Origin: Candidatus Yanofskybacteria bacterium RIFCSPHIGHO2_12_FULL_45_19b
GTDB taxonomy: Bacteria > Patescibacteriota > Minisyncoccia > 2-02-FULL-40-12 > IGHO2-12-FULL-4
Length of the DNA stretch: 64,000 nt
Direction of reading: 5' to 3'
Assembly (NCBI GenBank): GCA_001794605.1
Contig: MGKD01000013.1
Span: 13,463-77,462 of the forward strand
Shown: positions 1 through 64,000 of the stretch, piece by piece
Layout: every line of letters begins with the position of its first letter
Numbering within the stretch: position 1 is the first letter of the stretch
Notes under the pieces: generated by a model
What the model was told of the DNA's origin: nothing
Databases searched by the model: none
What the model saw: only the letters and a program-made list of their open reading frames with translations
Position numbers and translations under genes: made by a program

Positions 1-1804
1 TGCTAGAACGACTGATTTGACGATTGATAGCAATACTTTTGATTATACTGGCTACGCTAATGGTAGTGGTTCGGAGGCAATTAGTGTGCGTTATGCTAGT
101 CATGTGGTGGTAACCAATAACATCCTGACTGGGTCGGCCAGCGCCACGACCTATGAGGCGGGTATTACATTAGCTTCGGTAAATTCTACTGGTGGTCAAA
201 GCGTAATTAGCGGAAACACGGTGGACGGTTTCAGTCGTGGTATCCGTATTCAGCGTTGGGCGTCTGGCGATGGTAATTCTGATGATATAGAGATAACCAA
301 CAACGCAGTAACCGATGGCGTTGTTCTGACGGGTAGTGAAAGTAGTACTGGTGTTGGCTTATTTCTTGCTGGTGTAACCAATCTTTTCGTGGATGAAAAT
401 ACTGTTACTGGTCATACTAATGCCGGTGTGTATATCCCAGCCACTGTTTCGGATGGCGGGGCTAACACCATCACCAATATGATAATTGGTGGTTCAACGG
501 CTAGCTTCAATGACTTTTCTAGCAATACCGACGGAATGGACAACTTCACAACCACAACTGCTAGTGCGCAATATAACTGGTGGGGAAGCTCGACTGGGCC
601 GAACCACTCGCCGGAAAATATTCCTGGAGTAGGCAGTTCTGTTTCTGATTATGTGGACTACAGCCCGTGGTGTACAAATAGTAGCTGTACAACTTTCGGT
701 TCCAGCGACCCGATAGATCATTTTGATATTGATCCGTCAGCTGGTTCGGCAATTGTCAATGTGTTGATTACCCTCACCGTAACCGCTAAAGATTCCGCGG
801 ACATTACTCGGGTTAATGATACCAGTGTAGTTTCGATGGCGGCTGACCATGGTGCATCATTGGGAACCCTACTCCTAACCTTGATAAGTGGGACCAGGGA
901 TACCACTGTGACAAATTCTGTGACGGGAACAGTTAATGTTTCTGGTATTAAAGTGGGCGGTTCAGCCACCGGCTCAACTTCTGTATCGTTTACCAGCAGT
1001 GATCCTGACGCGCCTACGATTATCAGCCACTCTCCAGCGGATGATGCAACCGATGTTGCCGTTACTACTGTGCCATACATTACCTTTTCCGAGGCACTCA
1101 AAGCCAGCACAGTTAACTCCACCAACATCCAACTAAAGAAATACAGCGACAACTCCAATGTTTCTGCCACGGTATCGTTAGTAGAAGGTGGCACCCGAGT
1201 CAACATTACGCCAGACAGCTCCTTGGCCAACAATACCCAATACTACTTTGCTGTTTCAACTAGCGTGCAGGATGAGGCCGGTAATGCTTTGGTGACCGCG
1301 CTGGATGTTGGTAGTAGAGATAGCCATGAATTCACCACTGTGGCCATTGAACCAGTGGTGGTGGACGAGATCGTGGCCGAGTCCAGCACTGCTACCGCCG
1401 ACGACACTTACATCAACGGCTGGCACTACATTTACCGCATCACTGTGAATACTGACGAAACCGATCTTTCGGTTAAGTTTACTGATTGGGATAACGCCGA
1501 CACGACGGACACCATCGCCGCCAATGGCAATATGCGAGTATTGTTCAATAGTGTTACCGCCAATGGGTTAGGTGCGGTGGTCGGTTTGACCGATTCTGAC
1601 ATTGAGGACGGTTTTGGTGATGTGGATTCATACGCAATTGGGAATGATTATACCGACCAATCTCCAAGCGTAATTGATATTTCCGGCCTGGATACTAGTA
1701 GTGTGCGTGATGGCCGGCAGGTTCAGTTTGATGTCTATACTAAACTGCCAGTAACCACTGTACCGGGTTTTTACACCACTACCTATGGTATTCAGGTTAA
1801 TTAA
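1..1804 (+). CDS. cell-surface protein, 5'-partial: parallel beta-helix-like repeats followed by Ig-like beta-sandwich domains
   Basis: Frame is open to the window edge, so the TTG at 17 is internal. N-terminal half has repeated NN..TG/GxxxxGIxI beta-helix-type repeats. C-terminal half is Thr/Ser/Val-rich Ig-like segments. Confidence 0.5.
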   Translation, partial: ARTTDLTIDSNTFDYTGYANGSGSEAISVRYASHVVVTNNILTGSASATTYEAGITLASVNSTGGQSVISGNTVDGFSRGIRIQRWASGDGNSDDIEITNNAVTDGVVLTGSESSTGVGLFLAGVTNLFVDENTVTGHTNAGVYIPATVSDGGANTITNMIIGGSTASFNDFSSNTDGMDNFTTTTASAQYNWWGSSTGPNHSPENIPGVGSSVSDYVDYSPWCTNSSCTTFGSSDPIDHFDIDPSAGSAIVNVLITLTVTAKDSADITRVNDTSVVSMAADHGASLGTLLLTLISGTRDTTVTNSVTGTVNVSGIKVGGSATGSTSVSFTSSDPDAPTIISHSPADDATDVAVTTVPYITFSEALKASTVNSTNIQLKKYSDNSNVSATVSLVEGGTRVNITPDSSLANNTQYYFAVSTSVQDEAGNALVTALDVGSRDSHEFTTVAIEPVVVDEIVAESSTATADDTYINGWHYIYRITVNTDETDLSVKFTDWDNADTTDTIAANGNMRVLFNSVTANGLGAVVGLTDSDIEDGFGDVDSYAIGNDYTDQSPSVIDISGLDTSSVRDGRQVQFDVYTKLPVTTVPGFYTTTYGIQVN

Positions 1805-1812
1805 CTTCATCC

Positions 1813-2469
1813 ATGACTAATAATAAAAAAATTAATTTCTGGGTGATCTTACTACTACTGTTGGCCTGGCCGGTTAGTGCTTCGGAGGTCACCGGTGGAC
1901 TTAGTAATCAGGGAGTAGTGCCAATCCTCCCTAGTGGAGTAGTCGCCACCAAGACTGGTGATCAACAAATCACCATCAGTTGGAATGCGGTGGTCGGCGT
2001 AGATGGTTATCGGATTTATCAAAAAAAAGACAGTGCTGATTTTCAGCTGTTGGTTGATAATCTGACCAACCTCCAGTATGTCAACTCAAGCTTAGCTAAT
2101 GGTAATTACAGTTATCGGGTGCAGTCATTTAAAGGGAGTTTAAGTCCGAGTGTAGATAATACTGCTCCTACCGCACCCATTACTATCAATTTTGTTGTTT
2201 CTACTCCGACTCCCACCCCAACACCGTCGGGTGGCGGTGGTGGAGGTGGCGGGGGGGGCGGCTCAGTATCTACACCCACTCCCACTCCCACAGGCACGCC
2301 TACATTGAATCAAGGTAATTCCAATGGGGACGGTAAAGTAGATGTGTTAGACTTCAATACCTTGGTTACTAATTGGGGAGCCACTGGTAGTGGTAATTCG
2401 GCAGACTTTAACAGTGATGGTACGGTTGATATTTTAGACTTCAACATCCTAATGAATAATTGGAGTTAA
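1813..2469 (+). CDS. secreted FN3-like domain protein with Pro/Thr-Gly11 linker and C-terminal type-I dockerin (two Ca-binding repeats)
   Basis: Signal peptide MTNNKKINFWVILLLLLAWPVSA. FN3-like ITISWNAVVGVDGYRIYQK. Dockerin repeats NGDGKVDVLDFNTLVTNW and NSDGTVDILDFNILMNNW. Confidence 0.75.
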   Translation: MTNNKKINFWVILLLLLAWPVSASEVTGGLSNQGVVPILPSGVVATKTGDQQITISWNAVVGVDGYRIYQKKDSADFQLLVDNLTNLQYVNSSLANGNYSYRVQSFKGSLSPSVDNTAPTAPITINFVVSTPTPTPTPSGGGGGGGGGGGSVSTPTPTPTGTPTLNQGNSNGDGKVDVLDFNTLVTNWGATGSGNSADFNSDGTVDILDFNILMNNWS

Positions 2470-2480
2470 TAAATCTAAAT

Positions 2481-3242
2481 ATGATGAAAAAAACTATTCT
2501 CGCAATTATTACTGTCGTTGGTTTTGGTCTATCCGCTGGGCCAGCGCTGGCCGCTACGCTTACGCTGTCGCCAACTAGTATTACCGTGAAGGCCGGGCAG
2601 TCTTTTACTGTAGCAGTTATGGTTGATCCACAAGGCGGGAAAGATTCAACTATCAAGACTGTACTGAGTTTCCCCGCTGATATGCTAAGTGTGCAGGCTT
2701 TCACGCAAAACACTGGCTGGTTGTCACTCACTCAACCTGGCTATGATCTAACAGATAATACCAATGGTAAGTTAGTTAAAACGGCTGGCTTCCCGGGTGG
2801 TATTACTAATACTACTACCTTCGGTACAGTGAACTTTTTGGCTAAAAAAAGTGGTAGTGCCAATATCCAAGTAACCGCTGAATCATTGGTTTATGACAAT
2901 ACCAATAAAAATGTTTTAGGATCGGTACTTGGCCAAACCGTGGTAACAATTAATCCGGCGGCTACTCCAACTCCGACCGTCACTAAAGCAGTTACACCAG
3001 CACCAACCAAGGTTGGTGGGCAGGTAACCGCTAGCCCGACGCCAACCGTATCGGAGGAGGCAGGCGTGTTAACCCCCACCCCCACTCCAGATACGCTAAG
3101 CGATAGTACTACGGCGCGTTTGGGTGCGGCGTTAACGCTGGGTACCAACAAGTGGCCAGTAGCAGTTTTGGTACTTGCCATTTTAGCTGGGTTGCTGGCT
3201 TGGTTAATCTGGGGCCTGCGCCGACGCAAAAACAACCTATAG
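2481..3242 (+). CDS. membrane-anchored cohesin-like domain protein (PT-rich linker, C-terminal TM helix and RRRKNN stop-transfer)
   Basis: ATG at 2481 with signal peptide MMKKTILAIITVVGFGLSAGPALA. Cohesin-like beta-sandwich pattern (ITVKAGQSFTVAVMV...LSFPADMLSV...GTVNFLAKKSGSANIQV). PTPTP linker. C-terminal hydrophobic helix followed by RRRK. Confidence 0.6.
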   Translation: MMKKTILAIITVVGFGLSAGPALAATLTLSPTSITVKAGQSFTVAVMVDPQGGKDSTIKTVLSFPADMLSVQAFTQNTGWLSLTQPGYDLTDNTNGKLVKTAGFPGGITNTTTFGTVNFLAKKSGSANIQVTAESLVYDNTNKNVLGSVLGQTVVTINPAATPTPTVTKAVTPAPTKVGGQVTASPTPTVSEEAGVLTPTPTPDTLSDSTTARLGAALTLGTNKWPVAVLVLAILAGLLAWLIWGLRRRKNNL

Positions 3243-3262
3243 TCTAAAGCAAAATAACCCAA

Positions 3263-3287
3263 AACCTTGAGGTTTAACCTCAGGGTT
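3263..3287. repeat. REP-like imperfect palindrome (degenerate copy of the RAYT-associated hairpin)
   Basis: aaccttgaggtt-t-aacctcagggtt; one mismatch in the stem. Same core as the 4694 and 5380 copies. Confidence 0.6.
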
Positions 3288-3380
3288 AGTAACCCGTCCC
3301 CCACTTTTGCCCTCCTACGCGAAGAGAATATGCTTCGGGGGGTATACAAAAAGTAGGGGACGAGTGTTATCATTTAGTTC

Positions 3381-3701
3381 ATGATTAACTATGAACAATT
3401 TAGCCAGACTGAACTACAAGTAGCAGAAGTTAAAACTGCTGAACGGGTGACTGGTTCAGACAAATTACTGAAATTAATGATTAGTTTGGGTGAGGAGGAG
3501 CGCCAGATTATCGCTGGTATCGGCAAAGCCTACGAACCAGAAAGTTTGATTGGCAAACAGATTATTATCGTTGCCAATCTGGAACCACGCCAACTGATGG
3601 GCTTAGAAAGCCAGGGCATGTTGCTAGCGGCTGACTCCGAAGCTGGTCCGGTGCTTTTGATGCCAGACAAACCAGTCTCTCCTGGTAGTAAAATTAAATG
3701 A
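3381..3701 (+). CDS. csaA: tRNA-binding protein (CsaA/Trbp111-like OB-fold, MetRS C-terminal-like)
   Basis: LQVAEVKTAERVTGSDKLLKLMISLGEEERQIIAGIGKAYEPESLIGKQIIIVANLEPRQLMG matches the tRNA-binding EMAP/CsaA domain. Confidence 0.8.
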   Translation: MINYEQFSQTELQVAEVKTAERVTGSDKLLKLMISLGEEERQIIAGIGKAYEPESLIGKQIIIVANLEPRQLMGLESQGMLLAADSEAGPVLLMPDKPVSPGSKIK

Positions 3702-4684
3702 AGCGAGTTATTTTAATTGTTCTGATTTGTCTAGCTATTGCAGCTGGAGGGTTTTTGCTCTTTACTCATCAAGACTTTTCTTTTAAGGGTGGAGAGGGAT
3801 TTTCAATTTTTTCTACCCCGACCCCGATGAACACTATCCTAATTTTTACTGGTGATATTATGCTGGGTCGGAGTGTGGAGATTAAATTAAATAAATATGG
3901 TGCTGGTGATTATTTCTTTCCCTTTGCGCGCATCAGCGAGTGGTTAAATTCGGCGGATTTAACTTTTGCTAATTTAGAGGGACCAGTCTCGGACCGGGGC
4001 ATAAAAGTGGGCAGTATCTACTCTTTTCGCTTCAATCCGTTAGTGACAAAAGCTTTAAAAAAGGCCGGTTTTGATGTGGTTTCCTTGGCCAATAACCATA
4101 TTTGGGACTATGGTCCACAGGCTTTTTTAGACACTCTGGATAATTTAAAAACTGGTGGAATTGATTATGTCGGCGCCGGTAAAAATTTCACTGAGGCGCA
4201 TGGCGGCCTAACCAAAGAAATCAACGGTACTCGGATAACTTTCTTAGCTTATACCCCGCTGTTAGCAAAAAGTTTGAATGCTACGGCTGACCATTTTGGT
4301 ATTAATGTTTTAGATTTAGACCAGATGGACTTGGATATTAAATCTGCCAAAGCGTGCAGTGATTTAGTGGTGGTGTCGTTTCATTTTGGCGAAGAGTACA
4401 AACCTAAGCATAATCAATTTCAAGAAACCGTCGCCTATCGCGCCGTTGATGCCGGAGCAGATTTAATTATCGGTCACCATCCGCACGTGGCAGAGGATTT
4501 GGAACAATACCAAGGCAAATGGATTGCCTACAGCCTGGGAAATTTTATTTTTGATCAATACTTTTCTCCCGAAACCATGCAAGGGTTGGTTTTGCGAGTA
4601 ACATTAAGTGGCAAAACTATCTCCAAAGTAGAACCACTCACTGTGCAACTAAATAGCAACTTCCAACCAGCCTTGATCGACTAA
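3698..4684 (+). CDS. CapA-family (PGA_cap) metallophosphatase-like capsule/poly-gamma-glutamate synthesis protein
   Basis: N-terminal TM. GDIMLGR motif, NNH and HHPH metal-binding motifs. Start overlaps the upstream gene by 4 nt. Confidence 0.7.
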   Translation: MKRVILIVLICLAIAAGGFLLFTHQDFSFKGGEGFSIFSTPTPMNTILIFTGDIMLGRSVEIKLNKYGAGDYFFPFARISEWLNSADLTFANLEGPVSDRGIKVGSIYSFRFNPLVTKALKKAGFDVVSLANNHIWDYGPQAFLDTLDNLKTGGIDYVGAGKNFTEAHGGLTKEINGTRITFLAYTPLLAKSLNATADHFGINVLDLDQMDLDIKSAKACSDLVVVSFHFGEEYKPKHNQFQETVAYRAVDAGADLIIGHHPHVAEDLEQYQGKWIAYSLGNFIFDQYFSPETMQGLVLRVTLSGKTISKVEPLTVQLNSNFQPALID

Positions 4685-4693
4685 AAAAAGCGC

Positions 4694-4722
4694 CCTACCT
4701 TGAGGTTTAACCTCAAGGTAGG
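4694..4722. repeat. REP hairpin (14-bp perfect stem, 1-nt loop) cctaccttgaggtt-t-aacctcaaggtagg; contains GTAG
   Basis: Read directly. The reverse complement of the left arm equals the right arm. Confidence 0.85.
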
Positions 4723-4734
4723 TATACTTCTGAT

Positions 4735-5394
4735 ATGGCTAATCGAAAAATTAGTTTTATCAACGATAACTATTATCATATTTATAACCGTGGTATTGAT
4801 AAGCGGATTATCTTTGAGAATGACCACGATTTTAAAAGATTTCAAGAAAGTCTACGGCTATTCAATTCTCCTAATAGTATCTGGCTAGCTGATGCTAACC
4901 AGAAAACTGAGGTTAAACCTCAAGACCGTCTGGTAGATATAGTGTGCTACTGTCTAATGCCCAATCATTTCCATCTTTTACTTAAGCAACGAGTTGATAG
5001 TGGTATCCCAAATTTCATGCGAAAATTGGGCACTGGGTATTCGTTATATTTTAATATGCGCAAAGAACGAAGTGGTAGTTTATTTCAAGGTACCTACAAA
5101 GCCAAGCTAGTGACAGATGATAATTACCTGACTCATCTTTCTAGATATATTCACATGAATCCGGTTGAGCTGGTAGATAGTAATTGGAAAGTGGCCGGTA
5201 TAAAAAACAAAAGAACGGCATTTGATTTTCTCGATAAGTTTCAGTGGTCAAGTTATCCTGATTTTATATCAGAAGTCAGTGGCAAGATAATTAGTAGAAG
5301 TATTTTGCATGAAATGTTTACGCCCAGTAGCTACAAGAAATTCATCGAGAGCTGGCTAATTAAAGATTTAGAGCAAATTGCCCAACTACCTTGA
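4735..5394 (+). CDS. REP-associated tyrosine transposase (IS200/IS605-like Y1 HUH transposase, RAYT)
   Basis: HUH motif MPNHFHLLL. Candidate catalytic Tyr in LFQGTYKA. C-terminal YIHMNPVELV...WSSY signature of the transposase IS200-like family. Confidence 0.75.
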   Translation: MANRKISFINDNYYHIYNRGIDKRIIFENDHDFKRFQESLRLFNSPNSIWLADANQKTEVKPQDRLVDIVCYCLMPNHFHLLLKQRVDSGIPNFMRKLGTGYSLYFNMRKERSGSLFQGTYKAKLVTDDNYLTHLSRYIHMNPVELVDSNWKVAGIKNKRTAFDFLDKFQWSSYPDFISEVSGKIISRSILHEMFTPSSYKKFIESWLIKDLEQIAQLP

Positions 5395-5418
5395 GGTTAA
5401 ACCTCAAGGTAGTTGGGC
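5380..5418. repeat. REP hairpin (19-bp perfect stem, 1-nt loop) gcccaactaccttgaggtt-a-aacctcaaggtagttgggc
   Basis: Read directly. Shares the ctaccttgaggtt core with the 4694 copy. Confidence 0.85.
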
Positions 5419-5420
5419 AG

Positions 5421-5524
5421 AATGGTTTTGGAGGTAACATTGGGCAGTGAAAACCATAACTAAGGTTGAGCCATTTACCGTGCGACTGAATGGCGATTTT
5501 CAACCAGCAGCTCTGGCCAACTAG
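5421..5524 (+). pseudogene. remnant duplicate of the CapA 3' end (frameshifted), ending ...VKTITKVEPFTVRLNGDFQPAALAN*
   Basis: Nucleotide and protein similarity to 4580-4684 (GKTISKVEPLTVQLNSNFQPALID*). One-nt indel upstream. Lies immediately after the right REP. Confidence 0.55.
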
Positions 5525-5617
5525 AGTGGCTTGTGATATACTACTTTTACCCCTGGACCAAGCTCGGTCATGGAAGGGGGTGTACGAGCAACCTTTTGAA
5601 TCATGAGGGTTAGTTAA

Positions 5618-5971
5618 ATGACGATTGGAATGGCGAGAATTGCTGTGGTTGAACTGCCGGCGAATCCAAGAAACAAGGGCACGGAGTTTATCAACAAGCC
5701 CATCAACGAGTTGACCTCGGAGGTCGTCGAACTCATGATGAGGTTGGGGTGTCGAACCCCCTTGGAGTTGGTCGATAAGGCCGTGGAGTCGAAGGTGGCT
5801 TCGTTGGCCGCGGTCAACTCTCTCAAGAGCAGTGTGGAGTCGCTCCACCCATTCAATCTTGTTGTAAGAGTTCTTCCGGAACTCCGCGAGGAGATTGAGG
5901 GCAGAGTTCTTCGTCTGCGTTCACAGCAGATCAGGGCGAGCCATGGAGCCCACCCGGTGCGGAGGGTGTAG
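5618..5971 (+). CDS. hypothetical protein, GC3-rich orphan ORF (foreign codon usage)
   Basis: 117-aa ORF with strongly G/C-ending codons, unlike the A/T-ending codons of neighbours. TGaTATACT extended -10-like box at 5534-5542. Strong terminator downstream. Confidence 0.35.
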   Translation: MTIGMARIAVVELPANPRNKGTEFINKPINELTSEVVELMMRLGCRTPLELVDKAVESKVASLAAVNSLKSSVESLHPFNLVVRVLPELREEIEGRVLRLRSQQIRASHGAHPVRRV

Positions 5972-6068
5972 ATATCCCATTCTCTCTGTTCAAAAGCATC
6001 AGCCTATCGTGCAGTTCTTTTTTATTATCTCTCGGTCTGAGAATTGGGCGGCTTAAACCCGCCTAGTC

Positions 6069-6104
6069 GACCGCCCTAGATGTAAGGGCGGTCTTTATTT
6101 TTTT
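6069..6104 (+). terminator. rho-independent terminator gaccgccct-agatgta-agggcggtc + TTTATTTTTTT
   Basis: 9-bp GC-rich stem, 7-nt loop, T-tract. Confidence 0.75.
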
Positions 6105-6133
6105 ATGGTTATTTGTTAAGTAAGGTCTTATCT

Positions 6134-6694
6134 ATGCAGGAAGATCTAGATTTAGCAAAAATCACCCTGGATGCTTTTCACTCGATTGTCTATTTATCTT
6201 TTCTCGTTAAAGACAGTGGTTTGCGTGAGCGGCTAATTGCTAGAGCGAAACCACTGCTAGATCGTCCGGGGCGATCGGAATTTGAGCGAGTTAAAATGCT
6301 AGAGCAAACCGTCGCTTGCCTCCTCGATTATTTGGAACTCCTGGTCTATCTAAAGTCTGCTCCGCTAGGGGGTTTGCTGGAGACCCAAAAACAGGTACTG
6401 AAATTAAAATTGATTATTGTTAGCAAGGAGAAGAATGCTCATCCTAAAAAAGTTTCTAAACCAGAAGAGGTTCAAATTGAAACTGAAAAAGGAAATGACC
6501 AAATTTTGGATGAAAAAATTATTGAACTAGTTAAGACCAGAGATGGTTGTAACTTTAAGGATATTTCTGGCGAGCTAGGTGGGGAGTATTCCAAACGGAC
6601 TTTGATCCGTTATATCAACAAACTATTGGCGCGCGGTTTAATCAAGAAAAAGCTGGGGCTGGATACGAGGTTTCCTAGCTATACGGTTGAGTGA
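6134..6694 (+). CDS. putative DNA-binding protein with C-terminal winged-helix HTH
   Basis: C-terminus NFKDISGELGGEYSKRTLIRYINKLLARGLIKKK is wHTH-like. N-terminus is alpha-helical. Start ambiguous between TTG 6113 and ATG 6134. Confidence 0.45.
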   Translation: MQEDLDLAKITLDAFHSIVYLSFLVKDSGLRERLIARAKPLLDRPGRSEFERVKMLEQTVACLLDYLELLVYLKSAPLGGLLETQKQVLKLKLIIVSKEKNAHPKKVSKPEEVQIETEKGNDQILDEKIIELVKTRDGCNFKDISGELGGEYSKRTLIRYINKLLARGLIKKKLGLDTRFPSYTVE

Positions 6695-6741
6695 TGGTGC
6701 CAGGCATGGTGCCAGCTAGCTGGCACCATGCCTGGCACCAT
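6694..6741. repeat. 48-bp perfect palindrome atggtgccaggcatggtgccagcta|gctggcaccatgcctggcaccat
   Basis: The reverse complement of the left half equals the right half. Begins at the stop codon of the wHTH gene. Confidence 0.9.
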
Positions 6742-6833
6742 GAAGTTGTGCTTATTTAAATAGGACATTCATGGTGCCAGCTAAATCTGTTGCTGAATCT
6801 GGCTTTACGCTTGGCACCATGCTTGGCACCATG
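6694..6833. promoter_or_regulatory. array of seven copies of the 10-mer core GGCACCATG/CATGGTGCC in both orientations (iteron/operator-like)
   Basis: Copies at 6694, 6705, 6720, 6732, 6770, 6811 and 6823. The last two are tandem ttggcaccatg. Confidence 0.5.
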
Positions 6834-7067
6834 AAGACCGTGTGGTTTTCATTTTTCTGACATAATTTTACGGTGCTATCCGTCAGCCACTGGATGGGGA
6901 AATATTGCCCCAAGAGTTTTTGTGAAAGATGAAAAAGTCTTAATTTAAGGCGGTTATCCACAATTGGCTATTGTCGGTGCGGGTGAATAAAATTATAATG
7001 GTTTTAACGGTTGTTAGTAATCCGTTTTGTTCCTTGTTGGTAAAGGATTCCTTATTTCTCTGATGGT

Positions 7068-7095
7068 TTGACAAAAGGCCTATTTTTGTTAATAT
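7068..7095 (+). promoter_or_regulatory. sigma70-like promoter TTGACA-N16-TAATAT upstream of the S-layer-like gene
   Basis: ttgaca at 7068-7073, taatat at 7090-7095. Roughly 350-nt leader before the ATG at 7444. Confidence 0.45.
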
Positions 7096-7443
7096 CACCA
7101 GAGCGTCTAAGGACTATTATCAGTTAGTAAATGCGGGCTAAAAAGGTGCGTAAAAAGCCACTATTTACGAGCTTGTAATAGGAATCTATCCGAGGCGAGC
7201 TTGGACCTTGAAAACTCAATAAAACGGTTGCTATATATTGTAAGTAAAATAAGAGGTCAAACTAAGCAATAATAATGAGCTCCATCGCTCGTTCTAAATT
7301 TTTTTGCTCGGTCGATAAAACAGAGCGAATTCCCTTTTTGAGGGTGAGGAACAAGTGAGTGGTGGTTCAATAAGTTAAACCGTTCTGGCTAGTTGGGTGG
7401 TCGCAAGACAAACCAAATTTATCCAGAACACAAATATCAATCT

Positions 7444-10400
7444 ATGAGTCAATTATCAACAAAAGGAACGAGAGCGGTTTTAATCAAAACTGCCTCAGTT
7501 CTCACAGGTGTAGCGACAATATTGTCGTTATCCGGAATCCTGGCTTTTGCCCCAGTGGCAGGTGCCGTGGCTCCGTCCAACTTCGGATTGACTGAGGGCA
7601 ACACGATCAGTGCTGCTGGCTCCGAAGATCCGGATGTCTATATCATTAATGATGCGGGCTACAAGAGATTGTTCTTGAACCCGGCAATCTTTGGCTTCTA
7701 TGGTCACCTCGGTGGCTTTGCCAACATTAAAAATGTTACCCCAGCGACTCGCGATGCCTTCGTAACTTCTGGTCTGTTCCGCAACTGCGAAACCAATGAC
7801 GAAAAAGTTTATGGCGTTGAGACTACTGGTGAGGACACCGGTATGTTGCACTGGGTAAATACTTCTGGTGCGCAGGCCGTTGCAGATGACCCAAATTTCT
7901 TCTTGAAAGTTTTCTGCATCAACAATAATGAGTTCAACTGGTATGCTAAGGGTACAAACTACACCTCAGTAAATCAGGTCCCGAACTATTCCAGAACTCC
8001 TGGTGTTACTCCAACCCCAACCCCATTGGCGGGTTCAGTGAGTGTCAGTCTAGCTCCGAACAATCCAGCCGCTTCTACTACTACGACTAACGCTCAAGGA
8101 GTGGAATACTTGCGAGTGCGTTTGAGTGGTAGTGGTACGGTTAACTCCGTAACGGTCAAGCGCACTGGCGCTGGTTCAGTAGATGACTTTGATAATATTT
8201 ACCTTTACGATGGCGCGCGTCGTCTCGTGACTGGTAAGTCATTGACTTCATCCACTGGCGAGGCAACTTTCAGCAACCTAAGCATTGCAGTGAATGGCTC
8301 TAAAGATATTTCAGTAGTAGCCGATCTTTCTGCTACCGCTGGTAATGTCAACGCCTTCAGCTTAAATGCTCTAAGTCTGACTTCTGGTTCGGTCAGTGGC
8401 CTACCAGTAGGCGGTAATAATCTTTCCGTTTCTGGTGCTACCTCCGGTACCATTACTATGACCAAGGTTGGTTCAATAGGTGATCCAAATGCAGGTCAGC
8501 AGGATGTACAGTTGTCTGAATTTAAGCTGTCGGCTAATACTGAAGCGGCTTCAGTCAGACGCATTCAGATGTTACAGGGCGGTACAGTTAATACCTCTGG
8601 TATCACTGATCTTAAATTGAAGACTGGTTCCAGTGAATGGTCAGGGACTATTGATAGCGCTGGCTATGTTGTCTTCGACCTTGGTTCCGGATTCAGTATT
8701 GTCAAGGGTGGCAATGCCGTCTTTAAGGTTTATGGTGATATTGCTGGCAAGAAAGACGAAACCATTAAGCTCTACTTTGAGTACGCTACTGACATTTTGG
8801 CAGTAGGCGATCAGTATGGCTATGGTATGGCTGTTACTAGTACTACTATGGACGCGGTAAGTGAGGCACATGCCCTTACCCTACAGGGTGGTGTATTAAC
8901 GCTTACCTCTTCTGGTTTAGTGGCATCGGATATCGGTACTGATACCGATGATACGGTCTTCCTACGTTATTCGATCGCTGCAGCCAGTAATGTTGAGATT
9001 CGTAAACATCGTTTAGTTATCAGTAGCGACAAGGGTGGTGATGGCACGTTTGACGATTTCGTCGTTGCGACCAGCACCAGTTTCGCTGATCTCGATGATA
9101 TCAAGGTAATTAATGAAGCTAACGGAGCGGTTCTAATCGGACCGGTTGATGGTAGTTCCTTTGATGAAGTTGGTACTGCAAATAACAGTGCCGGCGGCGC
9201 GGTGGAAGGGGCAATGAACACCTTTAGTGATGTCATTGATCTCTCCGCTGGCCAGACCTTGAGTCTGAAGGTTACCGCCGACGTGAAGACTGGCAACACA
9301 CGCACTGGTTCTGCACTCGTAGCTGGTTCTAAAGTAGCAATCGGTGTCCAGGATTACTCTGATAATGTTGGAGTAACCGAATTGAAATATACTGGCACCA
9401 ACACAGCTTTAGCGGCTGCGGACATTGTGCCAAATGCTAACATTCATGGTCCAACTATGACTTTGACCGCTTCCAGCTTAACTTTAAGCTTGGCCTCTAA
9501 CCCAGCCGACCAGACAGTCGTGCAAGGTAGCCAGAATGTTGATAGCGTTGGTATTATCTTCCAGGCTTCGAATGCTTCTGCCTTGAAAGTAACGAATATT
9601 ACCGTTACCGGTTACTCCGATGCGAATGGCGCCGATGCCTTCGATAAGGGCAGTGCGGGCGATATTGGTTCAATCGTGTCAGCTGTGTCGTTGGTGGAAA
9701 AAGAGAGTGGAACAGTTTTATCCTCTACTCCTTCTGCTAATAACCTGGCGGCTTCTGCCGGTACGATCGTCTTCAATAACCTAAACTGGAACATTCCAGC
9801 GGGTGCGAGTCGGACGCTTATTGTTAGAACTAATCTTCTAAACTTAACTCCGCCGACCAAGGACGAATTTGGCTTCGATATTGCGGCCACGACTGACGTG
9901 ACTGCCATCGACGATTCAAACACCACGGTTAATGCTGGTAATGCCACTCCAAACGGTGCCACCAGTATTACGACTGAAGTAGAGGTAGTCAGTGCTGGTA
10001 ATATCTTTGTTACCGAGTATTTATCCTCGCCTTCTAAAGACAAGCAGGCTATCTACTGGGGTCAGACCGGTGTAGCAGTTTCTACCTTCAATGTCCGTGC
10101 GGCGAAGGAGGGCTTCTACATTGACCGGTTCAACATAGTATCGGCTGATACAGCTGATGCCAAGAATAATGTTGCCGGCGTCTATCTGGAGTATCAGGAC
10201 AAGGCTGGTTCAACTCTTACTGCCGGTCCGTACTCCTTAAGTGGTAGTGTTGCGTCTGTGTCATTTGGTTTCAGTGGTGCAACTCGGCCATATATTCCAA
10301 AAGATCAGTCGCGTCAAGTTGTTGTGAAAATTGATACCATTGGTACTCATCTAGCTGGTGCGACCTCGGCAGTTGACTTTGCGATGAACTTCTCGGGTGG

Positions 10401-11046
10401 TGCTGCGGACGAATTCGAAGCTACCGGCGAGGGTTCATTTGCCAAGGTGCTCGGCAATGATACTACTGGTGACGATACCGATAGTGTAACTGTGTCCAAT
10501 AAGAACATGGTCTATCGTTCGTTCCCGAAGTTTACTAATATCGTCTTGGCTGATGGTGCTGCTAGTGCCAACGCAGTGGTAGGCAAGTTTACCATCACTG
10601 CTATGGGCTACGATGTGCTCTTCAATACGATTAACGTTGCTTCTGGTACGATTACCTTTGACACGGTGGCATCTGGTCAGACGGCTCCAGCCGATCCGAT
10701 GATCACACTGTATGATGATACTACTGGCCTAGTTTATTCTAGTGCTTCGTATGATATCGATACCGTTAATGCTTCTTTGAGCTTCTCGGAATTCCTGAAT
10801 GCCTTAAACATTCCGGCCGGTACCTCAAAGACATTGCGCGTCCAGGGTAACCTAACCGCCTTCAATCGCGCGACTAACACCACCAGTGGTGTGGCCGCTG
10901 ATCACTTTATGCTCGTCCTGCAGGATGAAGCTAATGTGATTAAGTGGGTTGACAGTGCGGGCGTCGATGCCAATCTTGACCAGGCTAATACGGCAGGTTA
11001 TATCAAGAACCTTCCGTTCAATGGACCGAACATGACTGGTCAGTAG
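7444..11046 (+). CDS. giant secreted cell-surface (S-layer-like) protein with multiple Ig-like/beta-sandwich repeats
   Basis: ATG at 7444 gives signal peptide MSQLSTKGTRAVLIKTASVLTGVATILSLSGILAFAPVAGA. Roughly 1200 aa, rich in T/S/G/V/A. N-terminal ~115-aa domain is paralogous to the C-terminus of the 54399-55340 protein. Confidence 0.65.
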   Translation: MSQLSTKGTRAVLIKTASVLTGVATILSLSGILAFAPVAGAVAPSNFGLTEGNTISAAGSEDPDVYIINDAGYKRLFLNPAIFGFYGHLGGFANIKNVTPATRDAFVTSGLFRNCETNDEKVYGVETTGEDTGMLHWVNTSGAQAVADDPNFFLKVFCINNNEFNWYAKGTNYTSVNQVPNYSRTPGVTPTPTPLAGSVSVSLAPNNPAASTTTTNAQGVEYLRVRLSGSGTVNSVTVKRTGAGSVDDFDNIYLYDGARRLVTGKSLTSSTGEATFSNLSIAVNGSKDISVVADLSATAGNVNAFSLNALSLTSGSVSGLPVGGNNLSVSGATSGTITMTKVGSIGDPNAGQQDVQLSEFKLSANTEAASVRRIQMLQGGTVNTSGITDLKLKTGSSEWSGTIDSAGYVVFDLGSGFSIVKGGNAVFKVYGDIAGKKDETIKLYFEYATDILAVGDQYGYGMAVTSTTMDAVSEAHALTLQGGVLTLTSSGLVASDIGTDTDDTVFLRYSIAAASNVEIRKHRLVISSDKGGDGTFDDFVVATSTSFADLDDIKVINEANGAVLIGPVDGSSFDEVGTANNSAGGAVEGAMNTFSDVIDLSAGQTLSLKVTADVKTGNTRTGSALVAGSKVAIGVQDYSDNVGVTELKYTGTNTALAAADIVPNANIHGPTMTLTASSLTLSLASNPADQTVVQGSQNVDSVGIIFQASNASALKVTNITVTGYSDANGADAFDKGSAGDIGSIVSAVSLVEKESGTVLSSTPSANNLAASAGTIVFNNLNWNIPAGASRTLIVRTNLLNLTPPTKDEFGFDIAATTDVTAIDDSNTTVNAGNATPNGATSITTEVEVVSAGNIFVTEYLSSPSKDKQAIYWGQTGVAVSTFNVRAAKEGFYIDRFNIVSADTADAKNNVAGVYLEYQDKAGSTLTAGPYSLSGSVASVSFGFSGATRPYIPKDQSRQVVVKIDTIGTHLAGATSAVDFAMNFSGGAADEFEATGEGSFAKVLGNDTTGDDTDSVTVSNKNMVYRSFPKFTNIVLADGAASANAVVGKFTITAMGYDVLFNTINVASGTITFDTVASGQTAPADPMITLYDDTTGLVYSSASYDIDTVNASLSFSEFLNALNIPAGTSKTLRVQGNLTAFNRATNTTSGVAADHFMLVLQDEANVIKWVDSAGVDANLDQANTAGYIKNLPFNGPNMTGQ

Positions 11047-11090
11047 TCTTAGTCTCGTCTGCTTCTTACTGCGCGTAAGTTCGGACAACC

Positions 11091-11116
11091 AAAAACCGCC
11101 TTCGGGCGGTTTTTGG
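11091..11116 (+). terminator. rho-independent terminator aaaaaccgcc-ttcg-ggcggttttt
   Basis: GC stem with TTCG tetraloop, flanked by an A-run and a T-run (potentially bidirectional). Confidence 0.8.
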
Positions 11117-11155
11117 TTGGTTGAAAACGGATTAGAATTAATCTATGATAAGAAA

Positions 11156-12988
11156 ATGTTTGGTATTTCAAGAGAAAAACTCGGAATGATCGGCCTGCTA
11201 GTTTTAGTAGGCGCGATTATTTATAGCTTCAATTTACATAACCAATTATTTTGGGATGATGCTGACTGGATTGTAAATAACCCCACTGTCCACGCTCTCG
11301 GTTGGGATAATATTAAGTTTTGGTTTTCTCATAATACCTTGGCTGGTATTGGTATGCAGAGTAATTACTATCGCCCCTTTTTATTTTTTACCTTTGCTAT
11401 TAATTATGTAATTTCTGGAGTTAATCCGTTCTCCTACCACCTATTTAGTAATGTTATTCACATTATTAACGGACTGCTAATTTTTCTCCTCTTCTCTAAT
11501 GTTATTAAAAATAAACTGGTTGGATTTATTGCCGCGCTACTCTTTTTAGTGCACCCGATTGCTACTGAGGCGGTTACCTATATTGCTGGTCGGGGCGATC
11601 CACTCTATGTATTTTTTACACTTCTAGGACTCTGGCTTTTTTACAGCGCCGAGAGTAAAAAACTGGGTTGGCCCGGTGTTACAACTTCCAGTAGTGGTCT
11701 GATCGCTGGAAAGAAAAATCTGGAAGTTGTAACACCGGGTTGGCTTAGTTGGCAAAAAATCGTCTCTTTAGTGGTCCTAGTTTTAGGTCTTTTGAGCCGA
11801 GAGGTAGCTATTGTTTTTCCTCTGCTAGCCCTTATTTTTTCGATAGCCTTCTTGGAGACGGGGACTTTTATTCGTTCAATCCTCAATTCGCTAAAAAGAA
11901 CCTGGCCTTACTTTGGAGTGGTTTTTGTTTATGGCATTCTACGTCTCACTCTGCTTAACTTTAACAATACCCTAAACTTTTATACTACTCCCAATATCTA
12001 CTCAGAGAACTTGCCCGTGCGCCTATTTACTTTTATGCACGCTTTGTTTGATTACTTTGGAATACTGTTTGTACCGATCAAATTACACATGGAGCGAAGC
12101 GTACCGATTCACCTCTCGCCGTTCGATTGGCCAGTCTGGGCGGTGATTCTACTGTCAGCCGGTGCTATCTATGGATTGTATCGTTTGTATAAAAAGGATC
12201 GCGGGGAGAGGACTTTCCGATTCTGGTTCTTTGTTTTTGGCTGGTTCTTTGTCGCTTTGGGGCCGGTGTCCGGGATTACGCCGATCAATGCCCAGATCTA
12301 TGAACATTGGCTCTACCTTCCCGCCGTCGCAATTTTCTTGGCAGTTGGTTATGGTTTTAGTTGGTTGTTGAATTTTTTGTCCACCAATCGTAAAGGGCTC
12401 CGACGTTTGATGGTTGGGACGTTTGCGCTATATATTGGTTGGCTTTCTTATCAGTCTATCCAGCGTAATATTGTTTGGGGCAAGCCGATTGAATTTTATC
12501 AAGATATTTTAACCTACGAACCGGATAGTGTGCGGATAAATAATAATCTGGGCAATCGGTATTATGATGAAGGCAATATTGATCGGGCTGAATATTACTA
12601 TCAACGTGCGGTGGAGAGTGAAGATATCTTTCCCCAGCCGCACTATAATCTGGGCACCATTTTACAGGCCAGGGGCGATAACCATGGTGCGATAGAGGAG
12701 TATAAAAAGGCACTTTTGATAAATCCTTATTTCCACTATCCCTACCAAAATTTAGCCCACCTCTATGCCCAGCAAGGGGATTTAGTTAAAGCCAGAGAAT
12801 TACTCGAGCAATTAGAAAAAATACGCCCTAACGATCCAGTAACCTACTACTCTTTGGCGGCGGTGCACCAGGCACAGGGTAACTATGTGCAGGCCAGGGC
12901 TTATGCTGAAAAGGGCCTACTCTATGCCCCTCCGAACAGTAAGGTGAGGCAGGCACTAGAGGAGATATTGACCCAGCTAAATAAGTAA
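11156..12988 (+). CDS. TMTC-like polytopic membrane protein with C-terminal TPR repeats (GT-C-type protein O-mannosyltransferase-like)
   Basis: N-terminal multi-TM region with H..N.LLF..N and ALLFLVHPIATEAVTYIAGR motifs. C-terminal TPRs (NNLGNRYYDEGNIDRAEYYYQRAVE...). Confidence 0.6.
   Translation: MFGISREKLGMIGLLVLVGAIIYSFNLHNQLFWDDADWIVNNPTVHALGWDNIKFWFSHNTLAGIGMQSNYYRPFLFFTFAINYVISGVNPFSYHLFSNVIHIINGLLIFLLFSNVIKNKLVGFIAALLFLVHPIATEAVTYIAGRGDPLYVFFTLLGLWLFYSAESKKLGWPGVTTSSSGLIAGKKNLEVVTPGWLSWQKIVSLVVLVLGLLSREVAIVFPLLALIFSIAFLETGTFIRSILNSLKRTWPYFGVVFVYGILRLTLLNFNNTLNFYTTPNIYSENLPVRLFTFMHALFDYFGILFVPIKLHMERSVPIHLSPFDWPVWAVILLSAGAIYGLYRLYKKDRGERTFRFWFFVFGWFFVALGPVSGITPINAQIYEHWLYLPAVAIFLAVGYGFSWLLNFLSTNRKGLRRLMVGTFALYIGWLSYQSIQRNIVWGKPIEFYQDILTYEPDSVRINNNLGNRYYDEGNIDRAEYYYQRAVESEDIFPQPHYNLGTILQARGDNHGAIEEYKKALLINPYFHYPYQNLAHLYAQQGDLVKARELLEQLEKIRPNDPVTYYSLAAVHQAQGNYVQARAYAEKGLLYAPPNSKVRQALEEILTQLNK
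11673..11744. mobile_element. MITE-like in-frame 72-bp insertion: 20-bp perfect inverted repeats flanked by 8-bp direct repeat GGGTTGGC
   Basis: IR arms cccggtgttacaacttccag (11672-11691) and ctggaagttgtaacaccggg (11720-11739). Direct repeats at 11665-11672 and 11737-11744. 72 bp = 24 codons, and the reading frame is kept. Confidence 0.55.
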
Positions 12989-13003
12989 CTAGAATAAGAG
13001 AAT

Positions 13004-13492
13004 ATGAATAAAAAGATAATGCTGGGAATTATAGTAGTGCTAGCACTGACAGGGGTTGGCCTTTTTGTCTATCAGCAGGGTAGCTCTGATCCCCAAATCA
13101 GTCCCACCGCTACCCCACCAGAGGGCGTACCGACCGGAATCAGTAATGTTCGCCCAGAGTGTCAATTGAGTGGCAGAATCGTTTTTATTGCTGATAAGCT
13201 AACGCGCAGTGATGGGGCCAGTTTCGTATACCAGGGGGTGATGGATTCGCATGATACTCTCAATTGGTCAATCAATCCAGCAGAGGATGTGAGGGTTGGT
13301 CCTAATCGTTTTTCCGCGATACCATTGCCGAATGGTAAGGAAACCCCAACCATCGCTTTTAACCAAGGGAAACCCAGTCTTACTACTTATAAACTAAGTG
13401 CCTCGATTGATTACCCTTACGTGGTAAATAATAAGGTAGAGGTGCTTAATCAAAAGTGTACTGGTACGATTGAAGTAAAGATTGCTTATTAA
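13004..13492 (+). CDS. hypothetical N-terminally membrane-anchored/secreted protein
   Basis: Single N-terminal hydrophobic helix. No recognisable domain. Confidence 0.4.
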   Translation: MNKKIMLGIIVVLALTGVGLFVYQQGSSDPQISPTATPPEGVPTGISNVRPECQLSGRIVFIADKLTRSDGASFVYQGVMDSHDTLNWSINPAEDVRVGPNRFSAIPLPNGKETPTIAFNQGKPSLTTYKLSASIDYPYVVNNKVEVLNQKCTGTIEVKIAY

Positions 13493-13494
13493 TT

Positions 13495-15150
13495 ATGAGT
13501 TGGGTGCGCTACTTGCAAAGACATCAGCTATTTTCAATAATGCTGGTGTCTTTAGTTTTGTCCTTTATAATTTTTGGCAATGGTATAAAAGGAGGCTTTG
13601 TCTTAGATGACACTGTGGTGGTGGAAAAACGAGGAGAGCTTAGAAAGCTGGAGAATTTTTTTACGCTGTTTATCTCACCTTATCATCAGAATGCTCCCTA
13701 TACCGGGCTATTTAGGCCAGTGACTATGGCTTCGTATGCCTTAAATTTCGCGCTACTTGGTCGTGGCCCGAGTGGTTTCCATTTGGTCAATATTATTTTG
13801 CATGCGCTTAATGTCGTTTTAGTGTTTGTGGTTACGCATAAATTGCTAAAGCATAAAAGACCGGCTATTTTTGCGGCACTGTTGTTTTTGGCGCATCCTT
13901 TACATGTTGAGGCGGTTACCTCGATCGTTGGTAGGGCTGAGTTGTTGGCTTTTTTAGGGAGCTTGTTGGCAATTATTTTTGCTTTAGAGCGTCGTTGGTG
14001 GTGGATGATTTTGGCGTTTTTCTTGGCGATTCTAAGCAAGGAAAGCGCCTTAGCGGTCTTGCCAATAATTCTCTACTTATGGCGTTGGCAACAAGGGCAA
14101 AGCTGGTCCTGGCTAGTTAAGAATAGTTCTCGCTTTTTGTTAGCCCTTGCCCCATATTTTTTGTTGCGCTACCTAGCGCTTGGCCAGTACTTATTTAAGT
14201 CTGGCTCCGTTAGTTTTGTGGAAAATCCTTTAAAATTTATGGATCTAGGAGAGCGTATTGCTAATGCTCTAATGGTATTCTGGCTTTATTTAACTAAATT
14301 ATTTTGGCCGGTTAAACTTTCGGCGGACTATTCTTACAACAGTATTCCCCTGGTGAAAAACTTGTTAACTTCTTGGCAGGCTAGTGTTGGTTTGGTTTTG
14401 TTGCTAGGCCTGATTGGCTTGCTGGTTTTTAAAAGAAAGGTTGGTTATGGCCAAGCGGCCGGAATTTTTGTTTTCCCTTATTTGGTTGTTGCCAATTTAT
14501 TTTTTCCAGTTGGTACGATTATGGGGGAGCGTCTGCTGTATCTACCCTCACTAGGAGTTATTATAATGGTGGCTTGGTTGCTGGAGCAAGGGTTATCTAA
14601 ATTATCTACCCGGCGCTATCAAAAATTTTTTTACGGTGGATTGGCAGTTGTTTTGTTAGTTTTAAGTTACCTAACTATCCAGCGTAATCAAGTCTGGCAA
14701 TCAAACGCGAGCTTGTTGAGTGCGGTTTCACAAGTTAATCCGAATAGCGTCATTGCTCAGACTGGGTTGGCAGCCATTGCCTTAACTAAAGATGACTTAA
14801 CTGAAACAACTAAAAGATTGGCGATTGCTAATACTATTTATCCAGGCTATGCTCCACTGCAGAATCTGCAAGGTATTGTCGCAGTTAAGACCGGAAATTT
14901 GGTGGCGGCCGAAAAGCATTACCTACGGGCAGTTGAACTGAATCCTCGTTCACTAAACGCTTACAACAACCTAGTCAGTCTTTATCTTTCCCAAAAAAAC
15001 TATACGCGGGCGGCACAGTACTTAGAAAAGGTAATTCAACTCAGTCCCACGCAAGAACAGGTAACACGTTATGGCCAGGTTTTATTAATGCTCGGTCGTA
15101 GTGAAGAGGCGGCTAGAATGATTGACTGGGCCAAAAAAATGGTAAAATAA
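13495..15150 (+). CDS. TMTC-like polytopic membrane protein with C-terminal TPR repeats (paralog of 11156-12988)
   Basis: Shares H..N..LH..N and AALLFLAHPLHVEAVTSIVGR motifs with the upstream paralog. C-terminal TPRs. Confidence 0.6.
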   Translation: MSWVRYLQRHQLFSIMLVSLVLSFIIFGNGIKGGFVLDDTVVVEKRGELRKLENFFTLFISPYHQNAPYTGLFRPVTMASYALNFALLGRGPSGFHLVNIILHALNVVLVFVVTHKLLKHKRPAIFAALLFLAHPLHVEAVTSIVGRAELLAFLGSLLAIIFALERRWWWMILAFFLAILSKESALAVLPIILYLWRWQQGQSWSWLVKNSSRFLLALAPYFLLRYLALGQYLFKSGSVSFVENPLKFMDLGERIANALMVFWLYLTKLFWPVKLSADYSYNSIPLVKNLLTSWQASVGLVLLLGLIGLLVFKRKVGYGQAAGIFVFPYLVVANLFFPVGTIMGERLLYLPSLGVIIMVAWLLEQGLSKLSTRRYQKFFYGGLAVVLLVLSYLTIQRNQVWQSNASLLSAVSQVNPNSVIAQTGLAAIALTKDDLTETTKRLAIANTIYPGYAPLQNLQGIVAVKTGNLVAAEKHYLRAVELNPRSLNAYNNLVSLYLSQKNYTRAAQYLEKVIQLSPTQEQVTRYGQVLLMLGRSEEAARMIDWAKKMVK

Positions 15151-15156
15151 ATCGAT

Positions 15157-16449
15157 ATGAAATACTGGAAAATCAGCCTAGCTAGTGTGGTAATTGTTGC
15201 CGTATTGGTCTGGGGTTTTTGGGGTCGACTAGCTGGTTTCGGCCGCTTTTTAGGCCTTTTGCGGGGTGAAAATTCTAATATTAATCTGACCGGCCTAACC
15301 TTGCCAAGTGGCTTTAAGCTTGAGGTAGTAGTTAAGAATCTAAACAAACCGCGCGTTATTGTTTTTGACGCAAAAGAGCGCATGTTGGTGAGCGAGTTAG
15401 GCGCCAATCAGATAACTATTTTTGAGCCGGGAGCGGACGGTAAATTAGTTGGACGTATCCTGATAGAAAAACTACGTTCTCCACACGGGCTAGCTTTTTA
15501 TACTGACCAAAAAAAGAAGGTTACCTATCTATATGTAGCGGAAAGTTATCAGGTAGTGCGTTATATTTATAATGTTGCTAGTGGTTCGGTAGTTGTCAGT
15601 AGCGCGGAAAATATCGCAAACTTTTCTGATACCGGTTTGCACATAACGCGAACTATTGCTTTCGGTCCTAATTTTAGAACCACCCCAATTGTTAAAGGTT
15701 ATCTGGATAGAGAAACCCAGTTGGCCAATAAGTTGTATGTTAGCGTTGGTTCTTCTTGTAATGTTTGCGTGGAGGAAAGTTGGAAACGCGGAGCAATTTT
15801 GGAAGCCGACCCGGAGGGCACTTTTCTGGCTGAGTTTGCTGGTGGCTTACGCAATTCGGTTTTCTTTACCTTCCACCCGAAGACTGGACAGCTTTGGGCA
15901 ACTGAAATGGGGCGCGACAATTTAGGAGATAAACTACCACCCGATGAAATTAATATTGTGAAAGTGGCGAATGTTGAAACCCCGTTTGGGGCCAGGCGTT
16001 ATGGTTGGCCCTTTTGTTACGGCGATAAGATAAAAGATAGTACTTTTAATCCAGCTCCTTTCCAGCGCACTGATGTACCAAAGGATTGTACTAAAACTGA
16101 ATCATCTTATCTTGATATTCCGGCTCACTCTGCGCCCTTGGGACTGGCTTTTATCACTGATCCAACTTGGCCGACCGAATGGCAAGATGATCTTTTGGTA
16201 GCTTATCATGGGTCATGGAATAGTACTGCTCCAGTGGGTTACAAAATTGTTAGGTTTGTTTTAGCTGCCGATGGAAATATTACGAAAGACGTAGCTGGTC
16301 AACCGCAGGTGGAAGATTTTATCACCGGCTGGCTTAGTAATGGCAAGGTTTCAGGGCGTCCAGTAGATCTAAAGTTCCATGCTGGCAGTTTATTCATTTC
16401 TGACGATTATTCCGGAGTGATATACAAAGTAAGTCGTGTCTCACAATAA
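15157..16449 (+). CDS. membrane-anchored soluble-quinoprotein glucose/sorbosone dehydrogenase (GSDH) family beta-propeller
   Basis: GGLRNSVFFTFHPKTGQLWATEMGRDNLGDKLPPDEINIV and YGWPFCYG motifs typical of the GSDH family. N-terminal TM. Confidence 0.6.
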   Translation: MKYWKISLASVVIVAVLVWGFWGRLAGFGRFLGLLRGENSNINLTGLTLPSGFKLEVVVKNLNKPRVIVFDAKERMLVSELGANQITIFEPGADGKLVGRILIEKLRSPHGLAFYTDQKKKVTYLYVAESYQVVRYIYNVASGSVVVSSAENIANFSDTGLHITRTIAFGPNFRTTPIVKGYLDRETQLANKLYVSVGSSCNVCVEESWKRGAILEADPEGTFLAEFAGGLRNSVFFTFHPKTGQLWATEMGRDNLGDKLPPDEINIVKVANVETPFGARRYGWPFCYGDKIKDSTFNPAPFQRTDVPKDCTKTESSYLDIPAHSAPLGLAFITDPTWPTEWQDDLLVAYHGSWNSTAPVGYKIVRFVLAADGNITKDVAGQPQVEDFITGWLSNGKVSGRPVDLKFHAGSLFISDDYSGVIYKVSRVSQ

Positions 16450-17953
16450 GCATAAACTGATTGCTGGTTTTTTGTTTGTCAGTTTTTTGGTTTTAGTTTT
16501 TATTTTTAGTATTCATGCGCTCGGTTCAATTAATCAGGATATCGGTCGCCACCTAACCCTGGGGAAGATTATCTGGCAAACGCACCATATCCCCACTACT
16601 AATCTGTTCTCTTATACGGCACCAGACTGGCCGTTTATCAACCATCACTGGTTGGCAGAGGTAGCGATCTATTTAGGTGAACGCTGGGTTGGTCTGCGGG
16701 GTCTCATTACTGCCAAGGCTTTAATTATTGCCTTAGCTTTTGGCTTAACGCTACTAGCGGCTTGGCGAAAAGCTAGGCCAGTGTCGATTATTTTATTTGG
16801 CCTATTGGCTATCGCCATGATGTTAGAGCGTACTGATCTGCGTCCGGAGATTTTTAGTTTTCTGTTTCTGGCCTGGTACCTGTTCGTGCTTTATCGGCAA
16901 CACGACCAAGCCACTGGTTGGTTATTGTGGACTTTAATCCCAGTACAATTACTCTGGGTTAATACCCACATCTACTTTTTTATTGGCCCACTGTGGTATC
17001 TGCTATTTTTGCTGGCTGATTGGATTAAAAAGGCGCAGATCACTCCCTCGACTAGGCAAGACCTAGTCAGGGGGAAAACTTGGCTGGTCGGGGCTGGAGT
17101 AGTTTTGATGAATTTTATTAACCCCTTTGGTTGGCGCGGGGCGATCTATCCGCTACAAGTTTTTAGTAACTATGGTTATTCAATTGCGGAGAACAAGGGG
17201 CCGTTATTTTTGCGCGCCTGGGGGTTCCCGCAGTTTACTACTTATGTTTTGTTTTTCTGCATTGCGCTTTTGGTTTTGGGGATTATCCTAAACTGGCGAA
17301 GCTGGCGTGAACATTTTTTCGCAATCAGTAGTAGTATTGTTGCCGGAATCTTTGCGTTGTTAATGGTGCGAAACTTTCCACTCTTTGCCTTAACTTTAAT
17401 TCCCGCTGGTGCGCTTTTGTGGACAGAAATTATGGAGCGTTGGAGAGGAGAAAAACCGCAAACCCAGTCAGGCAAGCTTGTCTTGCTGTTGGTGGTAGTG
17501 CTGTCGATTGTTAGTGTGCTGACTGGTGAGTTCTATCAGCGATTTGGTTTATCACGACAGTTCGGTTTGGAGGTGCCAGTGGGGGCGCAGGCAGGAGTAG
17601 ATTTTGTACGCACCAACAAATTACGCGGCCCGATTTTCAACAATTTTGACGTGGGCAGTTTCTTAATCTGGCGCTTACCAGAAGAGCCTGTCTTTATTGA
17701 TGGTAGGCCGGAGGCTTATCCGGCAGATTTTATCCAGAAAACCTATATCCCGATGCAAGAAGATCCGGCTTTGTGGAAAAAATACTCAGAGCAATACAAT
17801 ATCCAGTATGTTTTTTGGGATTATCACGATATTACCCCTTGGTCACAGCAATTTATTAAAGCCATGTTAAACAACTCGGCCTGGCCGTTGGTTTATCGTG
17901 ATGACACCATATTAATTTTTGTCCGTGCTAACCCTCATCTAGTAGGCGAGTAA
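16436..17953 (+). CDS. polytopic integral membrane protein, possibly GT-C-like
   Basis: About 12 predicted hydrophobic helices. Start overlaps the upstream gene. Confidence 0.4.
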   Translation: MSHNKHKLIAGFLFVSFLVLVFIFSIHALGSINQDIGRHLTLGKIIWQTHHIPTTNLFSYTAPDWPFINHHWLAEVAIYLGERWVGLRGLITAKALIIALAFGLTLLAAWRKARPVSIILFGLLAIAMMLERTDLRPEIFSFLFLAWYLFVLYRQHDQATGWLLWTLIPVQLLWVNTHIYFFIGPLWYLLFLLADWIKKAQITPSTRQDLVRGKTWLVGAGVVLMNFINPFGWRGAIYPLQVFSNYGYSIAENKGPLFLRAWGFPQFTTYVLFFCIALLVLGIILNWRSWREHFFAISSSIVAGIFALLMVRNFPLFALTLIPAGALLWTEIMERWRGEKPQTQSGKLVLLLVVVLSIVSVLTGEFYQRFGLSRQFGLEVPVGAQAGVDFVRTNKLRGPIFNNFDVGSFLIWRLPEEPVFIDGRPEAYPADFIQKTYIPMQEDPALWKKYSEQYNIQYVFWDYHDITPWSQQFIKAMLNNSAWPLVYRDDTILIFVRANPHLVGE

Positions 17954-19088
17954 ACTGGCGAGTCATCTGTTCTTGGGTGAAGTGCTTGATAATATTTTGG
18001 TGAGCGGCGATGGCCAAGTCTTGACGCAATCGATCAGAAGCCAAAACCGTTTCGATATTACGAGCCAAACGGTTGGGGTTTCTAATCGCTACCACCAAAC
18101 CATTTTCTCCAGAATTAATTAGTTCAGGAATTGCTCCCACCGCCGTCGCTACCACCGGGACCTGGGCGGCCATGGCTTCGAGTACTGACCAGGGAAACCC
18201 TTCTTTGTTTGAGGGCAGGACAAATACATCAAAGGCTTTAAGATAACGTTGGGCCTCGGTTATTTTACCAAGCAAGAAAACTCGCTTCTCTTGACGCAGT
18301 GTTTTAATCAAGCGCTCTAGTTCTGGTCTTAGCCTACCATCGCCGATGATCAAAAAAATTGCCTCTGGGTTAGTAATCTGGGCGGCGGCGCGGATAAAAT
18401 TAGCCGTGTCCTTGGCTGGATAGAAGTTGCCGATCGTGCCAACCACTAAATCAGTTGGCGGGTTGGCCTTTCCAATTTTACTAAATAGTTTTTCTCTCGC
18501 CTCACTGCGTGGTATGAATTCCAAATAGGGATCAATGCCGTTAGGTATGTAAATCAACTCTTTGCGCGGCTTGATGCCTAGTTGTTCAGCTAACTGTCGG
18601 TCGTTTTGGTTGTTAACCACGATGATATCTTTCCAACGAGCACTCAATTTCTCTAAAAGAATATAGAATTTTTTTCGCCAGTAAGACCAGGGGTCATTAA
18701 AAGTCCAACCACCGATGCGGTAAATTACCTTGAGCCAGGGCAGGCGACGTGGCCAACGGGCGGCCAGTGCGCCAATAAAACCAGCTTTGGTGCCATTTAA
18801 AAACAGGACATCTGGCTGGAAGTCTTTAATTAGGGCGCGCAATTCTGATACAGCGCGCAAATTAGCTTGCCAATTACCGTCACGTTGCAAATAGGTTAGT
18901 TGCTGGGTGGCAACCGCTTTTGCTTTCAGTGCCGAATTCAAGCCAGCATCGCCCTCGCTACCAATTGCCACTAAGCACTGAAAGCGATTTTCAGCTAGTT
19001 TGGGGACGAAATTATTAAAAAATTGCTGGGCGCCACCGAGCTCAGATTGAGTGACTACAAAGAGAATTCTGCGCTGTTTTCTAATCAA
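17928..19088 (-). CDS. glycosyltransferase family 4 (GT-B); 5' end abuts/overlaps the IS left inverted repeat
   Basis: EGFPWSVLEAMAAQVPVVATAVGAIPELI motif. No in-frame ATG; only the TTG inside the IS inverted repeat. Confidence 0.8.
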   Translation of the reverse strand: MIRKQRRILFVVTQSELGGAQQFFNNFVPKLAENRFQCLVAIGSEGDAGLNSALKAKAVATQQLTYLQRDGNWQANLRAVSELRALIKDFQPDVLFLNGTKAGFIGALAARWPRRLPWLKVIYRIGGWTFNDPWSYWRKKFYILLEKLSARWKDIIVVNNQNDRQLAEQLGIKPRKELIYIPNGIDPYLEFIPRSEAREKLFSKIGKANPPTDLVVGTIGNFYPAKDTANFIRAAAQITNPEAIFLIIGDGRLRPELERLIKTLRQEKRVFLLGKITEAQRYLKAFDVFVLPSNKEGFPWSVLEAMAAQVPVVATAVGAIPELINSGENGLVVAIRNPNRLARNIETVLASDRLRQDLAIAAHQNIIKHFTQEQMTRQFTRLLDEG

Positions 19089-20009
19089 TAGCTTGGAACC
19101 GCTTTAATGATTTCCATCGGGGTTTTAAAGTTTAATCCCATGTGTGGCCGCTCTGTATTGTAGTATTGAATAAACTCTGGTATTTCTTTTTGCCATGCCT
19201 CCATAGTTCTTGGTATCCGATGCAGACACTCTTTTTGTAGGGTTTGAATGAATCTTTCCACATGAGCATTGTCAGTTGGTGTTCGTACTCGGGTGTGCCG
19301 ATGTTCTAAACCATCATGGATGGTAATCTTGGTAAACCATTTAGCAAACTCCGAGCCATGATCCGTCTGGATGGTCTTGAACGAGAACGGAGCTTGCTCC
19401 CGTGCCGTCCGCATGAAACTGCTGGTGGCTCGACAATTCACCGCCAGCGCTGGTTCCGCATAGGCCCAGCGGGAGCAGACATCAATCAAGGCATAGGCGG
19501 ATAACCTTTCTGCTGGTATCCCCTCATGTACAGCATCAATTTCCACTAACCAGCCTGGTTTTTCTGGCATGGGCCGTTCCGGATACTGGTGCCACTTCTT
19601 CCATTTGGAATACTTTGATATACCATATCTTTTTAGTATTCGTTTGACCGTACTCAGACTGACTACAATATTTCTTTCTGTGCCCAGTCGGTGATGCAGA
19701 ATCTCGGCACACTGACTCCGTTCGCTTCTTAACTCGAGAATCTGTTTCACAATCTCAAGATCAATCTCATTGGGGTGATGGTCTGGTCGTGATGATCGGG
19801 TGGGCAAGAACTGACTGTTGTGGTGCAAGAGCTTGGCTCGTGCTACCCATTTCACCACGGCACTATGGGTAAAGCCAAAGTGCCGTGCCACCGCTCTAAC
19901 ACTCCATCCGGACTGGACTAACCGTACCGCTTCCATCCTGATCCGAGGCAATCGATTGTATATGCTGTACATTCTCATATTCTAGCAGGGGTGGTTCCAA
20001 GGTATTGAA
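19084..20009 (-). mobile_element. IS481-family-like insertion sequence copy 1 (about 926 bp) with 19-bp imperfect terminal IRs
   Basis: IR-L atcaatagcttggaaccgc (19084-19102) pairs with IR-R gtggttccaaggtattgaa (19991-20009) at 16/19. Contains the transposase ORF. Confidence 0.6.
19085..19978 (-). CDS. IS481-family DDE transposase (rve integrase core)
   Basis: N-terminal HTH. WLVEIDAVH, TDHGSEF and DNAHVERF (DDE) motifs. Confidence 0.8.
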   Translation of the reverse strand: MRMYSIYNRLPRIRMEAVRLVQSGWSVRAVARHFGFTHSAVVKWVARAKLLHHNSQFLPTRSSRPDHHPNEIDLEIVKQILELRSERSQCAEILHHRLGTERNIVVSLSTVKRILKRYGISKYSKWKKWHQYPERPMPEKPGWLVEIDAVHEGIPAERLSAYALIDVCSRWAYAEPALAVNCRATSSFMRTAREQAPFSFKTIQTDHGSEFAKWFTKITIHDGLEHRHTRVRTPTDNAHVERFIQTLQKECLHRIPRTMEAWQKEIPEFIQYYNTERPHMGLNFKTPMEIIKAVPSY

Positions 20010-20059
20010 CCATGACATGCGCTTGATTTTACTCTCCATTTGTGGCAGAATAACACAAA

Positions 20060-21208
20060 ATGTCTGATAATGCAAAACCGGTTTTAGTTTTCACTACTGC
20101 CTATCAGCCGCGCGCTAGTGGGGCAGAAATTGCTCTGGCGGCGGTGGCTGAAGGTTTACCACAGATTGATTTTCACATTCTCACTCCACGCTATTACTCC
20201 TCCTCTGCCAAGCTGGAGCAACAAGGGCATATCACCATATATCGTCTAGGCTGGGGTATTTGGTTAGATAAGTGGTTATTCCCTATTTTGGGGTTTTTCG
20301 CCGGTCTAGGGCTCTTAAAACGTCATCCGAGGGCATTGCTACATGCTTGGCAAGCTTCGCAGGCGGGCGGAGCGGCTTGGCTACTGCGTTGGTGGTCCGG
20401 TCGGCCGCTACTGCTTACTTTACAAGAAGGCGAGCGTTTAGACCGTCAGGTTTGGTGGCTGAGATTTTTTCGCTGGTTAATTATCCGTCGGGCCGATCAG
20501 GCAGTGGCGATCAGTCAGTATCTAAAAAAATTCATTCAGACCAGTGCGCCAAACTTGCCCGTAACGGTGATTCCCAACGGCGTTGCTTTGGAGCAGTTTA
20601 CCCATTTATCCAGCTACGGCGAACAAGCTCAGTTGGCTGATCAGTTAGGCATTCGTCCGGGGGATAAAGTGTTGATCCATACCGGAAGACTAGCCACTAA
20701 GAATGGTCTGATCAATCTTCTAAAAGCTATTCCCTTGGTACAAGAAAAACTTTCTCAGACTACAATTAAGCTACTACTGGTTGGCTCTGGCCCAGAAGGT
20801 GATAAATTAGCTAGTTTGGCGCATGAATTAGGAATTGAACAGCAGATTATCTGGATTAAACAGGTTAACCAGGTTCAGTTGGTTAAGTATCTACAATTGG
20901 CCCAGGTGTTTATTCGCCCCTCCTTAACCGAGGGGTTGGGTAATTCTTTTTTGGAGGCCATGGCGGCAGGAGTAGTGATTGTTGGTTCGGGGGTGGGAGG
21001 AATTATTGATTTTCTAAAAGATAGCGAGACTGGTTTGGTTTGTGATCCGCTTAACCCAGCGGATATTGCTGAAAAAATTTATCGACTACTGGATAATAGC
21101 GCGCTTAAACAGAAGCTGGCCGAAGCAGGACAACAGCTAGTATTAGAAAAATATGGCTGGGAGAAAATTGCCACTCAGTATGCTAAGCTTTATCAAAGTA
21201 TTAAATAG
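20060..21208 (+). CDS. glycosyltransferase family 4
   Basis: TEGLGNSFLEAMAAGVVIVGSGVGGIIDFL. Confidence 0.8.
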   Translation: MSDNAKPVLVFTTAYQPRASGAEIALAAVAEGLPQIDFHILTPRYYSSSAKLEQQGHITIYRLGWGIWLDKWLFPILGFFAGLGLLKRHPRALLHAWQASQAGGAAWLLRWWSGRPLLLTLQEGERLDRQVWWLRFFRWLIIRRADQAVAISQYLKKFIQTSAPNLPVTVIPNGVALEQFTHLSSYGEQAQLADQLGIRPGDKVLIHTGRLATKNGLINLLKAIPLVQEKLSQTTIKLLLVGSGPEGDKLASLAHELGIEQQIIWIKQVNQVQLVKYLQLAQVFIRPSLTEGLGNSFLEAMAAGVVIVGSGVGGIIDFLKDSETGLVCDPLNPADIAEKIYRLLDNSALKQKLAEAGQQLVLEKYGWEKIATQYAKLYQSIK

Positions 21209-21210
21209 GT

Positions 21211-21915
21211 ATGAAGCTTTCTATTGTTATCCCAGTTTTTAACGAGAAGCATAGTCTTAAAGAACTTTTGCGCCGAGTCGAAACGGTTGATTTGGGTGTG
21301 GTTGAAAAAGAGATAATCATTGTTGATGACTGTTCCACTGATGGTACTACCCAATGGCTGAAAGAACTTGAAAATCCAAAATACAAAACAATCTATCATT
21401 CTAAGAATCAAGGAAAGGGGGCGGCTTTGCGCAGTGGGTTCGCGCTTGCCAGCGGCGACATTATTATCGTGCAGGATGCCGACTTAGAATATAATCCGGC
21501 TGAGTATCCACAACTGATCGCGCCGATTGTAGCGGGTGACGCCGATGTGGTTTATGGTTCACGTTTGGTTACCGCCTTGCCCCACCGGGTACTTTATTTT
21601 TATCACTATTTAGGTAATAAATGGTTAACCTTTTTATCCAATTTGTTTACCGGTCTGAATCTTTCTGACATGGAGACTTGCTATAAGGCATTTTCACGTC
21701 AGGCTTTGCAAGCGATCCTGCCTCGTTTACGAGCAAAGCGTTTTGGTATTGAACCAGAACTTACTGCCCAGGTAGCCAAACATCAACTACGCGTTTATGA
21801 AATTGGCATCTCGTATCATGGTCGAACTTATAAAGAAGGCAAAAAAATAAATTGGAAAGATGGCTTGGCAGCGATTTGGCACATTGTCAGGTTTAATTTA
21901 TTTACGAGAAAATAA
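21211..21915 (+). CDS. GT2 polyprenyl-phosphate sugar synthase (Dpm1/GtrB/ArnC-like)
   Basis: LSIVIPVFNE...IIIVDDCSTDGT...VQDADLEYNP. Confidence 0.8.
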   Translation: MKLSIVIPVFNEKHSLKELLRRVETVDLGVVEKEIIIVDDCSTDGTTQWLKELENPKYKTIYHSKNQGKGAALRSGFALASGDIIIVQDADLEYNPAEYPQLIAPIVAGDADVVYGSRLVTALPHRVLYFYHYLGNKWLTFLSNLFTGLNLSDMETCYKAFSRQALQAILPRLRAKRFGIEPELTAQVAKHQLRVYEIGISYHGRTYKEGKKINWKDGLAAIWHIVRFNLFTRK

Positions 21916-23072
21916 TGGAAAAGCAAAATAAAATTCTGATTGCTACCGGAATCTTTCCACCAGAAGCAGGGGGGCCAGCTTCTTACGCCCAAGCCTTGGC
22001 AAAAAAGTTGGCACCAGAAAAGAAGGTAGCAGTGGTAACCTATTCACGCCGTTGGGGAGATAAAACGGATAAGTTCCTACCCTTTCCAGTAATACGCATT
22101 TGGAAAGGTTGGCCAAAAGTTTGGCGTCATGTAATTTATTTATTTAGACTATTTACGGCTAGCCAGGGTGCTAGCACAATTCTTGCACTTAATACGGTTA
22201 GTTCTGGTATCCCAGCCACGTTGGTGGCGCGCTGGCGTAAACAGCGTCTGGTAGTGCGGATTGTGGGGGATTATGCTTGGGAGACGGCCGCTAATACCGG
22301 TAAAACTTTTTTTCTTTTGAATGATTTTCAGAAAGCGCCACAGCGTGGGAAAATCAAATTATTACAGAATTGTCAGCGCTGGGTGTGTAAGCAGGCTGAC
22401 TCAATCATTGTCCCATCAGAATATCTCTCTGGCATTGTACAGGGTTGGGGAGTTAAGGCGGAAAAAATTAAAGTTATTTACAACGGAGTAGATTTTCCAG
22501 TTAGCGAGCTTAGCCAGGAAGAAGCCAGAAAAAAAATCGGCATTGCTGGGAATATTATTCTTTCCAGTGGCCGTCTGGTGCCTTGGAAAGGCTTTAAGAT
22601 GTTAATTAAGTTGATGCCACGCTTGTTACAAATTAACCCCTTCTTTCGTCTAGTGATTTTGGGCTCTGGGCCAGATGGGAAAACCCTACAGGCGATGATT
22701 AATAATTTAAGGCTAGAAAAGAAGGTGTACTTGTTACCAGTGCCACGCGCTGAAATCCCACTTTATCTAAAAGCGGCTAGTATCTATGTGTTGAATACCG
22801 GCTATGAGGGTTTTTCACACCAAATTTTGGAGGCGATGCTTAGCCGTGTGCCGGTAATTACTACTCGTGCCGGTGGCAATCCAGAGGTAATTCGTCAAGG
22901 CGAGAATGGCTTCATGGTCAATTATAACGATGAGTTTAATTTGGTGGAGGCAATTAAAACCGTCTGGCAGGGGGAGGAGTTGCGGGAACGCTTTGTCGCC
23001 AATGGATTAATCACTGTTGAACATTTTAGTTTGGAAAAAATGTTCAACGAGACTATGGCGGTGTTAAATTAA
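21915..23072 (+). CDS. glycosyltransferase family 4
   Basis: EGFSHQILEAMLSRVPVITTRAGGNPEVI. Confidence 0.8.
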   Translation: MEKQNKILIATGIFPPEAGGPASYAQALAKKLAPEKKVAVVTYSRRWGDKTDKFLPFPVIRIWKGWPKVWRHVIYLFRLFTASQGASTILALNTVSSGIPATLVARWRKQRLVVRIVGDYAWETAANTGKTFFLLNDFQKAPQRGKIKLLQNCQRWVCKQADSIIVPSEYLSGIVQGWGVKAEKIKVIYNGVDFPVSELSQEEARKKIGIAGNIILSSGRLVPWKGFKMLIKLMPRLLQINPFFRLVILGSGPDGKTLQAMINNLRLEKKVYLLPVPRAEIPLYLKAASIYVLNTGYEGFSHQILEAMLSRVPVITTRAGGNPEVIRQGENGFMVNYNDEFNLVEAIKTVWQGEELRERFVANGLITVEHFSLEKMFNETMAVLN

Positions 23073-23075
23073 TTT

Positions 23076-24188
23076 ATGGCAAAGTTATTAATGATTACTG
23101 GTTTGGGCAGTGCGAGAGATCTCGCTTCTGGAAAGCGGGGAGCTTTTTATAATACTTTGGAGGAATTTCATCGTTATTGGGAGAGAATTGATATTATTGC
23201 TCCGAGAGTAAAACAGCCAGTCGGCAATCTTTTCGGTAATGTTTTTATTCACACCTCGCCCTGGCCATTACTTCTTCACCTAGTGTTTTTTATTAAAAAA
23301 GCTATGACCATTTATCGTGAACAAAAATTTGATTTGATGACGGTACATGAGTTCCCCCCTTTTTATAATGGCTTAGCGGCGCGTTGGTTGTGGCACAAGC
23401 TCAAAATTCCTTATATTATTGAGATCCATCATGTTACTGGTTATCCTAAACCTGGGAGCATGAAAGAACGTGTTTACCTATCTCTAATGCATTGGTTTGT
23501 TGCTTGGGATATAAAACCAAGCAAACAAATTCGGGTGGTTAACCAAAAACAGGTGTCAGAATTTTTAATTAAGGCTGGAGTGGATCAAGCAAAAATTAGT
23601 TATATCCCATCCCTATATATTGATTTGGATGTTTTTAAACCACTGGTTGAAGAAAAAAAATATGATCTGATTTTTATCGGCCGTTTGGTGGAAAATAAGG
23701 GGATCAATTTATTTTTGGAAACGGTAAAAAAAACTGGTTTGAGTGGTGCGATTATTGGCACTGGCCCACTCCAGCATGAGATTAAATTGAAAATTGAAAA
23801 ATGGAAATTAAAAATTGATTTTCATGGTTGGGCTAAAGACGCAAACGCAGTGGCACACCTGATTAACCAATCGAGACTCCTGGTAATGCCTTCCTATAAC
23901 GAAGGCGGTCCTCGAGTGGTGGCTGAAGCGATGGCTTGTGGGGTGCCCTTTTTGGCTACTCCGGTAGGAATAGTGCCGGACCTGATTAGTCAAGTCGAGG
24001 TTGGTGAGGTTATACGGTGGGATGTTCTCGACATTCAGCGAAAAGCCGAGGCTCTGCTATCTGATCCGGAGCGCTATAGTCGCTACTCTAAGGCAGGCCC
24101 CATTTTAGCCAAGCAGTTTGAAAAAAAACAGGCGATTAAGCACTATGCTGATTGGTTAAAATCTTATATAGATAGCGAGAGCTTATAA
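23076..24188 (+). CDS. glycosyltransferase family 4
   Basis: EGGPRVVAEAMACGVPFLATPVGIVPDLI. Confidence 0.8.
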   Translation: MAKLLMITGLGSARDLASGKRGAFYNTLEEFHRYWERIDIIAPRVKQPVGNLFGNVFIHTSPWPLLLHLVFFIKKAMTIYREQKFDLMTVHEFPPFYNGLAARWLWHKLKIPYIIEIHHVTGYPKPGSMKERVYLSLMHWFVAWDIKPSKQIRVVNQKQVSEFLIKAGVDQAKISYIPSLYIDLDVFKPLVEEKKYDLIFIGRLVENKGINLFLETVKKTGLSGAIIGTGPLQHEIKLKIEKWKLKIDFHGWAKDANAVAHLINQSRLLVMPSYNEGGPRVVAEAMACGVPFLATPVGIVPDLISQVEVGEVIRWDVLDIQRKAEALLSDPERYSRYSKAGPILAKQFEKKQAIKHYADWLKSYIDSESL

Positions 24189-24201
24189 TTGATTAAATAA
24201 T

Positions 24202-25260
24202 ATGGCCGGGATTTTGATTATTACTCAAAAAGTTGACCAGGATGAGCAGTTGCTCAGTTTTTTTATTGGTTGGTTGTCTGTTTTTGCTCAACATTTTGAA
24301 CGGGTTACAGTGGGTTGTTTGCAAAAAGGAGAGTTTAGTTTGTCGAGTAATGTTTCGGTGGTTAGTTTTGGAAAGGGGGCCGGGCTTTCTAAGTGGCGCC
24401 AGCTAGTTAATTTTTACAAATTAATTATTGGCAGACAACATGAGTATCAGTCAGTATTTGTGCACATGAATCCAATTTGGGTAATTTTAGGGGGTTGGTG
24501 GTGGCGGATTAAGGGCAAAAAAATTTCCCTTTGGTATGCCCACGGTACAGTTTCTTGGAAGTTGCGACTAGCAGAGAAGTTTGCGCATGTTATTTTCACT
24601 TCAACTAGTAAGGGCTGTCGGATTAAGAGTAATAAACTGCAAATAGTGGGCCAAGGTATTGATACTGACTATTTCAAAGTTGGTTCGCAACCAGATTCCT
24701 TTTCTCATACTCCTCGGCTGGTGAGCATTGGTCGCATTGCGCCTTCTAAGGATTACGAAACCTTAATAGTGGCGGTTAAGCAGTTGGTAGCGCAGGGCCA
24801 GGCTTTGTCAGTAGAGATTGTTGGCGGAATCGGTGTGCCGGAAGACCAGGCTTATCTGGCAAAATTGCAGGCATTAGTTAGGGATAACCAGCTGGAACAA
24901 ATTTTTGTTTTTAAAGGAGCGCTACCCAATAAGACAATTTTGCCAATCCTGCAATCCGCTGATATTTTCTTGAATATGGGGCAAACTGGTAGTTTGGATA
25001 AGGCGATACTGGAGGCGATGGCTTGTGGTACGCCAGTTTTGAGTTGTAATGAGGCACTAGCGGAGGTCTTAGGGGTGGAAAACAGTCATTTGATGTATCC
25101 CAAAAAGGACCCTCAGGTTCTGGCTCAGAAAATAAGAATGATTTTACAACTTACACCAGAAGAACGACAGAAACTGTCAGCTAAGTTACGTGAAGTCGTG
25201 GTCTCAAATCATAATCTGCCGAATTTGATCAAAAAAATTAGTACAACACTAGCCACGTAA
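24202..25260 (+). CDS. glycosyltransferase family 4 (GT-B)
   Basis: LDKAILEAMACGTPVLSCNEALAEVLG. Confidence 0.7.
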   Translation: MAGILIITQKVDQDEQLLSFFIGWLSVFAQHFERVTVGCLQKGEFSLSSNVSVVSFGKGAGLSKWRQLVNFYKLIIGRQHEYQSVFVHMNPIWVILGGWWWRIKGKKISLWYAHGTVSWKLRLAEKFAHVIFTSTSKGCRIKSNKLQIVGQGIDTDYFKVGSQPDSFSHTPRLVSIGRIAPSKDYETLIVAVKQLVAQGQALSVEIVGGIGVPEDQAYLAKLQALVRDNQLEQIFVFKGALPNKTILPILQSADIFLNMGQTGSLDKAILEAMACGTPVLSCNEALAEVLGVENSHLMYPKKDPQVLAQKIRMILQLTPEERQKLSAKLREVVVSNHNLPNLIKKISTTLAT

Positions 25261-25264
25261 GACC

Positions 25265-26425
25265 ATGAAAGATAAAGGCGTCATTGTTACCGGACATCCT
25301 TATGCTTATCCTTACTACTTTAAGGTTTTTACTTTTGTGGATAAGGCAAAGTTTATTTTTGTTTTACCCAAAATCTGGCGGGCTAGGTTGGTTATAAAAT
25401 TAGAAAAGATAGCTGGCTTTAAAATTTATGGGCTAAATGCTCTATCATATGGGAGGCAGTCGTTTTTTGGTGGGCAGTTCAAGGGTTGGTTACCGGGGAT
25501 TTTGTGGCTTCTGCCCTACTTGAGGTTAAGATACCAGCCCCGTGTTTTATACTCCTGTTCCGAACCAAATTTGTTAACCACGCTGTTTAACGGGTTAGTG
25601 GCAAAGTGTTTTGGCCTACGTTACGCTATTTTTACTTGGCAGAATATTCCAGCAGAAAACAGGTTGCATGGTATTAAGTTGAGACTATCGTTATTTTTGG
25701 TTCGACTAAATTTATGGTTAGCAGATGGTGTAATTTGTGGCAATAAAAAAGCCGAGTTAATCGTAAAACAGTTAAATAAAACAATAAAAACCGCCATTTT
25801 TCCCTTAAGCGGGGTAGATGTCGAGCGGTTTAAGCCAGGTCTAGTTTCGGATTGGAAGCAAAGACTAAACTTATTTGATCACAAAACAATACTTTTTTAC
25901 GGAGCCTTAGACAAGAGAAAGGGGTTGAATATTCTGCTCGATGCCTTTAAGATAGTTCAGGATCAATCCAGCAAATTGGTGGTGGTCGGCCGTGGTCCAG
26001 AAGCGGAAAAGTTAAAACAACAAACCAGTTTATTAGGGTTGGGTGGCAGAGTGATATTTATTGACTGGATGGATAACGCAAAATTACCAGAGTTGTTGAA
26101 TACTGCAGATATTTTTGTTTACCCTAGTGTACCAGTAGGTGGCTGGGAAGAGCAATTTGGTTACGCTATGGCTGAGGCCAGTGCCTGTGCGTTGCCAGTG
26201 ATTTCTACCCAGACTGGTTCGATTGCAGAAGTGGTGTTAAATGAAAAAACCGGAATTCTGGTAGAACCCAATAACTCTACCGCTCTGGCCCTAGCTTTGG
26301 ATAAGTTGCTGGCGGACCGCGCGTTAAGAGAAGGATGGGGGCATTGCGGGCGTGATTATGTGGTGGAGAATTATAGTCACAAGAAAATTGCGGAGCAATT
26401 AACTAATTTTTTGTTCAATTTATAG
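25265..26425 (+). CDS. glycosyltransferase family 4
   Basis: EEQFGYAMAEASACALPVISTQTGSIAEVV. Confidence 0.75.
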   Translation: MKDKGVIVTGHPYAYPYYFKVFTFVDKAKFIFVLPKIWRARLVIKLEKIAGFKIYGLNALSYGRQSFFGGQFKGWLPGILWLLPYLRLRYQPRVLYSCSEPNLLTTLFNGLVAKCFGLRYAIFTWQNIPAENRLHGIKLRLSLFLVRLNLWLADGVICGNKKAELIVKQLNKTIKTAIFPLSGVDVERFKPGLVSDWKQRLNLFDHKTILFYGALDKRKGLNILLDAFKIVQDQSSKLVVVGRGPEAEKLKQQTSLLGLGGRVIFIDWMDNAKLPELLNTADIFVYPSVPVGGWEEQFGYAMAEASACALPVISTQTGSIAEVVLNEKTGILVEPNNSTALALALDKLLADRALREGWGHCGRDYVVENYSHKKIAEQLTNFLFNL

Positions 26426-26427
26426 TT

Positions 26428-26790
26428 ATGTTTTATAAGCTACTTTTGCTAATGGGGGTAGGTTTTAATGTTCTGGCGCAACTTCTTTTGAAGCAGGGAA
26501 TGGCTGGACTAGATATTATTTCTACCAACCTTACGCTGTTTGGCAAGATTAAATTACTGTTATTTAATCCTTTGTTCTGGGGAGCAATTTTGAGCTATGG
26601 AGCAGGGTTTGTAATTTATGCGGTAGTTTTATCTAAAATAAATTTAGGGGTGGCTTATCCAGTGGCCAGTGTTTTGGCAATCGTTGCTATCTATCTTTTC
26701 TCATTATTTTATTTTAATGAATCTTTAACTACCATTGGTGTAGCTGGGGTTATCTTATGTATCACTGGAGTAGCGTTATTACTAAAATAA
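26428..26790 (+). CDS. small 4-TM SMR/ArnE-like membrane protein (polyprenyl-P-sugar flippase subunit-like)
   Basis: 120 aa, four hydrophobic helices. Lies between a GT2 polyprenyl-P synthase and a GT-C gene. Confidence 0.5.
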   Translation: MFYKLLLLMGVGFNVLAQLLLKQGMAGLDIISTNLTLFGKIKLLLFNPLFWGAILSYGAGFVIYAVVLSKINLGVAYPVASVLAIVAIYLFSLFYFNESLTTIGVAGVILCITGVALLLK

Positions 26791-28460
26791 ATAGCCGGGC
26801 AAAATCGCTTATTTATCCTTTGCTAATTCTTTTAGCATTTTTTTTATTGTTAAGGTTGCCCAGCTTGCACCAGACTTACCATCAAGATGAAGTAAAGTGG
26901 GTAACGCATGCTACCACCATTGGAGATAACGCGACGGGTAAGGGTCACCCACCTTTATCTGGAATAATCTTCCCACTCTTTGGAAAAATCTTAAGTGCGC
27001 AAAATATGCGGGCGTTGCCGTTGTTGTTTGGGTTATTAAATTGTTTGTTGCTGTTCTTTTTGGTAAAACCGCGTTTTGATAAAACCACCGCTTTTTGGGT
27101 GGTAGGGGTGTATGTTTTGGTATTTTATAATGTTTTGGCCTCCTTGATGGTGGATTTAGACGGAGCGTTTCTGCCTTTTTTTGTACTGCTATTTCTCATT
27201 ACTTTTTTCCGCTGGAAAGAGTCTAGCCAACCACATCAGCGTTGGTACTGGGCGGTTAGTTTGGGGCTGACTACCTTATTAGGCTTTATGGCAAAGTTAA
27301 ATTTTATCATTCCAGTAATAGCGGTGCTGATATTTTATGTTGGCGAAACGGATGTTGTTCGATTTAATTTTAAAAATATTACTCGTCTTGTAATTACTGG
27401 ACTAGTTGGGGTCGCGACTATTTTAGCTTGTTTTCTAATTACCAAATATCTTTTTCCGGCTTTTAATTTAGGACGGGTTTTTGCACACGCCACTGATTTC
27501 TTTTCTTTTAGGGGAAGAGATTTTGGCCAGGTTATCTTTCAGACTGCTAAAGCGGTTATCTATGCTTCGCCCTTACTAATTATTCCTTTGTTTCTAATTA
27601 GCAAAGAACAGTTTAAGCAGTTAAGATTTTACTTCTGGTTTTTGGCTGTAGGATTAGTTTTTTATTATTTGTTGTTTGATTTTTCACGGGCGGCATTAGA
27701 CAAATATCTGGCTTTTATTATTGTACCGCTCTCGATTATCAGTGGGGTAGTGCTTAAAAGTTACTTTGAGGCTTGGTCGGGTTTTAATAAAAAGATAGTC
27801 TGGGGTGGTGGGCTAATATTGGTGGGGATTTTTATGACCCAGTTCTTTTCTCATTTAGTGCCACCGCTTTATCCAAAAGCGGAGTGGTTTTCTCGAGTCA
27901 CTAATTTACACTGGAACTTTCTCATGCCTTTTACGGGTGGTTCTGGTCCGCTGGGTTTTTATGTGTCTTTTTTGTTTATTGTCTTAATTTGGTTGTATAG
28001 CTTGGTTTTGTTAGTCTGGTCATTTGTTCAGAAAAATCGACGTTCAGTATTGATTGTGTTATTACTGGTGGCGGGGGTGTTATATAACCTAGTTTTTATT
28101 GAAGAGTATGCCCTGGGTAAGATTAATGGTAATGCCGCTGGGTTGCTTAATGGGGCAGTCTTTTTTATTAAAGATAATGACCAGATTGATAGGGTAATTA
28201 CCTATAACGATATCGGTGGGTTTGAGTTGGCGAGCATCGGGAAATACGAACGGCGCATCTATGTGGCGCCTAAAAATGATGCTGAACACAAACAGACGCT
28301 AAATAACTTTAAAAAGTATTATCTAGTAATTGATATCCCCAGACTGAGTATGGATAGTATTTATGCCAAATATTTTTCTACTTGCCAGGTCGTTTATTCA
28401 GATCAGTCACAACAAATCTCGGCTAAACTTTATGATTGCAAAAACGCTATGAATTTCTAG
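26757..28460 (+). CDS. GT-C family polytopic glycosyltransferase (ArnT/PMT-like)
   Basis: 567 aa, more than 10 TM helices. Genomic association with ArnE-like and GT2 genes. Confidence 0.5.
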   Translation: MYHWSSVITKINSRAKSLIYPLLILLAFFLLLRLPSLHQTYHQDEVKWVTHATTIGDNATGKGHPPLSGIIFPLFGKILSAQNMRALPLLFGLLNCLLLFFLVKPRFDKTTAFWVVGVYVLVFYNVLASLMVDLDGAFLPFFVLLFLITFFRWKESSQPHQRWYWAVSLGLTTLLGFMAKLNFIIPVIAVLIFYVGETDVVRFNFKNITRLVITGLVGVATILACFLITKYLFPAFNLGRVFAHATDFFSFRGRDFGQVIFQTAKAVIYASPLLIIPLFLISKEQFKQLRFYFWFLAVGLVFYYLLFDFSRAALDKYLAFIIVPLSIISGVVLKSYFEAWSGFNKKIVWGGGLILVGIFMTQFFSHLVPPLYPKAEWFSRVTNLHWNFLMPFTGGSGPLGFYVSFLFIVLIWLYSLVLLVWSFVQKNRRSVLIVLLLVAGVLYNLVFIEEYALGKINGNAAGLLNGAVFFIKDNDQIDRVITYNDIGGFELASIGKYERRIYVAPKNDAEHKQTLNNFKKYYLVIDIPRLSMDSIYAKYFSTCQVVYSDQSQQISAKLYDCKNAMNF

Positions 28461-29770
28461 GCCCACACCTTATGAAGCATTTGTCAAAAATATTGGATCA
28501 TACTGTCGACTTTTATGACCGTAGTGGTTATTGGAGAAAACGTAATTGGTTTTATCACCAATCACTGGACGAATTTTTGCGTTTTTTAATTCCACCAGAA
28601 AAAAAATCACTTAAGCTTAGCATTACAGAACTAAACGACTTTTCCGTTGAGCAAAATAAAATTGACTATTTTGTGTTGACTGACTTGCTGGGTTATTTGC
28701 GTGATATTGAAATCTTTTTCAGAGAACTACATGTCAGTGGCGATGACGATACCCGTCTGGTAATAACCCAATATAATAAATTATGGGAGCCACTTTTGCG
28801 TTTGGGAGCGGCACTTAAATTACGGATGCCCTATGCTAACCAAAGCTGGGTTTCGGTTGCTGACATTGAGAATTTTTTATATCTGGCTGGATACGAAGTG
28901 GTTAAAAAAGGTGCCAAATTGTTGTTGCCGATTTATATCCCACTACTTTCGTGGTTGTGTAATAAATACCTGGTAAATATTTTTCCTTTCAATAAATTAG
29001 CCCTAGTTAACTATGTGATTGCGCGTAAGTTGGAGAAAAAGTCGGTTGATGCCTCGGTCAGTGTTATTGTGCCAGCGCGCAATGAGGCCGGTACGATACA
29101 AAAGATAGTAAAGGAAATACCACTAATGGGTAGGGAAACCGAAGTCATCTTTGTGGAGGGGCACTCTACTGATAATACGTTAGAAGAAATCAAGCGGGCG
29201 GTAGCCGAATATCGTGGTGATAAGAAGGTCAAATATGTTGTGCAGAGTGGTAAAGGCAAAGGGGATGCGGTAAGGAAAGGGTTTGCCATGGCGACGGGAG
29301 ATATTTTGATGATTTATGACGCCGATATGACCGTACCACCAGATGAGCTAAGCAAGTTTTATTCAGCCCTAATTGGGGGTCGAGGAGATTTTATTAATGG
29401 TTCGCGCTTGGTTTATCCAATGGAAAAGCTGTCCATGCGCACCTTAAACTTTGTCGGCAATAAATTTTTTAGTTTAGCCTTTTCTTGGTTACTAGGACAA
29501 CGCATTAAAGATACCCTTTGTGGTACTAAAGTCCTATGGAAAAAAGATTATCTGGCGATTGAGCGGGGTCGACAGTGGTTTGGCGAGTTTGATCCATTTG
29601 GTGACTTCGACTTATTATTTGGTGCGGCCAAGCTTAATCTTAAAATTATTGATTTGCCGGTGCATTATAGGGAGCGCACCTATGGCACTACCAATATTGA
29701 TCGCTGGCGCCATGGTTGGCTGTTATTAAAAATGGTGGTTTTTGCTATGCGTAAGATTAAATTTATTTAG
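28436..29770 (+). CDS. two-domain protein: N-terminal unknown domain plus C-terminal GT2 polyprenyl-P glycosyltransferase
   Basis: VSVIVPARNEAGTI...MIYDADMTVPPDEL. Confidence 0.7.
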   Translation: MQKRYEFLGPHLMKHLSKILDHTVDFYDRSGYWRKRNWFYHQSLDEFLRFLIPPEKKSLKLSITELNDFSVEQNKIDYFVLTDLLGYLRDIEIFFRELHVSGDDDTRLVITQYNKLWEPLLRLGAALKLRMPYANQSWVSVADIENFLYLAGYEVVKKGAKLLLPIYIPLLSWLCNKYLVNIFPFNKLALVNYVIARKLEKKSVDASVSVIVPARNEAGTIQKIVKEIPLMGRETEVIFVEGHSTDNTLEEIKRAVAEYRGDKKVKYVVQSGKGKGDAVRKGFAMATGDILMIYDADMTVPPDELSKFYSALIGGRGDFINGSRLVYPMEKLSMRTLNFVGNKFFSLAFSWLLGQRIKDTLCGTKVLWKKDYLAIERGRQWFGEFDPFGDFDLLFGAAKLNLKIIDLPVHYRERTYGTTNIDRWRHGWLLLKMVVFAMRKIKFI

Positions 29771-30441
29771 TGATGGATACGCACCAACATTTTAACGATA
29801 TTGCTAATGAATATGACAAATGGAAGGAGAAAAACTCTTATTACTACGATGCCATCAAAACTTTGTTGCGCTCCAAAATTCCTAGTCAGGCGCGGGTGTT
29901 AGAAGTCGGTTGTGGTACCGGCGATTTGTTGGCAGTGCTATCGCCTTCCGTTGGATTGGGGATTGATATCAGCGAGGTGATGGTGACCTTGGCTCAAAAA
30001 AAGTACGCTGACCGCTCTGAACTATCTTTTCGGGCGTTAGATATTACCACGCTAACAAAACCACTGCCGTATGACTATATTTTTTTGGTGGATGTCTTGG
30101 AACACATTGAAAACTTGCCGAAATTTTTGGAAGGTCTAAAACAGGTTGTTTTGCCTAACGCAAAAATCATTATTACGTTGGCTAACCCGCTCTGGGAGAC
30201 GGTTTTAATGTTGGCAGAGAAATTAGGCATGAAAATGCCAGAAGGTCCACACTGGCGCTTAAGCATCAAGGAGAACGAGCGGTTGTTTAAACAGCAGGGT
30301 TGGGAGATAGCAGAGCGCGGCTATCGATTGCTAGTGCCCAAAAAAATACCAGGGGCAGATTTTCTTAATGAAAAGTTCCATAAGTCTAAGCTCTTAGCCC
30401 CCTTGGGCTTTATTGTTTACTGGGAACTGATCAAGGCATGA
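29770..30441 (+). CDS. class I SAM-dependent methyltransferase
   Basis: VLEVGCGTGDLL motif I. Confidence 0.7.
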   Translation: MMDTHQHFNDIANEYDKWKEKNSYYYDAIKTLLRSKIPSQARVLEVGCGTGDLLAVLSPSVGLGIDISEVMVTLAQKKYADRSELSFRALDITTLTKPLPYDYIFLVDVLEHIENLPKFLEGLKQVVLPNAKIIITLANPLWETVLMLAEKLGMKMPEGPHWRLSIKENERLFKQQGWEIAERGYRLLVPKKIPGADFLNEKFHKSKLLAPLGFIVYWELIKA

Positions 30442-30503
30442 AAAAACTCCCAAGCCCACAGGCGGCTTGAGAGTTTTGAAAGAACTAAAACTGACCAAGT
30501 AAC

Positions 30504-32048
30504 TTAGACAAGGCGACGTTTCGCGCCCTCCCAACGCACATCCCCAAATTGAGGCTGGCCGTGCTGGGCCTCCCAAACTGTCTGATACTCACGAATCCGC
30601 TTAATATCACGGGCCACCATTAACTCACGCAGACCGAGCAACTCGACCGCGTTAAAGTTCTCACAGATGACGGCAGTAATCTTAGTCGCGTCTCCCAAGT
30701 CCGTCAGGAAAGCGTCCAGACTGCCATCATACTGTGCCAAGATGCGGTCTTTGTACTTGTTGAACCACTCACTGCCTGGATAAGGAGTAGCAAAGAAGGG
30801 CTTAACCTGAATACCCATCTCCTCCCATGCCTCTACGCAGTCAATCAACGAGTCAAACCAGTCATCCGGAAAGCCCATGATCTGGTTGGGGATTGGTCGG
30901 ATACCGGCTTCCATGGTTACGCGAAGTGAGCGCTTATTGGTTTCAGGCGTGGAACCTTTGCCAACGTTTTTTAATACGCGCTTGGAAAAGGATTCATAGC
31001 CATAAACCAACTGGGAACAGCCCGCCCCATGCATTAGCCGGAGAATTTCCGGATTAGCATGAGCGGCATGACTGGTGCCACCCCAGTGTACGCCATGGCA
31101 GTGTTCTGGATCATGCGGCACGCCATCGCGCACACATTGCGGCTGAAGGCCCGCCTCAATCCAGAGCCGGCAGATTTCCGGTAGCCAGGTATTATGCGTG
31201 GCCGCGTTCATTGCTAACAGATTTTCGTCAAAGAAAATAACGAAATCTGTGCCATACTTATCGCGCATATGTTTGACCATCTGCACGATATATTTAGGGC
31301 TATGCACACGGTTCTCGCGGTTGTAGGTAAAGACCACATCGGCGGCCGGGTTGTTGGGATCCTGATATTGCAGGTCTCCGGCTAGGCCAAGGTGAAAGCA
31401 AAAACGACAGATGAACGGACAGCCGAAACTGCCGTTGACATCCATACGTTTCTTGGCCGAGAAGGCCTCTTCACTGTAGATCAGTGCGGAGTTACGGAGA
31501 TAGATGTCCATCGGGAGCATATCCCAGGCGGGATAAGGCAGGACATCGAGGTTGGGAATTAAGGGGCGAGGTGGAGTAAGGCAGTTGTTTCCAGTGCGAT
31601 CTCGGTAGATTACCCCGAGCGTTTTGGAAAAATCCAAGTCGTCAAGGGCTATCTTTTCTAAAATCTCCGGAAAGGTAACAAAACCTTCACCCACTACCCC
31701 TAAGTCCACTTCTGAGATCAGTCGCATCATATCCTGCGGTATGCTGGTTAAAATACCTCCACCTAAAACTCTTAATGAGCGGGGAGAGTACTGTTTCGCA
31801 TACTGCATAATTTTTTTGGTGTAACCGTAGGTAGTGGTGATACCACCAACCCCGACTACATCCCAGTTGTCGGCTTGCATGACGGCTTTCAAGTCGCCGT
31901 CATCCGGCCGCCAGGCGTTGGCATCGAGAATTTGCACTAGATGCCCAGCCTGGTCAGCCAGAGCGGCCAACTGGGAAATGCCATAGGGGATATGACGGGG
32001 ATCATCCTCTTCCCGTACGACGGGGTTTATCAACAGTACTCTTGCCAC
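30504..32048 (-). CDS. B12-binding radical SAM enzyme (class B radical SAM methyltransferase-like)
   Basis: N-terminal cobalamin-binding fold. CPFICRFC (CxxxCxxC) motif. Confidence 0.8.
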   Translation of the reverse strand: MARVLLINPVVREEDDPRHIPYGISQLAALADQAGHLVQILDANAWRPDDGDLKAVMQADNWDVVGVGGITTTYGYTKKIMQYAKQYSPRSLRVLGGGILTSIPQDMMRLISEVDLGVVGEGFVTFPEILEKIALDDLDFSKTLGVIYRDRTGNNCLTPPRPLIPNLDVLPYPAWDMLPMDIYLRNSALIYSEEAFSAKKRMDVNGSFGCPFICRFCFHLGLAGDLQYQDPNNPAADVVFTYNRENRVHSPKYIVQMVKHMRDKYGTDFVIFFDENLLAMNAATHNTWLPEICRLWIEAGLQPQCVRDGVPHDPEHCHGVHWGGTSHAAHANPEILRLMHGAGCSQLVYGYESFSKRVLKNVGKGSTPETNKRSLRVTMEAGIRPIPNQIMGFPDDWFDSLIDCVEAWEEMGIQVKPFFATPYPGSEWFNKYKDRILAQYDGSLDAFLTDLGDATKITAVICENFNAVELLGLRELMVARDIKRIREYQTVWEAQHGQPQFGDVRWEGAKRRLV

Positions 32049-32050
32049 GA

Positions 32051-33073
32051 CTAGCCTCCGTTCTGTCCAAATTTGTTTAGAAATTCAGACAGAGAAATGA
32101 AGTTTATGTTGGCACCAAAAAGAGTGCCTCCTTCGGTGCAGTTATAAGTAGTGCACGGGGCCTGCTTGGCCAGTTCCAGGATAATCTCCCGGAACCAGTA
32201 GTAGGTTGGATCCGTGTACCAAGTCTCGTTGAGGTACGGGTTTTGAATCTCGATGTAGGCTTCGGCGACCCGTTCGCCGAATAAATCACGCAGTTCGTAA
32301 AAGTACTGCGTATTGAGGAAGGGAGTGCCGGGGGCGTATCCGAGATCAAATCCGGCTAAGGCTACCTGCCGATGTCCCAATACCGCCCAGGAAAAAATGT
32401 AGGCAGCGGTGCCGACATTGCCACCGGTGTTCATACAAGGAATACCGCCGGTTAGACCTACTAGCTCGCGGGTGACAGTTTGGGTGGGATCATCTGGGTC
32501 ATCGTAAAATTGATTCCACCAGTAGATATCCATACCCGATTCCACACAGCGTTTGGTGACGGTAGGATCAACGCTGGTGCAGAGGATGGCTTTAATTTTA
32601 GAGCCGTGCTGGTTTACTAGCTCGGTTAACTCCTGATTATAGCGCATCTCGTCTTCCCAATACTTAGGGTCAAAGTCCTGTCGCCGGAAGTAATCATCCG
32701 GTGGTCGGCTAGCCAGGTCAGGATCGCCGAACCAACGCACGATACGATACGGGTTGGGGTCTAAACAGACCATGTATTGGGGGATAACACCATGGCGCAG
32801 GCAATAACCAAAGCTGCCATCGGCGGTGATGATATCGCCAGTGAAGTTGGTTTGGGCGATGCGGGCGGCGGTATGCTTACGATGCAGGCTCGGTCCACCT
32901 ACCACTACGATGGCGGCACTGTCTGGCCCATGCTTTGGAATCAACAAGTCATCAATTGTTTTTCGGTAATGCGGACGATTCAATTTGGCATTGCGGAGGC
33001 CCACGGCGGTAACTTTGTCCGCCGTGAGCTTGCTGACGAACTGGGCGATTTGCTTACCTAGGTTATTCTCCAT
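32051..33073 (-). CDS. DUF115/MptE-like protein, Maf-like putative nonulosonic-acid glycosyltransferase
   Basis: VVVGGPSL, ITADGSF, PQYMVCLDP and GGNVGTAAYIFSWAVLGHRQVALAGFDLGY motifs typical of DUF115/Maf. Confidence 0.6.
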   Translation of the reverse strand: MENNLGKQIAQFVSKLTADKVTAVGLRNAKLNRPHYRKTIDDLLIPKHGPDSAAIVVVGGPSLHRKHTAARIAQTNFTGDIITADGSFGYCLRHGVIPQYMVCLDPNPYRIVRWFGDPDLASRPPDDYFRRQDFDPKYWEDEMRYNQELTELVNQHGSKIKAILCTSVDPTVTKRCVESGMDIYWWNQFYDDPDDPTQTVTRELVGLTGGIPCMNTGGNVGTAAYIFSWAVLGHRQVALAGFDLGYAPGTPFLNTQYFYELRDLFGERVAEAYIEIQNPYLNETWYTDPTYYWFREIILELAKQAPCTTYNCTEGGTLFGANINFISLSEFLNKFGQNGG

Positions 33074-33257
33074 CTTGTTTTTCCTTTTTCGGTGGTCGCC
33101 AAACCGGGTTGGCCTTCTTGATATAACAAGCGCTCCCGCCTAAGGCTCGGGCGGCGGCGGTCTGCATTTTTTCAGTTAGAGTCGTCTCCTCATCTTTCGT
33201 TACCCGTACAGGGTTAGCAACAGTGTAGTTTCCCTTTAGGATACTTTTCTTCGACAT
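33063..33257 (-). CDS. small hypothetical protein
   Basis: 64-aa ORF from an internal Met. Overlaps the DUF115 start. Confidence 0.25.
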   Translation of the reverse strand: MSKKSILKGNYTVANPVRVTKDEETTLTEKMQTAAARALGGSACYIKKANPVWRPPKKEKQDGE

Positions 33258-33379
33258 AACAAACCTCCGTTGTTTGGTTTTTAAGCTTCCTTCCAGATCT
33301 GTTCGAGACGATAATAACAAATTAAATTGTTCAATTCAACTGATTGACACCTTTTGACACTTTCTGATACCATTAAAGT

Positions 33380-33625
33380 ATGGTGGAGATTAACCAGAAT
33401 GAAGTTTATACTACCAGTGAAGCGCGCTCGCTTTTAAAAGTCAGTAATAGTACTATTAAGCGCTTATTGAAGCATGGTATCCTGCGAGCTAATAAGGTTG
33501 GTGGACAGTACCGTATTTTAGGGAAAGAACTTTTGCGCGCGGTTTCTCCAAGTATAGAGCGAAGAGCAGTGCATATTTATCAAGACATGAAGCGAAAGTT
33601 TAAACAGAAAATCAAGCCATGGTAG
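33380..33625 (+). CDS. small HTH DNA-binding protein (excisionase/MerR-type HTH_17-like)
   Basis: YTTSEARSLLKVSNSTIKRLLKHGILRANKVGGQYRI. Confidence 0.5.
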   Translation: MVEINQNEVYTTSEARSLLKVSNSTIKRLLKHGILRANKVGGQYRILGKELLRAVSPSIERRAVHIYQDMKRKFKQKIKPW

Positions 33626-33647
33626 TTCGATTAACTCACTATAAATA

Positions 33648-34472
33648 ATGGAAACTACCACCACAATTATTAAACCGCAGAAAAAGTTTTCCTTTTTAGA
33701 TTTAAAGGAGATCTGGGACCATAAAGGGTTGCTCTACTTTTTTACTTGGCGTGACCTCAAAATCCGCTACAAACAGACATTAGTAGGAATAGGCTGGGCA
33801 TTATTCCAACCCTTTGTCACAATGATTGTCTTTAGTATTTTCTTTGGCAATTTTGCTAAAATTCCTTCCGACGGAATTCCCTATCCGATTTTTGTTTATT
33901 CTGGACTTTTGTTTTGGCAATTTTTTTCTGCTTCCCTGGCCCAGGCCAGTAGTTCTCTGGTGAGCAATCAGAATATTATTACTCGAGTTTACTTTCCTCG
34001 TTTGATTTTGCCTTTTTATTCTACGCTTACTAATTTAATTGATTTTGGCGTGGCCTCGCTGATGTTGGTGGTGTTGATGTTTTATTATGGTTTTGCTCCG
34101 GAGTGGTTATTAATCTTATTAATTCCAGTATTAATTTTGATCACCTTTATGTTTGCAGTCGGGCTAGGCCTCTTCTTAGCCTCTCTTAATGTCAAATATC
34201 GAGACATTAAGTTTATCTTACCCTTCTTTATTCAGATGTTGTTATTTGTAACCCCGGTAATTTATCCACCCAGTATTTTGGGAAAGTATTCATGGTTGTT
34301 AGCTTTTAACCCGATGACGGGCGTGATTAAAACCGCCCGCACGATTTTGCTTGGCGGGCAAACGATTAACTGGCTACAGTTGGAAATTTCTAGTTTGGCC
34401 GCCGTAATTATTTTTGTTGTAGGGGTTGTCTATTTTAAAAAGACAGAAAAGTATTTTGCTGATCTTATCTAA
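33648..34472 (+). CDS. ABC-2 type polysaccharide export permease (Wzm/TagG-like)
   Basis: Six TM helices, ABC-2 signature region. Confidence 0.8.
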   Translation: METTTTIIKPQKKFSFLDLKEIWDHKGLLYFFTWRDLKIRYKQTLVGIGWALFQPFVTMIVFSIFFGNFAKIPSDGIPYPIFVYSGLLFWQFFSASLAQASSSLVSNQNIITRVYFPRLILPFYSTLTNLIDFGVASLMLVVLMFYYGFAPEWLLILLIPVLILITFMFAVGLGLFLASLNVKYRDIKFILPFFIQMLLFVTPVIYPPSILGKYSWLLAFNPMTGVIKTARTILLGGQTINWLQLEISSLAAVIIFVVGVVYFKKTEKYFADLI

Positions 34473-34478
34473 TTAGGT

Positions 34479-35735
34479 ATGGAAACTGTCATCCAAGTAA
34501 AAAACATCTCAAAGCGATATAAAATTACTCACTGGCAAGGTGGGTATCTAACCCTGCGTGATGTTATAAGTAATACTTTCAAACACCCCCTAAGGTTTTT
34601 TAAGAATAAAATGAGTAATATAATTTCGGGGGAGAGTCGAGAGGATTTTTGGGCCTTACGTGGTCTGAGTTTTTCGGTGCAAAAAGGAGAGGTGATTGGT
34701 ATTATTGGTGCTAATGGTGCTGGCAAGTCCACCCTACTTAAAATTCTAACTAAAATAACTCCACCCTCAGAAGGAGAGATAGTTTTGCGCGGTAAAGTTT
34801 CTTCTTTGTTGGAGGTGGGAACTGGTTTCCACCCCGAACTGACTGGTCGGGAAAATATTTTTTTCTATGGTGCGATCCTCGGAATGAAAAAGAAGGAGAT
34901 TGTTGATAAATTTGATCGCATTGTTGAATTTGCTGGTATGCAGAAGTTTTTGGATACACCAGTCAAAAAATATTCTTCCGGTATGTATGTACGCCTGGCT
35001 TTTTCAGTAGCCGCACACATGGAGCCAGATATTTTATTGATTGATGAGGTTTTAGCTGTGGGGGATGCTGAATTTCAAAAAAAGTGTTTAGAAAAAATGA
35101 AGAGTGTTGCGCGTGACGATAATCGCACCATTTTATTTATTAGCCATAACATGAATGCGGTCCGCGGGCTATGCAACCGTTGCGTGTTATTGGAAAAAGG
35201 GGAAATAAAAATGGTGGGTGATACCGAAGCGGTGATTAGTGCTTATCTTAAGCACCGGGAGGGTGAGTTTGGTAAAGCTGTTTTTGAGTACCCGACTGAC
35301 CAAAGCAAGCCTATCAACATTAAAAAAATTAAAATTCTTGGGGCAGATGGTACGGTTACGGCGCACCTAGAAGCGGGTATGCCATTTTCAATTGAGTTGG
35401 GGTATTCTGTCAACCAAGCGGTCGCAGCCTCACGAATATTTATTTCCTGTGTTAATGAGGAGGGGGTGGAGTTGTTTGTTTCTTGTGATACAGATAAACA
35501 GCCAGAGCTTTTTACCAACCGAGAGCCCGGTAACTACCGAGCGACTTTTCAATTTCCTGCTACCAATGAAATTTCACTGGCGGCGGGCGACTACTTTTTA
35601 AGAGTGCGTGTTACTTCTGATCCACAGGCCGATCACCTGATTCCATTGACCATAGAGAATTTAGCAAAAAGATTCGTGGAATTACCTGGTGTAATGGCAC
35701 TTGCCTCTAAGTGGCACTTAGAAAAAATCGAATAA
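34479..35735 (+). CDS. polysaccharide ABC exporter ATPase (Wzt/TagH-like) with C-terminal carbohydrate-binding extension
   Basis: Walker A GANGAGKST, signature YSSGMYVRLAF, Walker B LLIDEV. About 160-aa C-terminal beta-rich extension. Confidence 0.85.
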   Translation: METVIQVKNISKRYKITHWQGGYLTLRDVISNTFKHPLRFFKNKMSNIISGESREDFWALRGLSFSVQKGEVIGIIGANGAGKSTLLKILTKITPPSEGEIVLRGKVSSLLEVGTGFHPELTGRENIFFYGAILGMKKKEIVDKFDRIVEFAGMQKFLDTPVKKYSSGMYVRLAFSVAAHMEPDILLIDEVLAVGDAEFQKKCLEKMKSVARDDNRTILFISHNMNAVRGLCNRCVLLEKGEIKMVGDTEAVISAYLKHREGEFGKAVFEYPTDQSKPINIKKIKILGADGTVTAHLEAGMPFSIELGYSVNQAVAASRIFISCVNEEGVELFVSCDTDKQPELFTNREPGNYRATFQFPATNEISLAAGDYFLRVRVTSDPQADHLIPLTIENLAKRFVELPGVMALASKWHLEKIE

Positions 35736-35752
35736 ATTTTTTTCTTGTTAAT

Positions 35753-36958
35753 ATGAAAAAATACTTAAAATTACCGCCCGGAGTTAATCCTAATAAGAAT
35801 AATATTTTTCCAGTTAACCTACCCTATTATTTACTTACCCATAGCGCACACCTTGCTGATGATAAAGAGCAGAAGTGGGTGGTTTTTTGGGGAGTGCCAT
35901 TCCGACAACTACCGACTATCTATGCTGATGAAAAAGAGTTCATTCGGCAGGCCAACCTTTGTCTAGATTATGTACGACGAGGGTGCGTAGGTTGTAAACT
36001 ATTCTACAAAACTCATCCCAATGAAACCGACGAACAAACCTCACTTGATTTAACGGGGTTTCAAATTTTGTCACAGAAAGAAGTGGCGGAATTTTTTGTC
36101 TTGAAAAACTTTCACAAAATAAGACAGGTTTTTTCTACTTACTCTAGCGCGGCGATGACTGCTTATAAATTGGGTCTCGACGCTCACATTTTTCTGCCCT
36201 TGGTGGAACCGTCTTTGACCGAGCAGAATCGCAATGGCAACCGCGAATATTATAAGCATATGCCACCAGAATTCTTTATTGACAAGTTTAGTGCTTCTCC
36301 TAAAACCAATAAACTCAATATTCCTCAACAGCCCGATGCGGTTTTAAGGGAAAATCTTTTGGTGTTGCTAAAAGACCGCCCGGCTCAGACTATTTGGTTT
36401 ATTTTGGGAGATCCGGGTTCACTGACCTCGGTTATTTTACTGGCACGATTTATAAAAGAACTTGCTCCGCAGGCTGCTATCGGTTTAATCATTGAACGAC
36501 ATCATCGTTGGCAGGTAATGAATTTGGCAGAGGTAAAAACTTTTTTTGATCATATGCTGGTTTATCCGCGCTGGCTACCATCGTTGCGCCCAAATAAAAT
36601 TTGGGCGCAACTTAAAACTGCCTGGGCCTTACGTCGAGCACCGATTGCTCCGAACGATATAATCTTTGGTTTTAACTATACGGCCTTTGTGGAAAACTGT
36701 CTGCTCACCTACTTCCCCAGCAACCTAAAAGTGGCTTTTGTAAAAAAAGAAACCCTGGAGTTTTGTTATGGCTCAAAAGAAAAAGCCTTTTTTCAAAACT
36801 ACTTTTCACGCATTGGCCATCGTTTTTATGCCAGAGTAATCCAGCCTATTTTGGGACTGTACCCCACGGTTTTTTTAGAGGATCCGGTGCGAGTGGCTAA
36901 CTTTGACCGCTATCTTATGCCAATTAACGACCTGTATGATCAGGTGTATGTATATTAG
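35753..36958 (+). CDS. hypothetical protein with HP motif; paralog of 51714-52886; candidate CMP-sugar (sialyl/Kdo-type) glycosyltransferase
   Basis: Shares CLDY, THPNE/PHPDE, FDLDL.GF, LGL.AH.F and FVENC/FIENC blocks with the 51714 protein. Confidence 0.35.
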   Translation: MKKYLKLPPGVNPNKNNIFPVNLPYYLLTHSAHLADDKEQKWVVFWGVPFRQLPTIYADEKEFIRQANLCLDYVRRGCVGCKLFYKTHPNETDEQTSLDLTGFQILSQKEVAEFFVLKNFHKIRQVFSTYSSAAMTAYKLGLDAHIFLPLVEPSLTEQNRNGNREYYKHMPPEFFIDKFSASPKTNKLNIPQQPDAVLRENLLVLLKDRPAQTIWFILGDPGSLTSVILLARFIKELAPQAAIGLIIERHHRWQVMNLAEVKTFFDHMLVYPRWLPSLRPNKIWAQLKTAWALRRAPIAPNDIIFGFNYTAFVENCLLTYFPSNLKVAFVKKETLEFCYGSKEKAFFQNYFSRIGHRFYARVIQPILGLYPTVFLEDPVRVANFDRYLMPINDLYDQVYVY

Positions 36959-36961
36959 CCC

Positions 36962-37720
36962 ATGGATAATATACGCATCATTCCCCGCTTAGATATCAAG
37001 GGCCCCAATGTGGTTAAGGGGATTTTTAACGAGGGTTTGCGCATAGTTGGATCACCACAGGAACTGGCTACGCGTTATTACAAAGCCGGTGCTGACGAGA
37101 TAATCTATATGGATATAGTAGCCAGTCTATACCAAAGAAATTTAGATTTTGAACTTTTGAAATCAGTGGCTAACCATATTTTTATTCCACTTACGGTAGG
37201 GGGCGGTATTCGTTCAATCGGAGATATTAATAACGCACTTCGGGCGGGGGCCGATAAGGTGGCAATTAATACTTATGCCGTAAAAAATCCAAATTTTATT
37301 AAAGAAGCGGCACAGAAGTTTGGTAGTCAGTGTATAGTGCTTTCGGTGGAGGCTAAACAGAAGTCGGTTGACCTATGGGAAGCCTATATAGATGGAGGTA
37401 GAGAGAAAACTGGTATCGACGCAGTAGCTTGGATAAAGCGAGCTATTAAACTGGGCGTGGGTGAGGTGATGGTAAGCTCAATTGACAAAGACGGGTTGCG
37501 TGGTGGCTTTGCGACTGAGCTTTGTCAGGCTGTAACTGCTTTTGCATCGGTACCAGTAATTGTACACGGCGGGGCTGGTAAATTAGAGTCCGTAGCGGAG
37601 GTTCTAAAGCTTGCCAATCCTGATGCAGTGGCGATTGCATCAGCCTTTCACTACCAAGATTACTCAATAAAAAAGTTGAAAAACTTTTTACGGAGTAAAG
37701 AGTTTCCTATTCGACAATAA
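36962..37720 (+). CDS. HisF-like cyclase subunit (WbuZ-type, glycan amidotransferase module)
   Basis: IIPRLDIKGPNVVKG; (beta/alpha)8 HisF pattern. Confidence 0.8.
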   Translation: MDNIRIIPRLDIKGPNVVKGIFNEGLRIVGSPQELATRYYKAGADEIIYMDIVASLYQRNLDFELLKSVANHIFIPLTVGGGIRSIGDINNALRAGADKVAINTYAVKNPNFIKEAAQKFGSQCIVLSVEAKQKSVDLWEAYIDGGREKTGIDAVAWIKRAIKLGVGEVMVSSIDKDGLRGGFATELCQAVTAFASVPVIVHGGAGKLESVAEVLKLANPDAVAIASAFHYQDYSIKKLKNFLRSKEFPIRQ

Positions 37721-37721
37721 G

Positions 37722-38357
37722 ATGAAAAAGAAAACAAAACTAGCGATATTGGATTATGGCGTGGGCAATCTCTATAGTATTACCCGAGCGGTGGCTAATT
37801 TTTGTGATGATTTTATTATTACCGATGATCCGGAAGTAGTAGCCAGGGTTGACCGGTTAATTCTACCCGGTGTAGGGTCATTTGCCGCTGGCATGGCCGG
37901 TATACGCGTACGCAGTTTAGTAGATTCGATTAAACAGTTTGTGCAAACCGGTCGTCCGATTCTGGGTATTTGTTTGGGTGCTCAGTTGCTAATGACTAGG
38001 GGTTTCGAATTTGGTAATTTTACTGGTTTGGATATTATTCCAGGCGAGGTGGTAAAGTTGTCTGGTGTAGGTAAGGGAGTTAAAATCCCGCATATTGGTT
38101 GGGGGCAGATTAAGCCGAGCAGTTCCGGTAAAAAGGGAGTGTTGGCCGGAGTGTCCTCTGGCGCCTATGTATATTTTGTTCATTCTTTTATTATGCAGCC
38201 AAAGCGCCAAGAAGATGCTTTGACCACCACCATCTATGGTGAAAGCAGGTTCTGTTCCGCTATCCGGCACGAGAATGTCTGTGGACTACAGTTCCATCCT
38301 GAAAAAAGCGGTGCGGTAGGCATGCAGATAATTAATAATTTTATTAAACAAACCTAG
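37722..38357 (+). CDS. HisH-like glutamine amidotransferase subunit (WbuY-type)
   Basis: LAILDYGVGNLYSI, GICLGAQLL (catalytic Cys), HPEKS. Confidence 0.8.
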   Translation: MKKKTKLAILDYGVGNLYSITRAVANFCDDFIITDDPEVVARVDRLILPGVGSFAAGMAGIRVRSLVDSIKQFVQTGRPILGICLGAQLLMTRGFEFGNFTGLDIIPGEVVKLSGVGKGVKIPHIGWGQIKPSSSGKKGVLAGVSSGAYVYFVHSFIMQPKRQEDALTTTIYGESRFCSAIRHENVCGLQFHPEKSGAVGMQIINNFIKQT

Positions 38358-39575
38358 ATGACTAAAATTACTGCCAAATACGGCTTGCCGGCTAAGGTTA
38401 GTTTTTGTCGAAAGTGCGTAATGTCCAATCAAAAACCCAGTTCTACGGTGGAGTTTAAATATGCCTCAGGCGATAAGAAAAAAACCATAGCTTTTGACGC
38501 GGCCGGCGTATGTGATGCCTGCCACTTCGCCGAATATAAAGAAACGCAGATCGATTGGAAAAAGCGAGAAAAGCAATTGCGGGAGCTCTGCGATCGTTAC
38601 CGACGTACAGACGGCAGTTATGATTGTATTGTCCCGGGTAGTGGAGGTAAAGACAGTGCTTTTGCCTCCCATGTCTTAAAGTATAAGTATGACATGCATC
38701 CATTGACTGTTACCTGGGCACCACACCTTTATACCGACATTGGTTGGCGGAATTTTACCGCCTGGATTCATCAAGGAGGGTTTGATAATGTTTTGTTTAC
38801 TCCCAATGGGCGGGTGCACCGTCTGCTAACCAGGTTGGCTTTTAAGAACCTACTTCATCCTTTTCAGCCATTTATCTTTGGCCAGAAAAATATTGGTGCC
38901 AAATTTGCTTTAAAATTTAATGTTCCTCTGGTATTTTATGGTGAAAATCAAGCAGAATATGGCAATGGTAAATCGCCAAAAGAAAATGATATTGCCCAGG
39001 TAAGGCCAGAGTTTTTTTCCAGCGACGAAAGTATCGACACTATCATACTAGGGGGTGTCCCCGTTAAGAAATTGTTGGCCAAGGAGGGCTTGTCACGCAA
39101 CGATCTTGACCCTTATCTACCAGTATCTGCACGCGCCCTCAAAAAACAAAAAGTTCAAGTACACTACCTTGCGCATTATCTTAAGTGGGATCCGCAGGAA
39201 AACTTTTACTATGCCACTAAGCATACAGGCTTTCAGGCCAACACTGAACGTACCGAGGGTAGTTACTCAAAGTATAGCAGTATTGATGATAAGACTGACC
39301 CCTTCCACTACTATACAACACTAATTAAGTTTGGTATTGGGCGTGCTACCTATGATGCTGCGCAAGAGATTCGCAGTCGAAAAATCACTCGGGCAGAAGG
39401 AGTAGCCTTGGTTCGACGTTACGACCAGGAATTTCCAGAACGAAGCTTTAAGGATTTCTTGGAATATATTGATATTAGCAAAGAGGAATTTTGGCGGATA
39501 ATTGATCGAGCCCGCTCGCCTCACATTTGGAAAAAGGAAAAAGGACGGTGGGTATTAAGACATCCAATAGAATAA
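38358..39575 (+). CDS. N-acetyl sugar amidotransferase (WbuX/WbpG-like PP-loop ATPase)
   Basis: PP-loop CIVPGSGGKDSAF. N-terminal Cys-rich region. Confidence 0.7.
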   Translation: MTKITAKYGLPAKVSFCRKCVMSNQKPSSTVEFKYASGDKKKTIAFDAAGVCDACHFAEYKETQIDWKKREKQLRELCDRYRRTDGSYDCIVPGSGGKDSAFASHVLKYKYDMHPLTVTWAPHLYTDIGWRNFTAWIHQGGFDNVLFTPNGRVHRLLTRLAFKNLLHPFQPFIFGQKNIGAKFALKFNVPLVFYGENQAEYGNGKSPKENDIAQVRPEFFSSDESIDTIILGGVPVKKLLAKEGLSRNDLDPYLPVSARALKKQKVQVHYLAHYLKWDPQENFYYATKHTGFQANTERTEGSYSKYSSIDDKTDPFHYYTTLIKFGIGRATYDAAQEIRSRKITRAEGVALVRRYDQEFPERSFKDFLEYIDISKEEFWRIIDRARSPHIWKKEKGRWVLRHPIE

Positions 39576-39578
39576 AAT

Positions 39579-40559
39579 ATGCGCGATATATTTAAAGATT
39601 ATAAAGTTTTTTCAATTAATCCGAGTAAATTACGTAGTCCGGGATTTTTTAGAAATATGTTGGAATACCGCACAGCAGTGATGCGGCGCTACCGTTCCGC
39701 ACTTAAATCTCGGACAGAGTTTTCTTGTCCGTTATGCGGGGCAACTAAGGGAAGGGAGTTTTTAAAATATAAAAATTACCTTTTGTTGGAGTGTTCTCGT
39801 TGTGGGCTAGTCTCCCCTAATATTGATTTTTCTAAGGTGGACGGGCGTGAGCTATATGACGACCCGGCTTGTATTAAAGACACTACACGCGAGGTATTGG
39901 ACAATTATCAATACCGTAAGCAAACCTATGCTCCGGAGAGATTACAATATATTTTAGAAAAAACTGGTTTACGGTCACGCGCACTGCGTCTGTTAGATGT
40001 TGGTTGTGGCCCGGGTTATTTTTTGAGTCATCTGCACGATAAAAAGATACGCTATAAGGGGTTAGAGCTGGCCAAGTTTTTGGTAGAAATTTGTCAAAAG
40101 CAGGGGCTTAATGTTGCGATGAACGACGTTGCCCTTGAGCCAGATAAAGCCTATAACGTAATTACGCTTTTTGACGTATTGGAGCACGTGGCGGACCCAG
40201 TCTCTTTTCTTAAGATCCTAAAGAGTAAGTTGGTCAAGGGTGGGTATATAATAGCCTACATACCAAATATTCACTCCTTGGCCTATCAACTGATGGGTCA
40301 ATGGCAAAATACCCTGGTACCGTTTCAGCATTTTTGTTTTTATGATCCGGCCTCGCTAAAGTTGCTTGCTCGCAAAAGTGGTCTTACTGTCAATTCGCTA
40401 GACTATTATGGGTTGGATCTGCTTGATTACTTTTATATGAAACAGGATCAGGACGGAGTTAACTATCATCAGAAATTGAGCGAAGCTATTCCATTGTTGC
40501 AGGCAGTTATTGATAAGCAGAAACTGAGTAACCATATGCGGGTGGTTTTTAAGAAATAA
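39579..40559 (+). CDS. class I SAM-dependent methyltransferase with N-terminal Zn-ribbon
   Basis: CPLCG...CSRCG; LDVGCGPGYF. Confidence 0.7.
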   Translation: MRDIFKDYKVFSINPSKLRSPGFFRNMLEYRTAVMRRYRSALKSRTEFSCPLCGATKGREFLKYKNYLLLECSRCGLVSPNIDFSKVDGRELYDDPACIKDTTREVLDNYQYRKQTYAPERLQYILEKTGLRSRALRLLDVGCGPGYFLSHLHDKKIRYKGLELAKFLVEICQKQGLNVAMNDVALEPDKAYNVITLFDVLEHVADPVSFLKILKSKLVKGGYIIAYIPNIHSLAYQLMGQWQNTLVPFQHFCFYDPASLKLLARKSGLTVNSLDYYGLDLLDYFYMKQDQDGVNYHQKLSEAIPLLQAVIDKQKLSNHMRVVFKK

Positions 40560-40563
40560 TTTA

Positions 40564-41577
40564 TTGACTAAGATGAAAACCGTTTTAACCAGAACCACTA
40601 AAGAAGTTAGGCCGGCTAATCCGGTCAATACTAAACTGGGCCAATGTTATTTTTGCTCCAGTGAAAATCTGGTTATTTTGCGCAATCGTCTGCGTCACGG
40701 CATTCATAAAAACATCCTTAAATGTGAGGCATGCGGATTGATTTATGCTCAGTCAAAAGAAAATCCAGTTCCATTCTATCGCAAAAAGTATCGACAGAAA
40801 CATGGTCCAATTTTAGGCAAGACACTATCTAGCCAAGAATTGTTTGAGTTTAACTCACCATTACAGGCGCCACGCATTAAACAGCTTAGCAAACTATTAA
40901 AGCCAAGCGCTAGAGTACTAGACATTGGCTCCTCTACCGGACATTTCCTCTACGCTATTAAAGATAAAGTAAAAGAGGTGGTGGGGGTTGAACTAAATTT
41001 AGCTAACGCTGAATTTACTCGTCGTGAGTTGGGAATTAAGGTCTATGATGAACCAATTGAGAAACTTGCTTTATCAGATGAGTATTTTGACCTAATCACG
41101 GTCTATCATACTTTTGAACATGTGGTTGACCCGCTTTTATTTTTAAAAATAGTTCGCAGATACCTTAAGCCTAATGGTCACTTATTTATTGAGGTACCTA
41201 ACACTGATGATGCTCTGATGTCTATTTACCAACTTAAGAAGTTTGCCGACTTTTGGTTTATAGAACCACACTTGTTCTACTATAACCCGGAAACTCTTAA
41301 GAAGGTCCTAGCTCGTGGTGGATTTGAGGGAAGGATATCTACCACTCAAGCGTTTAGTCTTTATAATCATTTAAACTGGCTTTATACGGGGCAACCTCAG
41401 GCGGATTGGCTCACTGCCACCACTATTCCCAGATTACCATCCGGAGGGTCGCATGCTGAACTAAAAGGGGAGATTAATAAATTGCTAGAAAAGACCGATA
41501 AGCAGTATCGTAATCTGTTAAACAAAAATCAAGTGGGGAGTATGTTAACCTTTTTGGGTACAAAAAGTAAAAGTTAA
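40564..41577 (+). CDS. class I SAM-dependent methyltransferase with N-terminal Zn-ribbon (paralog)
   Basis: CYFCS...CEACG; LDIGSSTGHFL. Confidence 0.7.
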   Translation: MTKMKTVLTRTTKEVRPANPVNTKLGQCYFCSSENLVILRNRLRHGIHKNILKCEACGLIYAQSKENPVPFYRKKYRQKHGPILGKTLSSQELFEFNSPLQAPRIKQLSKLLKPSARVLDIGSSTGHFLYAIKDKVKEVVGVELNLANAEFTRRELGIKVYDEPIEKLALSDEYFDLITVYHTFEHVVDPLLFLKIVRRYLKPNGHLFIEVPNTDDALMSIYQLKKFADFWFIEPHLFYYNPETLKKVLARGGFEGRISTTQAFSLYNHLNWLYTGQPQADWLTATTIPRLPSGGSHAELKGEINKLLEKTDKQYRNLLNKNQVGSMLTFLGTKSKS

Positions 41578-41586
41578 ACAATATTT

Positions 41587-42630
41587 ATGAAAAAGAATCC
41601 TAGTATTAAGATTGGACAGAGAAGAGTTGGTTTAGACTTTCCGCCACTAGTAATAGCGGAGGTTGGTATAAACCATGAAGGTGATTTGCGCAAGGCAAAA
41701 CAAATGGTGGATGACGCTCAGGCGAGTGGGGCAGAGTGTGTTAAGTTTCAATCTCATATTATTGAAGATGAGATGGTGCCAGCGGCACAGGGAACAGTTC
41801 CTGGTAATGCACAAAAATCCATTTGGGATATTGTAAAACGTTGTGAACTAAGTGCAGAAGAGGAGTTAGAACTCAAAAAATATGTAGAGGCTAAGGGCTT
41901 AATTTACTTATGCACTCCTTTTTCGCGGGCTGCGGCAGATCGTTTAAAAAAAATGAAAGTGTCAGCTTATAAAATTGGTTCTGGTGAGTGTAATAACTAT
42001 CCACTGATTGAACATATCGCCGCTTTTGGCAAGCCGATGATTGTTAGTACTGGGATGAATGATATTCCGGCGATTAAAAAAACAGTACAAATCCTACGCG
42101 CCAAGCGAGTGCCTTATGCCTTACTGCACTGCACTTCAATTTACCCTACTCCTTACGAAAAGATTCGTTTGGGAGCGCTAGCTGATTTACAGAGAACTTT
42201 TCCGGATGCTGTGGTGGGTTTAAGTGATCACTCTCTTGGTAACTATACCTGCTTTGCCGCCACAGCATTGGGAGCTTCAATTTTGGAAAAACATTTTACT
42301 TCGAAAAAAAGTTGGCCGGGGCCGGACATTCTAATCTCCATTGATCCACCAGAGTTGGCTGATTTAATGGTTGGAACACGAGCAATTTTTTCTGCTCGTG
42401 GTGGTAAAAAGGTTATTCTACCAGAAGAAAAACCCACCATCAATTTTGCTTATGCCTGCGTGGTGGCAACCAAAGATATTGCGGCAGGTGAAAAAATAAC
42501 TATGGAAAATGTTTGGGTTAAACGTCCCGGTACGGGAGAGATTAAAGCCAAGGATCTTTCCAAAGTTTTAGCGAGAGTGGCTAAGGTGGATATTAAAAAA
42601 GATCAACAGTTATCATGGAAGATTATCTAA
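41587..42630 (+). CDS. NeuB/LegI/PseI-family nonulosonic acid synthase (N-acylneuraminate synthase-like)
   Basis: LVIAEVGINHEGDLRKAKQMVDDAQASGAECVKFQSH. C-terminal SAF domain. Confidence 0.85.
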   Translation: MKKNPSIKIGQRRVGLDFPPLVIAEVGINHEGDLRKAKQMVDDAQASGAECVKFQSHIIEDEMVPAAQGTVPGNAQKSIWDIVKRCELSAEEELELKKYVEAKGLIYLCTPFSRAAADRLKKMKVSAYKIGSGECNNYPLIEHIAAFGKPMIVSTGMNDIPAIKKTVQILRAKRVPYALLHCTSIYPTPYEKIRLGALADLQRTFPDAVVGLSDHSLGNYTCFAATALGASILEKHFTSKKSWPGPDILISIDPPELADLMVGTRAIFSARGGKKVILPEEKPTINFAYACVVATKDIAAGEKITMENVWVKRPGTGEIKAKDLSKVLARVAKVDIKKDQQLSWKII

Positions 42631-43781
42631 AAAAGGGTAGAAAGCGGGTGGTATTTTTAACTGGTACACGGGCTGACTTCGGTAAGCTTAAATCGCTTAT
42701 CTTAGCGTTGCGTAAAGCCCTGGGATTTGATGTGCAGATTTTTGCTACCGGCATGCACATGTTGGCAGATTACGGCTATACCGTAAACGAGATTGAAAAG
42801 TGCGGGATCCGTAATATTTATAAGTATATTAGCTATTCCGGCCAAGCTTCTCAAGAAGTTATTTTGGCAAGTACCATGGTTGGTTTTGGTAATTATATTA
42901 AAGAATTTAAACCCGATTTAATCATAGTACATGGAGACCGATTGGAGGCTTTAGCGGGTGCTTTGGCTGGTAGTTTTAATAATGTTCTGGTCGCGCATAT
43001 TGAAGGTGGTGAGCTTTCTGGCACGCTAGATGGGCATATTCGTCACGCTATCACTAAGTTATCTAATATTCATTTTGTAGCTAATGGTGAAGCTAAAACC
43101 AGAGTAAAACAATTGGGCGAGGATCCCAAAAGTATTTTCGAAATCGGTTCGCCAGATGTCGATGTGATGTTATCAAAAAAATTACCCACCTTAACTCAGG
43201 CCAAGAAGCGCTATGCTATAAATTATGATCACTATGCTATTTTGCTCTATCATCCAGTTACTACCGAACTAGGTTCTTTGGAACGAGACGTGGAAGAATT
43301 AATTAGGGCCATGGTAAAGTCGGAAATGAATTATATAGTAATCCACCCCAACAATGACCCAGGGTCGGATATTATTCGTACCCATTATTATGGTCAATTA
43401 GCTGCCAATTCTCATTTTCGCCTTTTTCCTTCTCTGCGCTTCGAATACTTTCTTACTATATTGCGACACGCTCATTTTATTATTGGTAATTCTAGTTCTG
43501 CAGTAAGGGAGGCTCCTTATTTTGGTGTCCCTGCACTCAATGTTGGTACGCGTCAAGCAGATAGGATATTTGGGGTAGAAAGTGTCTCCAATCATAATCA
43601 TCAAGAAGCCGGAATTTTGGCAGCGATTAAAAGATTTTCTACAAAGAAAAAGCGCTTTCAAGTCAGAAAGGCTTTTGGGCGAGGCAATAGTGATAAGAAT
43701 TTTGTAAAAGTTTTAGAACAGAAGAACATTTGGCAAAATGGTATACAGAAAAAGTTTAATGATATCAATAAAATTATTTAA
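42615..43781 (+). CDS. UDP-N-acetylglucosamine 2-epimerase, NeuC/LegG-like (hydrolysing type)
   Basis: VVFLTGTRADFGKL, HIEGGE, GNSSS. Confidence 0.75.
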   Translation: MEDYLKKGRKRVVFLTGTRADFGKLKSLILALRKALGFDVQIFATGMHMLADYGYTVNEIEKCGIRNIYKYISYSGQASQEVILASTMVGFGNYIKEFKPDLIIVHGDRLEALAGALAGSFNNVLVAHIEGGELSGTLDGHIRHAITKLSNIHFVANGEAKTRVKQLGEDPKSIFEIGSPDVDVMLSKKLPTLTQAKKRYAINYDHYAILLYHPVTTELGSLERDVEELIRAMVKSEMNYIVIHPNNDPGSDIIRTHYYGQLAANSHFRLFPSLRFEYFLTILRHAHFIIGNSSSAVREAPYFGVPALNVGTRQADRIFGVESVSNHNHQEAGILAAIKRFSTKKKRFQVRKAFGRGNSDKNFVKVLEQKNIWQNGIQKKFNDINKII

Positions 43782-43785
43782 GAGA

Positions 43786-44505
43786 ATGTATAAATCTAAA
43801 AAAACACTAGCGGTTATTCTTGCGCGTGGTGGCTCCAAAGGTTTACCTGGGAAGAACATCATTCCGCTTAAGGGTCGTCCACTGATTGCCTGGACGATTA
43901 CGGCTGCGCTGGAAGCAAAGTTAATTGATAGGGTGGTGGTTTCTTCGGACAGTGTTGATATTCTTGCTGTGGCCAAGCGGTATGGGGCAGACACTATTAA
44001 AAGACCAAAAAAGTTAGCTACCGATCAAATTCGACCAGAACTGGCGATACAACATGTTTTGGCGACACTAAGAAAGAATGAAAGTTATATCCCCGAACTA
44101 TTAATTTTACTGCAACCGACTTCTCCTTTGCGTACAGCCGAGGACATTGATAATGCCGTTGAGCTGTTGTTAAAAAATGATCCGCGGGTGGATGCGGTAG
44201 TGAGTGTTTCGGAGATAGATCGGCGACTGTTGAAGTCTCTAGTGGCAGATGAAAATGGCTATCTAACGCACTTTACTGTGCGTGGCTTTCTACTAATGCG
44301 TCGACAAGACTTGCCACCGGTATTTTTTACCAACGGGGCTATCTATCTAGTAAAAACATTATGGTTTTTAAAAAGTAACTCCTTGTTTCCCAAACGTACT
44401 GTGCCTTATGTTATGAGCGAGGACAATAGCCAGGATGTCGACACTCCGGAAGATTTAAAAAAAATAGAAAAATTAATGGCATTAAAAAAGTATGGGTACA
44501 AATAA
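43786..44505 (+). CDS. acylneuraminate (CMP-nonulosonate) cytidylyltransferase-like
   Basis: LAVILARGGSKGLPGKN; LQPTSPLR. Confidence 0.8.
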   Translation: MYKSKKTLAVILARGGSKGLPGKNIIPLKGRPLIAWTITAALEAKLIDRVVVSSDSVDILAVAKRYGADTIKRPKKLATDQIRPELAIQHVLATLRKNESYIPELLILLQPTSPLRTAEDIDNAVELLLKNDPRVDAVVSVSEIDRRLLKSLVADENGYLTHFTVRGFLLMRRQDLPPVFFTNGAIYLVKTLWFLKSNSLFPKRTVPYVMSEDNSQDVDTPEDLKKIEKLMALKKYGYK

Positions 44506-45226
44506 AAGAAAAATTTTAGCCTTTATCCCAGCGCGCAGTGGCTCCAAGGGCTTGCCCGGGAAGAATATTATTAAAGTAGCTGGTCTGCCACTGATTGCTT
44601 ACTCCATTAATTCTGGAAGGAGCGCTAAATTGGTAGATAAGATTCTGGTTTCGACGGATAGTCCGCAGATAGGCAGGGTGGCGAAGCGTTATGGCGCGAT
44701 CGTCCCCTTTTTGCGTCCGGCCAAACTAGCTACTGATACAGCGCCAACCATTGATGCAGTGATGCATGCGTTGCGCTGGCTGGAAGATAGCGGTGAACAG
44801 TATGATGCGGTAGCACTGTTAGAGCCAACCTCACCTTTGCGCAAAGCGGGTGATATTGATAGGGCTATCAAGATTCTACTTGATAACTGGGAGAAAACCG
44901 ATGCGGTAGTTAGTTTGGGGGAGATTGCGCTAGAGAGTCCCTATATTGCCAAGAAAGTCCAAAATGGCTATGTCCGGCCGTTAATTAAAGTCCCTGGTCT
45001 GACTACCCGTCGGCAAGATTTGCCCAAGGCCTATTTTCCTTATGGAGTAATTTACTTATGTAAAACCACCACCCTTGAAAAGGAAAAAACCTTCTATCCA
45101 AAAAGAATCATGCCTTATTATATTGAACGTTGGCAGAATTACGAGGTCGATGATATCTGGAACCTAGTTACGATTGAGGCGGTTATTAAGTGTTTAAAAA
45201 CAGCAAAAGTAAATAATAAAAAATAA
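44492..45226 (+). CDS. acylneuraminate cytidylyltransferase-like (second copy)
   Basis: LAFIPARSGSKGLPGKN; LEPTSPLR. Confidence 0.8.
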   Translation: MGTNKRKILAFIPARSGSKGLPGKNIIKVAGLPLIAYSINSGRSAKLVDKILVSTDSPQIGRVAKRYGAIVPFLRPAKLATDTAPTIDAVMHALRWLEDSGEQYDAVALLEPTSPLRKAGDIDRAIKILLDNWEKTDAVVSLGEIALESPYIAKKVQNGYVRPLIKVPGLTTRRQDLPKAYFPYGVIYLCKTTTLEKEKTFYPKRIMPYYIERWQNYEVDDIWNLVTIEAVIKCLKTAKVNNKK

Positions 45227-45227
45227 A

Positions 45228-46544
45228 ATGAAGTTTACTCAATCAAACAAGTTACGCAAGCGGGCACATGCGCTTATCCCTGGTGGAGCGCATACCTATA
45301 GCAAAGGAGATGATCAATTTCCCAAACTGTCGCCCGGCTTTATTGTTAAGGGCAAAGGGGCTTATGTTTGGGATGCAGATGGAAATAAGTTTTTAGATTG
45401 GGCGATGGGGTTACGTTCTACCACGCTTGGTCATGGCTATGTCTCAGTAGTTCAGGCGGTAAAAAAACAACTACCTTTCGGAGCTAATTTTAGTCGCCCG
45501 TCTATCTTAGAGGTGGAGTTGGCTGATTTATTGACTAAGATTATCCCTTGTGCGGAAATGGTAAAGTTTGCAAAAAACGGTTCAACCATTACCACAGCGG
45601 CAGTAAAGTTGGCGCGTGCTCACACCAAGCGCGATATAGTGGCAGTTTGTTCTGATCATGCCTTTTTTAGTTATGACGATTGGTTTATTGGTACCACTCC
45701 AGCTGATGCTGGTGTTCCCCAGGCGATTAAAGATCTAAGCGTTACTTTCAAATTTAACGATTTAGAAAGCGTTCGTGCTTTATTTAAAAAATATCCCAAG
45801 CAAATTGCCTGTGTTATTTTGGAACCAGCTACCGAAGTGGAGCCACGAGATAACTTCTTGCATGGCGTACAGGCGCTCTGCCAAGAAAATGGGGCGGTGT
45901 TTATTTTAGATGAAATGATTTCGGGTTTTCGCTGGCATCTCAAGGGGGCACAACATACCTACAAGATTACTCCCGATCTGGCTACCTATGGCAAGGGGAT
46001 TGCTAATGGTTTCTCGGTCTGTGTCCTGGCCGGTAAACGTGAAATTATGGAGCGCGGAGGCATCCAGGGTGGCCATGAACGAGTATTTCTTATTTCTACC
46101 ACGCATGGAGCAGAGAACCATGCTTTAGCCGCAGCGATTGCCACCATAAAAGAAATACAAGGAAAAAAAGTTATTCCGCACCTGTACCATATTGGCGCTC
46201 TACTACAGACCCGTCTTAATGCTATTGCTAAAAAATATAAACTGGGCGAGATTGTCAATGTTTTTGGCGAGGTGTCATGTCGGCTGGCGACAACTTTTGC
46301 TGCCGTCGGTACTTATACTAATTTTCAAGTTAAGACCTATTTTCTGCAAGAGTTGATCAGTCAAGGAATTTTGTTCAACGGCTATTTCGCACCCAGTTAT
46401 TCTCATGGCAAGCGCGAAATAGAAAAAACCGTGCTGGCTTGGGACTATGCTTGCCGAAAACTGCAACAGGCTGTAACTAATAAAGATTTAGAGAAAAAGT
46501 TAATAGGCGATCCAGTTAAGCCGGTGTTTCGCAAGTATAATTAG
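45228..46544 (+). CDS. class III PLP aminotransferase (glutamate-1-semialdehyde aminomutase-like)
   Basis: Class III fold pattern. DEMISGFRW motif. Confidence 0.7.
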   Translation: MKFTQSNKLRKRAHALIPGGAHTYSKGDDQFPKLSPGFIVKGKGAYVWDADGNKFLDWAMGLRSTTLGHGYVSVVQAVKKQLPFGANFSRPSILEVELADLLTKIIPCAEMVKFAKNGSTITTAAVKLARAHTKRDIVAVCSDHAFFSYDDWFIGTTPADAGVPQAIKDLSVTFKFNDLESVRALFKKYPKQIACVILEPATEVEPRDNFLHGVQALCQENGAVFILDEMISGFRWHLKGAQHTYKITPDLATYGKGIANGFSVCVLAGKREIMERGGIQGGHERVFLISTTHGAENHALAAAIATIKEIQGKKVIPHLYHIGALLQTRLNAIAKKYKLGEIVNVFGEVSCRLATTFAAVGTYTNFQVKTYFLQELISQGILFNGYFAPSYSHGKREIEKTVLAWDYACRKLQQAVTNKDLEKKLIGDPVKPVFRKYN

Positions 46545-46561
46545 AAGACTAAACAATAACT

Positions 46562-47584
46562 ATGAACAAGAAAATAAAGTTTCTACAGGTGGGACTGGGG
46601 TCAATGGGAAAACGACGTATTCGTTGTCTGTTGCATTTAGGTATACAGTCGGAACAAATTTTTGGTTTTGACCCCGTGCCGAGTAAGCGGACGAAGGCGG
46701 AAAGCGAATATGCCATTAAAACTTTTAGTAACTTTAAACAAGCAGTGGCTACTGTAAACCCCGATGTCTACATCGTCTCTACTCCACCGGATAAGCATGC
46801 CCCCTACTTTCTTTTCGCTGCAAGGCAGAAAAAACACGTTTTTGTAGAAGCAACTACGCTTGCCGATGGTTATCGACAACTAGAAAAAATGCAGGACGGT
46901 AGTTTTATTGCCGCCGCCTCTTGTAGTTGGCGTTATCTCCCGGCAATTAAAAAGATCGGTCAATTGGTGAAACAAGGCCGTATTGGGAAAGTTCTGTCTT
47001 TTCAGTATCACATGGGGCAGTATCTACCGGATTGGCACCCCTGGGAAGACTATCGTAAGGTATATTTCGCTAAAAAAGTAACTGGTGCTTGTCGAGAAAT
47101 GTTTCCCTTTGAGTTGGTTTGGATTAATCACATTCTGCAGTCGTCAGTAAAACGGATCAGTGGCCTGGTCAGGAAGTTGTCTGATTTAGACATGTCGGCG
47201 GATGACCTTTATGCAGCGGTGTTAGAGTATAAAAGCGGGGTGGTAGGCACGGTCAGTATTGATGTTTTGGCGCGTACTGCTTTACGCACCCTACGCCTGG
47301 TTGGTACAGAGGGAGTTTTGGATTGGGACTGGCTTAACTATCAGATAAAAATTTTTTCAGTGCGTAAAAAAAAGTGGCAGACTATTTCTTTGCGAGCCGG
47401 TAGGGCGGAGAAAAATTATGTTACCACCGAAGATATGTATCAGGAGGAAATTAAACAGTTTCTGGATGCCATCGCGGGCAAGCAGGCCTATCCCTATAGT
47501 TTTGCGGAAGATCAGCAGATTCTAAATACCACTTTTGCTTTAGAAAAAAGTTCCAGAACCGGAAAGACTTGCCGGGTAGCTTAA
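46562..47584 (+). CDS. Gfo/Idh/MocA-family NAD(P) oxidoreductase
   Basis: KFLQVGLGSMGKRR Rossmann N-terminus. Confidence 0.7.
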   Translation: MNKKIKFLQVGLGSMGKRRIRCLLHLGIQSEQIFGFDPVPSKRTKAESEYAIKTFSNFKQAVATVNPDVYIVSTPPDKHAPYFLFAARQKKHVFVEATTLADGYRQLEKMQDGSFIAAASCSWRYLPAIKKIGQLVKQGRIGKVLSFQYHMGQYLPDWHPWEDYRKVYFAKKVTGACREMFPFELVWINHILQSSVKRISGLVRKLSDLDMSADDLYAAVLEYKSGVVGTVSIDVLARTALRTLRLVGTEGVLDWDWLNYQIKIFSVRKKKWQTISLRAGRAEKNYVTTEDMYQEEIKQFLDAIAGKQAYPYSFAEDQQILNTTFALEKSSRTGKTCRVA

Positions 47585-47590
47585 TATAAA

Positions 47591-48742
47591 ATGGCGACTA
47601 CGAAGAAAAAAATTGCATATATTTCTGGTACGCGAGCTGATTTCGGCATTATGACCGCTATTTTAGAGGCGATTCGACAGCATCCAGCCCTGGATTTACA
47701 GTTGTATGCTACTGGGGTTCATCTGACTCCGGGATTTGGTACAACTTATCGGATGATTCAAAAACTTTTTTCACGGACCAAGCTAATTCGCGCAAGCTTT
47801 CAGTCGGATGATTTCTTTGGGGTAGCGCGTTTTTCTGGTCAGTTTATCTCTAAACTAGTTAGTATCTTTTCTAAGGATCGTCCAGATTTTGTGCTGTTAT
47901 TGGGGGATCGTCCAGAGCAGTTATGTGTGGCGCTGGTCTGTTTGTATTTGGGTATTCCCGCCGGGCATTTCAGAGGAGGTGAGGTTTCTTCTACTTTTGA
48001 CGAGACTGCTCGCCATGCCATTACCAAGCTGGCGAGTTTGCATTTTCCCGCCACCAAGGAGGCAGCCAAGAGAATTGAGAAAATGGGGGAGGAAAAATGG
48101 CGCATTCACACGGTGGGAGAGGCATCTCTAGACGTAATCTTGCACCAACCATTGCCCAGTCGAGAGGCCGTATTAAAGTTTCTGGGATTAGCGGCGGGAC
48201 AAAAGTTTATTTTACTAACACAACATCCAGTAAGCTATGAGCTGGCCGACACTAGTCAACAGATTCGGGAAACTATAAAAGCGGTTAAAGCCATCGGCTT
48301 GCCAGTTGTAGTAACCTACCCGCATGCTGATGCTGGCGGAAGAAAGATTATTCTTGAAATTGAAAGAGAAAGAGATAATTCATTATTTAAAATTTTTCCT
48401 AGTTTGGAATACAAACTTTTTTTAGCGTTAGAACGAGAAGCGGCCGTTTGGGTCGGTAACTCCAGCGGTGCCTTGGTAGAATCCTCTTCTTTTGCCACGC
48501 CAGTAGTAAATATCGGTACTCGGCAAAAAGGTCGTCAACGTGGTGGAAACGTGCTTGACGTTGGTTATGATCAGGATGAAATTATAGTTGCCATCAAAAA
48601 ATCTCTAGCCCTAAGCTACCTAGCTAAGTTAAAAAGACTAAAAAATCCTTGGGGGGATGGCAAGACCGGGAAACGGGTGGCAGAAATTATAGGAAATCTA
48701 ACTATTGACAATAAACTGTTAAACAAACAGATCGCTTATTGA
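47591..48742 (+). CDS. UDP-N-acetylglucosamine 2-epimerase NeuC-like (second paralog)
   Basis: IAYISGTRADFGIM, HFRGGE, GNSSG. Confidence 0.75.
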   Translation: MATTKKKIAYISGTRADFGIMTAILEAIRQHPALDLQLYATGVHLTPGFGTTYRMIQKLFSRTKLIRASFQSDDFFGVARFSGQFISKLVSIFSKDRPDFVLLLGDRPEQLCVALVCLYLGIPAGHFRGGEVSSTFDETARHAITKLASLHFPATKEAAKRIEKMGEEKWRIHTVGEASLDVILHQPLPSREAVLKFLGLAAGQKFILLTQHPVSYELADTSQQIRETIKAVKAIGLPVVVTYPHADAGGRKIILEIERERDNSLFKIFPSLEYKLFLALEREAAVWVGNSSGALVESSSFATPVVNIGTRQKGRQRGGNVLDVGYDQDEIIVAIKKSLALSYLAKLKRLKNPWGDGKTGKRVAEIIGNLTIDNKLLNKQIAY

Positions 48743-48828
48743 TAAGTGTGAGTCACCGTAGGTTAAATATGACAAGTCTAAATAAATGTGTTAGAAGTTT
48801 AGAAGATTCATTAAAAAGGGGGTTTGGC

Positions 48829-49602
48829 ATGTCTAAACTGAAAAAAGCAGTACTTTTGGGGAGAAAAAAGGGAGCTAGCGATGCGCTGATCCATCTATGG
48901 CGCTTAGGGGTGGAGGTTCCCTTGGTGGTAGTAGAGGGTTCTGACTTGGCGGAGTCGGCGGGGCGATTAGGTATTAAGGTCTTGTTTGACGATGCTGAAT
49001 TATATACCCTAATTGAACAAGGCGATCAGTTGGTGACGGAGGTGGATTTGGTGGTTTCTTATTTGTTTGTAAAACGGATTAAGGAGCCACTTTTTAAGCT
49101 GGGTCGCCTGGGTTGTCTGAACTTTCATCCAGCACCGTTACCGGATTACAAAAGTCGAGCGGGCTACAACACAGCAATTTTGGATCGCAAAAATGAGTTT
49201 GGGGTCAGTGTTCATTTTATCGACTCAGAGCAATTTGATGCTGGTCCGATTATTGAGGTGTTGCGTTGGCCGATTGATTCGCAAGCAGAGACAGTGCTTT
49301 CACTAGAGAGTACCGCCCAGGAAAAACTGTTCGTATTATTTAAGAAAACGATACAACGTTTTATGCGCGGTGAACAAATTATCACTTTCGCTAACGCCGG
49401 AGGATACTATTTAACCTCTAAACAATTGGAAGCCATGAAAGAAGTTGATCTAGAAAAAGATTCACTGGAGGAAATTGATCGCAAGATCAGGGCGTTCTTT
49501 TTTCCACCCTATACCGGGGCGTACATTAGAGTGGGTGGCCAGAAGATTACCCTAGTAAACCAGACAGTTCTCGATCTGTTAGCTAGAAAGATCACCAAAT
49601 GA
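48829..49602 (+). CDS. formyltransferase-domain protein (sugar N-formyltransferase/Fmt-like)
   Basis: NFHPAPLPDYKSRAGYNTAIL, like the NIHPSLLPKYRG formyltransferase motif. Confidence 0.55.
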   Translation: MSKLKKAVLLGRKKGASDALIHLWRLGVEVPLVVVEGSDLAESAGRLGIKVLFDDAELYTLIEQGDQLVTEVDLVVSYLFVKRIKEPLFKLGRLGCLNFHPAPLPDYKSRAGYNTAILDRKNEFGVSVHFIDSEQFDAGPIIEVLRWPIDSQAETVLSLESTAQEKLFVLFKKTIQRFMRGEQIITFANAGGYYLTSKQLEAMKEVDLEKDSLEEIDRKIRAFFFPPYTGAYIRVGGQKITLVNQTVLDLLARKITK

Positions 49603-50732
49603 AATATCCGATTGCAAAACCCTATATTGGGAAGGAGGAAAAAGCTGTGGTAGCTAAGGTTTTGCGTTCCGGTGTTCTGAGTATTGGGCCAGAGGTGGTA
49701 GCTTTTGAAAAAGCCTTTGCGCTGAAACTTGGAACTAAGTTTGCTTGCGCGGTTTCTAGTGGTACGGCCGGACTGCACCTGACTATGTTGGCCGCCGGAC
49801 TTAAAAAGGGGGATGAGGTTTTAACTTCCCCCTTTTCTTTTATTGCGTCTGCCAATGCCATTCTTTATGTAGGCGCTACCCCGGTATTTGTAGACATCAA
49901 TCCGGTTAGTTTCAATATTGATCCGGACAAAATTGAAGAAAAGATTACCACCAAGACCAAGGCTATTTTGGTAGTACATATTTTTGGACAGTCTGCTGAT
50001 ATGAAACCAATTCTAAAACTAGCCAATAAATATAAGTTAAAAGTAATTGAGGATGCTTGTGAGTCTTTGAATGCCAGCTATCACGGCAAAAAGGTGGGGA
50101 CCTTTGGTGAGTCGGCCGTGTTTGCCTTCTATCCCAATAAACAGATGACTACGGGTGAAGGCGGTATGATAGTTACTAACGACCGATCAGTTGATGCTTT
50201 GTGCCGTAGTCTGCGTAATCAAGGACGCTCTGGTAATATGCAGTGGTTAGATCACGAACGACTGGGCTATAATTATCGCCTGGATGAGATGAGCGCCGCC
50301 CTGGGACGAGTGCAACTGCAAAAGTTAGACTGGTTAATTGCCGAGAAACGACGTATCGCCGCGCTTTACAAGAAGCATCTGGCGCCGTATCAAAAATTTT
50401 TACTATTGCCAAGAATTATATCAGGCAATATTCATAGTTGGTTCGTTTACGTGATCAATATCAAAAACCCTTTAATAAAAAGAGACGCAGTGATTGAAGA
50501 CCTAGAAAAACTAGGTATCAGCACCAAGGCTTATTTGCCCTCTATCCACCTGTTTAGTTTTTATAAAAAACTATTTAAGTATAAGCGGGGAGATTTTCCA
50601 GTTTCTGAAGCGGTGAGCGATTGTTCACTCGCCCTCCCGTTCTATATTGGCTTAAAAGAAAAAGATATAAAAATAATCAGTAATATAGTGGTAGCTACAC
50701 TAGAAAAACATGAAAAATATCTTCAAAAATAA
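49599..50732 (+). CDS. DegT/DnrJ/EryC1/StrS-family sugar aminotransferase (PseC/LegC-like)
   Basis: AFYPNKQMTTGEGGMIVTND. Confidence 0.85.
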   Translation: MKYPIAKPYIGKEEKAVVAKVLRSGVLSIGPEVVAFEKAFALKLGTKFACAVSSGTAGLHLTMLAAGLKKGDEVLTSPFSFIASANAILYVGATPVFVDINPVSFNIDPDKIEEKITTKTKAILVVHIFGQSADMKPILKLANKYKLKVIEDACESLNASYHGKKVGTFGESAVFAFYPNKQMTTGEGGMIVTNDRSVDALCRSLRNQGRSGNMQWLDHERLGYNYRLDEMSAALGRVQLQKLDWLIAEKRRIAALYKKHLAPYQKFLLLPRIISGNIHSWFVYVINIKNPLIKRDAVIEDLEKLGISTKAYLPSIHLFSFYKKLFKYKRGDFPVSEAVSDCSLALPFYIGLKEKDIKIISNIVVATLEKHEKYLQK

Positions 50733-51711
50733 AATAATTCTGGTTACCGGTGGCACCGGCAGTATTGGTTCTAGTATCGTTCGACAGCTGCTTGCCTATG
50801 GACCAAAGCAGGTCAGAGTATTATCGCGTAACGAAACGCGCCAGTACGAACTGTTGGAAGCGCTAGATTATCCCGACAACCTACGGATGTTTATCGGTGA
50901 CATTAGGGATCGCGACCGTCTGCAACTGGCTTTTCGTAATGTGGATATAGTCTTTCATGCCGCAGCATTGAAACATGTTCCATTTTGTGAATATAACCCA
51001 ACTGAGGCAATGAAGACCAATATTGTTGGTTCACATAATGTTATTGATGCGGCTGTTCATGCTGGTGTAAAAAAGGTAATTGCCATTTCTACCGATAAGG
51101 TGGCCAATCCCTTTAATGTATTGGGGGTATCGAAATTGATGATGGAAAAACTTTTTATTAACTCGGATTTTATCACGGGGGATGATATAAAGTTTTCTTG
51201 TGTGCGTTTTGGCAATGTTGCCTGGTCAGATGGTTCAGTACTGCCGTTTTGGAAAAGGCAGGCCGAAAAGAAGGGGTCTATCAACGTAATGAATGGTAAG
51301 TCTACGCGTTTTTTTATGTCTATTGACCAAGCCGTTGGACTCACCTTGCAAGCGGCCGAGTTAAGTCAGGGGGCGGATATTTTTGTACTTAAAATGCCAG
51401 CGATTAGTCTAGCCGATTTAGCCAAGATTTTTATTAAAAAATATTACCCCAAGGCAAAAATTAAAGAGGTAGATAGCCGCCCAGGAGATAAGCTACACGA
51501 AGATTTGATAGGAGTTAACGAGTGGAACCGAGAGATTTGGAGCAATCAAAAGATGTTTGTCCTATTGGCTGCTACCAGTATCTACAATCAAGCCGAGAGA
51601 CCCAAGAAGTATTTTGGAGTAAAATATCCTGGCTTTAAACTGGTGACTGGTGCTTTGAGTTATTCTTCGCAGGAAAATATTGATACCGATGCTGTGGTGA
51701 AGATTATCTAA
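50710..51711 (+). CDS. UDP/GDP-GlcNAc 4,6-dehydratase, PseB/LegB/CapD-like SDR
   Basis: ILVTGGTGSIGSSI; FHAAALKHVPFCEYNP. Confidence 0.85.
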   Translation: MKNIFKNKIILVTGGTGSIGSSIVRQLLAYGPKQVRVLSRNETRQYELLEALDYPDNLRMFIGDIRDRDRLQLAFRNVDIVFHAAALKHVPFCEYNPTEAMKTNIVGSHNVIDAAVHAGVKKVIAISTDKVANPFNVLGVSKLMMEKLFINSDFITGDDIKFSCVRFGNVAWSDGSVLPFWKRQAEKKGSINVMNGKSTRFFMSIDQAVGLTLQAAELSQGADIFVLKMPAISLADLAKIFIKKYYPKAKIKEVDSRPGDKLHEDLIGVNEWNREIWSNQKMFVLLAATSIYNQAERPKKYFGVKYPGFKLVTGALSYSSQENIDTDAVVKII

Positions 51712-51713
51712 AC

Positions 51714-52886
51714 ATGCCTAACGACGCTCGTCTCATTACCTGGCCGTATTATGCCTTAGGAGTAGCACCGTCCTTAGCTCCAATGGAAGAGTGGGTGATT
51801 TTTTTTGGTGCAGATTTCTATAATATGACCGAGATTGATATCCCGGCTTTTATTGAAAAAACTAACCAGTGCCTAGACTATTTGAGAAAAAAGTTTCCAG
51901 GCAGTAAATTGATCTATCGTCCACATCCGGATGAAAGCAGGGAGCTGTTCGACCTAGATTTAGGTGGGTTTTTTATTCAGCGAGATGGCCAATCCGCCGA
52001 AGAATTTCTTTGGGCTAATCAAAGAAATATCAAACACGCTTTGTCGGTTTGTTCCACCTCTTCAATTGCAGCGCTTAGTTTAGGTTTAAATGCTCATGCT
52101 TTTTACAAATATTTCCGGGGGGTTTTTCGTGGTGCACACAAGATTTTTGTGGACAAATATTTTAGTGATCTGCCTGGCGACTTTTTTATTGAAGATTTAA
52201 ACAGTGCTCCACCGGAAAATAAGATAAATATATTGCCAGATCGGACTTTTATTGAGGAGTTTAGACAAATTATTTCTGTTAATTCTGGCTCACTGTGGTT
52301 TATCGTGGCAGAGAGCCGTCTCTTGCTGGTCATTACTGCTCTAACTAAGTTAGTAAAAAGCTTTTTTCCCGATCGGCAGATTAACTTAATAATTTCCGGA
52401 CATCATCGTTGGCAGGGTCAAACCCTAACGGCTTTGCATCAAGATTTTCACCAGGTTTTGGTATTTCCCCGGTGCTTCTATTCGCTAAAGCTGAATAAGT
52501 TATTTTCTGCTTGGCGTACGGCTAAAAAAATAAAGAAATTATCAGTTAACTCAAGTTCCATTTTTATTGGTTTGGCACACCATAGTTTTATTGAAAATTG
52601 TTTTATTTCTTATCATCCAAAACCTTTTAAGCTGGCTTTTATACCGGAAAAAACCTGGGAAATAACTTTCCAACCAGAAAGGTCTGGTTTTAATCTCAAA
52701 AACCTTCGTGTTACCAAAGCTGGCTGGTTTTATAACTATTTTTTGGAACCATTTTTAGGTCTCAATCGCACCAGCTATCAGCAATATAGTGAACCAAGCC
52801 ACTTAGCATTTATTCGGTTGCAAAAGTCGTTGGAGCAACTATATGACCGAGTTTTTCTATTCAAAAACTGTCCACCCTCTCATTAG
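51714..52886 (+). CDS. hypothetical protein with HP motif; paralog of 35753-36958
   Basis: Same conserved blocks as its paralog. Last gene of the operon. Confidence 0.35.
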   Translation: MPNDARLITWPYYALGVAPSLAPMEEWVIFFGADFYNMTEIDIPAFIEKTNQCLDYLRKKFPGSKLIYRPHPDESRELFDLDLGGFFIQRDGQSAEEFLWANQRNIKHALSVCSTSSIAALSLGLNAHAFYKYFRGVFRGAHKIFVDKYFSDLPGDFFIEDLNSAPPENKINILPDRTFIEEFRQIISVNSGSLWFIVAESRLLLVITALTKLVKSFFPDRQINLIISGHHRWQGQTLTALHQDFHQVLVFPRCFYSLKLNKLFSAWRTAKKIKKLSVNSSSIFIGLAHHSFIENCFISYHPKPFKLAFIPEKTWEITFQPERSGFNLKNLRVTKAGWFYNYFLEPFLGLNRTSYQQYSEPSHLAFIRLQKSLEQLYDRVFLFKNCPPSH

Positions 52887-52980
52887 TTTGTTTTTCAGGA
52901 TAACAGTTATCAACAGTTTAGTTATTGCCAAGCGGTTTTAGGTATATAATTGGGGGAATAGTTTAATTATACCCATACCT

Positions 52981-53943
52981 ATGGCAAAATATCGGCTTCT
53001 CGCGGCAGTTACAATAATTGCCTCATTCATGGGTGGAACGGCCTTCGCTGCTTCCACTATCGGTACCAATATGAGTACCACTGGAACGCTGACGGTCACC
53101 AGCGATTCCGCTACGGCAGTGCAGTTCCAAAATGCAGCTGGCACCACTACGGTTTTTATTGTGGATGCATCGAATACTCGGGCGGGAGTTAACGCCGGTG
53201 GAGCGGTAGACACCACCTTTGAGGTGGGTGGCACCGCTTCTATCTCTGGTATGGTTTCTCTTTACGGCCATGCTTCTACTTCTGGCAATTTCGAGATGAC
53301 CTCTTCTAGCGCCCTATTCGGTGCTAATGCGGGGGGGACTATTGATACGATGTTGGAAATCGGCGGTACGGCTTCTATTTCTGGCTTCTCGAAGTTCGGT
53401 TCCCATGCCTCCGTAGCTGGTAATTTTGAATTGACTAGCAGTAGCGCGCTTTTAGGAGTTATTCCTGGCGGTACAATTGACACCAGTTTCGAGGTCGGTG
53501 GCACTGCCTCGATCAGCGGCATTATTACCTTGGGGGGTACTGGGTCAACTGGCGGCCAGTTTCGCCCAGGAGCTAATAGTGCTACGGCTTTTCGCTTTCA
53601 AAACGCGGCTGGCACTACCGACGTACTATCAATTGATACTTCCAATACTCGGGTAGGGGTCAATGCTGGGGGCACCCTAAATACCACTTTTGAAGTCGGT
53701 GGCACCGCTTCGATTACTAGTGTGTTTGCACTGACCAACTTTGTAGTCGGTAAAAATACTGCTAGCTCCAGCACCGCCTATTTAGGCGAGTTCTCTACCA
53801 CTGGTACAACCAGTCTCTTACTGCACGGCACTTCTTCTAACAAAGGCACCTGTTTACAGATGAAAAACACAGCCGGGACCATTGTCTATTTACGGGTAGA
53901 AGACACTACGCTTACCATCAATAATGTCACGTGTCATCCATAG
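52981..53943 (+). CDS. secreted tandem-repeat protein (about 40-aa GGT[IV]DT..EVGGTASISG repeats)
   Basis: Signal peptide. At least five repeats of the NAGG.xDTxFEVGGTASISG unit. Confidence 0.5.
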   Translation: MAKYRLLAAVTIIASFMGGTAFAASTIGTNMSTTGTLTVTSDSATAVQFQNAAGTTTVFIVDASNTRAGVNAGGAVDTTFEVGGTASISGMVSLYGHASTSGNFEMTSSSALFGANAGGTIDTMLEIGGTASISGFSKFGSHASVAGNFELTSSSALLGVIPGGTIDTSFEVGGTASISGIITLGGTGSTGGQFRPGANSATAFRFQNAAGTTDVLSIDTSNTRVGVNAGGTLNTTFEVGGTASITSVFALTNFVVGKNTASSSTAYLGEFSTTGTTSLLLHGTSSNKGTCLQMKNTAGTIVYLRVEDTTLTINNVTCHP

Positions 53944-53961
53944 TGCTGCTATTTATCTGCT

Positions 53962-54402
53962 ATGTCACTCAAGTTGAACCAGAGAAGTTTTCAGCTTTTC
54001 AATACTGTGGTGCTTGCTGTTCTATTGCTGCTGGCGCTGGTAGCCGTACTGATTCATTTTTACCGGCTTAGTACGGGGCGTGAGCGTACTACTGTGGTTG
54101 GTAGACAGGCTTACCAGGCGGTTTTTCTGACTAATGACCAGGTATATTTTGGTCATCTAGATGCCGTTGATACTAGATACCCTATCCTAGACGATGTTTA
54201 TTATGTTCAACTACTACCGGCCGATCCAAATAGCGACAAGTCAGCCTCCACTGGCCGAGTGGTGCGACTAATTGATAGCGCTACCCATAAACCCACTAAT
54301 CGTATGATACTTAATCGAGAGCAGATTCTTTTCTGGGAAGACCTATCTGACCGTTCTCCGATTCTGCAAAAAATTATGGAACTAAAACAAACCGTACAAT
54401 GA
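53962..54402 (+). CDS. hypothetical membrane-anchored protein
   Basis: Single N-terminal TM helix. Confidence 0.4.
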   Translation: MSLKLNQRSFQLFNTVVLAVLLLLALVAVLIHFYRLSTGRERTTVVGRQAYQAVFLTNDQVYFGHLDAVDTRYPILDDVYYVQLLPADPNSDKSASTGRVVRLIDSATHKPTNRMILNREQILFWEDLSDRSPILQKIMELKQTVQ

Positions 54403-55340
54403 AAAAGATATTATTATCAACTACTGTTTGCCTAAGTCTGATTCTGCTATCGGCCGGTGTACCTGATGCTTTGGCGGTGGGTAACGCTTATTTCCCGCAG
54501 AATACCACCCTAACTTTAGATGGATCAAACTACACCATTGTCCAGTCCTCTAATGCCGACCAGATTAGTACTAGTGGTGACACTCTGACCTTATTGATGT
54601 CAGCCGGACAGGAGTTTGTTTTAACATCAGCCGACCGGCGGGTGATGACCAATAGTGGTAACTATTCCTATTCTTGTTCCAGTAGTCAATCTAGTCTTAC
54701 TGTTAATATTCCGGTCGGCTCTAGCCAGACCACGGTTACGGTTACTCCAAAAGGTGATTGTACCACCTCTAATGTTAGTGGTGGCGGCGGAGGTACTAGC
54801 GGTGGAGGAGGAGGCGGGGGATCAGCCAGCGCTACTCCAACCACTACTCCCAGTGTTACTCCAAGTGCCAGCCCAGTCGGTAGCACTCGCGCTACGCCCA
54901 AAGCACACGGGTTAAAGGAGGGTGATACGGTTTCCGCCCAGGGTTCTAATGATCCTGATATCTACATCGTTAATGAACATGGCTTTAAGCGTCTATTTCT
55001 TAATCCAATCATCTTTAACTTCTATGGTCATTTAGGCGGTTTTAGTAAAGTAAACAAGATTACCGCTACGACCCGTGATGTTTTTGAGGTGTCCGGGCTA
55101 TTCCGCAACTGCGAGAGTAACGATAAAAAAGTCTATGGGGTAGAGGTAACCGGGGAAGATGTGGGGATGCTACACCACGTTAATCTGACGGGTGATCAAG
55201 CGGTCGCCCAAGATGCGGAATTCTTTAAAAAGGTTTTCTGTATTAATAATAACGAATTTAACTGGTATACGGCCAAGGGCACTAACTTTGGTTCGGTTTA
55301 TTCCGCCCTCAGTCAGTTGCCAATTTATAAACGCAAATAG
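54399..55340 (+). CDS. secreted protein: N-terminal beta domain, Gly/Pro-Thr linker, C-terminal ~115-aa domain shared with the S-layer-like protein
   Basis: DPDIYIVNEHGFKRLFLNPIIFNFYGHLGG...FCINNNEFNWY is nearly identical in pattern to 7444-11046 aa 80-195. Confidence 0.5.
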   Translation: MKKILLSTTVCLSLILLSAGVPDALAVGNAYFPQNTTLTLDGSNYTIVQSSNADQISTSGDTLTLLMSAGQEFVLTSADRRVMTNSGNYSYSCSSSQSSLTVNIPVGSSQTTVTVTPKGDCTTSNVSGGGGGTSGGGGGGGSASATPTTTPSVTPSASPVGSTRATPKAHGLKEGDTVSAQGSNDPDIYIVNEHGFKRLFLNPIIFNFYGHLGGFSKVNKITATTRDVFEVSGLFRNCESNDKKVYGVEVTGEDVGMLHHVNLTGDQAVAQDAEFFKKVFCINNNEFNWYTAKGTNFGSVYSALSQLPIYKRK

Positions 55341-55355
55341 ACTTTAGTTTTTCAC

Positions 55356-55394
55356 AAAAGCCGGACGATACCGCCCGGCTTTTGTATTGTTTTG
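55356..55394 (+). terminator. rho-independent terminator aaaagccgg...ccggctttt + T-run
   Basis: Stem-loop followed by ttttgtattgtttt. Confidence 0.6.
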
Positions 55395-55420
55395 CTGATC
55401 TGGTATAGTTTTGATAAATT

Positions 55421-56284
55421 GTGAAGAGAATTTTTGAACTAGGAAAAAGTTCTTACCGCTTTTTGCGGCGCTGGCTAAGGATTAGTCGGTTTTACGCTGG
55501 TGGGGAAAAGCCCTGGAGCAGGGGATATTTTGAATACAAGTGGCGGGCGATAGCTAAAGCTATTAATGACCCGAGGCTTAGGCAACTATTCGAGCGTGGC
55601 GGCAATCTGCCGCGGGGGTATGGCTTTGGCATTGATGAGCGCATCATTGAACTGCCTTGGGCATTAGCACAGTTATCGGAACAGCCACTAAGCCTACTAG
55701 ATGCTGGCTCGGCCTTAAACTTTTTGCCACTCATTATTCACTCCAAACTCAAAAACAAAAAACTGACCATTATTACGTTGGCTCCCGAGACCAATAATTT
55801 TTCGCGGCAAGGTGTGAGATATACCTATGGTGATATGCGTAAACTTCGGTTTGCAGATCAAGCCTTTGATGCTATCACTTGCATCTCTACTCTCGAACAT
55901 GTTGGTCTAGATAACCAAGCTATTTATACACACGAACAAAAATATGCGGAAAATCATCCGGCCGATTATCTAGTCGCGCTGAAGCAGCTTTATCGAGTCT
56001 TGCGCCCGGGCGGGACCCTGCTCCTAACAGTGCCTTTCGGCCAGTATGTTAATATTGGTTTCATGCAACAGTTTACTCCCGAAATGGTAGATAAAGTAGT
56101 GAGCGTTTGCCCCTGGAAGCAGTCTGTAGTAACGTACTACAAATACCACTCGGGCGGATGGGATGTTAGTACCCGTGAGCAGGCCGAAGGTGTAAAATAT
56201 TTTAATATCCATACTACTAAGAAAATTGAGGCCGATGGCGCGGCCGCCGCGCGGGCAGTGGCTTGTATTAAACTAACAAAATGA
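55421..56284 (+). CDS. class I SAM-dependent methyltransferase
   Basis: LLDAGSALNF; RPGGTLLLTVPFG. Confidence 0.65.
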   Translation: MKRIFELGKSSYRFLRRWLRISRFYAGGEKPWSRGYFEYKWRAIAKAINDPRLRQLFERGGNLPRGYGFGIDERIIELPWALAQLSEQPLSLLDAGSALNFLPLIIHSKLKNKKLTIITLAPETNNFSRQGVRYTYGDMRKLRFADQAFDAITCISTLEHVGLDNQAIYTHEQKYAENHPADYLVALKQLYRVLRPGGTLLLTVPFGQYVNIGFMQQFTPEMVDKVVSVCPWKQSVVTYYKYHSGGWDVSTREQAEGVKYFNIHTTKKIEADGAAAARAVACIKLTK

Positions 56285-57372
56285 TTAACAAACTGGTGGT
56301 AAAATTTAAAAATCTGTTGCTGTTTGGACTATGTTTGGTTTACTGGATTTTTCGTGGCTCAGCCAAAAAAACACCAGCTGAAGTAAAAAAGGTTTTGTTT
56401 TTCCGCTCCAAGCCACACGTCGGGGATATGGTTTATGTCACGCCGCTTTTCCGGGCAGTAAAACAAACTTATCCAGAAGCAAAATTAACTTTGGTTGGTG
56501 GTGGCCGGGTGGGTGAGGTGATGGCTTTTAATCCTGATATTGATGAGCTGATTTTTTATCAAGATAATTTTTTTACCATCCTGCGTCGTCTGCGTCACGA
56601 ACGGTTTGACTTTGCTTGTCTAGCTAATCTTGGTTCAATCGAGGGACTGGCCCTGCTCTATCTCTCCGGTGTTCGGTGTATTTCAGTTTTTACTTGGGTC
56701 GAGGCTGGTCAGGGATCTTGGTTGTATAATCTTTTAAAGCGTTTGGTGGTGACTAAGCCCTTTCAGTCGGGGGTTTATGTGCCACCGCTCTATTTGGCTT
56801 TATTGGATCCGATAAAAGCCAATACTGGCGATGCGCACTTCCGGTTGTACTATTCAACAGAAGCTAAAACAAAAATCTTACAACTTTTTACAGAAAAAAA
56901 TATCGATCCACAAAAAGATTTTATTGTCGGTATGGCGGTGGGTGGATCCACTCCTGAGCGTTGGTGGCCAGCCGAACGCTTTGCACGGCTGGGGAAATAT
57001 TTATATGAAAAACATAACGCCAGACTATTTTTGATTGGTGCTGGTAAAGACGAAGAGTCAATCTCTGAAACGTTGCGTTGTTTAGGCAATACGCCAGTAG
57101 TTAATCTACTCAACCAGCCGCTAGATGAGTTTAAGGCCTTCATCGCGCACAGTAAATTGATCGTTGGCAACGACAGTGGCCCTATGGTAACCGCCGATGC
57201 TTTTGATATTCCAAATTTAGTGTTGGTTGGTCCAACCGATGAGCGGGAGTACCACCGTCCTCCCGGATCGCTTAACCGTATCGCCAAGGCAGAAGATAAA
57301 AAGATCAACTCGCTCACTATAGAAGTCGTCCAGAAAGAACTGACTGTCATCCTCTCGGCACTAGGAATCTGA
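56281..57372 (+). CDS. glycosyltransferase family 9 (heptosyltransferase-like)
   Basis: VLFFRSKPHVGDMVYVTPLFRAVKQTYPEAKLTLVGG; GNDSGPMV. Confidence 0.8.
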   Translation: MINKLVVKFKNLLLFGLCLVYWIFRGSAKKTPAEVKKVLFFRSKPHVGDMVYVTPLFRAVKQTYPEAKLTLVGGGRVGEVMAFNPDIDELIFYQDNFFTILRRLRHERFDFACLANLGSIEGLALLYLSGVRCISVFTWVEAGQGSWLYNLLKRLVVTKPFQSGVYVPPLYLALLDPIKANTGDAHFRLYYSTEAKTKILQLFTEKNIDPQKDFIVGMAVGGSTPERWWPAERFARLGKYLYEKHNARLFLIGAGKDEESISETLRCLGNTPVVNLLNQPLDEFKAFIAHSKLIVGNDSGPMVTADAFDIPNLVLVGPTDEREYHRPPGSLNRIAKAEDKKINSLTIEVVQKELTVILSALGI

Positions 57373-57393
57373 CTTACGTGATACGTTTTCTCC

Positions 57394-58218
57394 TCATGAC
57401 CTTTGCAACACTTCGGCTGGGGTTTGGAATTTGATCCCCATGTGTAAGCGTTGATTGTTGTAATAGTCTAAATATCGTTCAATCTTCCTGTTAAGTAAAG
57501 GCAGATTGGTTTTGTATTGATAGATCTCTTTTTGTAAATCTTCTTGGATAGTTCGATTGAACCTCTCTACATGGGCATTGTCATTGGGTTTTCTGACTCG
57601 ACAGTGCCGATGTCTGGTTCCTAGTGTTTGCACTAACTTGGTAAAGTAGTGAGAGAATTCACTGCCATGATCAGACTGAACACATTGGAATCGGAAAGAG
57701 GCCTTGCGCTGAGCTGCTAAGATGAATTCCTGGGCTAGCCTAGCACTAAGTTTCTGGCTTGCTCTAGCGTACGCCCACCTGGAGCAACAATCAATCAAGG
57801 TAAAGATATATATCCGCTTTCTCTCGTTTAAGTAAACATTGATGGTGTCAGTTTCCACTAATATTCCAGGCTTTTCCGGCATGGGGCGCATGCCTGATAG
57901 ATGATACTTTTTCCACTTACTCCTGGTCTTAACCAGCCCCTTTCTTCTTAAGGTCCGCTCTACACTAGAAAGACTAACCTTAATATTTTCTCTCAGCAGT
58001 TGAGCATGGACAACTTGAGCACATCTTTTTGTTTGCTTTCTGATTTGAACGATTCTTTCCACAATAGCCTCGGCTAGAGCGGTTGGTCTGCCAATCGCAG
58101 CACTGCTACGAGTAGGGATGATTCTTGCCTCAGCCTGAGTGCTTCTTTTCATCCAGCGACTGACTGTACTGGCTTGCACTCCAATGTGTTTAGCGACCCT
58201 TCGCATGCTCCAAACCAC
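57394..58218 (-). CDS. IS481-family DDE transposase (diverged paralog of 19085-19978)
   Basis: ILVETDTINV, SDHGSEF and NDNAHVERF motifs. Shares PTRSS, RPMPEKPG and LID.CSRWAYA with copy 1. Confidence 0.8.
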   Translation of the reverse strand: MVWSMRRVAKHIGVQASTVSRWMKRSTQAEARIIPTRSSAAIGRPTALAEAIVERIVQIRKQTKRCAQVVHAQLLRENIKVSLSSVERTLRRKGLVKTRSKWKKYHLSGMRPMPEKPGILVETDTINVYLNERKRIYIFTLIDCCSRWAYARASQKLSARLAQEFILAAQRKASFRFQCVQSDHGSEFSHYFTKLVQTLGTRHRHCRVRKPNDNAHVERFNRTIQEDLQKEIYQYKTNLPLLNRKIERYLDYYNNQRLHMGIKFQTPAEVLQRS

Positions 58219-58335
58219 CTTGTCTAACCAAGTTAACTGCCCCAGCTCTTAGCTTGGGCATATATGGATTCTGTGTGTATGGCATACCCTCCATTCTATA
58301 CATTTTAAAGCGAGGGTGTTGCCAAGGTGATGAAT
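57394..58335 (-). mobile_element. IS481-family-like insertion sequence copy 2 (about 942 bp)
   Basis: IR-L tcatgacctttgcaacac (57394-57411) pairs with IR-R gtgttgccaaggtgatgaa (58317-58335). 10-bp direct repeat ttacgtgata at 57374-57383 and 58338-58347. Confidence 0.6.
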
Positions 58336-58436
58336 CATTACGTGATATTGACGTATGCTGTAAAAGTATGTTACGATATGTAAGTAAGAAGCTCTTAAAA
58401 ACTGAATAGTTAACCTTTTTTCAAGAAGGGAGCGAT

Positions 58437-59144
58437 ATGCCAAAAATTGTTGGTGTGATTTGTCGAGGGGTTTTGATCGGTGCGATGTTATACGCCTCCT
58501 TGATCTACCTTGCAAAGTGGGGCGTCTCAATTAACCTGTTCACTATTTTTGTTTCTGTAACTTTTTGTTTCCTGATATTTTGGGGGTCGCTGGTGAGTGT
58601 TGAGACACAGCTAACTCCCAAAGCCAGGGGGAAGCTCTTGGGGCGACTCCTACAGGAATTGGCAAGAAGAAGAGACCGCTGGATTCCTGGACCAGCCTAT
58701 AAACCATTTCATCAACTTTGTACCTGGGGAGCGGGTGAGGTATTGGTGGTGGATCCGAAAAAGAAGGGAAGAGTCCTTCTGCGCTATCGGAGCGACGATC
58801 CCTGGGACGGCTGGCAAGTGATGGGTGGCTATATTAAACCCCTCGAATCGGTGCAGGAATTTTGTAATCGGACAGTGCAAGAGGATGCGGGTTTAGGAGA
58901 AGTGAAGGTGGTAGGAGTGCTGGCGACTTCCAAATGGTTGAATCACCCCTTTTCCTTTCCGCTATGCGTGCTGTTGTTGTGCTATCCCGTCGGAGAGGTA
59001 GTGGAAAGGGAAGACCTTCGCTGGTTTGAGATCGGTGATCTGCCTTTCAACAAAATGCAACACCCTCGGCACCGCGATTACCTGGAGGCTTACCTGGCAT
59101 ATTTGAAAAATCCAGATAAGATTTGTCCAATACTCGGTGAGTAA
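58437..59144 (+). CDS. membrane-anchored Nudix hydrolase
   Basis: Two N-terminal TM helices. Nudix box GGYIKPLESVQEFCNRTVQEDAGL (Gx5Ex7REUxEExGU-like). Confidence 0.6.
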   Translation: MPKIVGVICRGVLIGAMLYASLIYLAKWGVSINLFTIFVSVTFCFLIFWGSLVSVETQLTPKARGKLLGRLLQELARRRDRWIPGPAYKPFHQLCTWGAGEVLVVDPKKKGRVLLRYRSDDPWDGWQVMGGYIKPLESVQEFCNRTVQEDAGLGEVKVVGVLATSKWLNHPFSFPLCVLLLCYPVGEVVEREDLRWFEIGDLPFNKMQHPRHRDYLEAYLAYLKNPDKICPILGE

Positions 59145-59171
59145 GCAGTAGGCAAGTAGTTTTTTGAGAGC

Positions 59172-59205
59172 AAAGCCATCCAAAGCGGGTGGCTTTCTTT
59201 TTTTA
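59172..59205 (+). terminator. rho-independent terminator aagccatcc-aaagc-gggtggctt + T8
   Basis: Hairpin with one G-U pair followed by tcttttttt. Confidence 0.6.
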
Positions 59206-59229
59206 TATTAAAGAGTTAATATCTAGACC

Positions 59230-59628
59230 ATGGGCAAAACTAATAGTATTCTAATTCCAATCTCTCCAGCCGAGTTGATTGATAAGATCTGCATTTTGGA
59301 AATCAAAGCGGAAAAAATCACCGATCCGGAAAAGAATAAAAACATCAAGAACGAACTAGAGAAGTTGCTGGTGATATGGCAGGAAAAAATTGTCAACTCG
59401 CCGGCGCTGGAAAGTCTGAAGGCCAAACTTAAGGCGGCCAGTCTGCGTGGTTGGGAGGCAGAGGATATTAAGCGGGCTTGCGAGCGGGAGGAAGATTTTG
59501 GCACACGTTTTATTGCCGCTGCGCGTACCGCCTACCAAAACAATGATGATCGGGCGGCGATCTGGAAAGAGATCAACTTACTACTTAAATCCGATATTGT
59601 TCAGGAGAAGTCCTACGAAAAATACTAA
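59230..59628 (+). CDS. conserved hypothetical small protein
   Basis: 132-aa ORF; IPISPAELIDKICILEIKAEKITD N-terminus. Confidence 0.4.
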   Translation: MGKTNSILIPISPAELIDKICILEIKAEKITDPEKNKNIKNELEKLLVIWQEKIVNSPALESLKAKLKAASLRGWEAEDIKRACEREEDFGTRFIAAARTAYQNNDDRAAIWKEINLLLKSDIVQEKSYEKY

Positions 59629-60353
59629 TCTTCTGCTTCGTATAGTTTAGCTTGGCCATCTTTTACAATTACCATATCGCCATTTTTAAACTGGCTTTTT
59701 CCAGTGATGACTTTTTTGATAACTCTTCCAATTACCTCTGGATCTTGGTAAAGCTTGGCATCACCAGCGATTTTTTGGCGCATGGGAGTATTGGTTCGGC
59801 CGGGACAAATAGTAAGGCAACTCAAGTTGGATTTAACCTGCGTAAAATTCTGCGCCGTCACCTTAGAATAAAAATTCAAGGCTACTTTGGAGACAGCATA
59901 GACCGGCGAGTCGGAACTACCCCAAATACCAGCAATAGAGGATATATTAATAACACCACCCCTCTCTTTCAGTAGTGGTGAAAGTAATCTGGTTAAGTAA
60001 ATTACCGCCAGGGTGTTTACTCTAAACATAGCAGAAAAGTCTTTCAGTTTTTCCTCATGCTCGATGTAGCCAGCGGAATTAATTAACCAATCGATAGTGG
60101 AAAACCGCTTTTTTATAGTTTTTGAAAATTTTATTATCTCCTCCAGATTTTCCAGGTTAACTATAAATGAAAAGCACACTCCGCCACTAGCGATTATCGC
60201 TGTCTGAGTTTCATCCAGATGCTTTTTACTCTTACCTACCGCAATAATAGTAGCACCGGCTTCTGCCAATACTTGCGCGGTGGCTTGGCCGATCCCACTA
60301 CCCGCGCCGGTGATGATTATAGTTTTACTAGTTAGGCTATTTTTCATATTCAT
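59625..60353 (-). CDS. short-chain dehydrogenase/reductase (SDR)
   Basis: TGAGSGIGQATAQVLAEAGA; YAVSK. Confidence 0.8.
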   Translation of the reverse strand: MNMKNSLTSKTIIITGAGSGIGQATAQVLAEAGATIIAVGKSKKHLDETQTAIIASGGVCFSFIVNLENLEEIIKFSKTIKKRFSTIDWLINSAGYIEHEEKLKDFSAMFRVNTLAVIYLTRLLSPLLKERGGVINISSIAGIWGSSDSPVYAVSKVALNFYSKVTAQNFTQVKSNLSCLTICPGRTNTPMRQKIAGDAKLYQDPEVIGRVIKKVITGKSQFKNGDMVIVKDGQAKLYEAED

Positions 60354-60355
60354 AT

Positions 60356-62656
60356 TTAGGCCTCAATAATATTAAATTCTGGGCAGGGAACAATAAACTT
60401 ACCACCGGCCTGCAAGTACTGGGTCTCGCGCTGGCGAAACTCGTTGACGAAATGCCAGGGCAACATCAATAGGTAGTCTGGTTTACGCTGGCGCATCTCC
60501 TCTTCGGAGTAGATCGGGATGTTAGTGCCAGCGGTACGCAGGCCATATTTAGCCGGCGAACGTTCGGCAATGCCCTCGATCAGGTGGTTGTCTAATCCGA
60601 ACCATTGCAATAGGGTATTGCCTTTGGTGGAGGCGCCGTAACCCCAAATACGTTTGCCCTTGGCTTTTTCTTGTTTAATAAAGTTAACCGTTTGCGCGCG
60701 TAGAGCCAGAATTTTTTCATGAAAAGCTTGATAAGTCTTGGGGCTATTTAGTTGCAAGGCCTTTTCATGATTTAACACGGTGGCCACTCGATAATCTGCC
60801 ACGTCGCGGTAGGGAGCGCTGGCAAACATTATCGGGTTAGCATTTTGCTTGCGGATATAGATACGAAAACTGCCGCCGTTGGTGTCATTTAGTTGGCAGT
60901 CAACGATCTTTAACTGGTGTTGGTCTAGTAGATACTTTAAAGAAGATAAACTAAAATAGGTAACATGTTCATGGCAAATATTATCAAAGGCCGACTGTTT
61001 GAGCATTAGTGGCAGGTAGCTCATCTGGATAATCCACAAGCCATCATCATCCATAATGACATTAACATCTCGCACAAAAGCATGTAAGTTATCTAAATCA
61101 TAAAACATCGCAATGGAAGTAATCGCCTTGGCCTTACGATCGCCATAACTAGTGCGTTGATAGGCGGCAGCGGAGAAATAGTCCTTGATCACTAGGTCGG
61201 CATGTGTCTCGGCTCCATGAATATTTTGTGCCGGCTCAAAACCTACGCGCACGATTTCTGGCGGGATATTTTTTAATAAAGTTCCATCGTTGCACCCAAT
61301 ATCTATCCAGACGTCACCTTTTTTTAGGCGCATCAACTGCTGTACCGAGGTGGCAATATCCGATAATTCTCTGGTCATAGTCGCGTTAGTGCCGGATTTG
61401 TACCAATACTGGGAATACATCAGGTCGGGTGGGGTGGTATGCGCTAATTGTACTAGACCAGATTGTGGAGCAAGACAAAGTTTTAACTCCTCCTTGTGTA
61501 GGGTGCCACGGTGGTCGGAGGGTATAAAATTAGATAGGTGGATCTCGCCCAAAGAAAAAAGCGGCGTTAGCTTCTCTCCTGAGACGCGACAAGTAGTATG
61601 CTCTTTGACCTGGTCGATCCGATCCTGGATTAGAACTTTAGCCAGGTTGGCCGGCTTTAGATCGGCTTGAAATAAACGATAACCATTATCCGCGATTCTG
61701 GTCAAAACCGCTGGATTGTTTTTGGCGAAGCGAATCTTCTCTGCTAGGTCAATGGCATCGGCCGGTAAGCAGGCCAAGCAGGTCTCTTTTTCTTTTAACA
61801 GCTCAAAGATACCGGGGGCACGGGCGGTTAAATAGGGTAACCCAAGCGCCAGGGTCTCAAAAGCTTTATGTGGGATGGTGCGCTCCAGGCGCTCATGGTT
61901 AGAGAGCTGACCTAAGCTCAAATGCGTTTCCAGCATCAGTCGGCGCAGAACGGAATCGTCTATTCTTTCTCTAATCCATTCCACGTTGTTTAGTTGGTGG
62001 CGTTCGATAAAATCAGCCACTTTTTTGTCCAGCATACCGCGGCCGATAATACGGAATTTTATATTTTCAGCTTTTAAAATCCGAGCGGCTTCTAGAGCAT
62101 ATTCAATGCCCGATTCCGGCGTGAATAGGCCACGGAAAAGTACAGTGAATGCGGGCAATTTTTTTACCGCTAGGTCGGGATAAAAGACCTGATCATCGGC
62201 TCCGGTCCAGGCTCGTACCAACTTCTTTTCCGAAACAAAAAAACGTTTTTGAATGTAGTGCTTTTGCTGGTAACTTTCTACTAAGATTAAATCGGCCGAG
62301 TGGAAGGCTAACCAGTCCACCAGCCAGCAGTACAAGGCTTTTAGCGAGAGCCATCTATTATAATTGCGAGAGACAATGATACCTTCATAAAGTGAGCCAA
62401 TGGCGTTGAAAACAATGCGTTTGCGACTGATTAGGTTTATAAATGGCACCAAGATATGCGCCGAATAACCGACCAGAGCCAGATCATAATCGCCCCTCAA
62501 GGTGCGATGGTGCCGATATATTTTCCAAAATTTAGCTAGGGCGGGCGAATCGTCTAAATATTCAATCACCTCTACGCCATTTTCTTTCAGTCCACGCAAA
62601 TAAACTACGTCGCGTGGTGGCGGAAGCTTAGTAATATTCACATAATAAATCTTCAT
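60356..62656 (-). CDS. bifunctional protein: N-terminal GT-B glycosyltransferase-like domain fused to C-terminal sugar C-methyltransferase-like domain
   Basis: N-terminal ERTIPHKAFETLALGLPYL (GT4-like EX7E region). C-terminal WIDIGCNDGTLL SAM motif and CHEHVTYFS C-methyltransferase signature. Confidence 0.55.
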   Translation of the reverse strand: MKIYYVNITKLPPPRDVVYLRGLKENGVEVIEYLDDSPALAKFWKIYRHHRTLRGDYDLALVGYSAHILVPFINLISRKRIVFNAIGSLYEGIIVSRNYNRWLSLKALYCWLVDWLAFHSADLILVESYQQKHYIQKRFFVSEKKLVRAWTGADDQVFYPDLAVKKLPAFTVLFRGLFTPESGIEYALEAARILKAENIKFRIIGRGMLDKKVADFIERHQLNNVEWIRERIDDSVLRRLMLETHLSLGQLSNHERLERTIPHKAFETLALGLPYLTARAPGIFELLKEKETCLACLPADAIDLAEKIRFAKNNPAVLTRIADNGYRLFQADLKPANLAKVLIQDRIDQVKEHTTCRVSGEKLTPLFSLGEIHLSNFIPSDHRGTLHKEELKLCLAPQSGLVQLAHTTPPDLMYSQYWYKSGTNATMTRELSDIATSVQQLMRLKKGDVWIDIGCNDGTLLKNIPPEIVRVGFEPAQNIHGAETHADLVIKDYFSAAAYQRTSYGDRKAKAITSIAMFYDLDNLHAFVRDVNVIMDDDGLWIIQMSYLPLMLKQSAFDNICHEHVTYFSLSSLKYLLDQHQLKIVDCQLNDTNGGSFRIYIRKQNANPIMFASAPYRDVADYRVATVLNHEKALQLNSPKTYQAFHEKILALRAQTVNFIKQEKAKGKRIWGYGASTKGNTLLQWFGLDNHLIEGIAERSPAKYGLRTAGTNIPIYSEEEMRQRKPDYLLMLPWHFVNEFRQRETQYLQAGGKFIVPCPEFNIIEA

Positions 62657-62665
62657 TTTTTAGTT

Positions 62666-63601
62666 TTAAATTAAATGATTTTGTTTAAACCAGGCAATCG
62701 TTTTTCTTAATCCGGTTTCTAAACTATGACGGGCTTGGAAGTTAAATTCCGCTTTAGCTCTGGAAACATCCAACCGACGGCGTAGCTGGCCATCTGGTTT
62801 GGTTTTGTCCCAACGGATTTCTCCCCGGTAACCCATTAGTTTACAGATCAACTTAACTAACTGACTAATTTTTATTTCTTGGCCACTGCCGATATTTACT
62901 GGCAAAGAGCTGTTATATTTTTTAGTGGCCAAAACAATGGAGCGCGCAGCATCCTCGACATATAGGAATTCGCGCGAGGCCTGGCCACTTCCCCAGACTT
63001 CAATAAACTTACTCTGGTTTTCTTTTGCTTCACGTACCTTCCTGATTAAAGCTGGTATGACGTGTGAACTGTTGGTAGAAAAATTGTCACCTGGACCATA
63101 GAGATTTACGGGCAGGAGATAGATAGCATTGAAATCATATTGCTGTCGGTAGGCTACCGCCTGAACCAAAAGCATTTTTTTAGCCAAGCCATAAGGGGCA
63201 TTAGTCTCCTCTGGATAGCCAATCCATAAATCCTTTTCTTTAAAGGGAGCTGGGGTATTTTTGGGATAAGCGCAAACTGTACCAACGGCAACAAATTTCT
63301 CGACACCGGCTTGACGGGCGGTCTCCATTAGCTGTACCCCCATCATCAAGTTGTCATAAAACAGTTCACCAGGCTTTTCACGGTTATAACCAATACCGCC
63401 AACGTTGCCGGCTAGATGAATGACAATATCTCTGCCACGAACTGCTTTCTGGCAATTTTCTAGTTTGCGGAGGTCAAGTTGCTTAGACCGTGGAATGAAA
63501 ATATTTTCTTTTTTGTAGCCCTGCTTAATGAGTTCTTGAACAACAAATTTACCCAAAAACCCAGCTCCACCAGTCAATAGGATTTTTTTATTGCTCGGCA
63601 T
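62666..63601 (-). CDS. fcl: GDP-L-fucose synthase (GDP-4-keto-6-deoxymannose 3,5-epimerase/4-reductase)
   Basis: ILLTGGAGFLG; NLYGPGDNF; SHVIPAL; KPDGQLRRRLDV. Confidence 0.8.
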   Translation of the reverse strand: MPSNKKILLTGGAGFLGKFVVQELIKQGYKKENIFIPRSKQLDLRKLENCQKAVRGRDIVIHLAGNVGGIGYNREKPGELFYDNLMMGVQLMETARQAGVEKFVAVGTVCAYPKNTPAPFKEKDLWIGYPEETNAPYGLAKKMLLVQAVAYRQQYDFNAIYLLPVNLYGPGDNFSTNSSHVIPALIRKVREAKENQSKFIEVWGSGQASREFLYVEDAARSIVLATKKYNSSLPVNIGSGQEIKISQLVKLICKLMGYRGEIRWDKTKPDGQLRRRLDVSRAKAEFNFQARHSLETGLRKTIAWFKQNHLI

Positions 63602-64000
63602 TGAGGTCGGCTTCTACCATAATTCTAACCAACTGAGGGAGTTTTGTTTTTGCCTGCCAGCCAAGTTTCTTTTTGGCTTTGGTGGGGTCGGCTCTTAAGA
63701 CGTTAACCTCGGTTGGGCGCAGATAGTTTTTATCGATAACGACATATTTTTTATAATCACCGAGGCCAGCCTCCTGAAAAGCTAATTCTAAAAAATCCTT
63801 AATGGTATGGGTTTCGCCGGTGCCGATAACAAAATCTTCTGGTTTGTCTTGCTGCAACATTAGATACATGGCTTCGACATACTCTGGTGTATAACCCCAA
63901 TCACGCTTGGCATCAAGGTTACCCAAGTAAATCTTTTTCTCTAAACCGGCTACAATATGAGCGATCCCGCGCGTGATCTTTCGGGTAACAAAAGTTTCGC
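63588..64000 (-). CDS. gmd: GDP-mannose 4,6-dehydratase, C-terminal part (gene continues beyond window end)
   Basis: GNLDAKRDWGYTPEYVEAMYLMLQQDKPEDFVIGTGETH. ORF open to the window edge. Confidence 0.8.
   Translation of the reverse strand, partial: ETFVTRKITRGIAHIVAGLEKKIYLGNLDAKRDWGYTPEYVEAMYLMLQQDKPEDFVIGTGETHTIKDFLELAFQEAGLGDYKKYVVIDKNYLRPTEVNVLRADPTKAKKKLGWQAKTKLPQLVRIMVEADLNAEQ

Follow-up and report, generated by a model that had tools for sequence, protein, structure and literature searches.

The window analysed here is a 64-kb stretch of DNA from an uncultured groundwater bacterium of the Patescibacteria (Candidate Phyla Radiation, CPR); in the gene described below, many hairpin inserts that keep the reading frame are found among its relatives. 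This gene occupies positions 11117-12988 of the plus strand and encodes a multi-pass membrane protein with C-terminal TPR repeats, 623 amino acids in length or 610 if translation starts at the ATG at 11156. The ATG is the likelier start, and also the gene call of P0121, because a terminator-like hairpin at 11086-11119 overlaps the TTG start of the longer reading frame. The records KKS13727.1 and OGN19526.1 hold the same gene. The product is a putative TMTC/PMT-like GT-C glycosyltransferase: orthologs carry PF02366 (PMT) and PF13231 (PMT_2), some of them are named protein O-mannosyl-transferase, the adjacent paralog carries TMTC_DUF1736 (PF08409), and an FWDD motif in the first loop is invariant in the aligned orthologs. 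The protein in the window itself matches TPR models only, at residues ~470-620. Its AF2 model consists of about 13 long helices followed by TPRs, with a mean pLDDT of 81. The original prediction, made from the DNA without database searches, had called the gene TMTC-like, in agreement with these matches.

Within the gene lies a perfect inverted repeat with two 20-nt arms that are 100% complementary. The left arm, CCCGGTGTTACAACTTCCAG, is found at 11672-11691 and the right arm, CTGGAAGTTGTAACACCGGG, at 11720-11739; the 28 nt between them (11692-11719, TAGTGGTCTGATCGCTGGAAAGAAAAAT) form the spacer, or hairpin loop. Two copies of the direct repeat GGGTTGGC, at 11665-11672 and 11737-11744, are placed 72 nt apart from start to start. 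Their overlap with the inverted repeat is 1 nt at the left end and 3 nt at the right end, which leaves TTGG (11668-11671 and 11740-11743) as the minimal duplication around a 68-nt element with the ends CCCGG/CCGGG. No transposase ORF is present in the element, and GTAG occurs in it only at the arm/loop junction (11691-11694). Arms, spacer and 8-bp direct repeat all agree with the first description.

A chance origin of the inverted repeat is excluded. The 20-mer arm, allowing up to 3 mismatches, gave 0 matches across 100 shuffles, and the 64-kb window holds 13 perfect hairpins (arm of at least 11, loop of at most 60) compared with 0-3 in 20 shuffles. The direct repeat, taken alone, could be a coincidence; the same scan also yields another 8-mer repeat, at an offset of 77. 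It is nevertheless not coincidental here, because it abuts the ends of the inverted repeat and the orthologs have their gap in the same register.

Compared with its orthologs, the gene has a net insertion of 72 nt, or 24 codons, at 11673-11744, a register that is ambiguous by up to 8 nt owing to the duplication. In the protein alignment the insert is absent from the syntenic orthologs P0002 and P0003 and from most of the 26 aligned orthologs. At the DNA level, the syntenic orthologs (L002 and L003) each have a single GGTTGGC-type site, ...GGCTGGTTGG... and ...GGTTGGCGG..., respectively. When the 72 nt are taken out of the window gene, AESKKLGW is joined to LSWQK, which is equal in length to AEKLRQGWLGWRK of the orthologs. 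Since this removal restores the length of the single-site orthologs, the segment is a true insertion and the direct repeat behaves like a target-site duplication, both as proposed at the outset; the duplication spans 4 (TTGG) to 8 bp. Without the insertion the sequence is an exact fit to the consensus of the orthologs, and neither arm can therefore be ancestral. All near-identical strains have the insert and orthologs at 66-68% identity do not; the insertion may be recent or fixed.

An ancestral segment that other lineages have lost, or an assembly artefact, is a formal possibility of almost negligible probability. This sequence is missing from 26 aligned orthologs, and every one of the losses would need to have taken out precisely one copy of the repeat along with the palindrome. 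An artefact is dismissed because assemblies made independently by several projects carry the insert: the JGI contig L001 has it with 1 mismatch in 7872 nt, and protein records from more than 25 contigs (NCBI, ENA, Logan and JGI) show it too.

The tip of the hairpin is polymorphic, because 24 nt of the spacer (11696-11719, coding for GLIAGKKN) are missing in an otherwise identical strain, as seen for P0123 in a cluster alignment and in contig L027. This contig equals window positions 6726-17097 (10.3 kb) with 0 mismatches and a single gap of 24 nt, and its 44-nt allele of the element is a hairpin with a 4-nt loop, TAGT. The in-frame difference between identical strains, the great stability of the hairpin as RNA (-54.2 kcal/mol, z = -9.7) and the open frame that the spacer would keep in inverted orientation are consistent with a functional hairpin, acting as a translation pause after a transmembrane helix, as a target for RNase III or as a contingency locus in which indels or inversion would change the peptide of the loop. 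Such a function is very improbable in our view. The nearest orthologs are without the element, and two spacer alleles only were observed. No Rfam family was found at threshold, where the matches were confined to sub-threshold miRNA-hairpin models, and no terminator-like tail is located 3' of the hairpin. The hypothetical proteins with an empty site or with an inverted spacer were both absent in an exact look-up in a collection of 15 billion proteins, which means that there is no evidence of excision or inversion alleles.

The 72-nt insert is in frame, as originally predicted, and its translation is P186-W209 of the ORF at 11117-12988 (PGVTTSSSGLIAGKKNLEVVTPGW). The element is open in three of the six combinations of frame and orientation, and the frame in use has no stop. 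According to the AF2 model the insert site is a coil (residues 183-211) between the helices at 161-182 and 212-227, with pLDDT below 50 at residues 188-206. The 24 added residues are predicted to sit in a disordered inter-helix loop, which is where the insertion had been placed from the DNA. The loop would lie on the outer side of the membrane by helix counting and on the inner side by the flanking positive charges. Sequence and fold searches among solved structures gave mostly TPR matches, of no aid for the membrane topology.

A different inverted-repeat element, likewise of 68 nt, is found at 2479-2546 of contig L025 (CCCCGTTAGAGGC...GCCTCTAACGGGG). It is flanked by CTGG on both sides, amounts to a total insertion of 72 nt and is located in a different loop of the ortholog P0042, where the empty-site reading KKRLVAFLT agrees with the consensus. 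The two elements share CCCSG termini, a YTGG duplication preceded by GG and the total of 72 nt, while a DNA alignment between them shows no similarity except at the termini. The reverse-strand translation of the L025 element resembles a 24-amino-acid insert in P0046 (73% over 22 amino acids, E = 1.5e-8 in a small local database). The P0046 insert sits at yet another loop and is a second copy of the L025 family, so elements of this layout do move. A protein search with the frames of the L025 element gave 202 word-sharing candidates, none of them at E <= 10.

Hairpin inserts of other kinds are frequent in this gene family. Among 11 orthologous genes, 10 of the 16 perfect hairpins lie in lineage-specific inserts that make up 5.1% of the sequence (p = 7e-10). 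Five loops of the host gene family are hot spots, at which at least three other element families recur. The doublet palindrome GACATCNGATGTC (peptide TSDVxxTSDV) occurs in frame in three different genes in four genomes, and also at three loops of the host gene family. Terminal repeats of at least 9 nt combined with non-palindromic 4-nt flanking repeats were found in three elements in 275 kb of fetched DNA, namely the window element, the L025 element and one unrelated element in non-CPR contigs. At most other hairpin inserts in the orthologs no target duplication was seen. The 24-amino-acid insert in P0045 has neither a perfect inverted repeat nor an in-register duplication, thus inserts of 72 nt are not all of the inverted-repeat type.

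Many of the ortholog inserts are perfect palindromes with loops of 0-5 nt and no duplication, and this resembles a mutational process. The window insert might, by analogy, be no mobile element at all and instead palindromic filler from break repair or from template switching during replication, the direct repeat being a microhomology-mediated fill-in. The single copy of the element and the instability of the hairpin tip itself also agree with such an origin, which is nonetheless distinctly unlikely. Searches with arm and spacer (blastn-short) found no template in the flanks, in the 64-kb window or in any of the fetched loci, and neither arm is ancestral. In addition, an unrelated element, of which there is a second copy elsewhere, has the identical 68+4 layout with a YTGG flank, and this points to a machinery for insertion.

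No second copy of the element was found within the 64-kb window. For scans of larger collections a structured pattern was used, GGTGTTACAACN{25,55}GTTGTAACACC, which would miss the allele with a 4-nt loop. It gave one unrelated match among genome contigs, no match among viral contigs and 17 loci among metagenome contigs, and the source contig itself was not recovered by any of the three scans. The 17 loci were rejected as copies, all being either operator- or iteron-like arrays of GGTGTTACAAC or a hairpin at the 3' end of an fmt gene. The source genome is not in these collections, and absence from the three scans is weak evidence. BLAST of the element against plasmids and phages rendered chance-level matches only. 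A search of proteins with the three open translations gave one word-sharing cluster and nothing that scored. An exhaustive search of representative proteins with 32 amino acids rendered two unrelated repeat proteins, for which a score of 64 bits was the sum of 12 weak repeats. The element peptide was thus not found in any other protein by the word and representative searches.

Two transposase genes are located in the window. An IS481/IS3-like DDE transposase is encoded at 19085-19978, with the candidate ends TCAATAGCTTGGAACC. A gene similar to Y1_Tnp/REP-associated tyrosine transposases (RAYT) is found at 4735-5394, 6 kb upstream of the element; it matches PF01797 with 35 bits (cut-off 23) and NF047646 with 45 bits, which is under the cut-off of 80. 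GTAG-tagged palindromes flank this gene (CTACCTTGAGGTTNAACCTCAAGGTAG, CTACCTTGAGGTT...), and their core, GAGGTTNAACCTC, occurs 4 times in the window compared with 0.13 expected and as in-frame doublets in the orthologs L022 and L023. No autonomous element with ends like CCCGGTGTTACAAC was found in the window, and the ends of its DDE and Y1 transposases differ from these. Elements of the IS1380 type, which have CC ends and duplications of 4-5 bp, are a possible lead.

The neighbouring RAYT-like gene brings up a Y1 (HUH) tyrosine transposase of the IS200/IS605-RAYT kind as the enzyme that moved the element, which would be a single-strand hairpin element, REPIN- or PATE-like. No staggered cut would then have been made; one YTGG would be the host target on the 5' side and the other the element's own 3' end. 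The gene with its tagged palindromes, the enriched core and the GACATCNGATGTC doublet in frame in several genes and loops all fit this explanation, and the GG that precedes YTGG at both 68-nt elements suggests sequence-specific targeting, as would be expected of PATEs, which insert 3' of a fixed tetra- or pentanucleotide. We consider it unlikely all the same. Y1 elements normally have two different subterminal hairpins, and the window element has one perfect, symmetric hairpin. Its arms are not small palindromes themselves and are unrelated to the REP of the window, and the GTAG/CGTC tag is missing from its ends. REPs and PATEs make no target duplication, whereas the flanking identity here reaches 8 bp and exceeds a 4-nt target. 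In favour of this explanation, REPs within genes are on record elsewhere (PMC3733652).

On balance, the best reading is that a non-autonomous inverted-repeat element of very small size, a minimal MITE or the remnant of transposon ends, was inserted recently, an origin that we hold to be somewhat probable. This 68-bp unit, in which a 28-bp spacer separates two terminal inverted repeats of 20 bp, would have entered a YTGG-type target in the coding sequence of a short inter-helix loop, presumably through the action of a transposase, with duplication of 4-8 bp of the target. The insertion could survive because its 72 nt amount to 24 codons, free of stops in the frame that is used. The added peptide would be tolerated in a loop that accepts insertions across the whole gene family, and an unstable hairpin tip may afterwards have given rise to the 24-nt in-frame indel between otherwise identical strains. 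The element is most likely without function for the cell, selfish or neutral DNA that is merely translated.

The MITE-like nature of the element, claimed in the original prediction, holds for the terminal repeats, the duplication and the size, and is weakened by the single copy in the 64-kb window and by the unrelated ends of the transposases there. Two findings had been named as telling against it when combined, a lack of other copies and a coincidental direct repeat; of these the first holds for the searches made, and the second does not, since the repeat is no coincidence. Against the reading as a minimal MITE or transposon-end remnant stand the lack of a second copy in the window, the collection scans and the protein searches, the lack of an autonomous element with matching ends in the window, and the lack of likeness to the L025 element beyond the termini. 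The absence of a target duplication at most other hairpin inserts counts in the same direction, and so does size, as MITEs are usually larger than 68 bp, or the 44 bp of the short allele. Remnants of Tn10-type nearly precise excision are short palindromes of two transposon ends inside a gene, with the target duplication kept. The window element is likewise a palindrome inside a gene flanked by a target duplication, but has no known parent transposon, and the equal 68-nt length of the sister family suggests a defined mobile unit and not a random deletion product.

Bacterial MITEs such as the Coxiella QMITE, cyanobacterial MITEs and Correia elements have terminal inverted repeats, a target duplication, no transposase gene and occasional in-frame ORF fusions (PMC10969869, PMC5896051). 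The window element resembles them in its terminal inverted repeats (20 of 20 nt), in the duplication that is single at the empty site, and in being small and without a transposase ORF. It differs in being known as one copy, in that no cognate IS was found in the window, and in a size at or under the lower limit for MITEs, the short allele being close to two terminal repeats placed back to back. As for REPs and REPINs (RAYT, REPtron), the likeness lies in a short hairpin-forming repeat in a window with a RAYT-like gene and GTAG-tagged palindromes.

In terms of translation there is a close parallel with Rickettsia palindromic elements (RPEs), non-coding-capable palindromic repeats found in frame within unrelated protein genes and translated as a fold-compatible extra peptide (review PMC10969869). 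The window element, too, is a palindrome that entered a protein-coding gene in frame and is translated with it. RPEs, however, are ~100-150 bp long with tens of copies per genome and a conserved peptide, and belong to Rickettsia, whereas the window element has 68 bp, one known copy and a clear target duplication in a host of the Patescibacteria. For the window element the protein searches found no conserved peptide in other genes; other elements of the clade, the TSDVxxTSDV and the L025/P0046 elements, do show this feature. The RPE- or MITE-like in-frame insertion is real, and probably selfish or neutral.

Rickettsia is the textbook case for the oddity of selfish palindromes that are translated, and the same process is now seen in a CPR genome. 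The kind of element is already known, and no description was found for the Patescibacteria lineage. An unusually clean example with perfect arms, a duplication and syntenic empty sites, an allele that differs at the tip only, recurring families and a nearby RAYT/REP unit together suggest that this is a general route to accommodating mobile DNA and to gaining loop variation in genomes that are small and dense in genes. In-frame inserts of this kind inflate the apparent divergence of CPR proteins and may mislead annotation and alignment. More tentatively, and with considerable doubt, the window element and its L025/P0046 counterpart might form an undescribed class of ultra-small transposable units of 68 bp (CCCSG...CSGGG), which duplicate 4 bp (YTGG) and in every case add 72 nt or 24 codons. 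Units of this class and the REP-like doublet palindromes would then be active in Patescibacteria, inserting preferentially or surviving only in frame in loop-coding DNA. Protein length in these reduced genomes would owe a main part of its variation to them, through an RPE-like process found independently in the CPR.

Perfect inverted repeats in frame in coding genes are also described for mitochondrial genes of Nematomorpha and for mitochondrial hairpin elements of sponges and yeasts (PMC6649704, PMC2800124). These palindromes are organellar, often far longer, and have both arms coding for conserved protein regions, whereas the unit in the window is as a whole an extra loop.

The hairpin at 11665-11744 is laid out as GGGTTGGC-CCGGTGTTACAACTTCCAG-28 nt-CTGGAAGTTGTAACACC-GGGTTGGC. 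A repeat search of the window confirmed the perfect 20-bp inverted repeat of the original prediction, with arms of 20 nt at 11672-11691 and 11720-11739 that are 100% complementary and have 28 nt between them, and also the 72-nt unit with its 8-bp flanking direct repeat, the two copies of GGGTTGGC being spaced 72 nt apart. The direct repeat shares 1 nt with one end of the inverted repeat and 3 nt with the other, which allows two readings: a core of 64 nt with an 8-bp duplication, or an element of 68 nt whose terminal repeats are 20 nt long and whose duplication is 4 bp (TTGG). The RNA fold of the region reaches -54.2 kcal/mol (z = -9.7), and a role of the RNA hairpin or of loop variation is possible but unsupported.

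The hairpin lies within ORF 11117..12988 (+), which encodes 623 amino acids and matches TPR families at its C-terminus. Patescibacteria MAGs, from Yanofskybacteria and relatives, contain hundreds of homologs, several with matches to PMT or PMT_2 and one bearing the name protein O-mannosyl-transferase; the adjoining paralog 13495..15150 matches TMTC_DUF1736. The TTG start of the host gene at 11117 is overlapped by a terminator-like hairpin (CAACCAAAAACCGCC-TTCG-GGCGGTTTTTGGTTG, 11086-11119) that separates this gene from the 1217-aa gene upstream; the start is thus probably ATG 11156, as in record KKS13727.1. In the AF2 model (mean pLDDT 81) residues 183-211 form a coil that joins helices 161-182 and 212-227, and pLDDT drops under 50 at residues 188-206, so the 24 extra residues lengthen an inter-helix loop. 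The predicted insertion into a loop without a break in the frame therefore agrees with both the ORF and the model.

The 1217-aa protein (7393-11046, +) is secreted-looking, has no Pfam match and may be a substrate of the glycosyltransferase; its gene lies directly upstream, a synteny kept in all close relatives. A glycan-synthesis cluster at ~17900-44000 holds six GT4 and two GT2 glycosyltransferases, a PMT_2 membrane protein, several methyltransferases, a B12-radical SAM enzyme, Wzm/Wzt-type ABC export, NeuB and UDP-GlcNAc 2-epimerase. Taken with the two TMTC-like genes, the cluster suggests an island for surface glycosylation.

Comparison with orthologs shows an insertion. In a 27-sequence alignment the 24 residues are missing from the two nearest (protein records P0002 and P0003, 66-68% identity). 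Both have the same ~1200-aa gene upstream, and one of the two loci (L003) also shares a small ORF, the paralog and a GSDH-like gene downstream. Their empty-site DNA is GAAAAATTGCGGCAGGGCTGGTTGGGTTGGCGT and GAAAAGTTGCTACAAGGTTGGCGGAGCTGGCGC. The window minus 72 nt reads ...AAA CTG GGT TGG CTT AGT TGG..., which translates to AESKKLGWLSWQK and agrees with the family consensus in length and pattern. Since the 72-nt deletion restores the consensus and matches the ortholog empty site, neither arm is ancestral and one copy of GGGTTGGC is a duplication, in keeping with the proposed target-site duplication. Palindromic filler generated by repair ranks third among the explanations; a search of the window yielded no template for either the arms or the spacer.

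The insert is present in all five members of the 90% cluster of the host protein (JGI, NCBI KKS13727.1 and OGN19526.1, ENA and Logan; more than 25 contigs), and GLIAGKKN is missing from P0123 alone. The contig of P0123 (L027) corresponds to window 6726-17097 and differs from it over 10,348 nt only by a single gap of 24 nt, leaving the hairpin CCCGGTGTTACAACTTCCAG-TAGT-CTGGAAGTTGTAACACCGGG. Given this identity, an in-frame change of 24 nt, a gain or a loss, has occurred very recently at the hairpin tip. Proteins expected from precise excision or from an inverted spacer were absent from a collection of 15 billion sequences.

The 20-mer arm has no second occurrence in the window even at 3 mismatches, and never occurred in 100 shuffles of it. 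No other copies of the element were found in the window, in large collection scans or in protein searches; the source contig was not among the matches of the scans, which are therefore uninformative on the rest of the source genome. The designation as MITE-like holds for the structure, with terminal repeats and a duplication as in MITEs, but no autonomous partner with matching ends was found in the window. In another CPR-like genome, an fmt gene carries at its 3' end a hairpin (L005 1999-2059, L011 569-629) with a 27-nt loop and arms of 17 nt, the first 14 nt of which (GGTGTTACAACTTC) are shared with the window arms. This likeness was judged a coincidence of the search pattern but may reflect a distant relationship.

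A sister element is found in the ortholog P0042, where the loop-1 insert (L025 2475-2550) consists of an inverted-repeat element of 68 nt, CCCCGTTAGAGGC...GCCTCTAACGGGG, between two copies of CTGG. The insertion comprises 72 nt in all, with the empty-site reading KKRLVAFLT. The two elements share the length of 68 nt, the termini CCCSG/CSGGG and a duplication YTGG after GG, and are otherwise unrelated in DNA alignment. The reverse-strand translation of the sister element, PVRGRSPPGDRSRAFGRAASNG, matches the 24-aa insert of another ortholog, P0046 (residues 322-343), with 73% over 22 aa, in a different loop, reverse orientation and another frame, so this family has moved. In 275 kb of fetched DNA scanned for terminal repeats of at least 9 nt, non-palindromic 4-nt repeats flank only these two and one unrelated element.

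On the best-supported explanation, a transposase inserted a minimal inverted-repeat element and the target was duplicated. Lying in frame in a permissive loop and free of stops, the element would have been kept, presumably as a neutral addition, and its hairpin tip would have been unstable afterwards. The main rival is a Y1-type single-strand mechanism in which YTGG is both target and element end. The insert works similarly to Rickettsia palindromic elements and in-frame MITEs (PMC10969869) and to intragenic REPs (PMC3733652), though by its features it is not itself a REP. Full-text literature searches found no elements of such kind in Patescibacteria, and the interest lies mainly in the clade-wide pattern and the 68+4 architecture.

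Two transposases in the window are candidates, and the element resembles the ends of neither. ORF 4735..5394 (+) is a Y1 (HUH) transposase (PF01797, 35 bits against a cut-off of 23), with REP-associated tyrosine transposase as its best NCBIfam match (45 bits, under the cut-off of 80). GTAG-tagged palindromes, CTACCTTGAGGTT-N-AACCTCAAGGTAG, flank it at 4694-4722 and 5379-5419, and their core GAGGTTNAACCTC occurs 4 times in the window against 0.13 expected, also outside these palindromes, at 3269-3281 and 4909-4921. One copy is inside the transposase ORF itself (peptide TEVKPQ). The unit at 4694-5419, with its RAYT-like transposase, is a REPtron of the kind described in PMC3733652, here in a CPR genome. 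ORF 19085..19978 (-) is an IS481/IS3-like DDE transposase (rve, rve_3, HTH_23, HTH_32) situated between two GT4 glycosyltransferase genes; it has candidate 16-nt terminal repeats, TCAATAGCTTGGAACC / GGTTCCAAGGTATTGA (19085-20008), and no clear target duplication was seen.

Perfect hairpins (arm at least 11, loop at most 60) number 13 in the window versus 0-3 in shuffles, so the source genome is rich in hairpins, mostly intergenic. In orthologs with lineage-specific inserts, perfect in-frame hairpins coincide exactly with the insert positions: arm/loop lengths are 18/1, 16/3 and 13/10 nt in L023, 19/3 in L024, 25/29 (2240-2318, with imperfect pairing ~10 nt further outward), 15/10 (2963-3002) and three 14/3 units in L028, and 23/1 in L029 (a 47-nt palindrome, 9343-9389). 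The L025 insert is a 26-nt imperfect repeat, and the insert-free L002 and L003 have no perfect hairpins. Insert columns make up 5.1% of the nucleotides of 11 orthologous genes and contain 10 of their 16 perfect hairpins (binomial p = 7e-10).

Inserts cluster at five loops among 120 orthologs, and the same peptides reappear at different loops: TSDVxxTSDV in 11 of the 120 at 3 loops, NDAKKHANY...SHSH at 3 loops, and RFDLG, LEVQP and RLNLG recurrently. The TSDV unit, a doublet of GACATCNGATGTC, is also in frame in two further genes, in L026 and L028. Translated mobile palindromes are thus common in this clade. The doublet palindrome (31-35 nt, GACATCSGATGTC-N3-5-GACATCSGATGTC, always read TSDVxxTSDV) is absent from the window and occurs in three different genes of four genomes (L023 3087-3121; L026 1455-1485; L028 2703-2733, 3787-3817 and 4309-4339; L029 9182-9212), with TTAAC preceding four copies.

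Within the window, nested palindromes based on CATGGTGCCAG form an intergenic cluster (6694-6835) directly after ORF 6113..6694, upstream of the 1217-aa gene; it includes a perfect palindrome of 48 nt (6694-6741) with arms of 24 nt and no loop, as well as three more inverted copies. A second perfect in-gene palindrome, GTTGCGCCCAAAT-AAA-ATTTGGGCGCAAC at 36583-36611, is read as SLRPNKIWAQL in ORF 35711..36958 (+), which encodes a 415-aa protein with no Pfam match.

Follow-up and report, generated by a model that had tools for sequence, protein, structure and literature searches.

Two separate IS481-family insertions beside promoter-like sequences in a glycan gene region of a Candidatus Yanofskybacteria population

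Results

Two IS481-like elements among glycan biosynthesis genes

The window analyzed here is a 64,000-nucleotide stretch of DNA from a groundwater Candidatus Yanofskybacteria (Patescibacteria/CPR) population. Two insertion sequences, designated IS1 and IS2, were located in it, and the genes between them encode GT4, GT2, PMT_2, and GT9 transferases, radical-SAM/B12 and MptE-like proteins, a Wzm/Wzt-type ABC exporter, HisF/HisH-like proteins, methyltransferases, NeuB, two UDP-GlcNAc 2-epimerases, two cytidylyltransferases, aminotransferases, and a formyltransferase (Table 1). As recognized in the initial annotation, both elements are IS481-like and lie in the same orientation, on the minus strand. 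NCBIfam IS481 (NF033577) was the top family match for both transposases, with 191.5 and 181.6 bits against a curated cut-off of 224.

Table 1. Features at the two insertion sites, in window coordinates
Feature	Position	Strand	Basis or remark
GT4 glycosyltransferase ORF	17928..19088	-	first 5 codons (TTG-ATT-AGA-AAA-CA) from the IS1 end
IS1 target-site duplication TGCGC, left copy	19070..19074	.	empty-site comparison
IS1, complete IS481-family element, 943 bp, 5'-TGT...ACA-3' ends	19075..20017	-	empty-site allele and clade termini
IS1 transposase-distal inverted repeat (IRR)	19075..19100	-	includes transposase stop TGA (19085-19087) and GT4 start TTG (19086-19088)
IS1 transposase, 297 aa, intact, HTH and rve DDE core	19085..19978	-	
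IS1 transposase-proximal inverted repeat (IRL)	19993..20017	-	
IS1 target-site duplication TGCGC, right copy	20018..20022	.	empty-site comparison
Orphaned native GT4 5' end (ATG 20037-20039 and 6 codons)	20018..20039	-	
Weak promoter-like motif TTGATT-N17-CAGAAT adjoining the IS1 duplication	20023..20051	+	2+2 mismatches
Glycan biosynthesis genes between IS1 and IS2	20060..57372	+	
IS2 target-site duplication, most likely TGATA, left copy	57379..57383	.	
IS2, IS481-family element, 959 bp, CGT...ACG ends, defective transposase	57384..58342	-	empty site and clade termini
IS2 transposase main frame, 274 aa from GTG	57394..58218	-	270 aa in public records
IS2 transposase N-terminal fragment, 37 codons, different frame	58190..58303	-	
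IS2 target-site duplication, most likely TGATA, right copy	58343..58347	.	
Promoter-like site TTGACG-N18-TACGAT adjoining the IS2 duplication	58348..58377	+	independently called by the scan tool

The element limits first assigned, 19084-20009 and 57394-58335, were corrected with the use of empty alleles and the termini conserved across ~40 relatives (yGTAATGGT.../...TTAGAAAACr), and the outer ends were placed 9-10 nt beyond the inverted repeat (IR) cores. The IR cores described earlier are present, with complementarities of 94% in IS1 (19085-19100/19993-20008) and 89% in IS2 (57394-57411/58316-58333). The empty site of IS1, in contigs L001/L002, reads gaattcTGCGCTtgatttt, whereas in the occupied window TGCGC is followed by TGTTTTCTAA... 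and ...CCATGACA is followed by TGCGCT. The 5-bp duplication TGCGC had been overlooked, and an additional T makes 6 bp formally possible. In IS2, the empty site (contigs L005/L006) holds one copy of TTACGTGATA. The termini of IS1 and those of IS2, CGTTTTCTCC.../...ATCATTACG, agree with the clade consensus, and the CGT...ACG tip variant of IS2 is common to 17 of 42 relatives. The IRs and duplications of both elements align with those of related IS481 elements; the earlier identification is therefore not refuted on the ground named for it, a failure of such alignment.

The D, D, and E motifs are conserved in both transposases. That of IS1 is a single ORF that matches HTH_23, rve, and rve_3, and its candidate acidic residues fall within EIDAV, QTDHGSEF, and NAHVERF. 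The main frame of the IS2 transposase retains an intact DDE core and is missing the first half of the HTH. The frameshift looks like a 1-nt insertion near 58220-58226, with no slippery site; every assembly shows it, and it is the same in at least eight independent ones (L079-L086). When the two frames were joined, HTH_23 and LZ_Tnp_IS481 were regained; for the latter (PF13011, cut-off 22.2), the IS2 protein scored 25.5 after frame repair, and the IS1 protein 18.7.

A GT4 gene re-headed by the end of IS1

IS1 interrupts the minus-strand GT4 gene within its first codons and has cut off six native ones, which bears out the earlier suggestion that the insertion may have truncated or rewired this gene. 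The native N-terminus is MESKIKRRILF (proteins P0001 and P0002), whereas the window reads (M)IRKQRRILF; MESKIK has thus been swapped for (M)IRKQ, encoded by the IS end. The TTG inside the IS end had been considered the only possible start. It is the sole usable one, although in-frame ATGs do exist at about codons 321 and 374. The orphaned native 5' end now heads a 47-codon ORF that continues into IS1.

On this arrangement, the distal end of IS1 would supply an open outward frame from the TTG, in phase with the remainder of GT4, and the protein may be made as an (M)IRKQ fusion, with transcription reading through and translation being coupled. The gene may just as well be silent. The stronger form of the latter view, in which IS1 knocked out the gene, the TTG ORF is an unexpressed by-product of the open IS-end frame and the loss is tolerated, falls a little short of even odds in our judgment. 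It is favored by the position of the native promoter, ribosome-binding region, and start, now 943 bp distant, by the lack of an evident Shine-Dalgarno-like sequence ahead of the TTG and of any promoter-like site facing GT4 in the promoter scan of the IS1 end, and by the numerous GT4 paralogues in the cluster. The fusion is, however, in frame, for which the chance is 1 in 3, and the loss is confined to six residues that precede the conserved fold, the TIGR03088 alignment beginning at residue 7 of the window protein. The overlap of the start with the transposase stop codon as TTGA is a classic coupling arrangement, the ORF is free of stop codons and frameshifts, with 9 synonymous and 3 non-synonymous codon differences from the IS-free allele, and most samples assemble the IS1 allele. 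Codons from an IS end that re-head a glycosyltransferase gene through a 943-bp insertion could alter surface-glycan expression between strains.

In L072, the same IS-end frame gives a similar TTG fusion, called as an ORF on a racemase that is clearly truncated. Such IS-end ORFs can therefore be by-products of gene calling, in keeping with a knockout of GT4.

Insertion next to -35-like hexamers

Target choice was analyzed in 42 unique IRL-side flanks, each an independent insertion site, from the Patescibacteria-wide clade to which IS1 and IS2 belong. TTGACA with at most one mismatch was found at offset 5 or 6 in 32 of the 42 flanks, against a background of 0.97% (P ~6e-56), and the counts by hexamer position were T38, T41, G36, A36, C34, and A27; about 10 of the 42 sites are without a good hexamer. 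A -10 partner accompanied 29 of the 32 hexamers (91%) compared with 15% of background hexamers (P ~4e-21). This TATAAT-like partner usually lies 16-18 nt beyond the hexamer, reading away from the IS. A full promoter-like site was scored in 33/42 IRL-side flanks, against 1.2% of background, and in 0/31 flanks on the opposite, non-IRL side. In most long flanks, an ORF that reads away from the IS starts 45-215 nt off.

The motif was already present in the empty sites of both IS1 and IS2 and is therefore a feature of the target, not of the IS. At the IS2 site, the promoter-like sequence lies upstream of a NUDIX gene (58437-59144), and its -10-like box reads TATGAT in the empty allele. The motif next to IS1 is a weak promoter match, under the threshold of the scan tool, and ends 8 nt ahead of the ATG of a divergent GT4 gene (20060-21208). 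Because the intergenic gap is only 20 bp, the TTGATT of this motif lies inside codons 4-6 of the GT4 gene at 17928-19088, and that gene lost its first six codons because the -35-like hexamer of its neighbor lies within its start region.

These associations suggest that elements of the clade would integrate in one orientation, the transposase-proximal side facing a TTGACA-like hexamer that directly adjoins the duplication. The hexamer would usually form part of a promoter of the sigma-70 type (TTGACA-N17-TATAAT) directed away from the IS, and with this fixed placement beside the hexamer the promoter core would therefore remain intact. IS2 would have inserted by the hexamer rule upstream of the NUDIX gene promoter, and IS1 beside the weaker TTGATT upstream of the divergent GT4 gene. 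We lean slightly toward regarding the ~945 bp IS481-like clade as "promoter hunters" whose insertion has a single orientation and leaves the 5-bp duplication right next to a sigma-70-type -35 hexamer. No description of target specificity for the -35 hexamer was found in the searchable literature. A matching duplication is absent in roughly half of the metagenomic copies, many of which come from assemblies that are visibly chimeric across IS copies, and these copies weaken the duplication statistics obtained from metagenome-assembled genomes.

The elements might instead reach promoters without any reading of the hexamer by the transposase, either by being recruited to promoter complexes (RNA polymerase or sigma factor bound at the -35) or through promoter DNA structure. 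The correctly spaced -10 partner of 91% of the targeted hexamers is consistent with this alternative, as are the few sites with a poor -35 yet a perfect -10, such as GTTACT-N17-TATAAT (L068) and TTGCAT-N17-TATAAT (L054). We nevertheless consider it unlikely: the hexamer itself is the most conserved part, its distance from the IS end is fixed at 5-6 bp, and the likeness of the N-terminal HTH to sigma-70 region 4 is only at the generic HTH level (19.5 bits versus a cut-off of 25.7). Both IRs also share a TTGA core (ATTGAAC and ATTGATT), so one DNA-binding domain could read the ends and the target alike. Purifying selection against gene-disrupting insertions would likewise enrich true promoters and could give the -10 enrichment without promoter sensing.

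If confirmed, -35-hexamer targeting would be a new target class among the few site-specific DDE insertion sequences. It would provide a safe haven, suggesting how transposons persist in tiny, gene-dense, reduced genomes, and the insertions would flag genuine promoters of CPR bacteria that are uncultured, so that promoters could be located from sequence only.

Length of the IS2 duplication

The 10-bp direct repeat TTACGTGATA reported earlier is exact at 57374-57383 and 58338-58347, whereas the duplication itself is most likely only its final 5 nt, TGATA. The first 5 nt, TTACG, are most likely the IS2 terminus at the right and a pre-existing match in the target at the left. Duplication of the full 10 bp, with IS2 ending at ...GATGAATCA (58337), would fit the empty site, which has the whole 10-mer once, and the occupied site, which has it twice. 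Duplications of 2 to 15 bp occur in the IS481 family, which has a TGT...ACA terminal signature (PMC10045372). We regard the 10-bp alternative as quite improbable, however. It strips IS2 of the conserved yGTAATGrT terminus of the clade, which is recovered exactly as CGTAATGAT when TTACG is added, and it destroys the CGT...ACG terminal complementarity. It also departs from the 5-bp (rarely 6-bp) duplications of IS1 and at least 12 relatives and gives a distance of 0 bp between the duplication and the TTGACG hexamer in place of the fixed spacing of the clade.

Two independent and polymorphic insertions

The two elements are different. Their transposases are 41% identical, lower than the 45-50% first estimated, and identity at the DNA level is 53%, the longest exact run in common being 11 nt; they also differ in IR cores and in duplications. 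Contig L001 is without IS1 and matches window positions 7945-30079 at 99.7-99.99%, and contigs L005, L006, L007, L009, and L011 are without IS2 and have flanks of 100% identity. The empty sites are precise, and the groundwater contigs that carry them are 99.7-100% identical to the window and retain the adjacent glycan genes. The empty allele and the IS2 allele occur together in one sample (ERZ4903070). One recorded site each was found for the exact IS1 and the exact IS2 transposase.

Since each site has an empty allele with glycan genes and its own duplication, IS1 and IS2 are two independent, polymorphic simple insertions. Neither brought the glycan cluster, and neither bounds it or can readily remove it; both are still polymorphic in the population. 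The joint reading, with a probability of roughly 0.85, is of two separate simple insertions of different small IS481-family elements, adjacent to promoter hexamers, with GT4 re-headed and with circle-type movement. The occurrence of occupied and empty alleles, even in one sample, is direct population evidence of active or recently active IS in a CPR bacterium.

That the same-orientation pair is a composite unit or recombination pair that imported, moves, or deletes a ~37-kb glycan island, as the initial annotation envisaged, is largely refuted and now highly improbable: the two do belong to one family, enclose glycan genes, and span a GC content that ranges from 0.38 to 0.52, but they are different elements with mismatched outer flanks (TGCGC and TGATA), the empty alleles lose just one IS each and keep the cluster, the gene order at site 1 is kept without an IS in a relative (contig L004, its GT4 77% identical), glycan genes extend beyond both elements, the IS2 transposase is broken, no composition step was seen at IS1 (19-20 kb) or IS2 (57-58 kb), the window holds no tRNA, and no integrase was found as an island boundary. 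IS1 and IS2 do not delimit an island, form no composite transposon, and offer no substrate for homologous deletion. On its own, the pair amounts to two ordinary independent insertions and is of little weight, and the IS-bracketed island should be dropped from the annotation.

Relation to known elements

Composite transposons of the Tn10/Tn5 type are bounded by two IS copies, and the pair resembles them in having two IS of one family around accessory-looking genes. It differs in that the same IS, with one transposase recognizing both copies, is not found at the two ends, no single outer duplication is shared, and the block exists without the IS.

IS481, the type element of its family, is from Bordetella pertussis and has the target site NCTAGN; the target here is a TTGACA-like hexamer. 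As in the IS481 family, IS1 and IS2 have one DDE ORF, which combines an N-terminal HTH with an rve core and involves no programmed frameshift, and short terminal inverted repeats that start with TGT and end with ACA (CGT and ACG in IS2). The 5-bp duplications, set by the empty sites, and those of 5-6 bp in at least 12 relatives are within the family range, although 6 bp is found in most of the family. IS1 and IS2 are deep-branching, with ~30% identity to the closest IS481 transposases annotated on plasmids; they are very small (943-959 bp) and score under the NCBIfam curated cut-off.

By transposase phylogeny, the IS1202 group is a part of the IS481 family (PMC10045372). With the ISAjo2 group of the IS1202 family, the "dif-site hunters", the clade shares TGT...ACA ends, a 5-bp duplication, and a constant orientation (PMC10132070). 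In both, the duplication abuts a specific host site, but this is a recombination site, the XerC half-site, in the ISAjo2 group and the promoter hexamer here. The ISAjo2 transposases are also large (441-457 aa), with extra TnsB-like domains in 1.5-kb elements (PMC10132070), whereas those of the present clade have 295-297 aa, with HTH and rve only, in ~945 bp.

Transposition mode

IS911 is a copy-out-paste-in element of the IS3 family and can insert beside sequences resembling its own ends. The clade of IS1 and IS2 probably also moves by copy-out-paste-in via a circle, as IS3-type elements do. It shares a related rve DDE core with the IS3 family and lacks the OrfA/OrfAB frameshift arrangement. 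Unlike in IS911, the conserved part of the target, TTGA/TTGAC, matches the IR core and not the TGT tip, and the clade is known from sequence alone. A related element (L078) was recovered as a circular 950-bp assembly in which both ends are joined across 5 bp. Its 980-bp unitig runs through 945 bp of IS and GGGCC into a 30-nt overlap, with a junction of both ends and a spacer as long as the duplication, as in IS911 circles. Such a junction would set TTGATT 16 nt from TATGGT, resembling a junction promoter.

Two IS481-like elements of a Patescibacteria clade

HTH and rve/rve_3 domains were found by domain search in the transposases of both elements, IS1 and IS2, and NCBIfam IS481 was the top match of each (191.5 and 181.6 bits, both below the curated cut-off of 224). 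Both genes lie on the minus strand, consistent with the initial annotation of two IS481-like copies in the same orientation. Structurally, a single-ORF HTH-rve transposase, TGT...ACA-type tips, and a target duplication inside the 2–15 bp range of the IS481 family (PMC10045372) were found. The two transposases shared 41% identity across 273 residues, lower than the 45–50% first estimated. Public records call other starts, giving transposase versions of 295 and 270 aa, and for each exact transposase a single site is on record. The IS2 transposase was broken, with its first 37 codons (58190-58303) in a different frame; joining the frames restored HTH_23 and brought LZ_Tnp_IS481 above its threshold. 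The IS2 element in eight independent assemblies aligned to the window without gaps, indicating a genuine frameshift rather than an error of sequencing.

Features of IS1, IS2, and the adjoining target sites
Feature	Position	Strand	Description
IS1	19075-20017		element
IS1 transposase	19085-19978	-	intact ORF, 297 aa
Promoter-like site at IS1 duplication			TTGATT-N17-CAGAAT, 8 nt before ATG at 20060; weak match, uncalled by scan tool
IS2	57384-58342		element
IS2 transposase, main frame	57394-58218	-	ORF of 274 aa
Promoter-like site at IS2 duplication	58348-58377		TTGACG-N18-TACGAT, upstream of NUDIX gene; called independently by scan tool

The window transposases were ~30% identical to annotated IS481 transposases of plasmids, and the plasmid collection offered only such distant relatives; the window elements are deep-branching. 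In behaviour, the ISAjo2 group (IS1202 family) is the nearest parallel, but its transposases are much larger and its target is different. A specific likeness of the transposase HTH to sigma-70 region 4 was rejected, the match being sub-threshold and amid ~20 generic HTH families. Six clade members (L030, L036, L040, L041, L047, and L052) lie on short contigs binned into Pseudomonadota, Gammaproteobacteria, Ignavibacteria, or Archaeoglobales MAGs, whereas the clade is otherwise Patescibacteria-restricted; these may be mis-binned CPR (Patescibacteria) contigs or real transfers.

Element ends, target duplications, and empty alleles

The limits of IS1 and its duplication were established by comparing the window with IS-free groundwater contigs, in which the empty site reads gaattcTGCGCTtgattttactctccat. 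The occupied site reads gaattcTGCGC, then TGTTTTCTAATCAATAGC...GGTATTGAACCATGACA, then TGCGCTtgatttt, which gives an element of 943 bp with TGT...ACA ends and the 5-bp duplication TGCGC (one ambiguous T permits 6 bp). A GT4 protein of 387 aa (P0001, starting MESKIKRRILF), 99% identical to that of the GT4 gene adjoining IS1, is present on three groundwater contigs, where 20 bp separate its gene from the divergent 382-aa GT4 gene and the IS is absent. Contig L001 matched window 7945-30079 at 99.7–99.99%, IS aside; its apparent 40-bp deletion relative to 22836-22887 is a run of N, that is, a scaffold gap and no strain difference. A 77%-identical relative (L004) had the same gene order at this site and no IS.

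The IS2 site was empty in five contigs with 100% identical GT9 and NUDIX genes (L005, L006, L007, L009, and L011), where TTACGTGATA occurs once and the intergenic gap measures 100 bp, and was occupied in L008, L013, and L079–L086. Sample ERZ4903070 contained both alleles, the empty one on k141_2207134 (L005) and the occupied one on k141_980393 (L085), which was assembled only as a 1-kb fragment. Occupied and empty states of the IS2 site thus coexisted in the population at a single time point.

To define the ends of the clade, the two window copies were aligned and ends were extracted from ~50 related loci. The terminus was yGTAATGGT-TCAATAGCTTGG on the transposase-proximal side and CCAAGCTATTGA-TTAGAAAACr on the distal side, the elements were 921–977 bp long (mostly ~945 bp), and the duplications were 5 bp, sometimes 6 bp, among loci whose two flanks belong together. 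On the basis of these termini and this duplication length, IS2 was delimited from CGTTTTCTCC... to ...ATCATTACG, with the duplication TGATA. The limits originally proposed, 19084-20009 and 57394-58335, were thus replaced for both elements. The 10-bp direct repeat reported for IS2 does exist as exact copies at 57374-57383 and 58338-58347, but the duplication itself was read as TGATA; the extra TTACG would belong to the IS2 tip at one copy and, at the other, to target sequence that already matched it. Duplication of the full 10 bp, as the exact copies would allow, retains a slim likelihood, but on that reading IS2 would lack the conserved tip and would not conform to its relatives.

The IR cores quoted in the initial annotation were recovered as the top inverted repeats of each region. 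A search of the window with these cores gave exact matches at 2354 and 24651, and the number of matches was not above that in shuffles; the two were dismissed as further IS ends, being chance matches inside genes with no IS termini. Assemblies around the copies encoding P0218 and P0206 (L059–L077) were chimeric, one left flank occurring with several right flanks and the reverse, and a matching target duplication is therefore absent from approximately half of the MAG copies. Such chimeric flanks are a warning for flank-based analyses of short-read MAGs.

Insertions of the clade lie beside promoter-like sequences

In almost every relative, (T)GTCAA was found outside the transposase-proximal end, at a distance from the tip exactly equal to the duplication length; on the other strand this is TTGACA, directed away from the IS. 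With at most one mismatch and at an offset of 5 or 6, TTGACA was present in 32 of 42 unique flanks, compared with 0.97% of background positions (P ~6e-56), and the position counts of the hexamer were T38 T41 G36 A36 C34 A27 (n = 42). A -35/-10 pair with 16–18 nt spacing was found in 33 of 42 flanks against a background of 1.2%, and in none of 31 flanks at the opposite IS end. The -10 partner accompanied 29 of 32 hexamers versus 15% of background hexamers (P ~4e-21). Most long flanks contained an ORF directed away from the IS and starting 45–215 nt out, and the upstream neighbour was usually divergent in the called-gene tables. The insertions are associated with promoter-like sequence in this geometry. 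The possibility that the flanking promoter is part of the IS was rejected: spacers were wholly different among copies of the same IS, and the motif was present in both empty sites of the window, so the motif is a property of the target.

Both window insertions have such a site at the duplication (table). Beside IS2, the -10 is TACGAT in the window versus TATGAT in the empty allele (L005), a single-base difference between haplotypes. Beside IS1, the hexamer coincides with codons 4–6 of the clipped GT4 gene because the divergent GT4 genes are only 20 bp apart, which explains the location of IS1 at the start of that gene. Clade-wide targeting beside promoters would account for both insertion sites; it is the interesting part, the finding as first noted being ordinary. 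In the literature searched, of which coverage was incomplete, no description was found of an IS targeting -35 hexamers or of IS481-like elements in CPR. The flanks of L021–L076 also form a ready-made sample of Patescibacteria promoters, resembling the canonical TTGACA-N17-TATAAT.

We infer the way in which the site is read from the bases shared by ends and target. Since TTGA is in the core of both IRs (ATTGAAC and ATTGATT) and TTGA(C) comprises the target bases with the highest conservation, a single DNA-binding domain might read the IS ends and the target alike. Selection against insertions in genes would add to the -10 enrichment. A less likely alternative is that proteins bound at promoters recruit the element to its site. 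Pseudo-end mimicry, in which the target TGTCAA would resemble the IS tip TGTCAT, is disfavoured, as conservation within the target is lowest at the bases equivalent to the tip.

A Logan unitig (L078; SRR25490540_704863, 1-980) consisted of a 945-bp IS, a 70%-identical relative with transposase P0206, the spacer GGGCC, and 30 nt that repeat the beginning of the contig, and thus formed a closed circle. The spacer matches the flank beside the distal end in another copy, L071. Such a structure is expected of a transposition circle or of a tandem dimer, and it fits copy-out-paste-in transposition; the junction would read TTGATT-N16-TATGGT, a possible junction promoter.

Effect of IS1 on the GT4 gene

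As initially proposed, the IS1 insertion truncated the GT4 gene. The native start (ATG GAG AGT AAA ATC AAG CGC AGA ATT) was split off after nucleotide 22 and replaced by IS-end codons, and the body now follows the distal end of IS1 as TTG ATT AGA AAA CAG CGC AGA ATT, encoding (M)IRKQRRILF. The location of the start inside the IS1 end was likewise confirmed, the TTG overlapping the transposase stop (TTGA). The remaining in-frame starts would drop the first Rossmann strand, and the TIGR03088 alignment begins at residue 7 of the window GT4, indicating that the fold is complete. The close homologues of GT4 were from Patescibacteria. The ORF was undamaged and differed from the IS-free allele by 9 synonymous and 3 non-synonymous codons. 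Among the contigs listed with an identical copy of the neighbouring 382-aa GT4 (24 examined, 7 displayed), every one carried IS1, and all 3 IS-free contigs carried the P0001 allele.

The orphaned native start heads a 47-codon ORF running into IS1, which suggests that transcripts from the native GT4 promoter would cross the transposase gene and then enter GT4. The promoter scan detected no promoter-like site facing GT4 at the IS1 end. One outward frame of the distal IS end (TTG ATT AGA AAA CA) is open, and in L072 (932-1306) it yields a called ORF of 124 aa that continues into the C-terminal half of an Asp/Glu racemase, as also in L073; IS-end-initiated fusion ORFs therefore recur in the clade and need not be functional. 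The function of GT4 is doubted because no promoter-like site faces it and the same frame yields the truncated racemase ORF of L072, and the odds that the (M)IRKQ fusion is expressed are about even.

Genes between IS1 and IS2

The pair had been proposed to bracket a glycan island of ~37 kb and possibly to mediate its mobilization or deletion. IS1 and IS2 shared 53% DNA identity, with a longest exact run of 11 nt, so the two would not be expected to undergo homologous recombination with each other. The elements have separate duplications, and either IS can be missing with the glycan cluster still in place. The genes between them encode GT4/GT2/PMT_2 transferases, a Wzm/Wzt-type exporter, NeuB, UDP-GlcNAc 2-epimerases, cytidylyltransferases, aminotransferases, methyltransferases, and GT9. 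Related genes continue left of IS1 (TPR/PMT-like proteins) and right of IS2 (a 766-aa GT1-methyltransferase, epimerases, and a Polysacc_synt flippase). No tRNA genes were found within the window, and the composition check, a GC profile of the window, gave no step at either IS. For all these reasons, the IS-bracketed island and its mobilization and deletion readings are not supported.

The B12-binding radical-SAM and MptE-like protein genes at 30504-33073 (-) have a GC of 0.50–0.52, with neighbours at ~0.40, a difference suggestive of mosaicism within the glycan cluster, independent of the IS elements. The stretch 36962-50732 encodes NeuB, two UDP-GlcNAc 2-epimerases, two cytidylyltransferases, class-III and DegT aminotransferases, a formyltransferase, and a HisF/HisH-like pair, and the Wzm/Wzt-type ABC exporter (33648-35735) adjoins it. 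Judged by gene content, this stretch looks like a pathway for a nonulosonic-acid (legionaminic or pseudaminic-like) sugar, a noteworthy feature in a CPR genome of reduced size.
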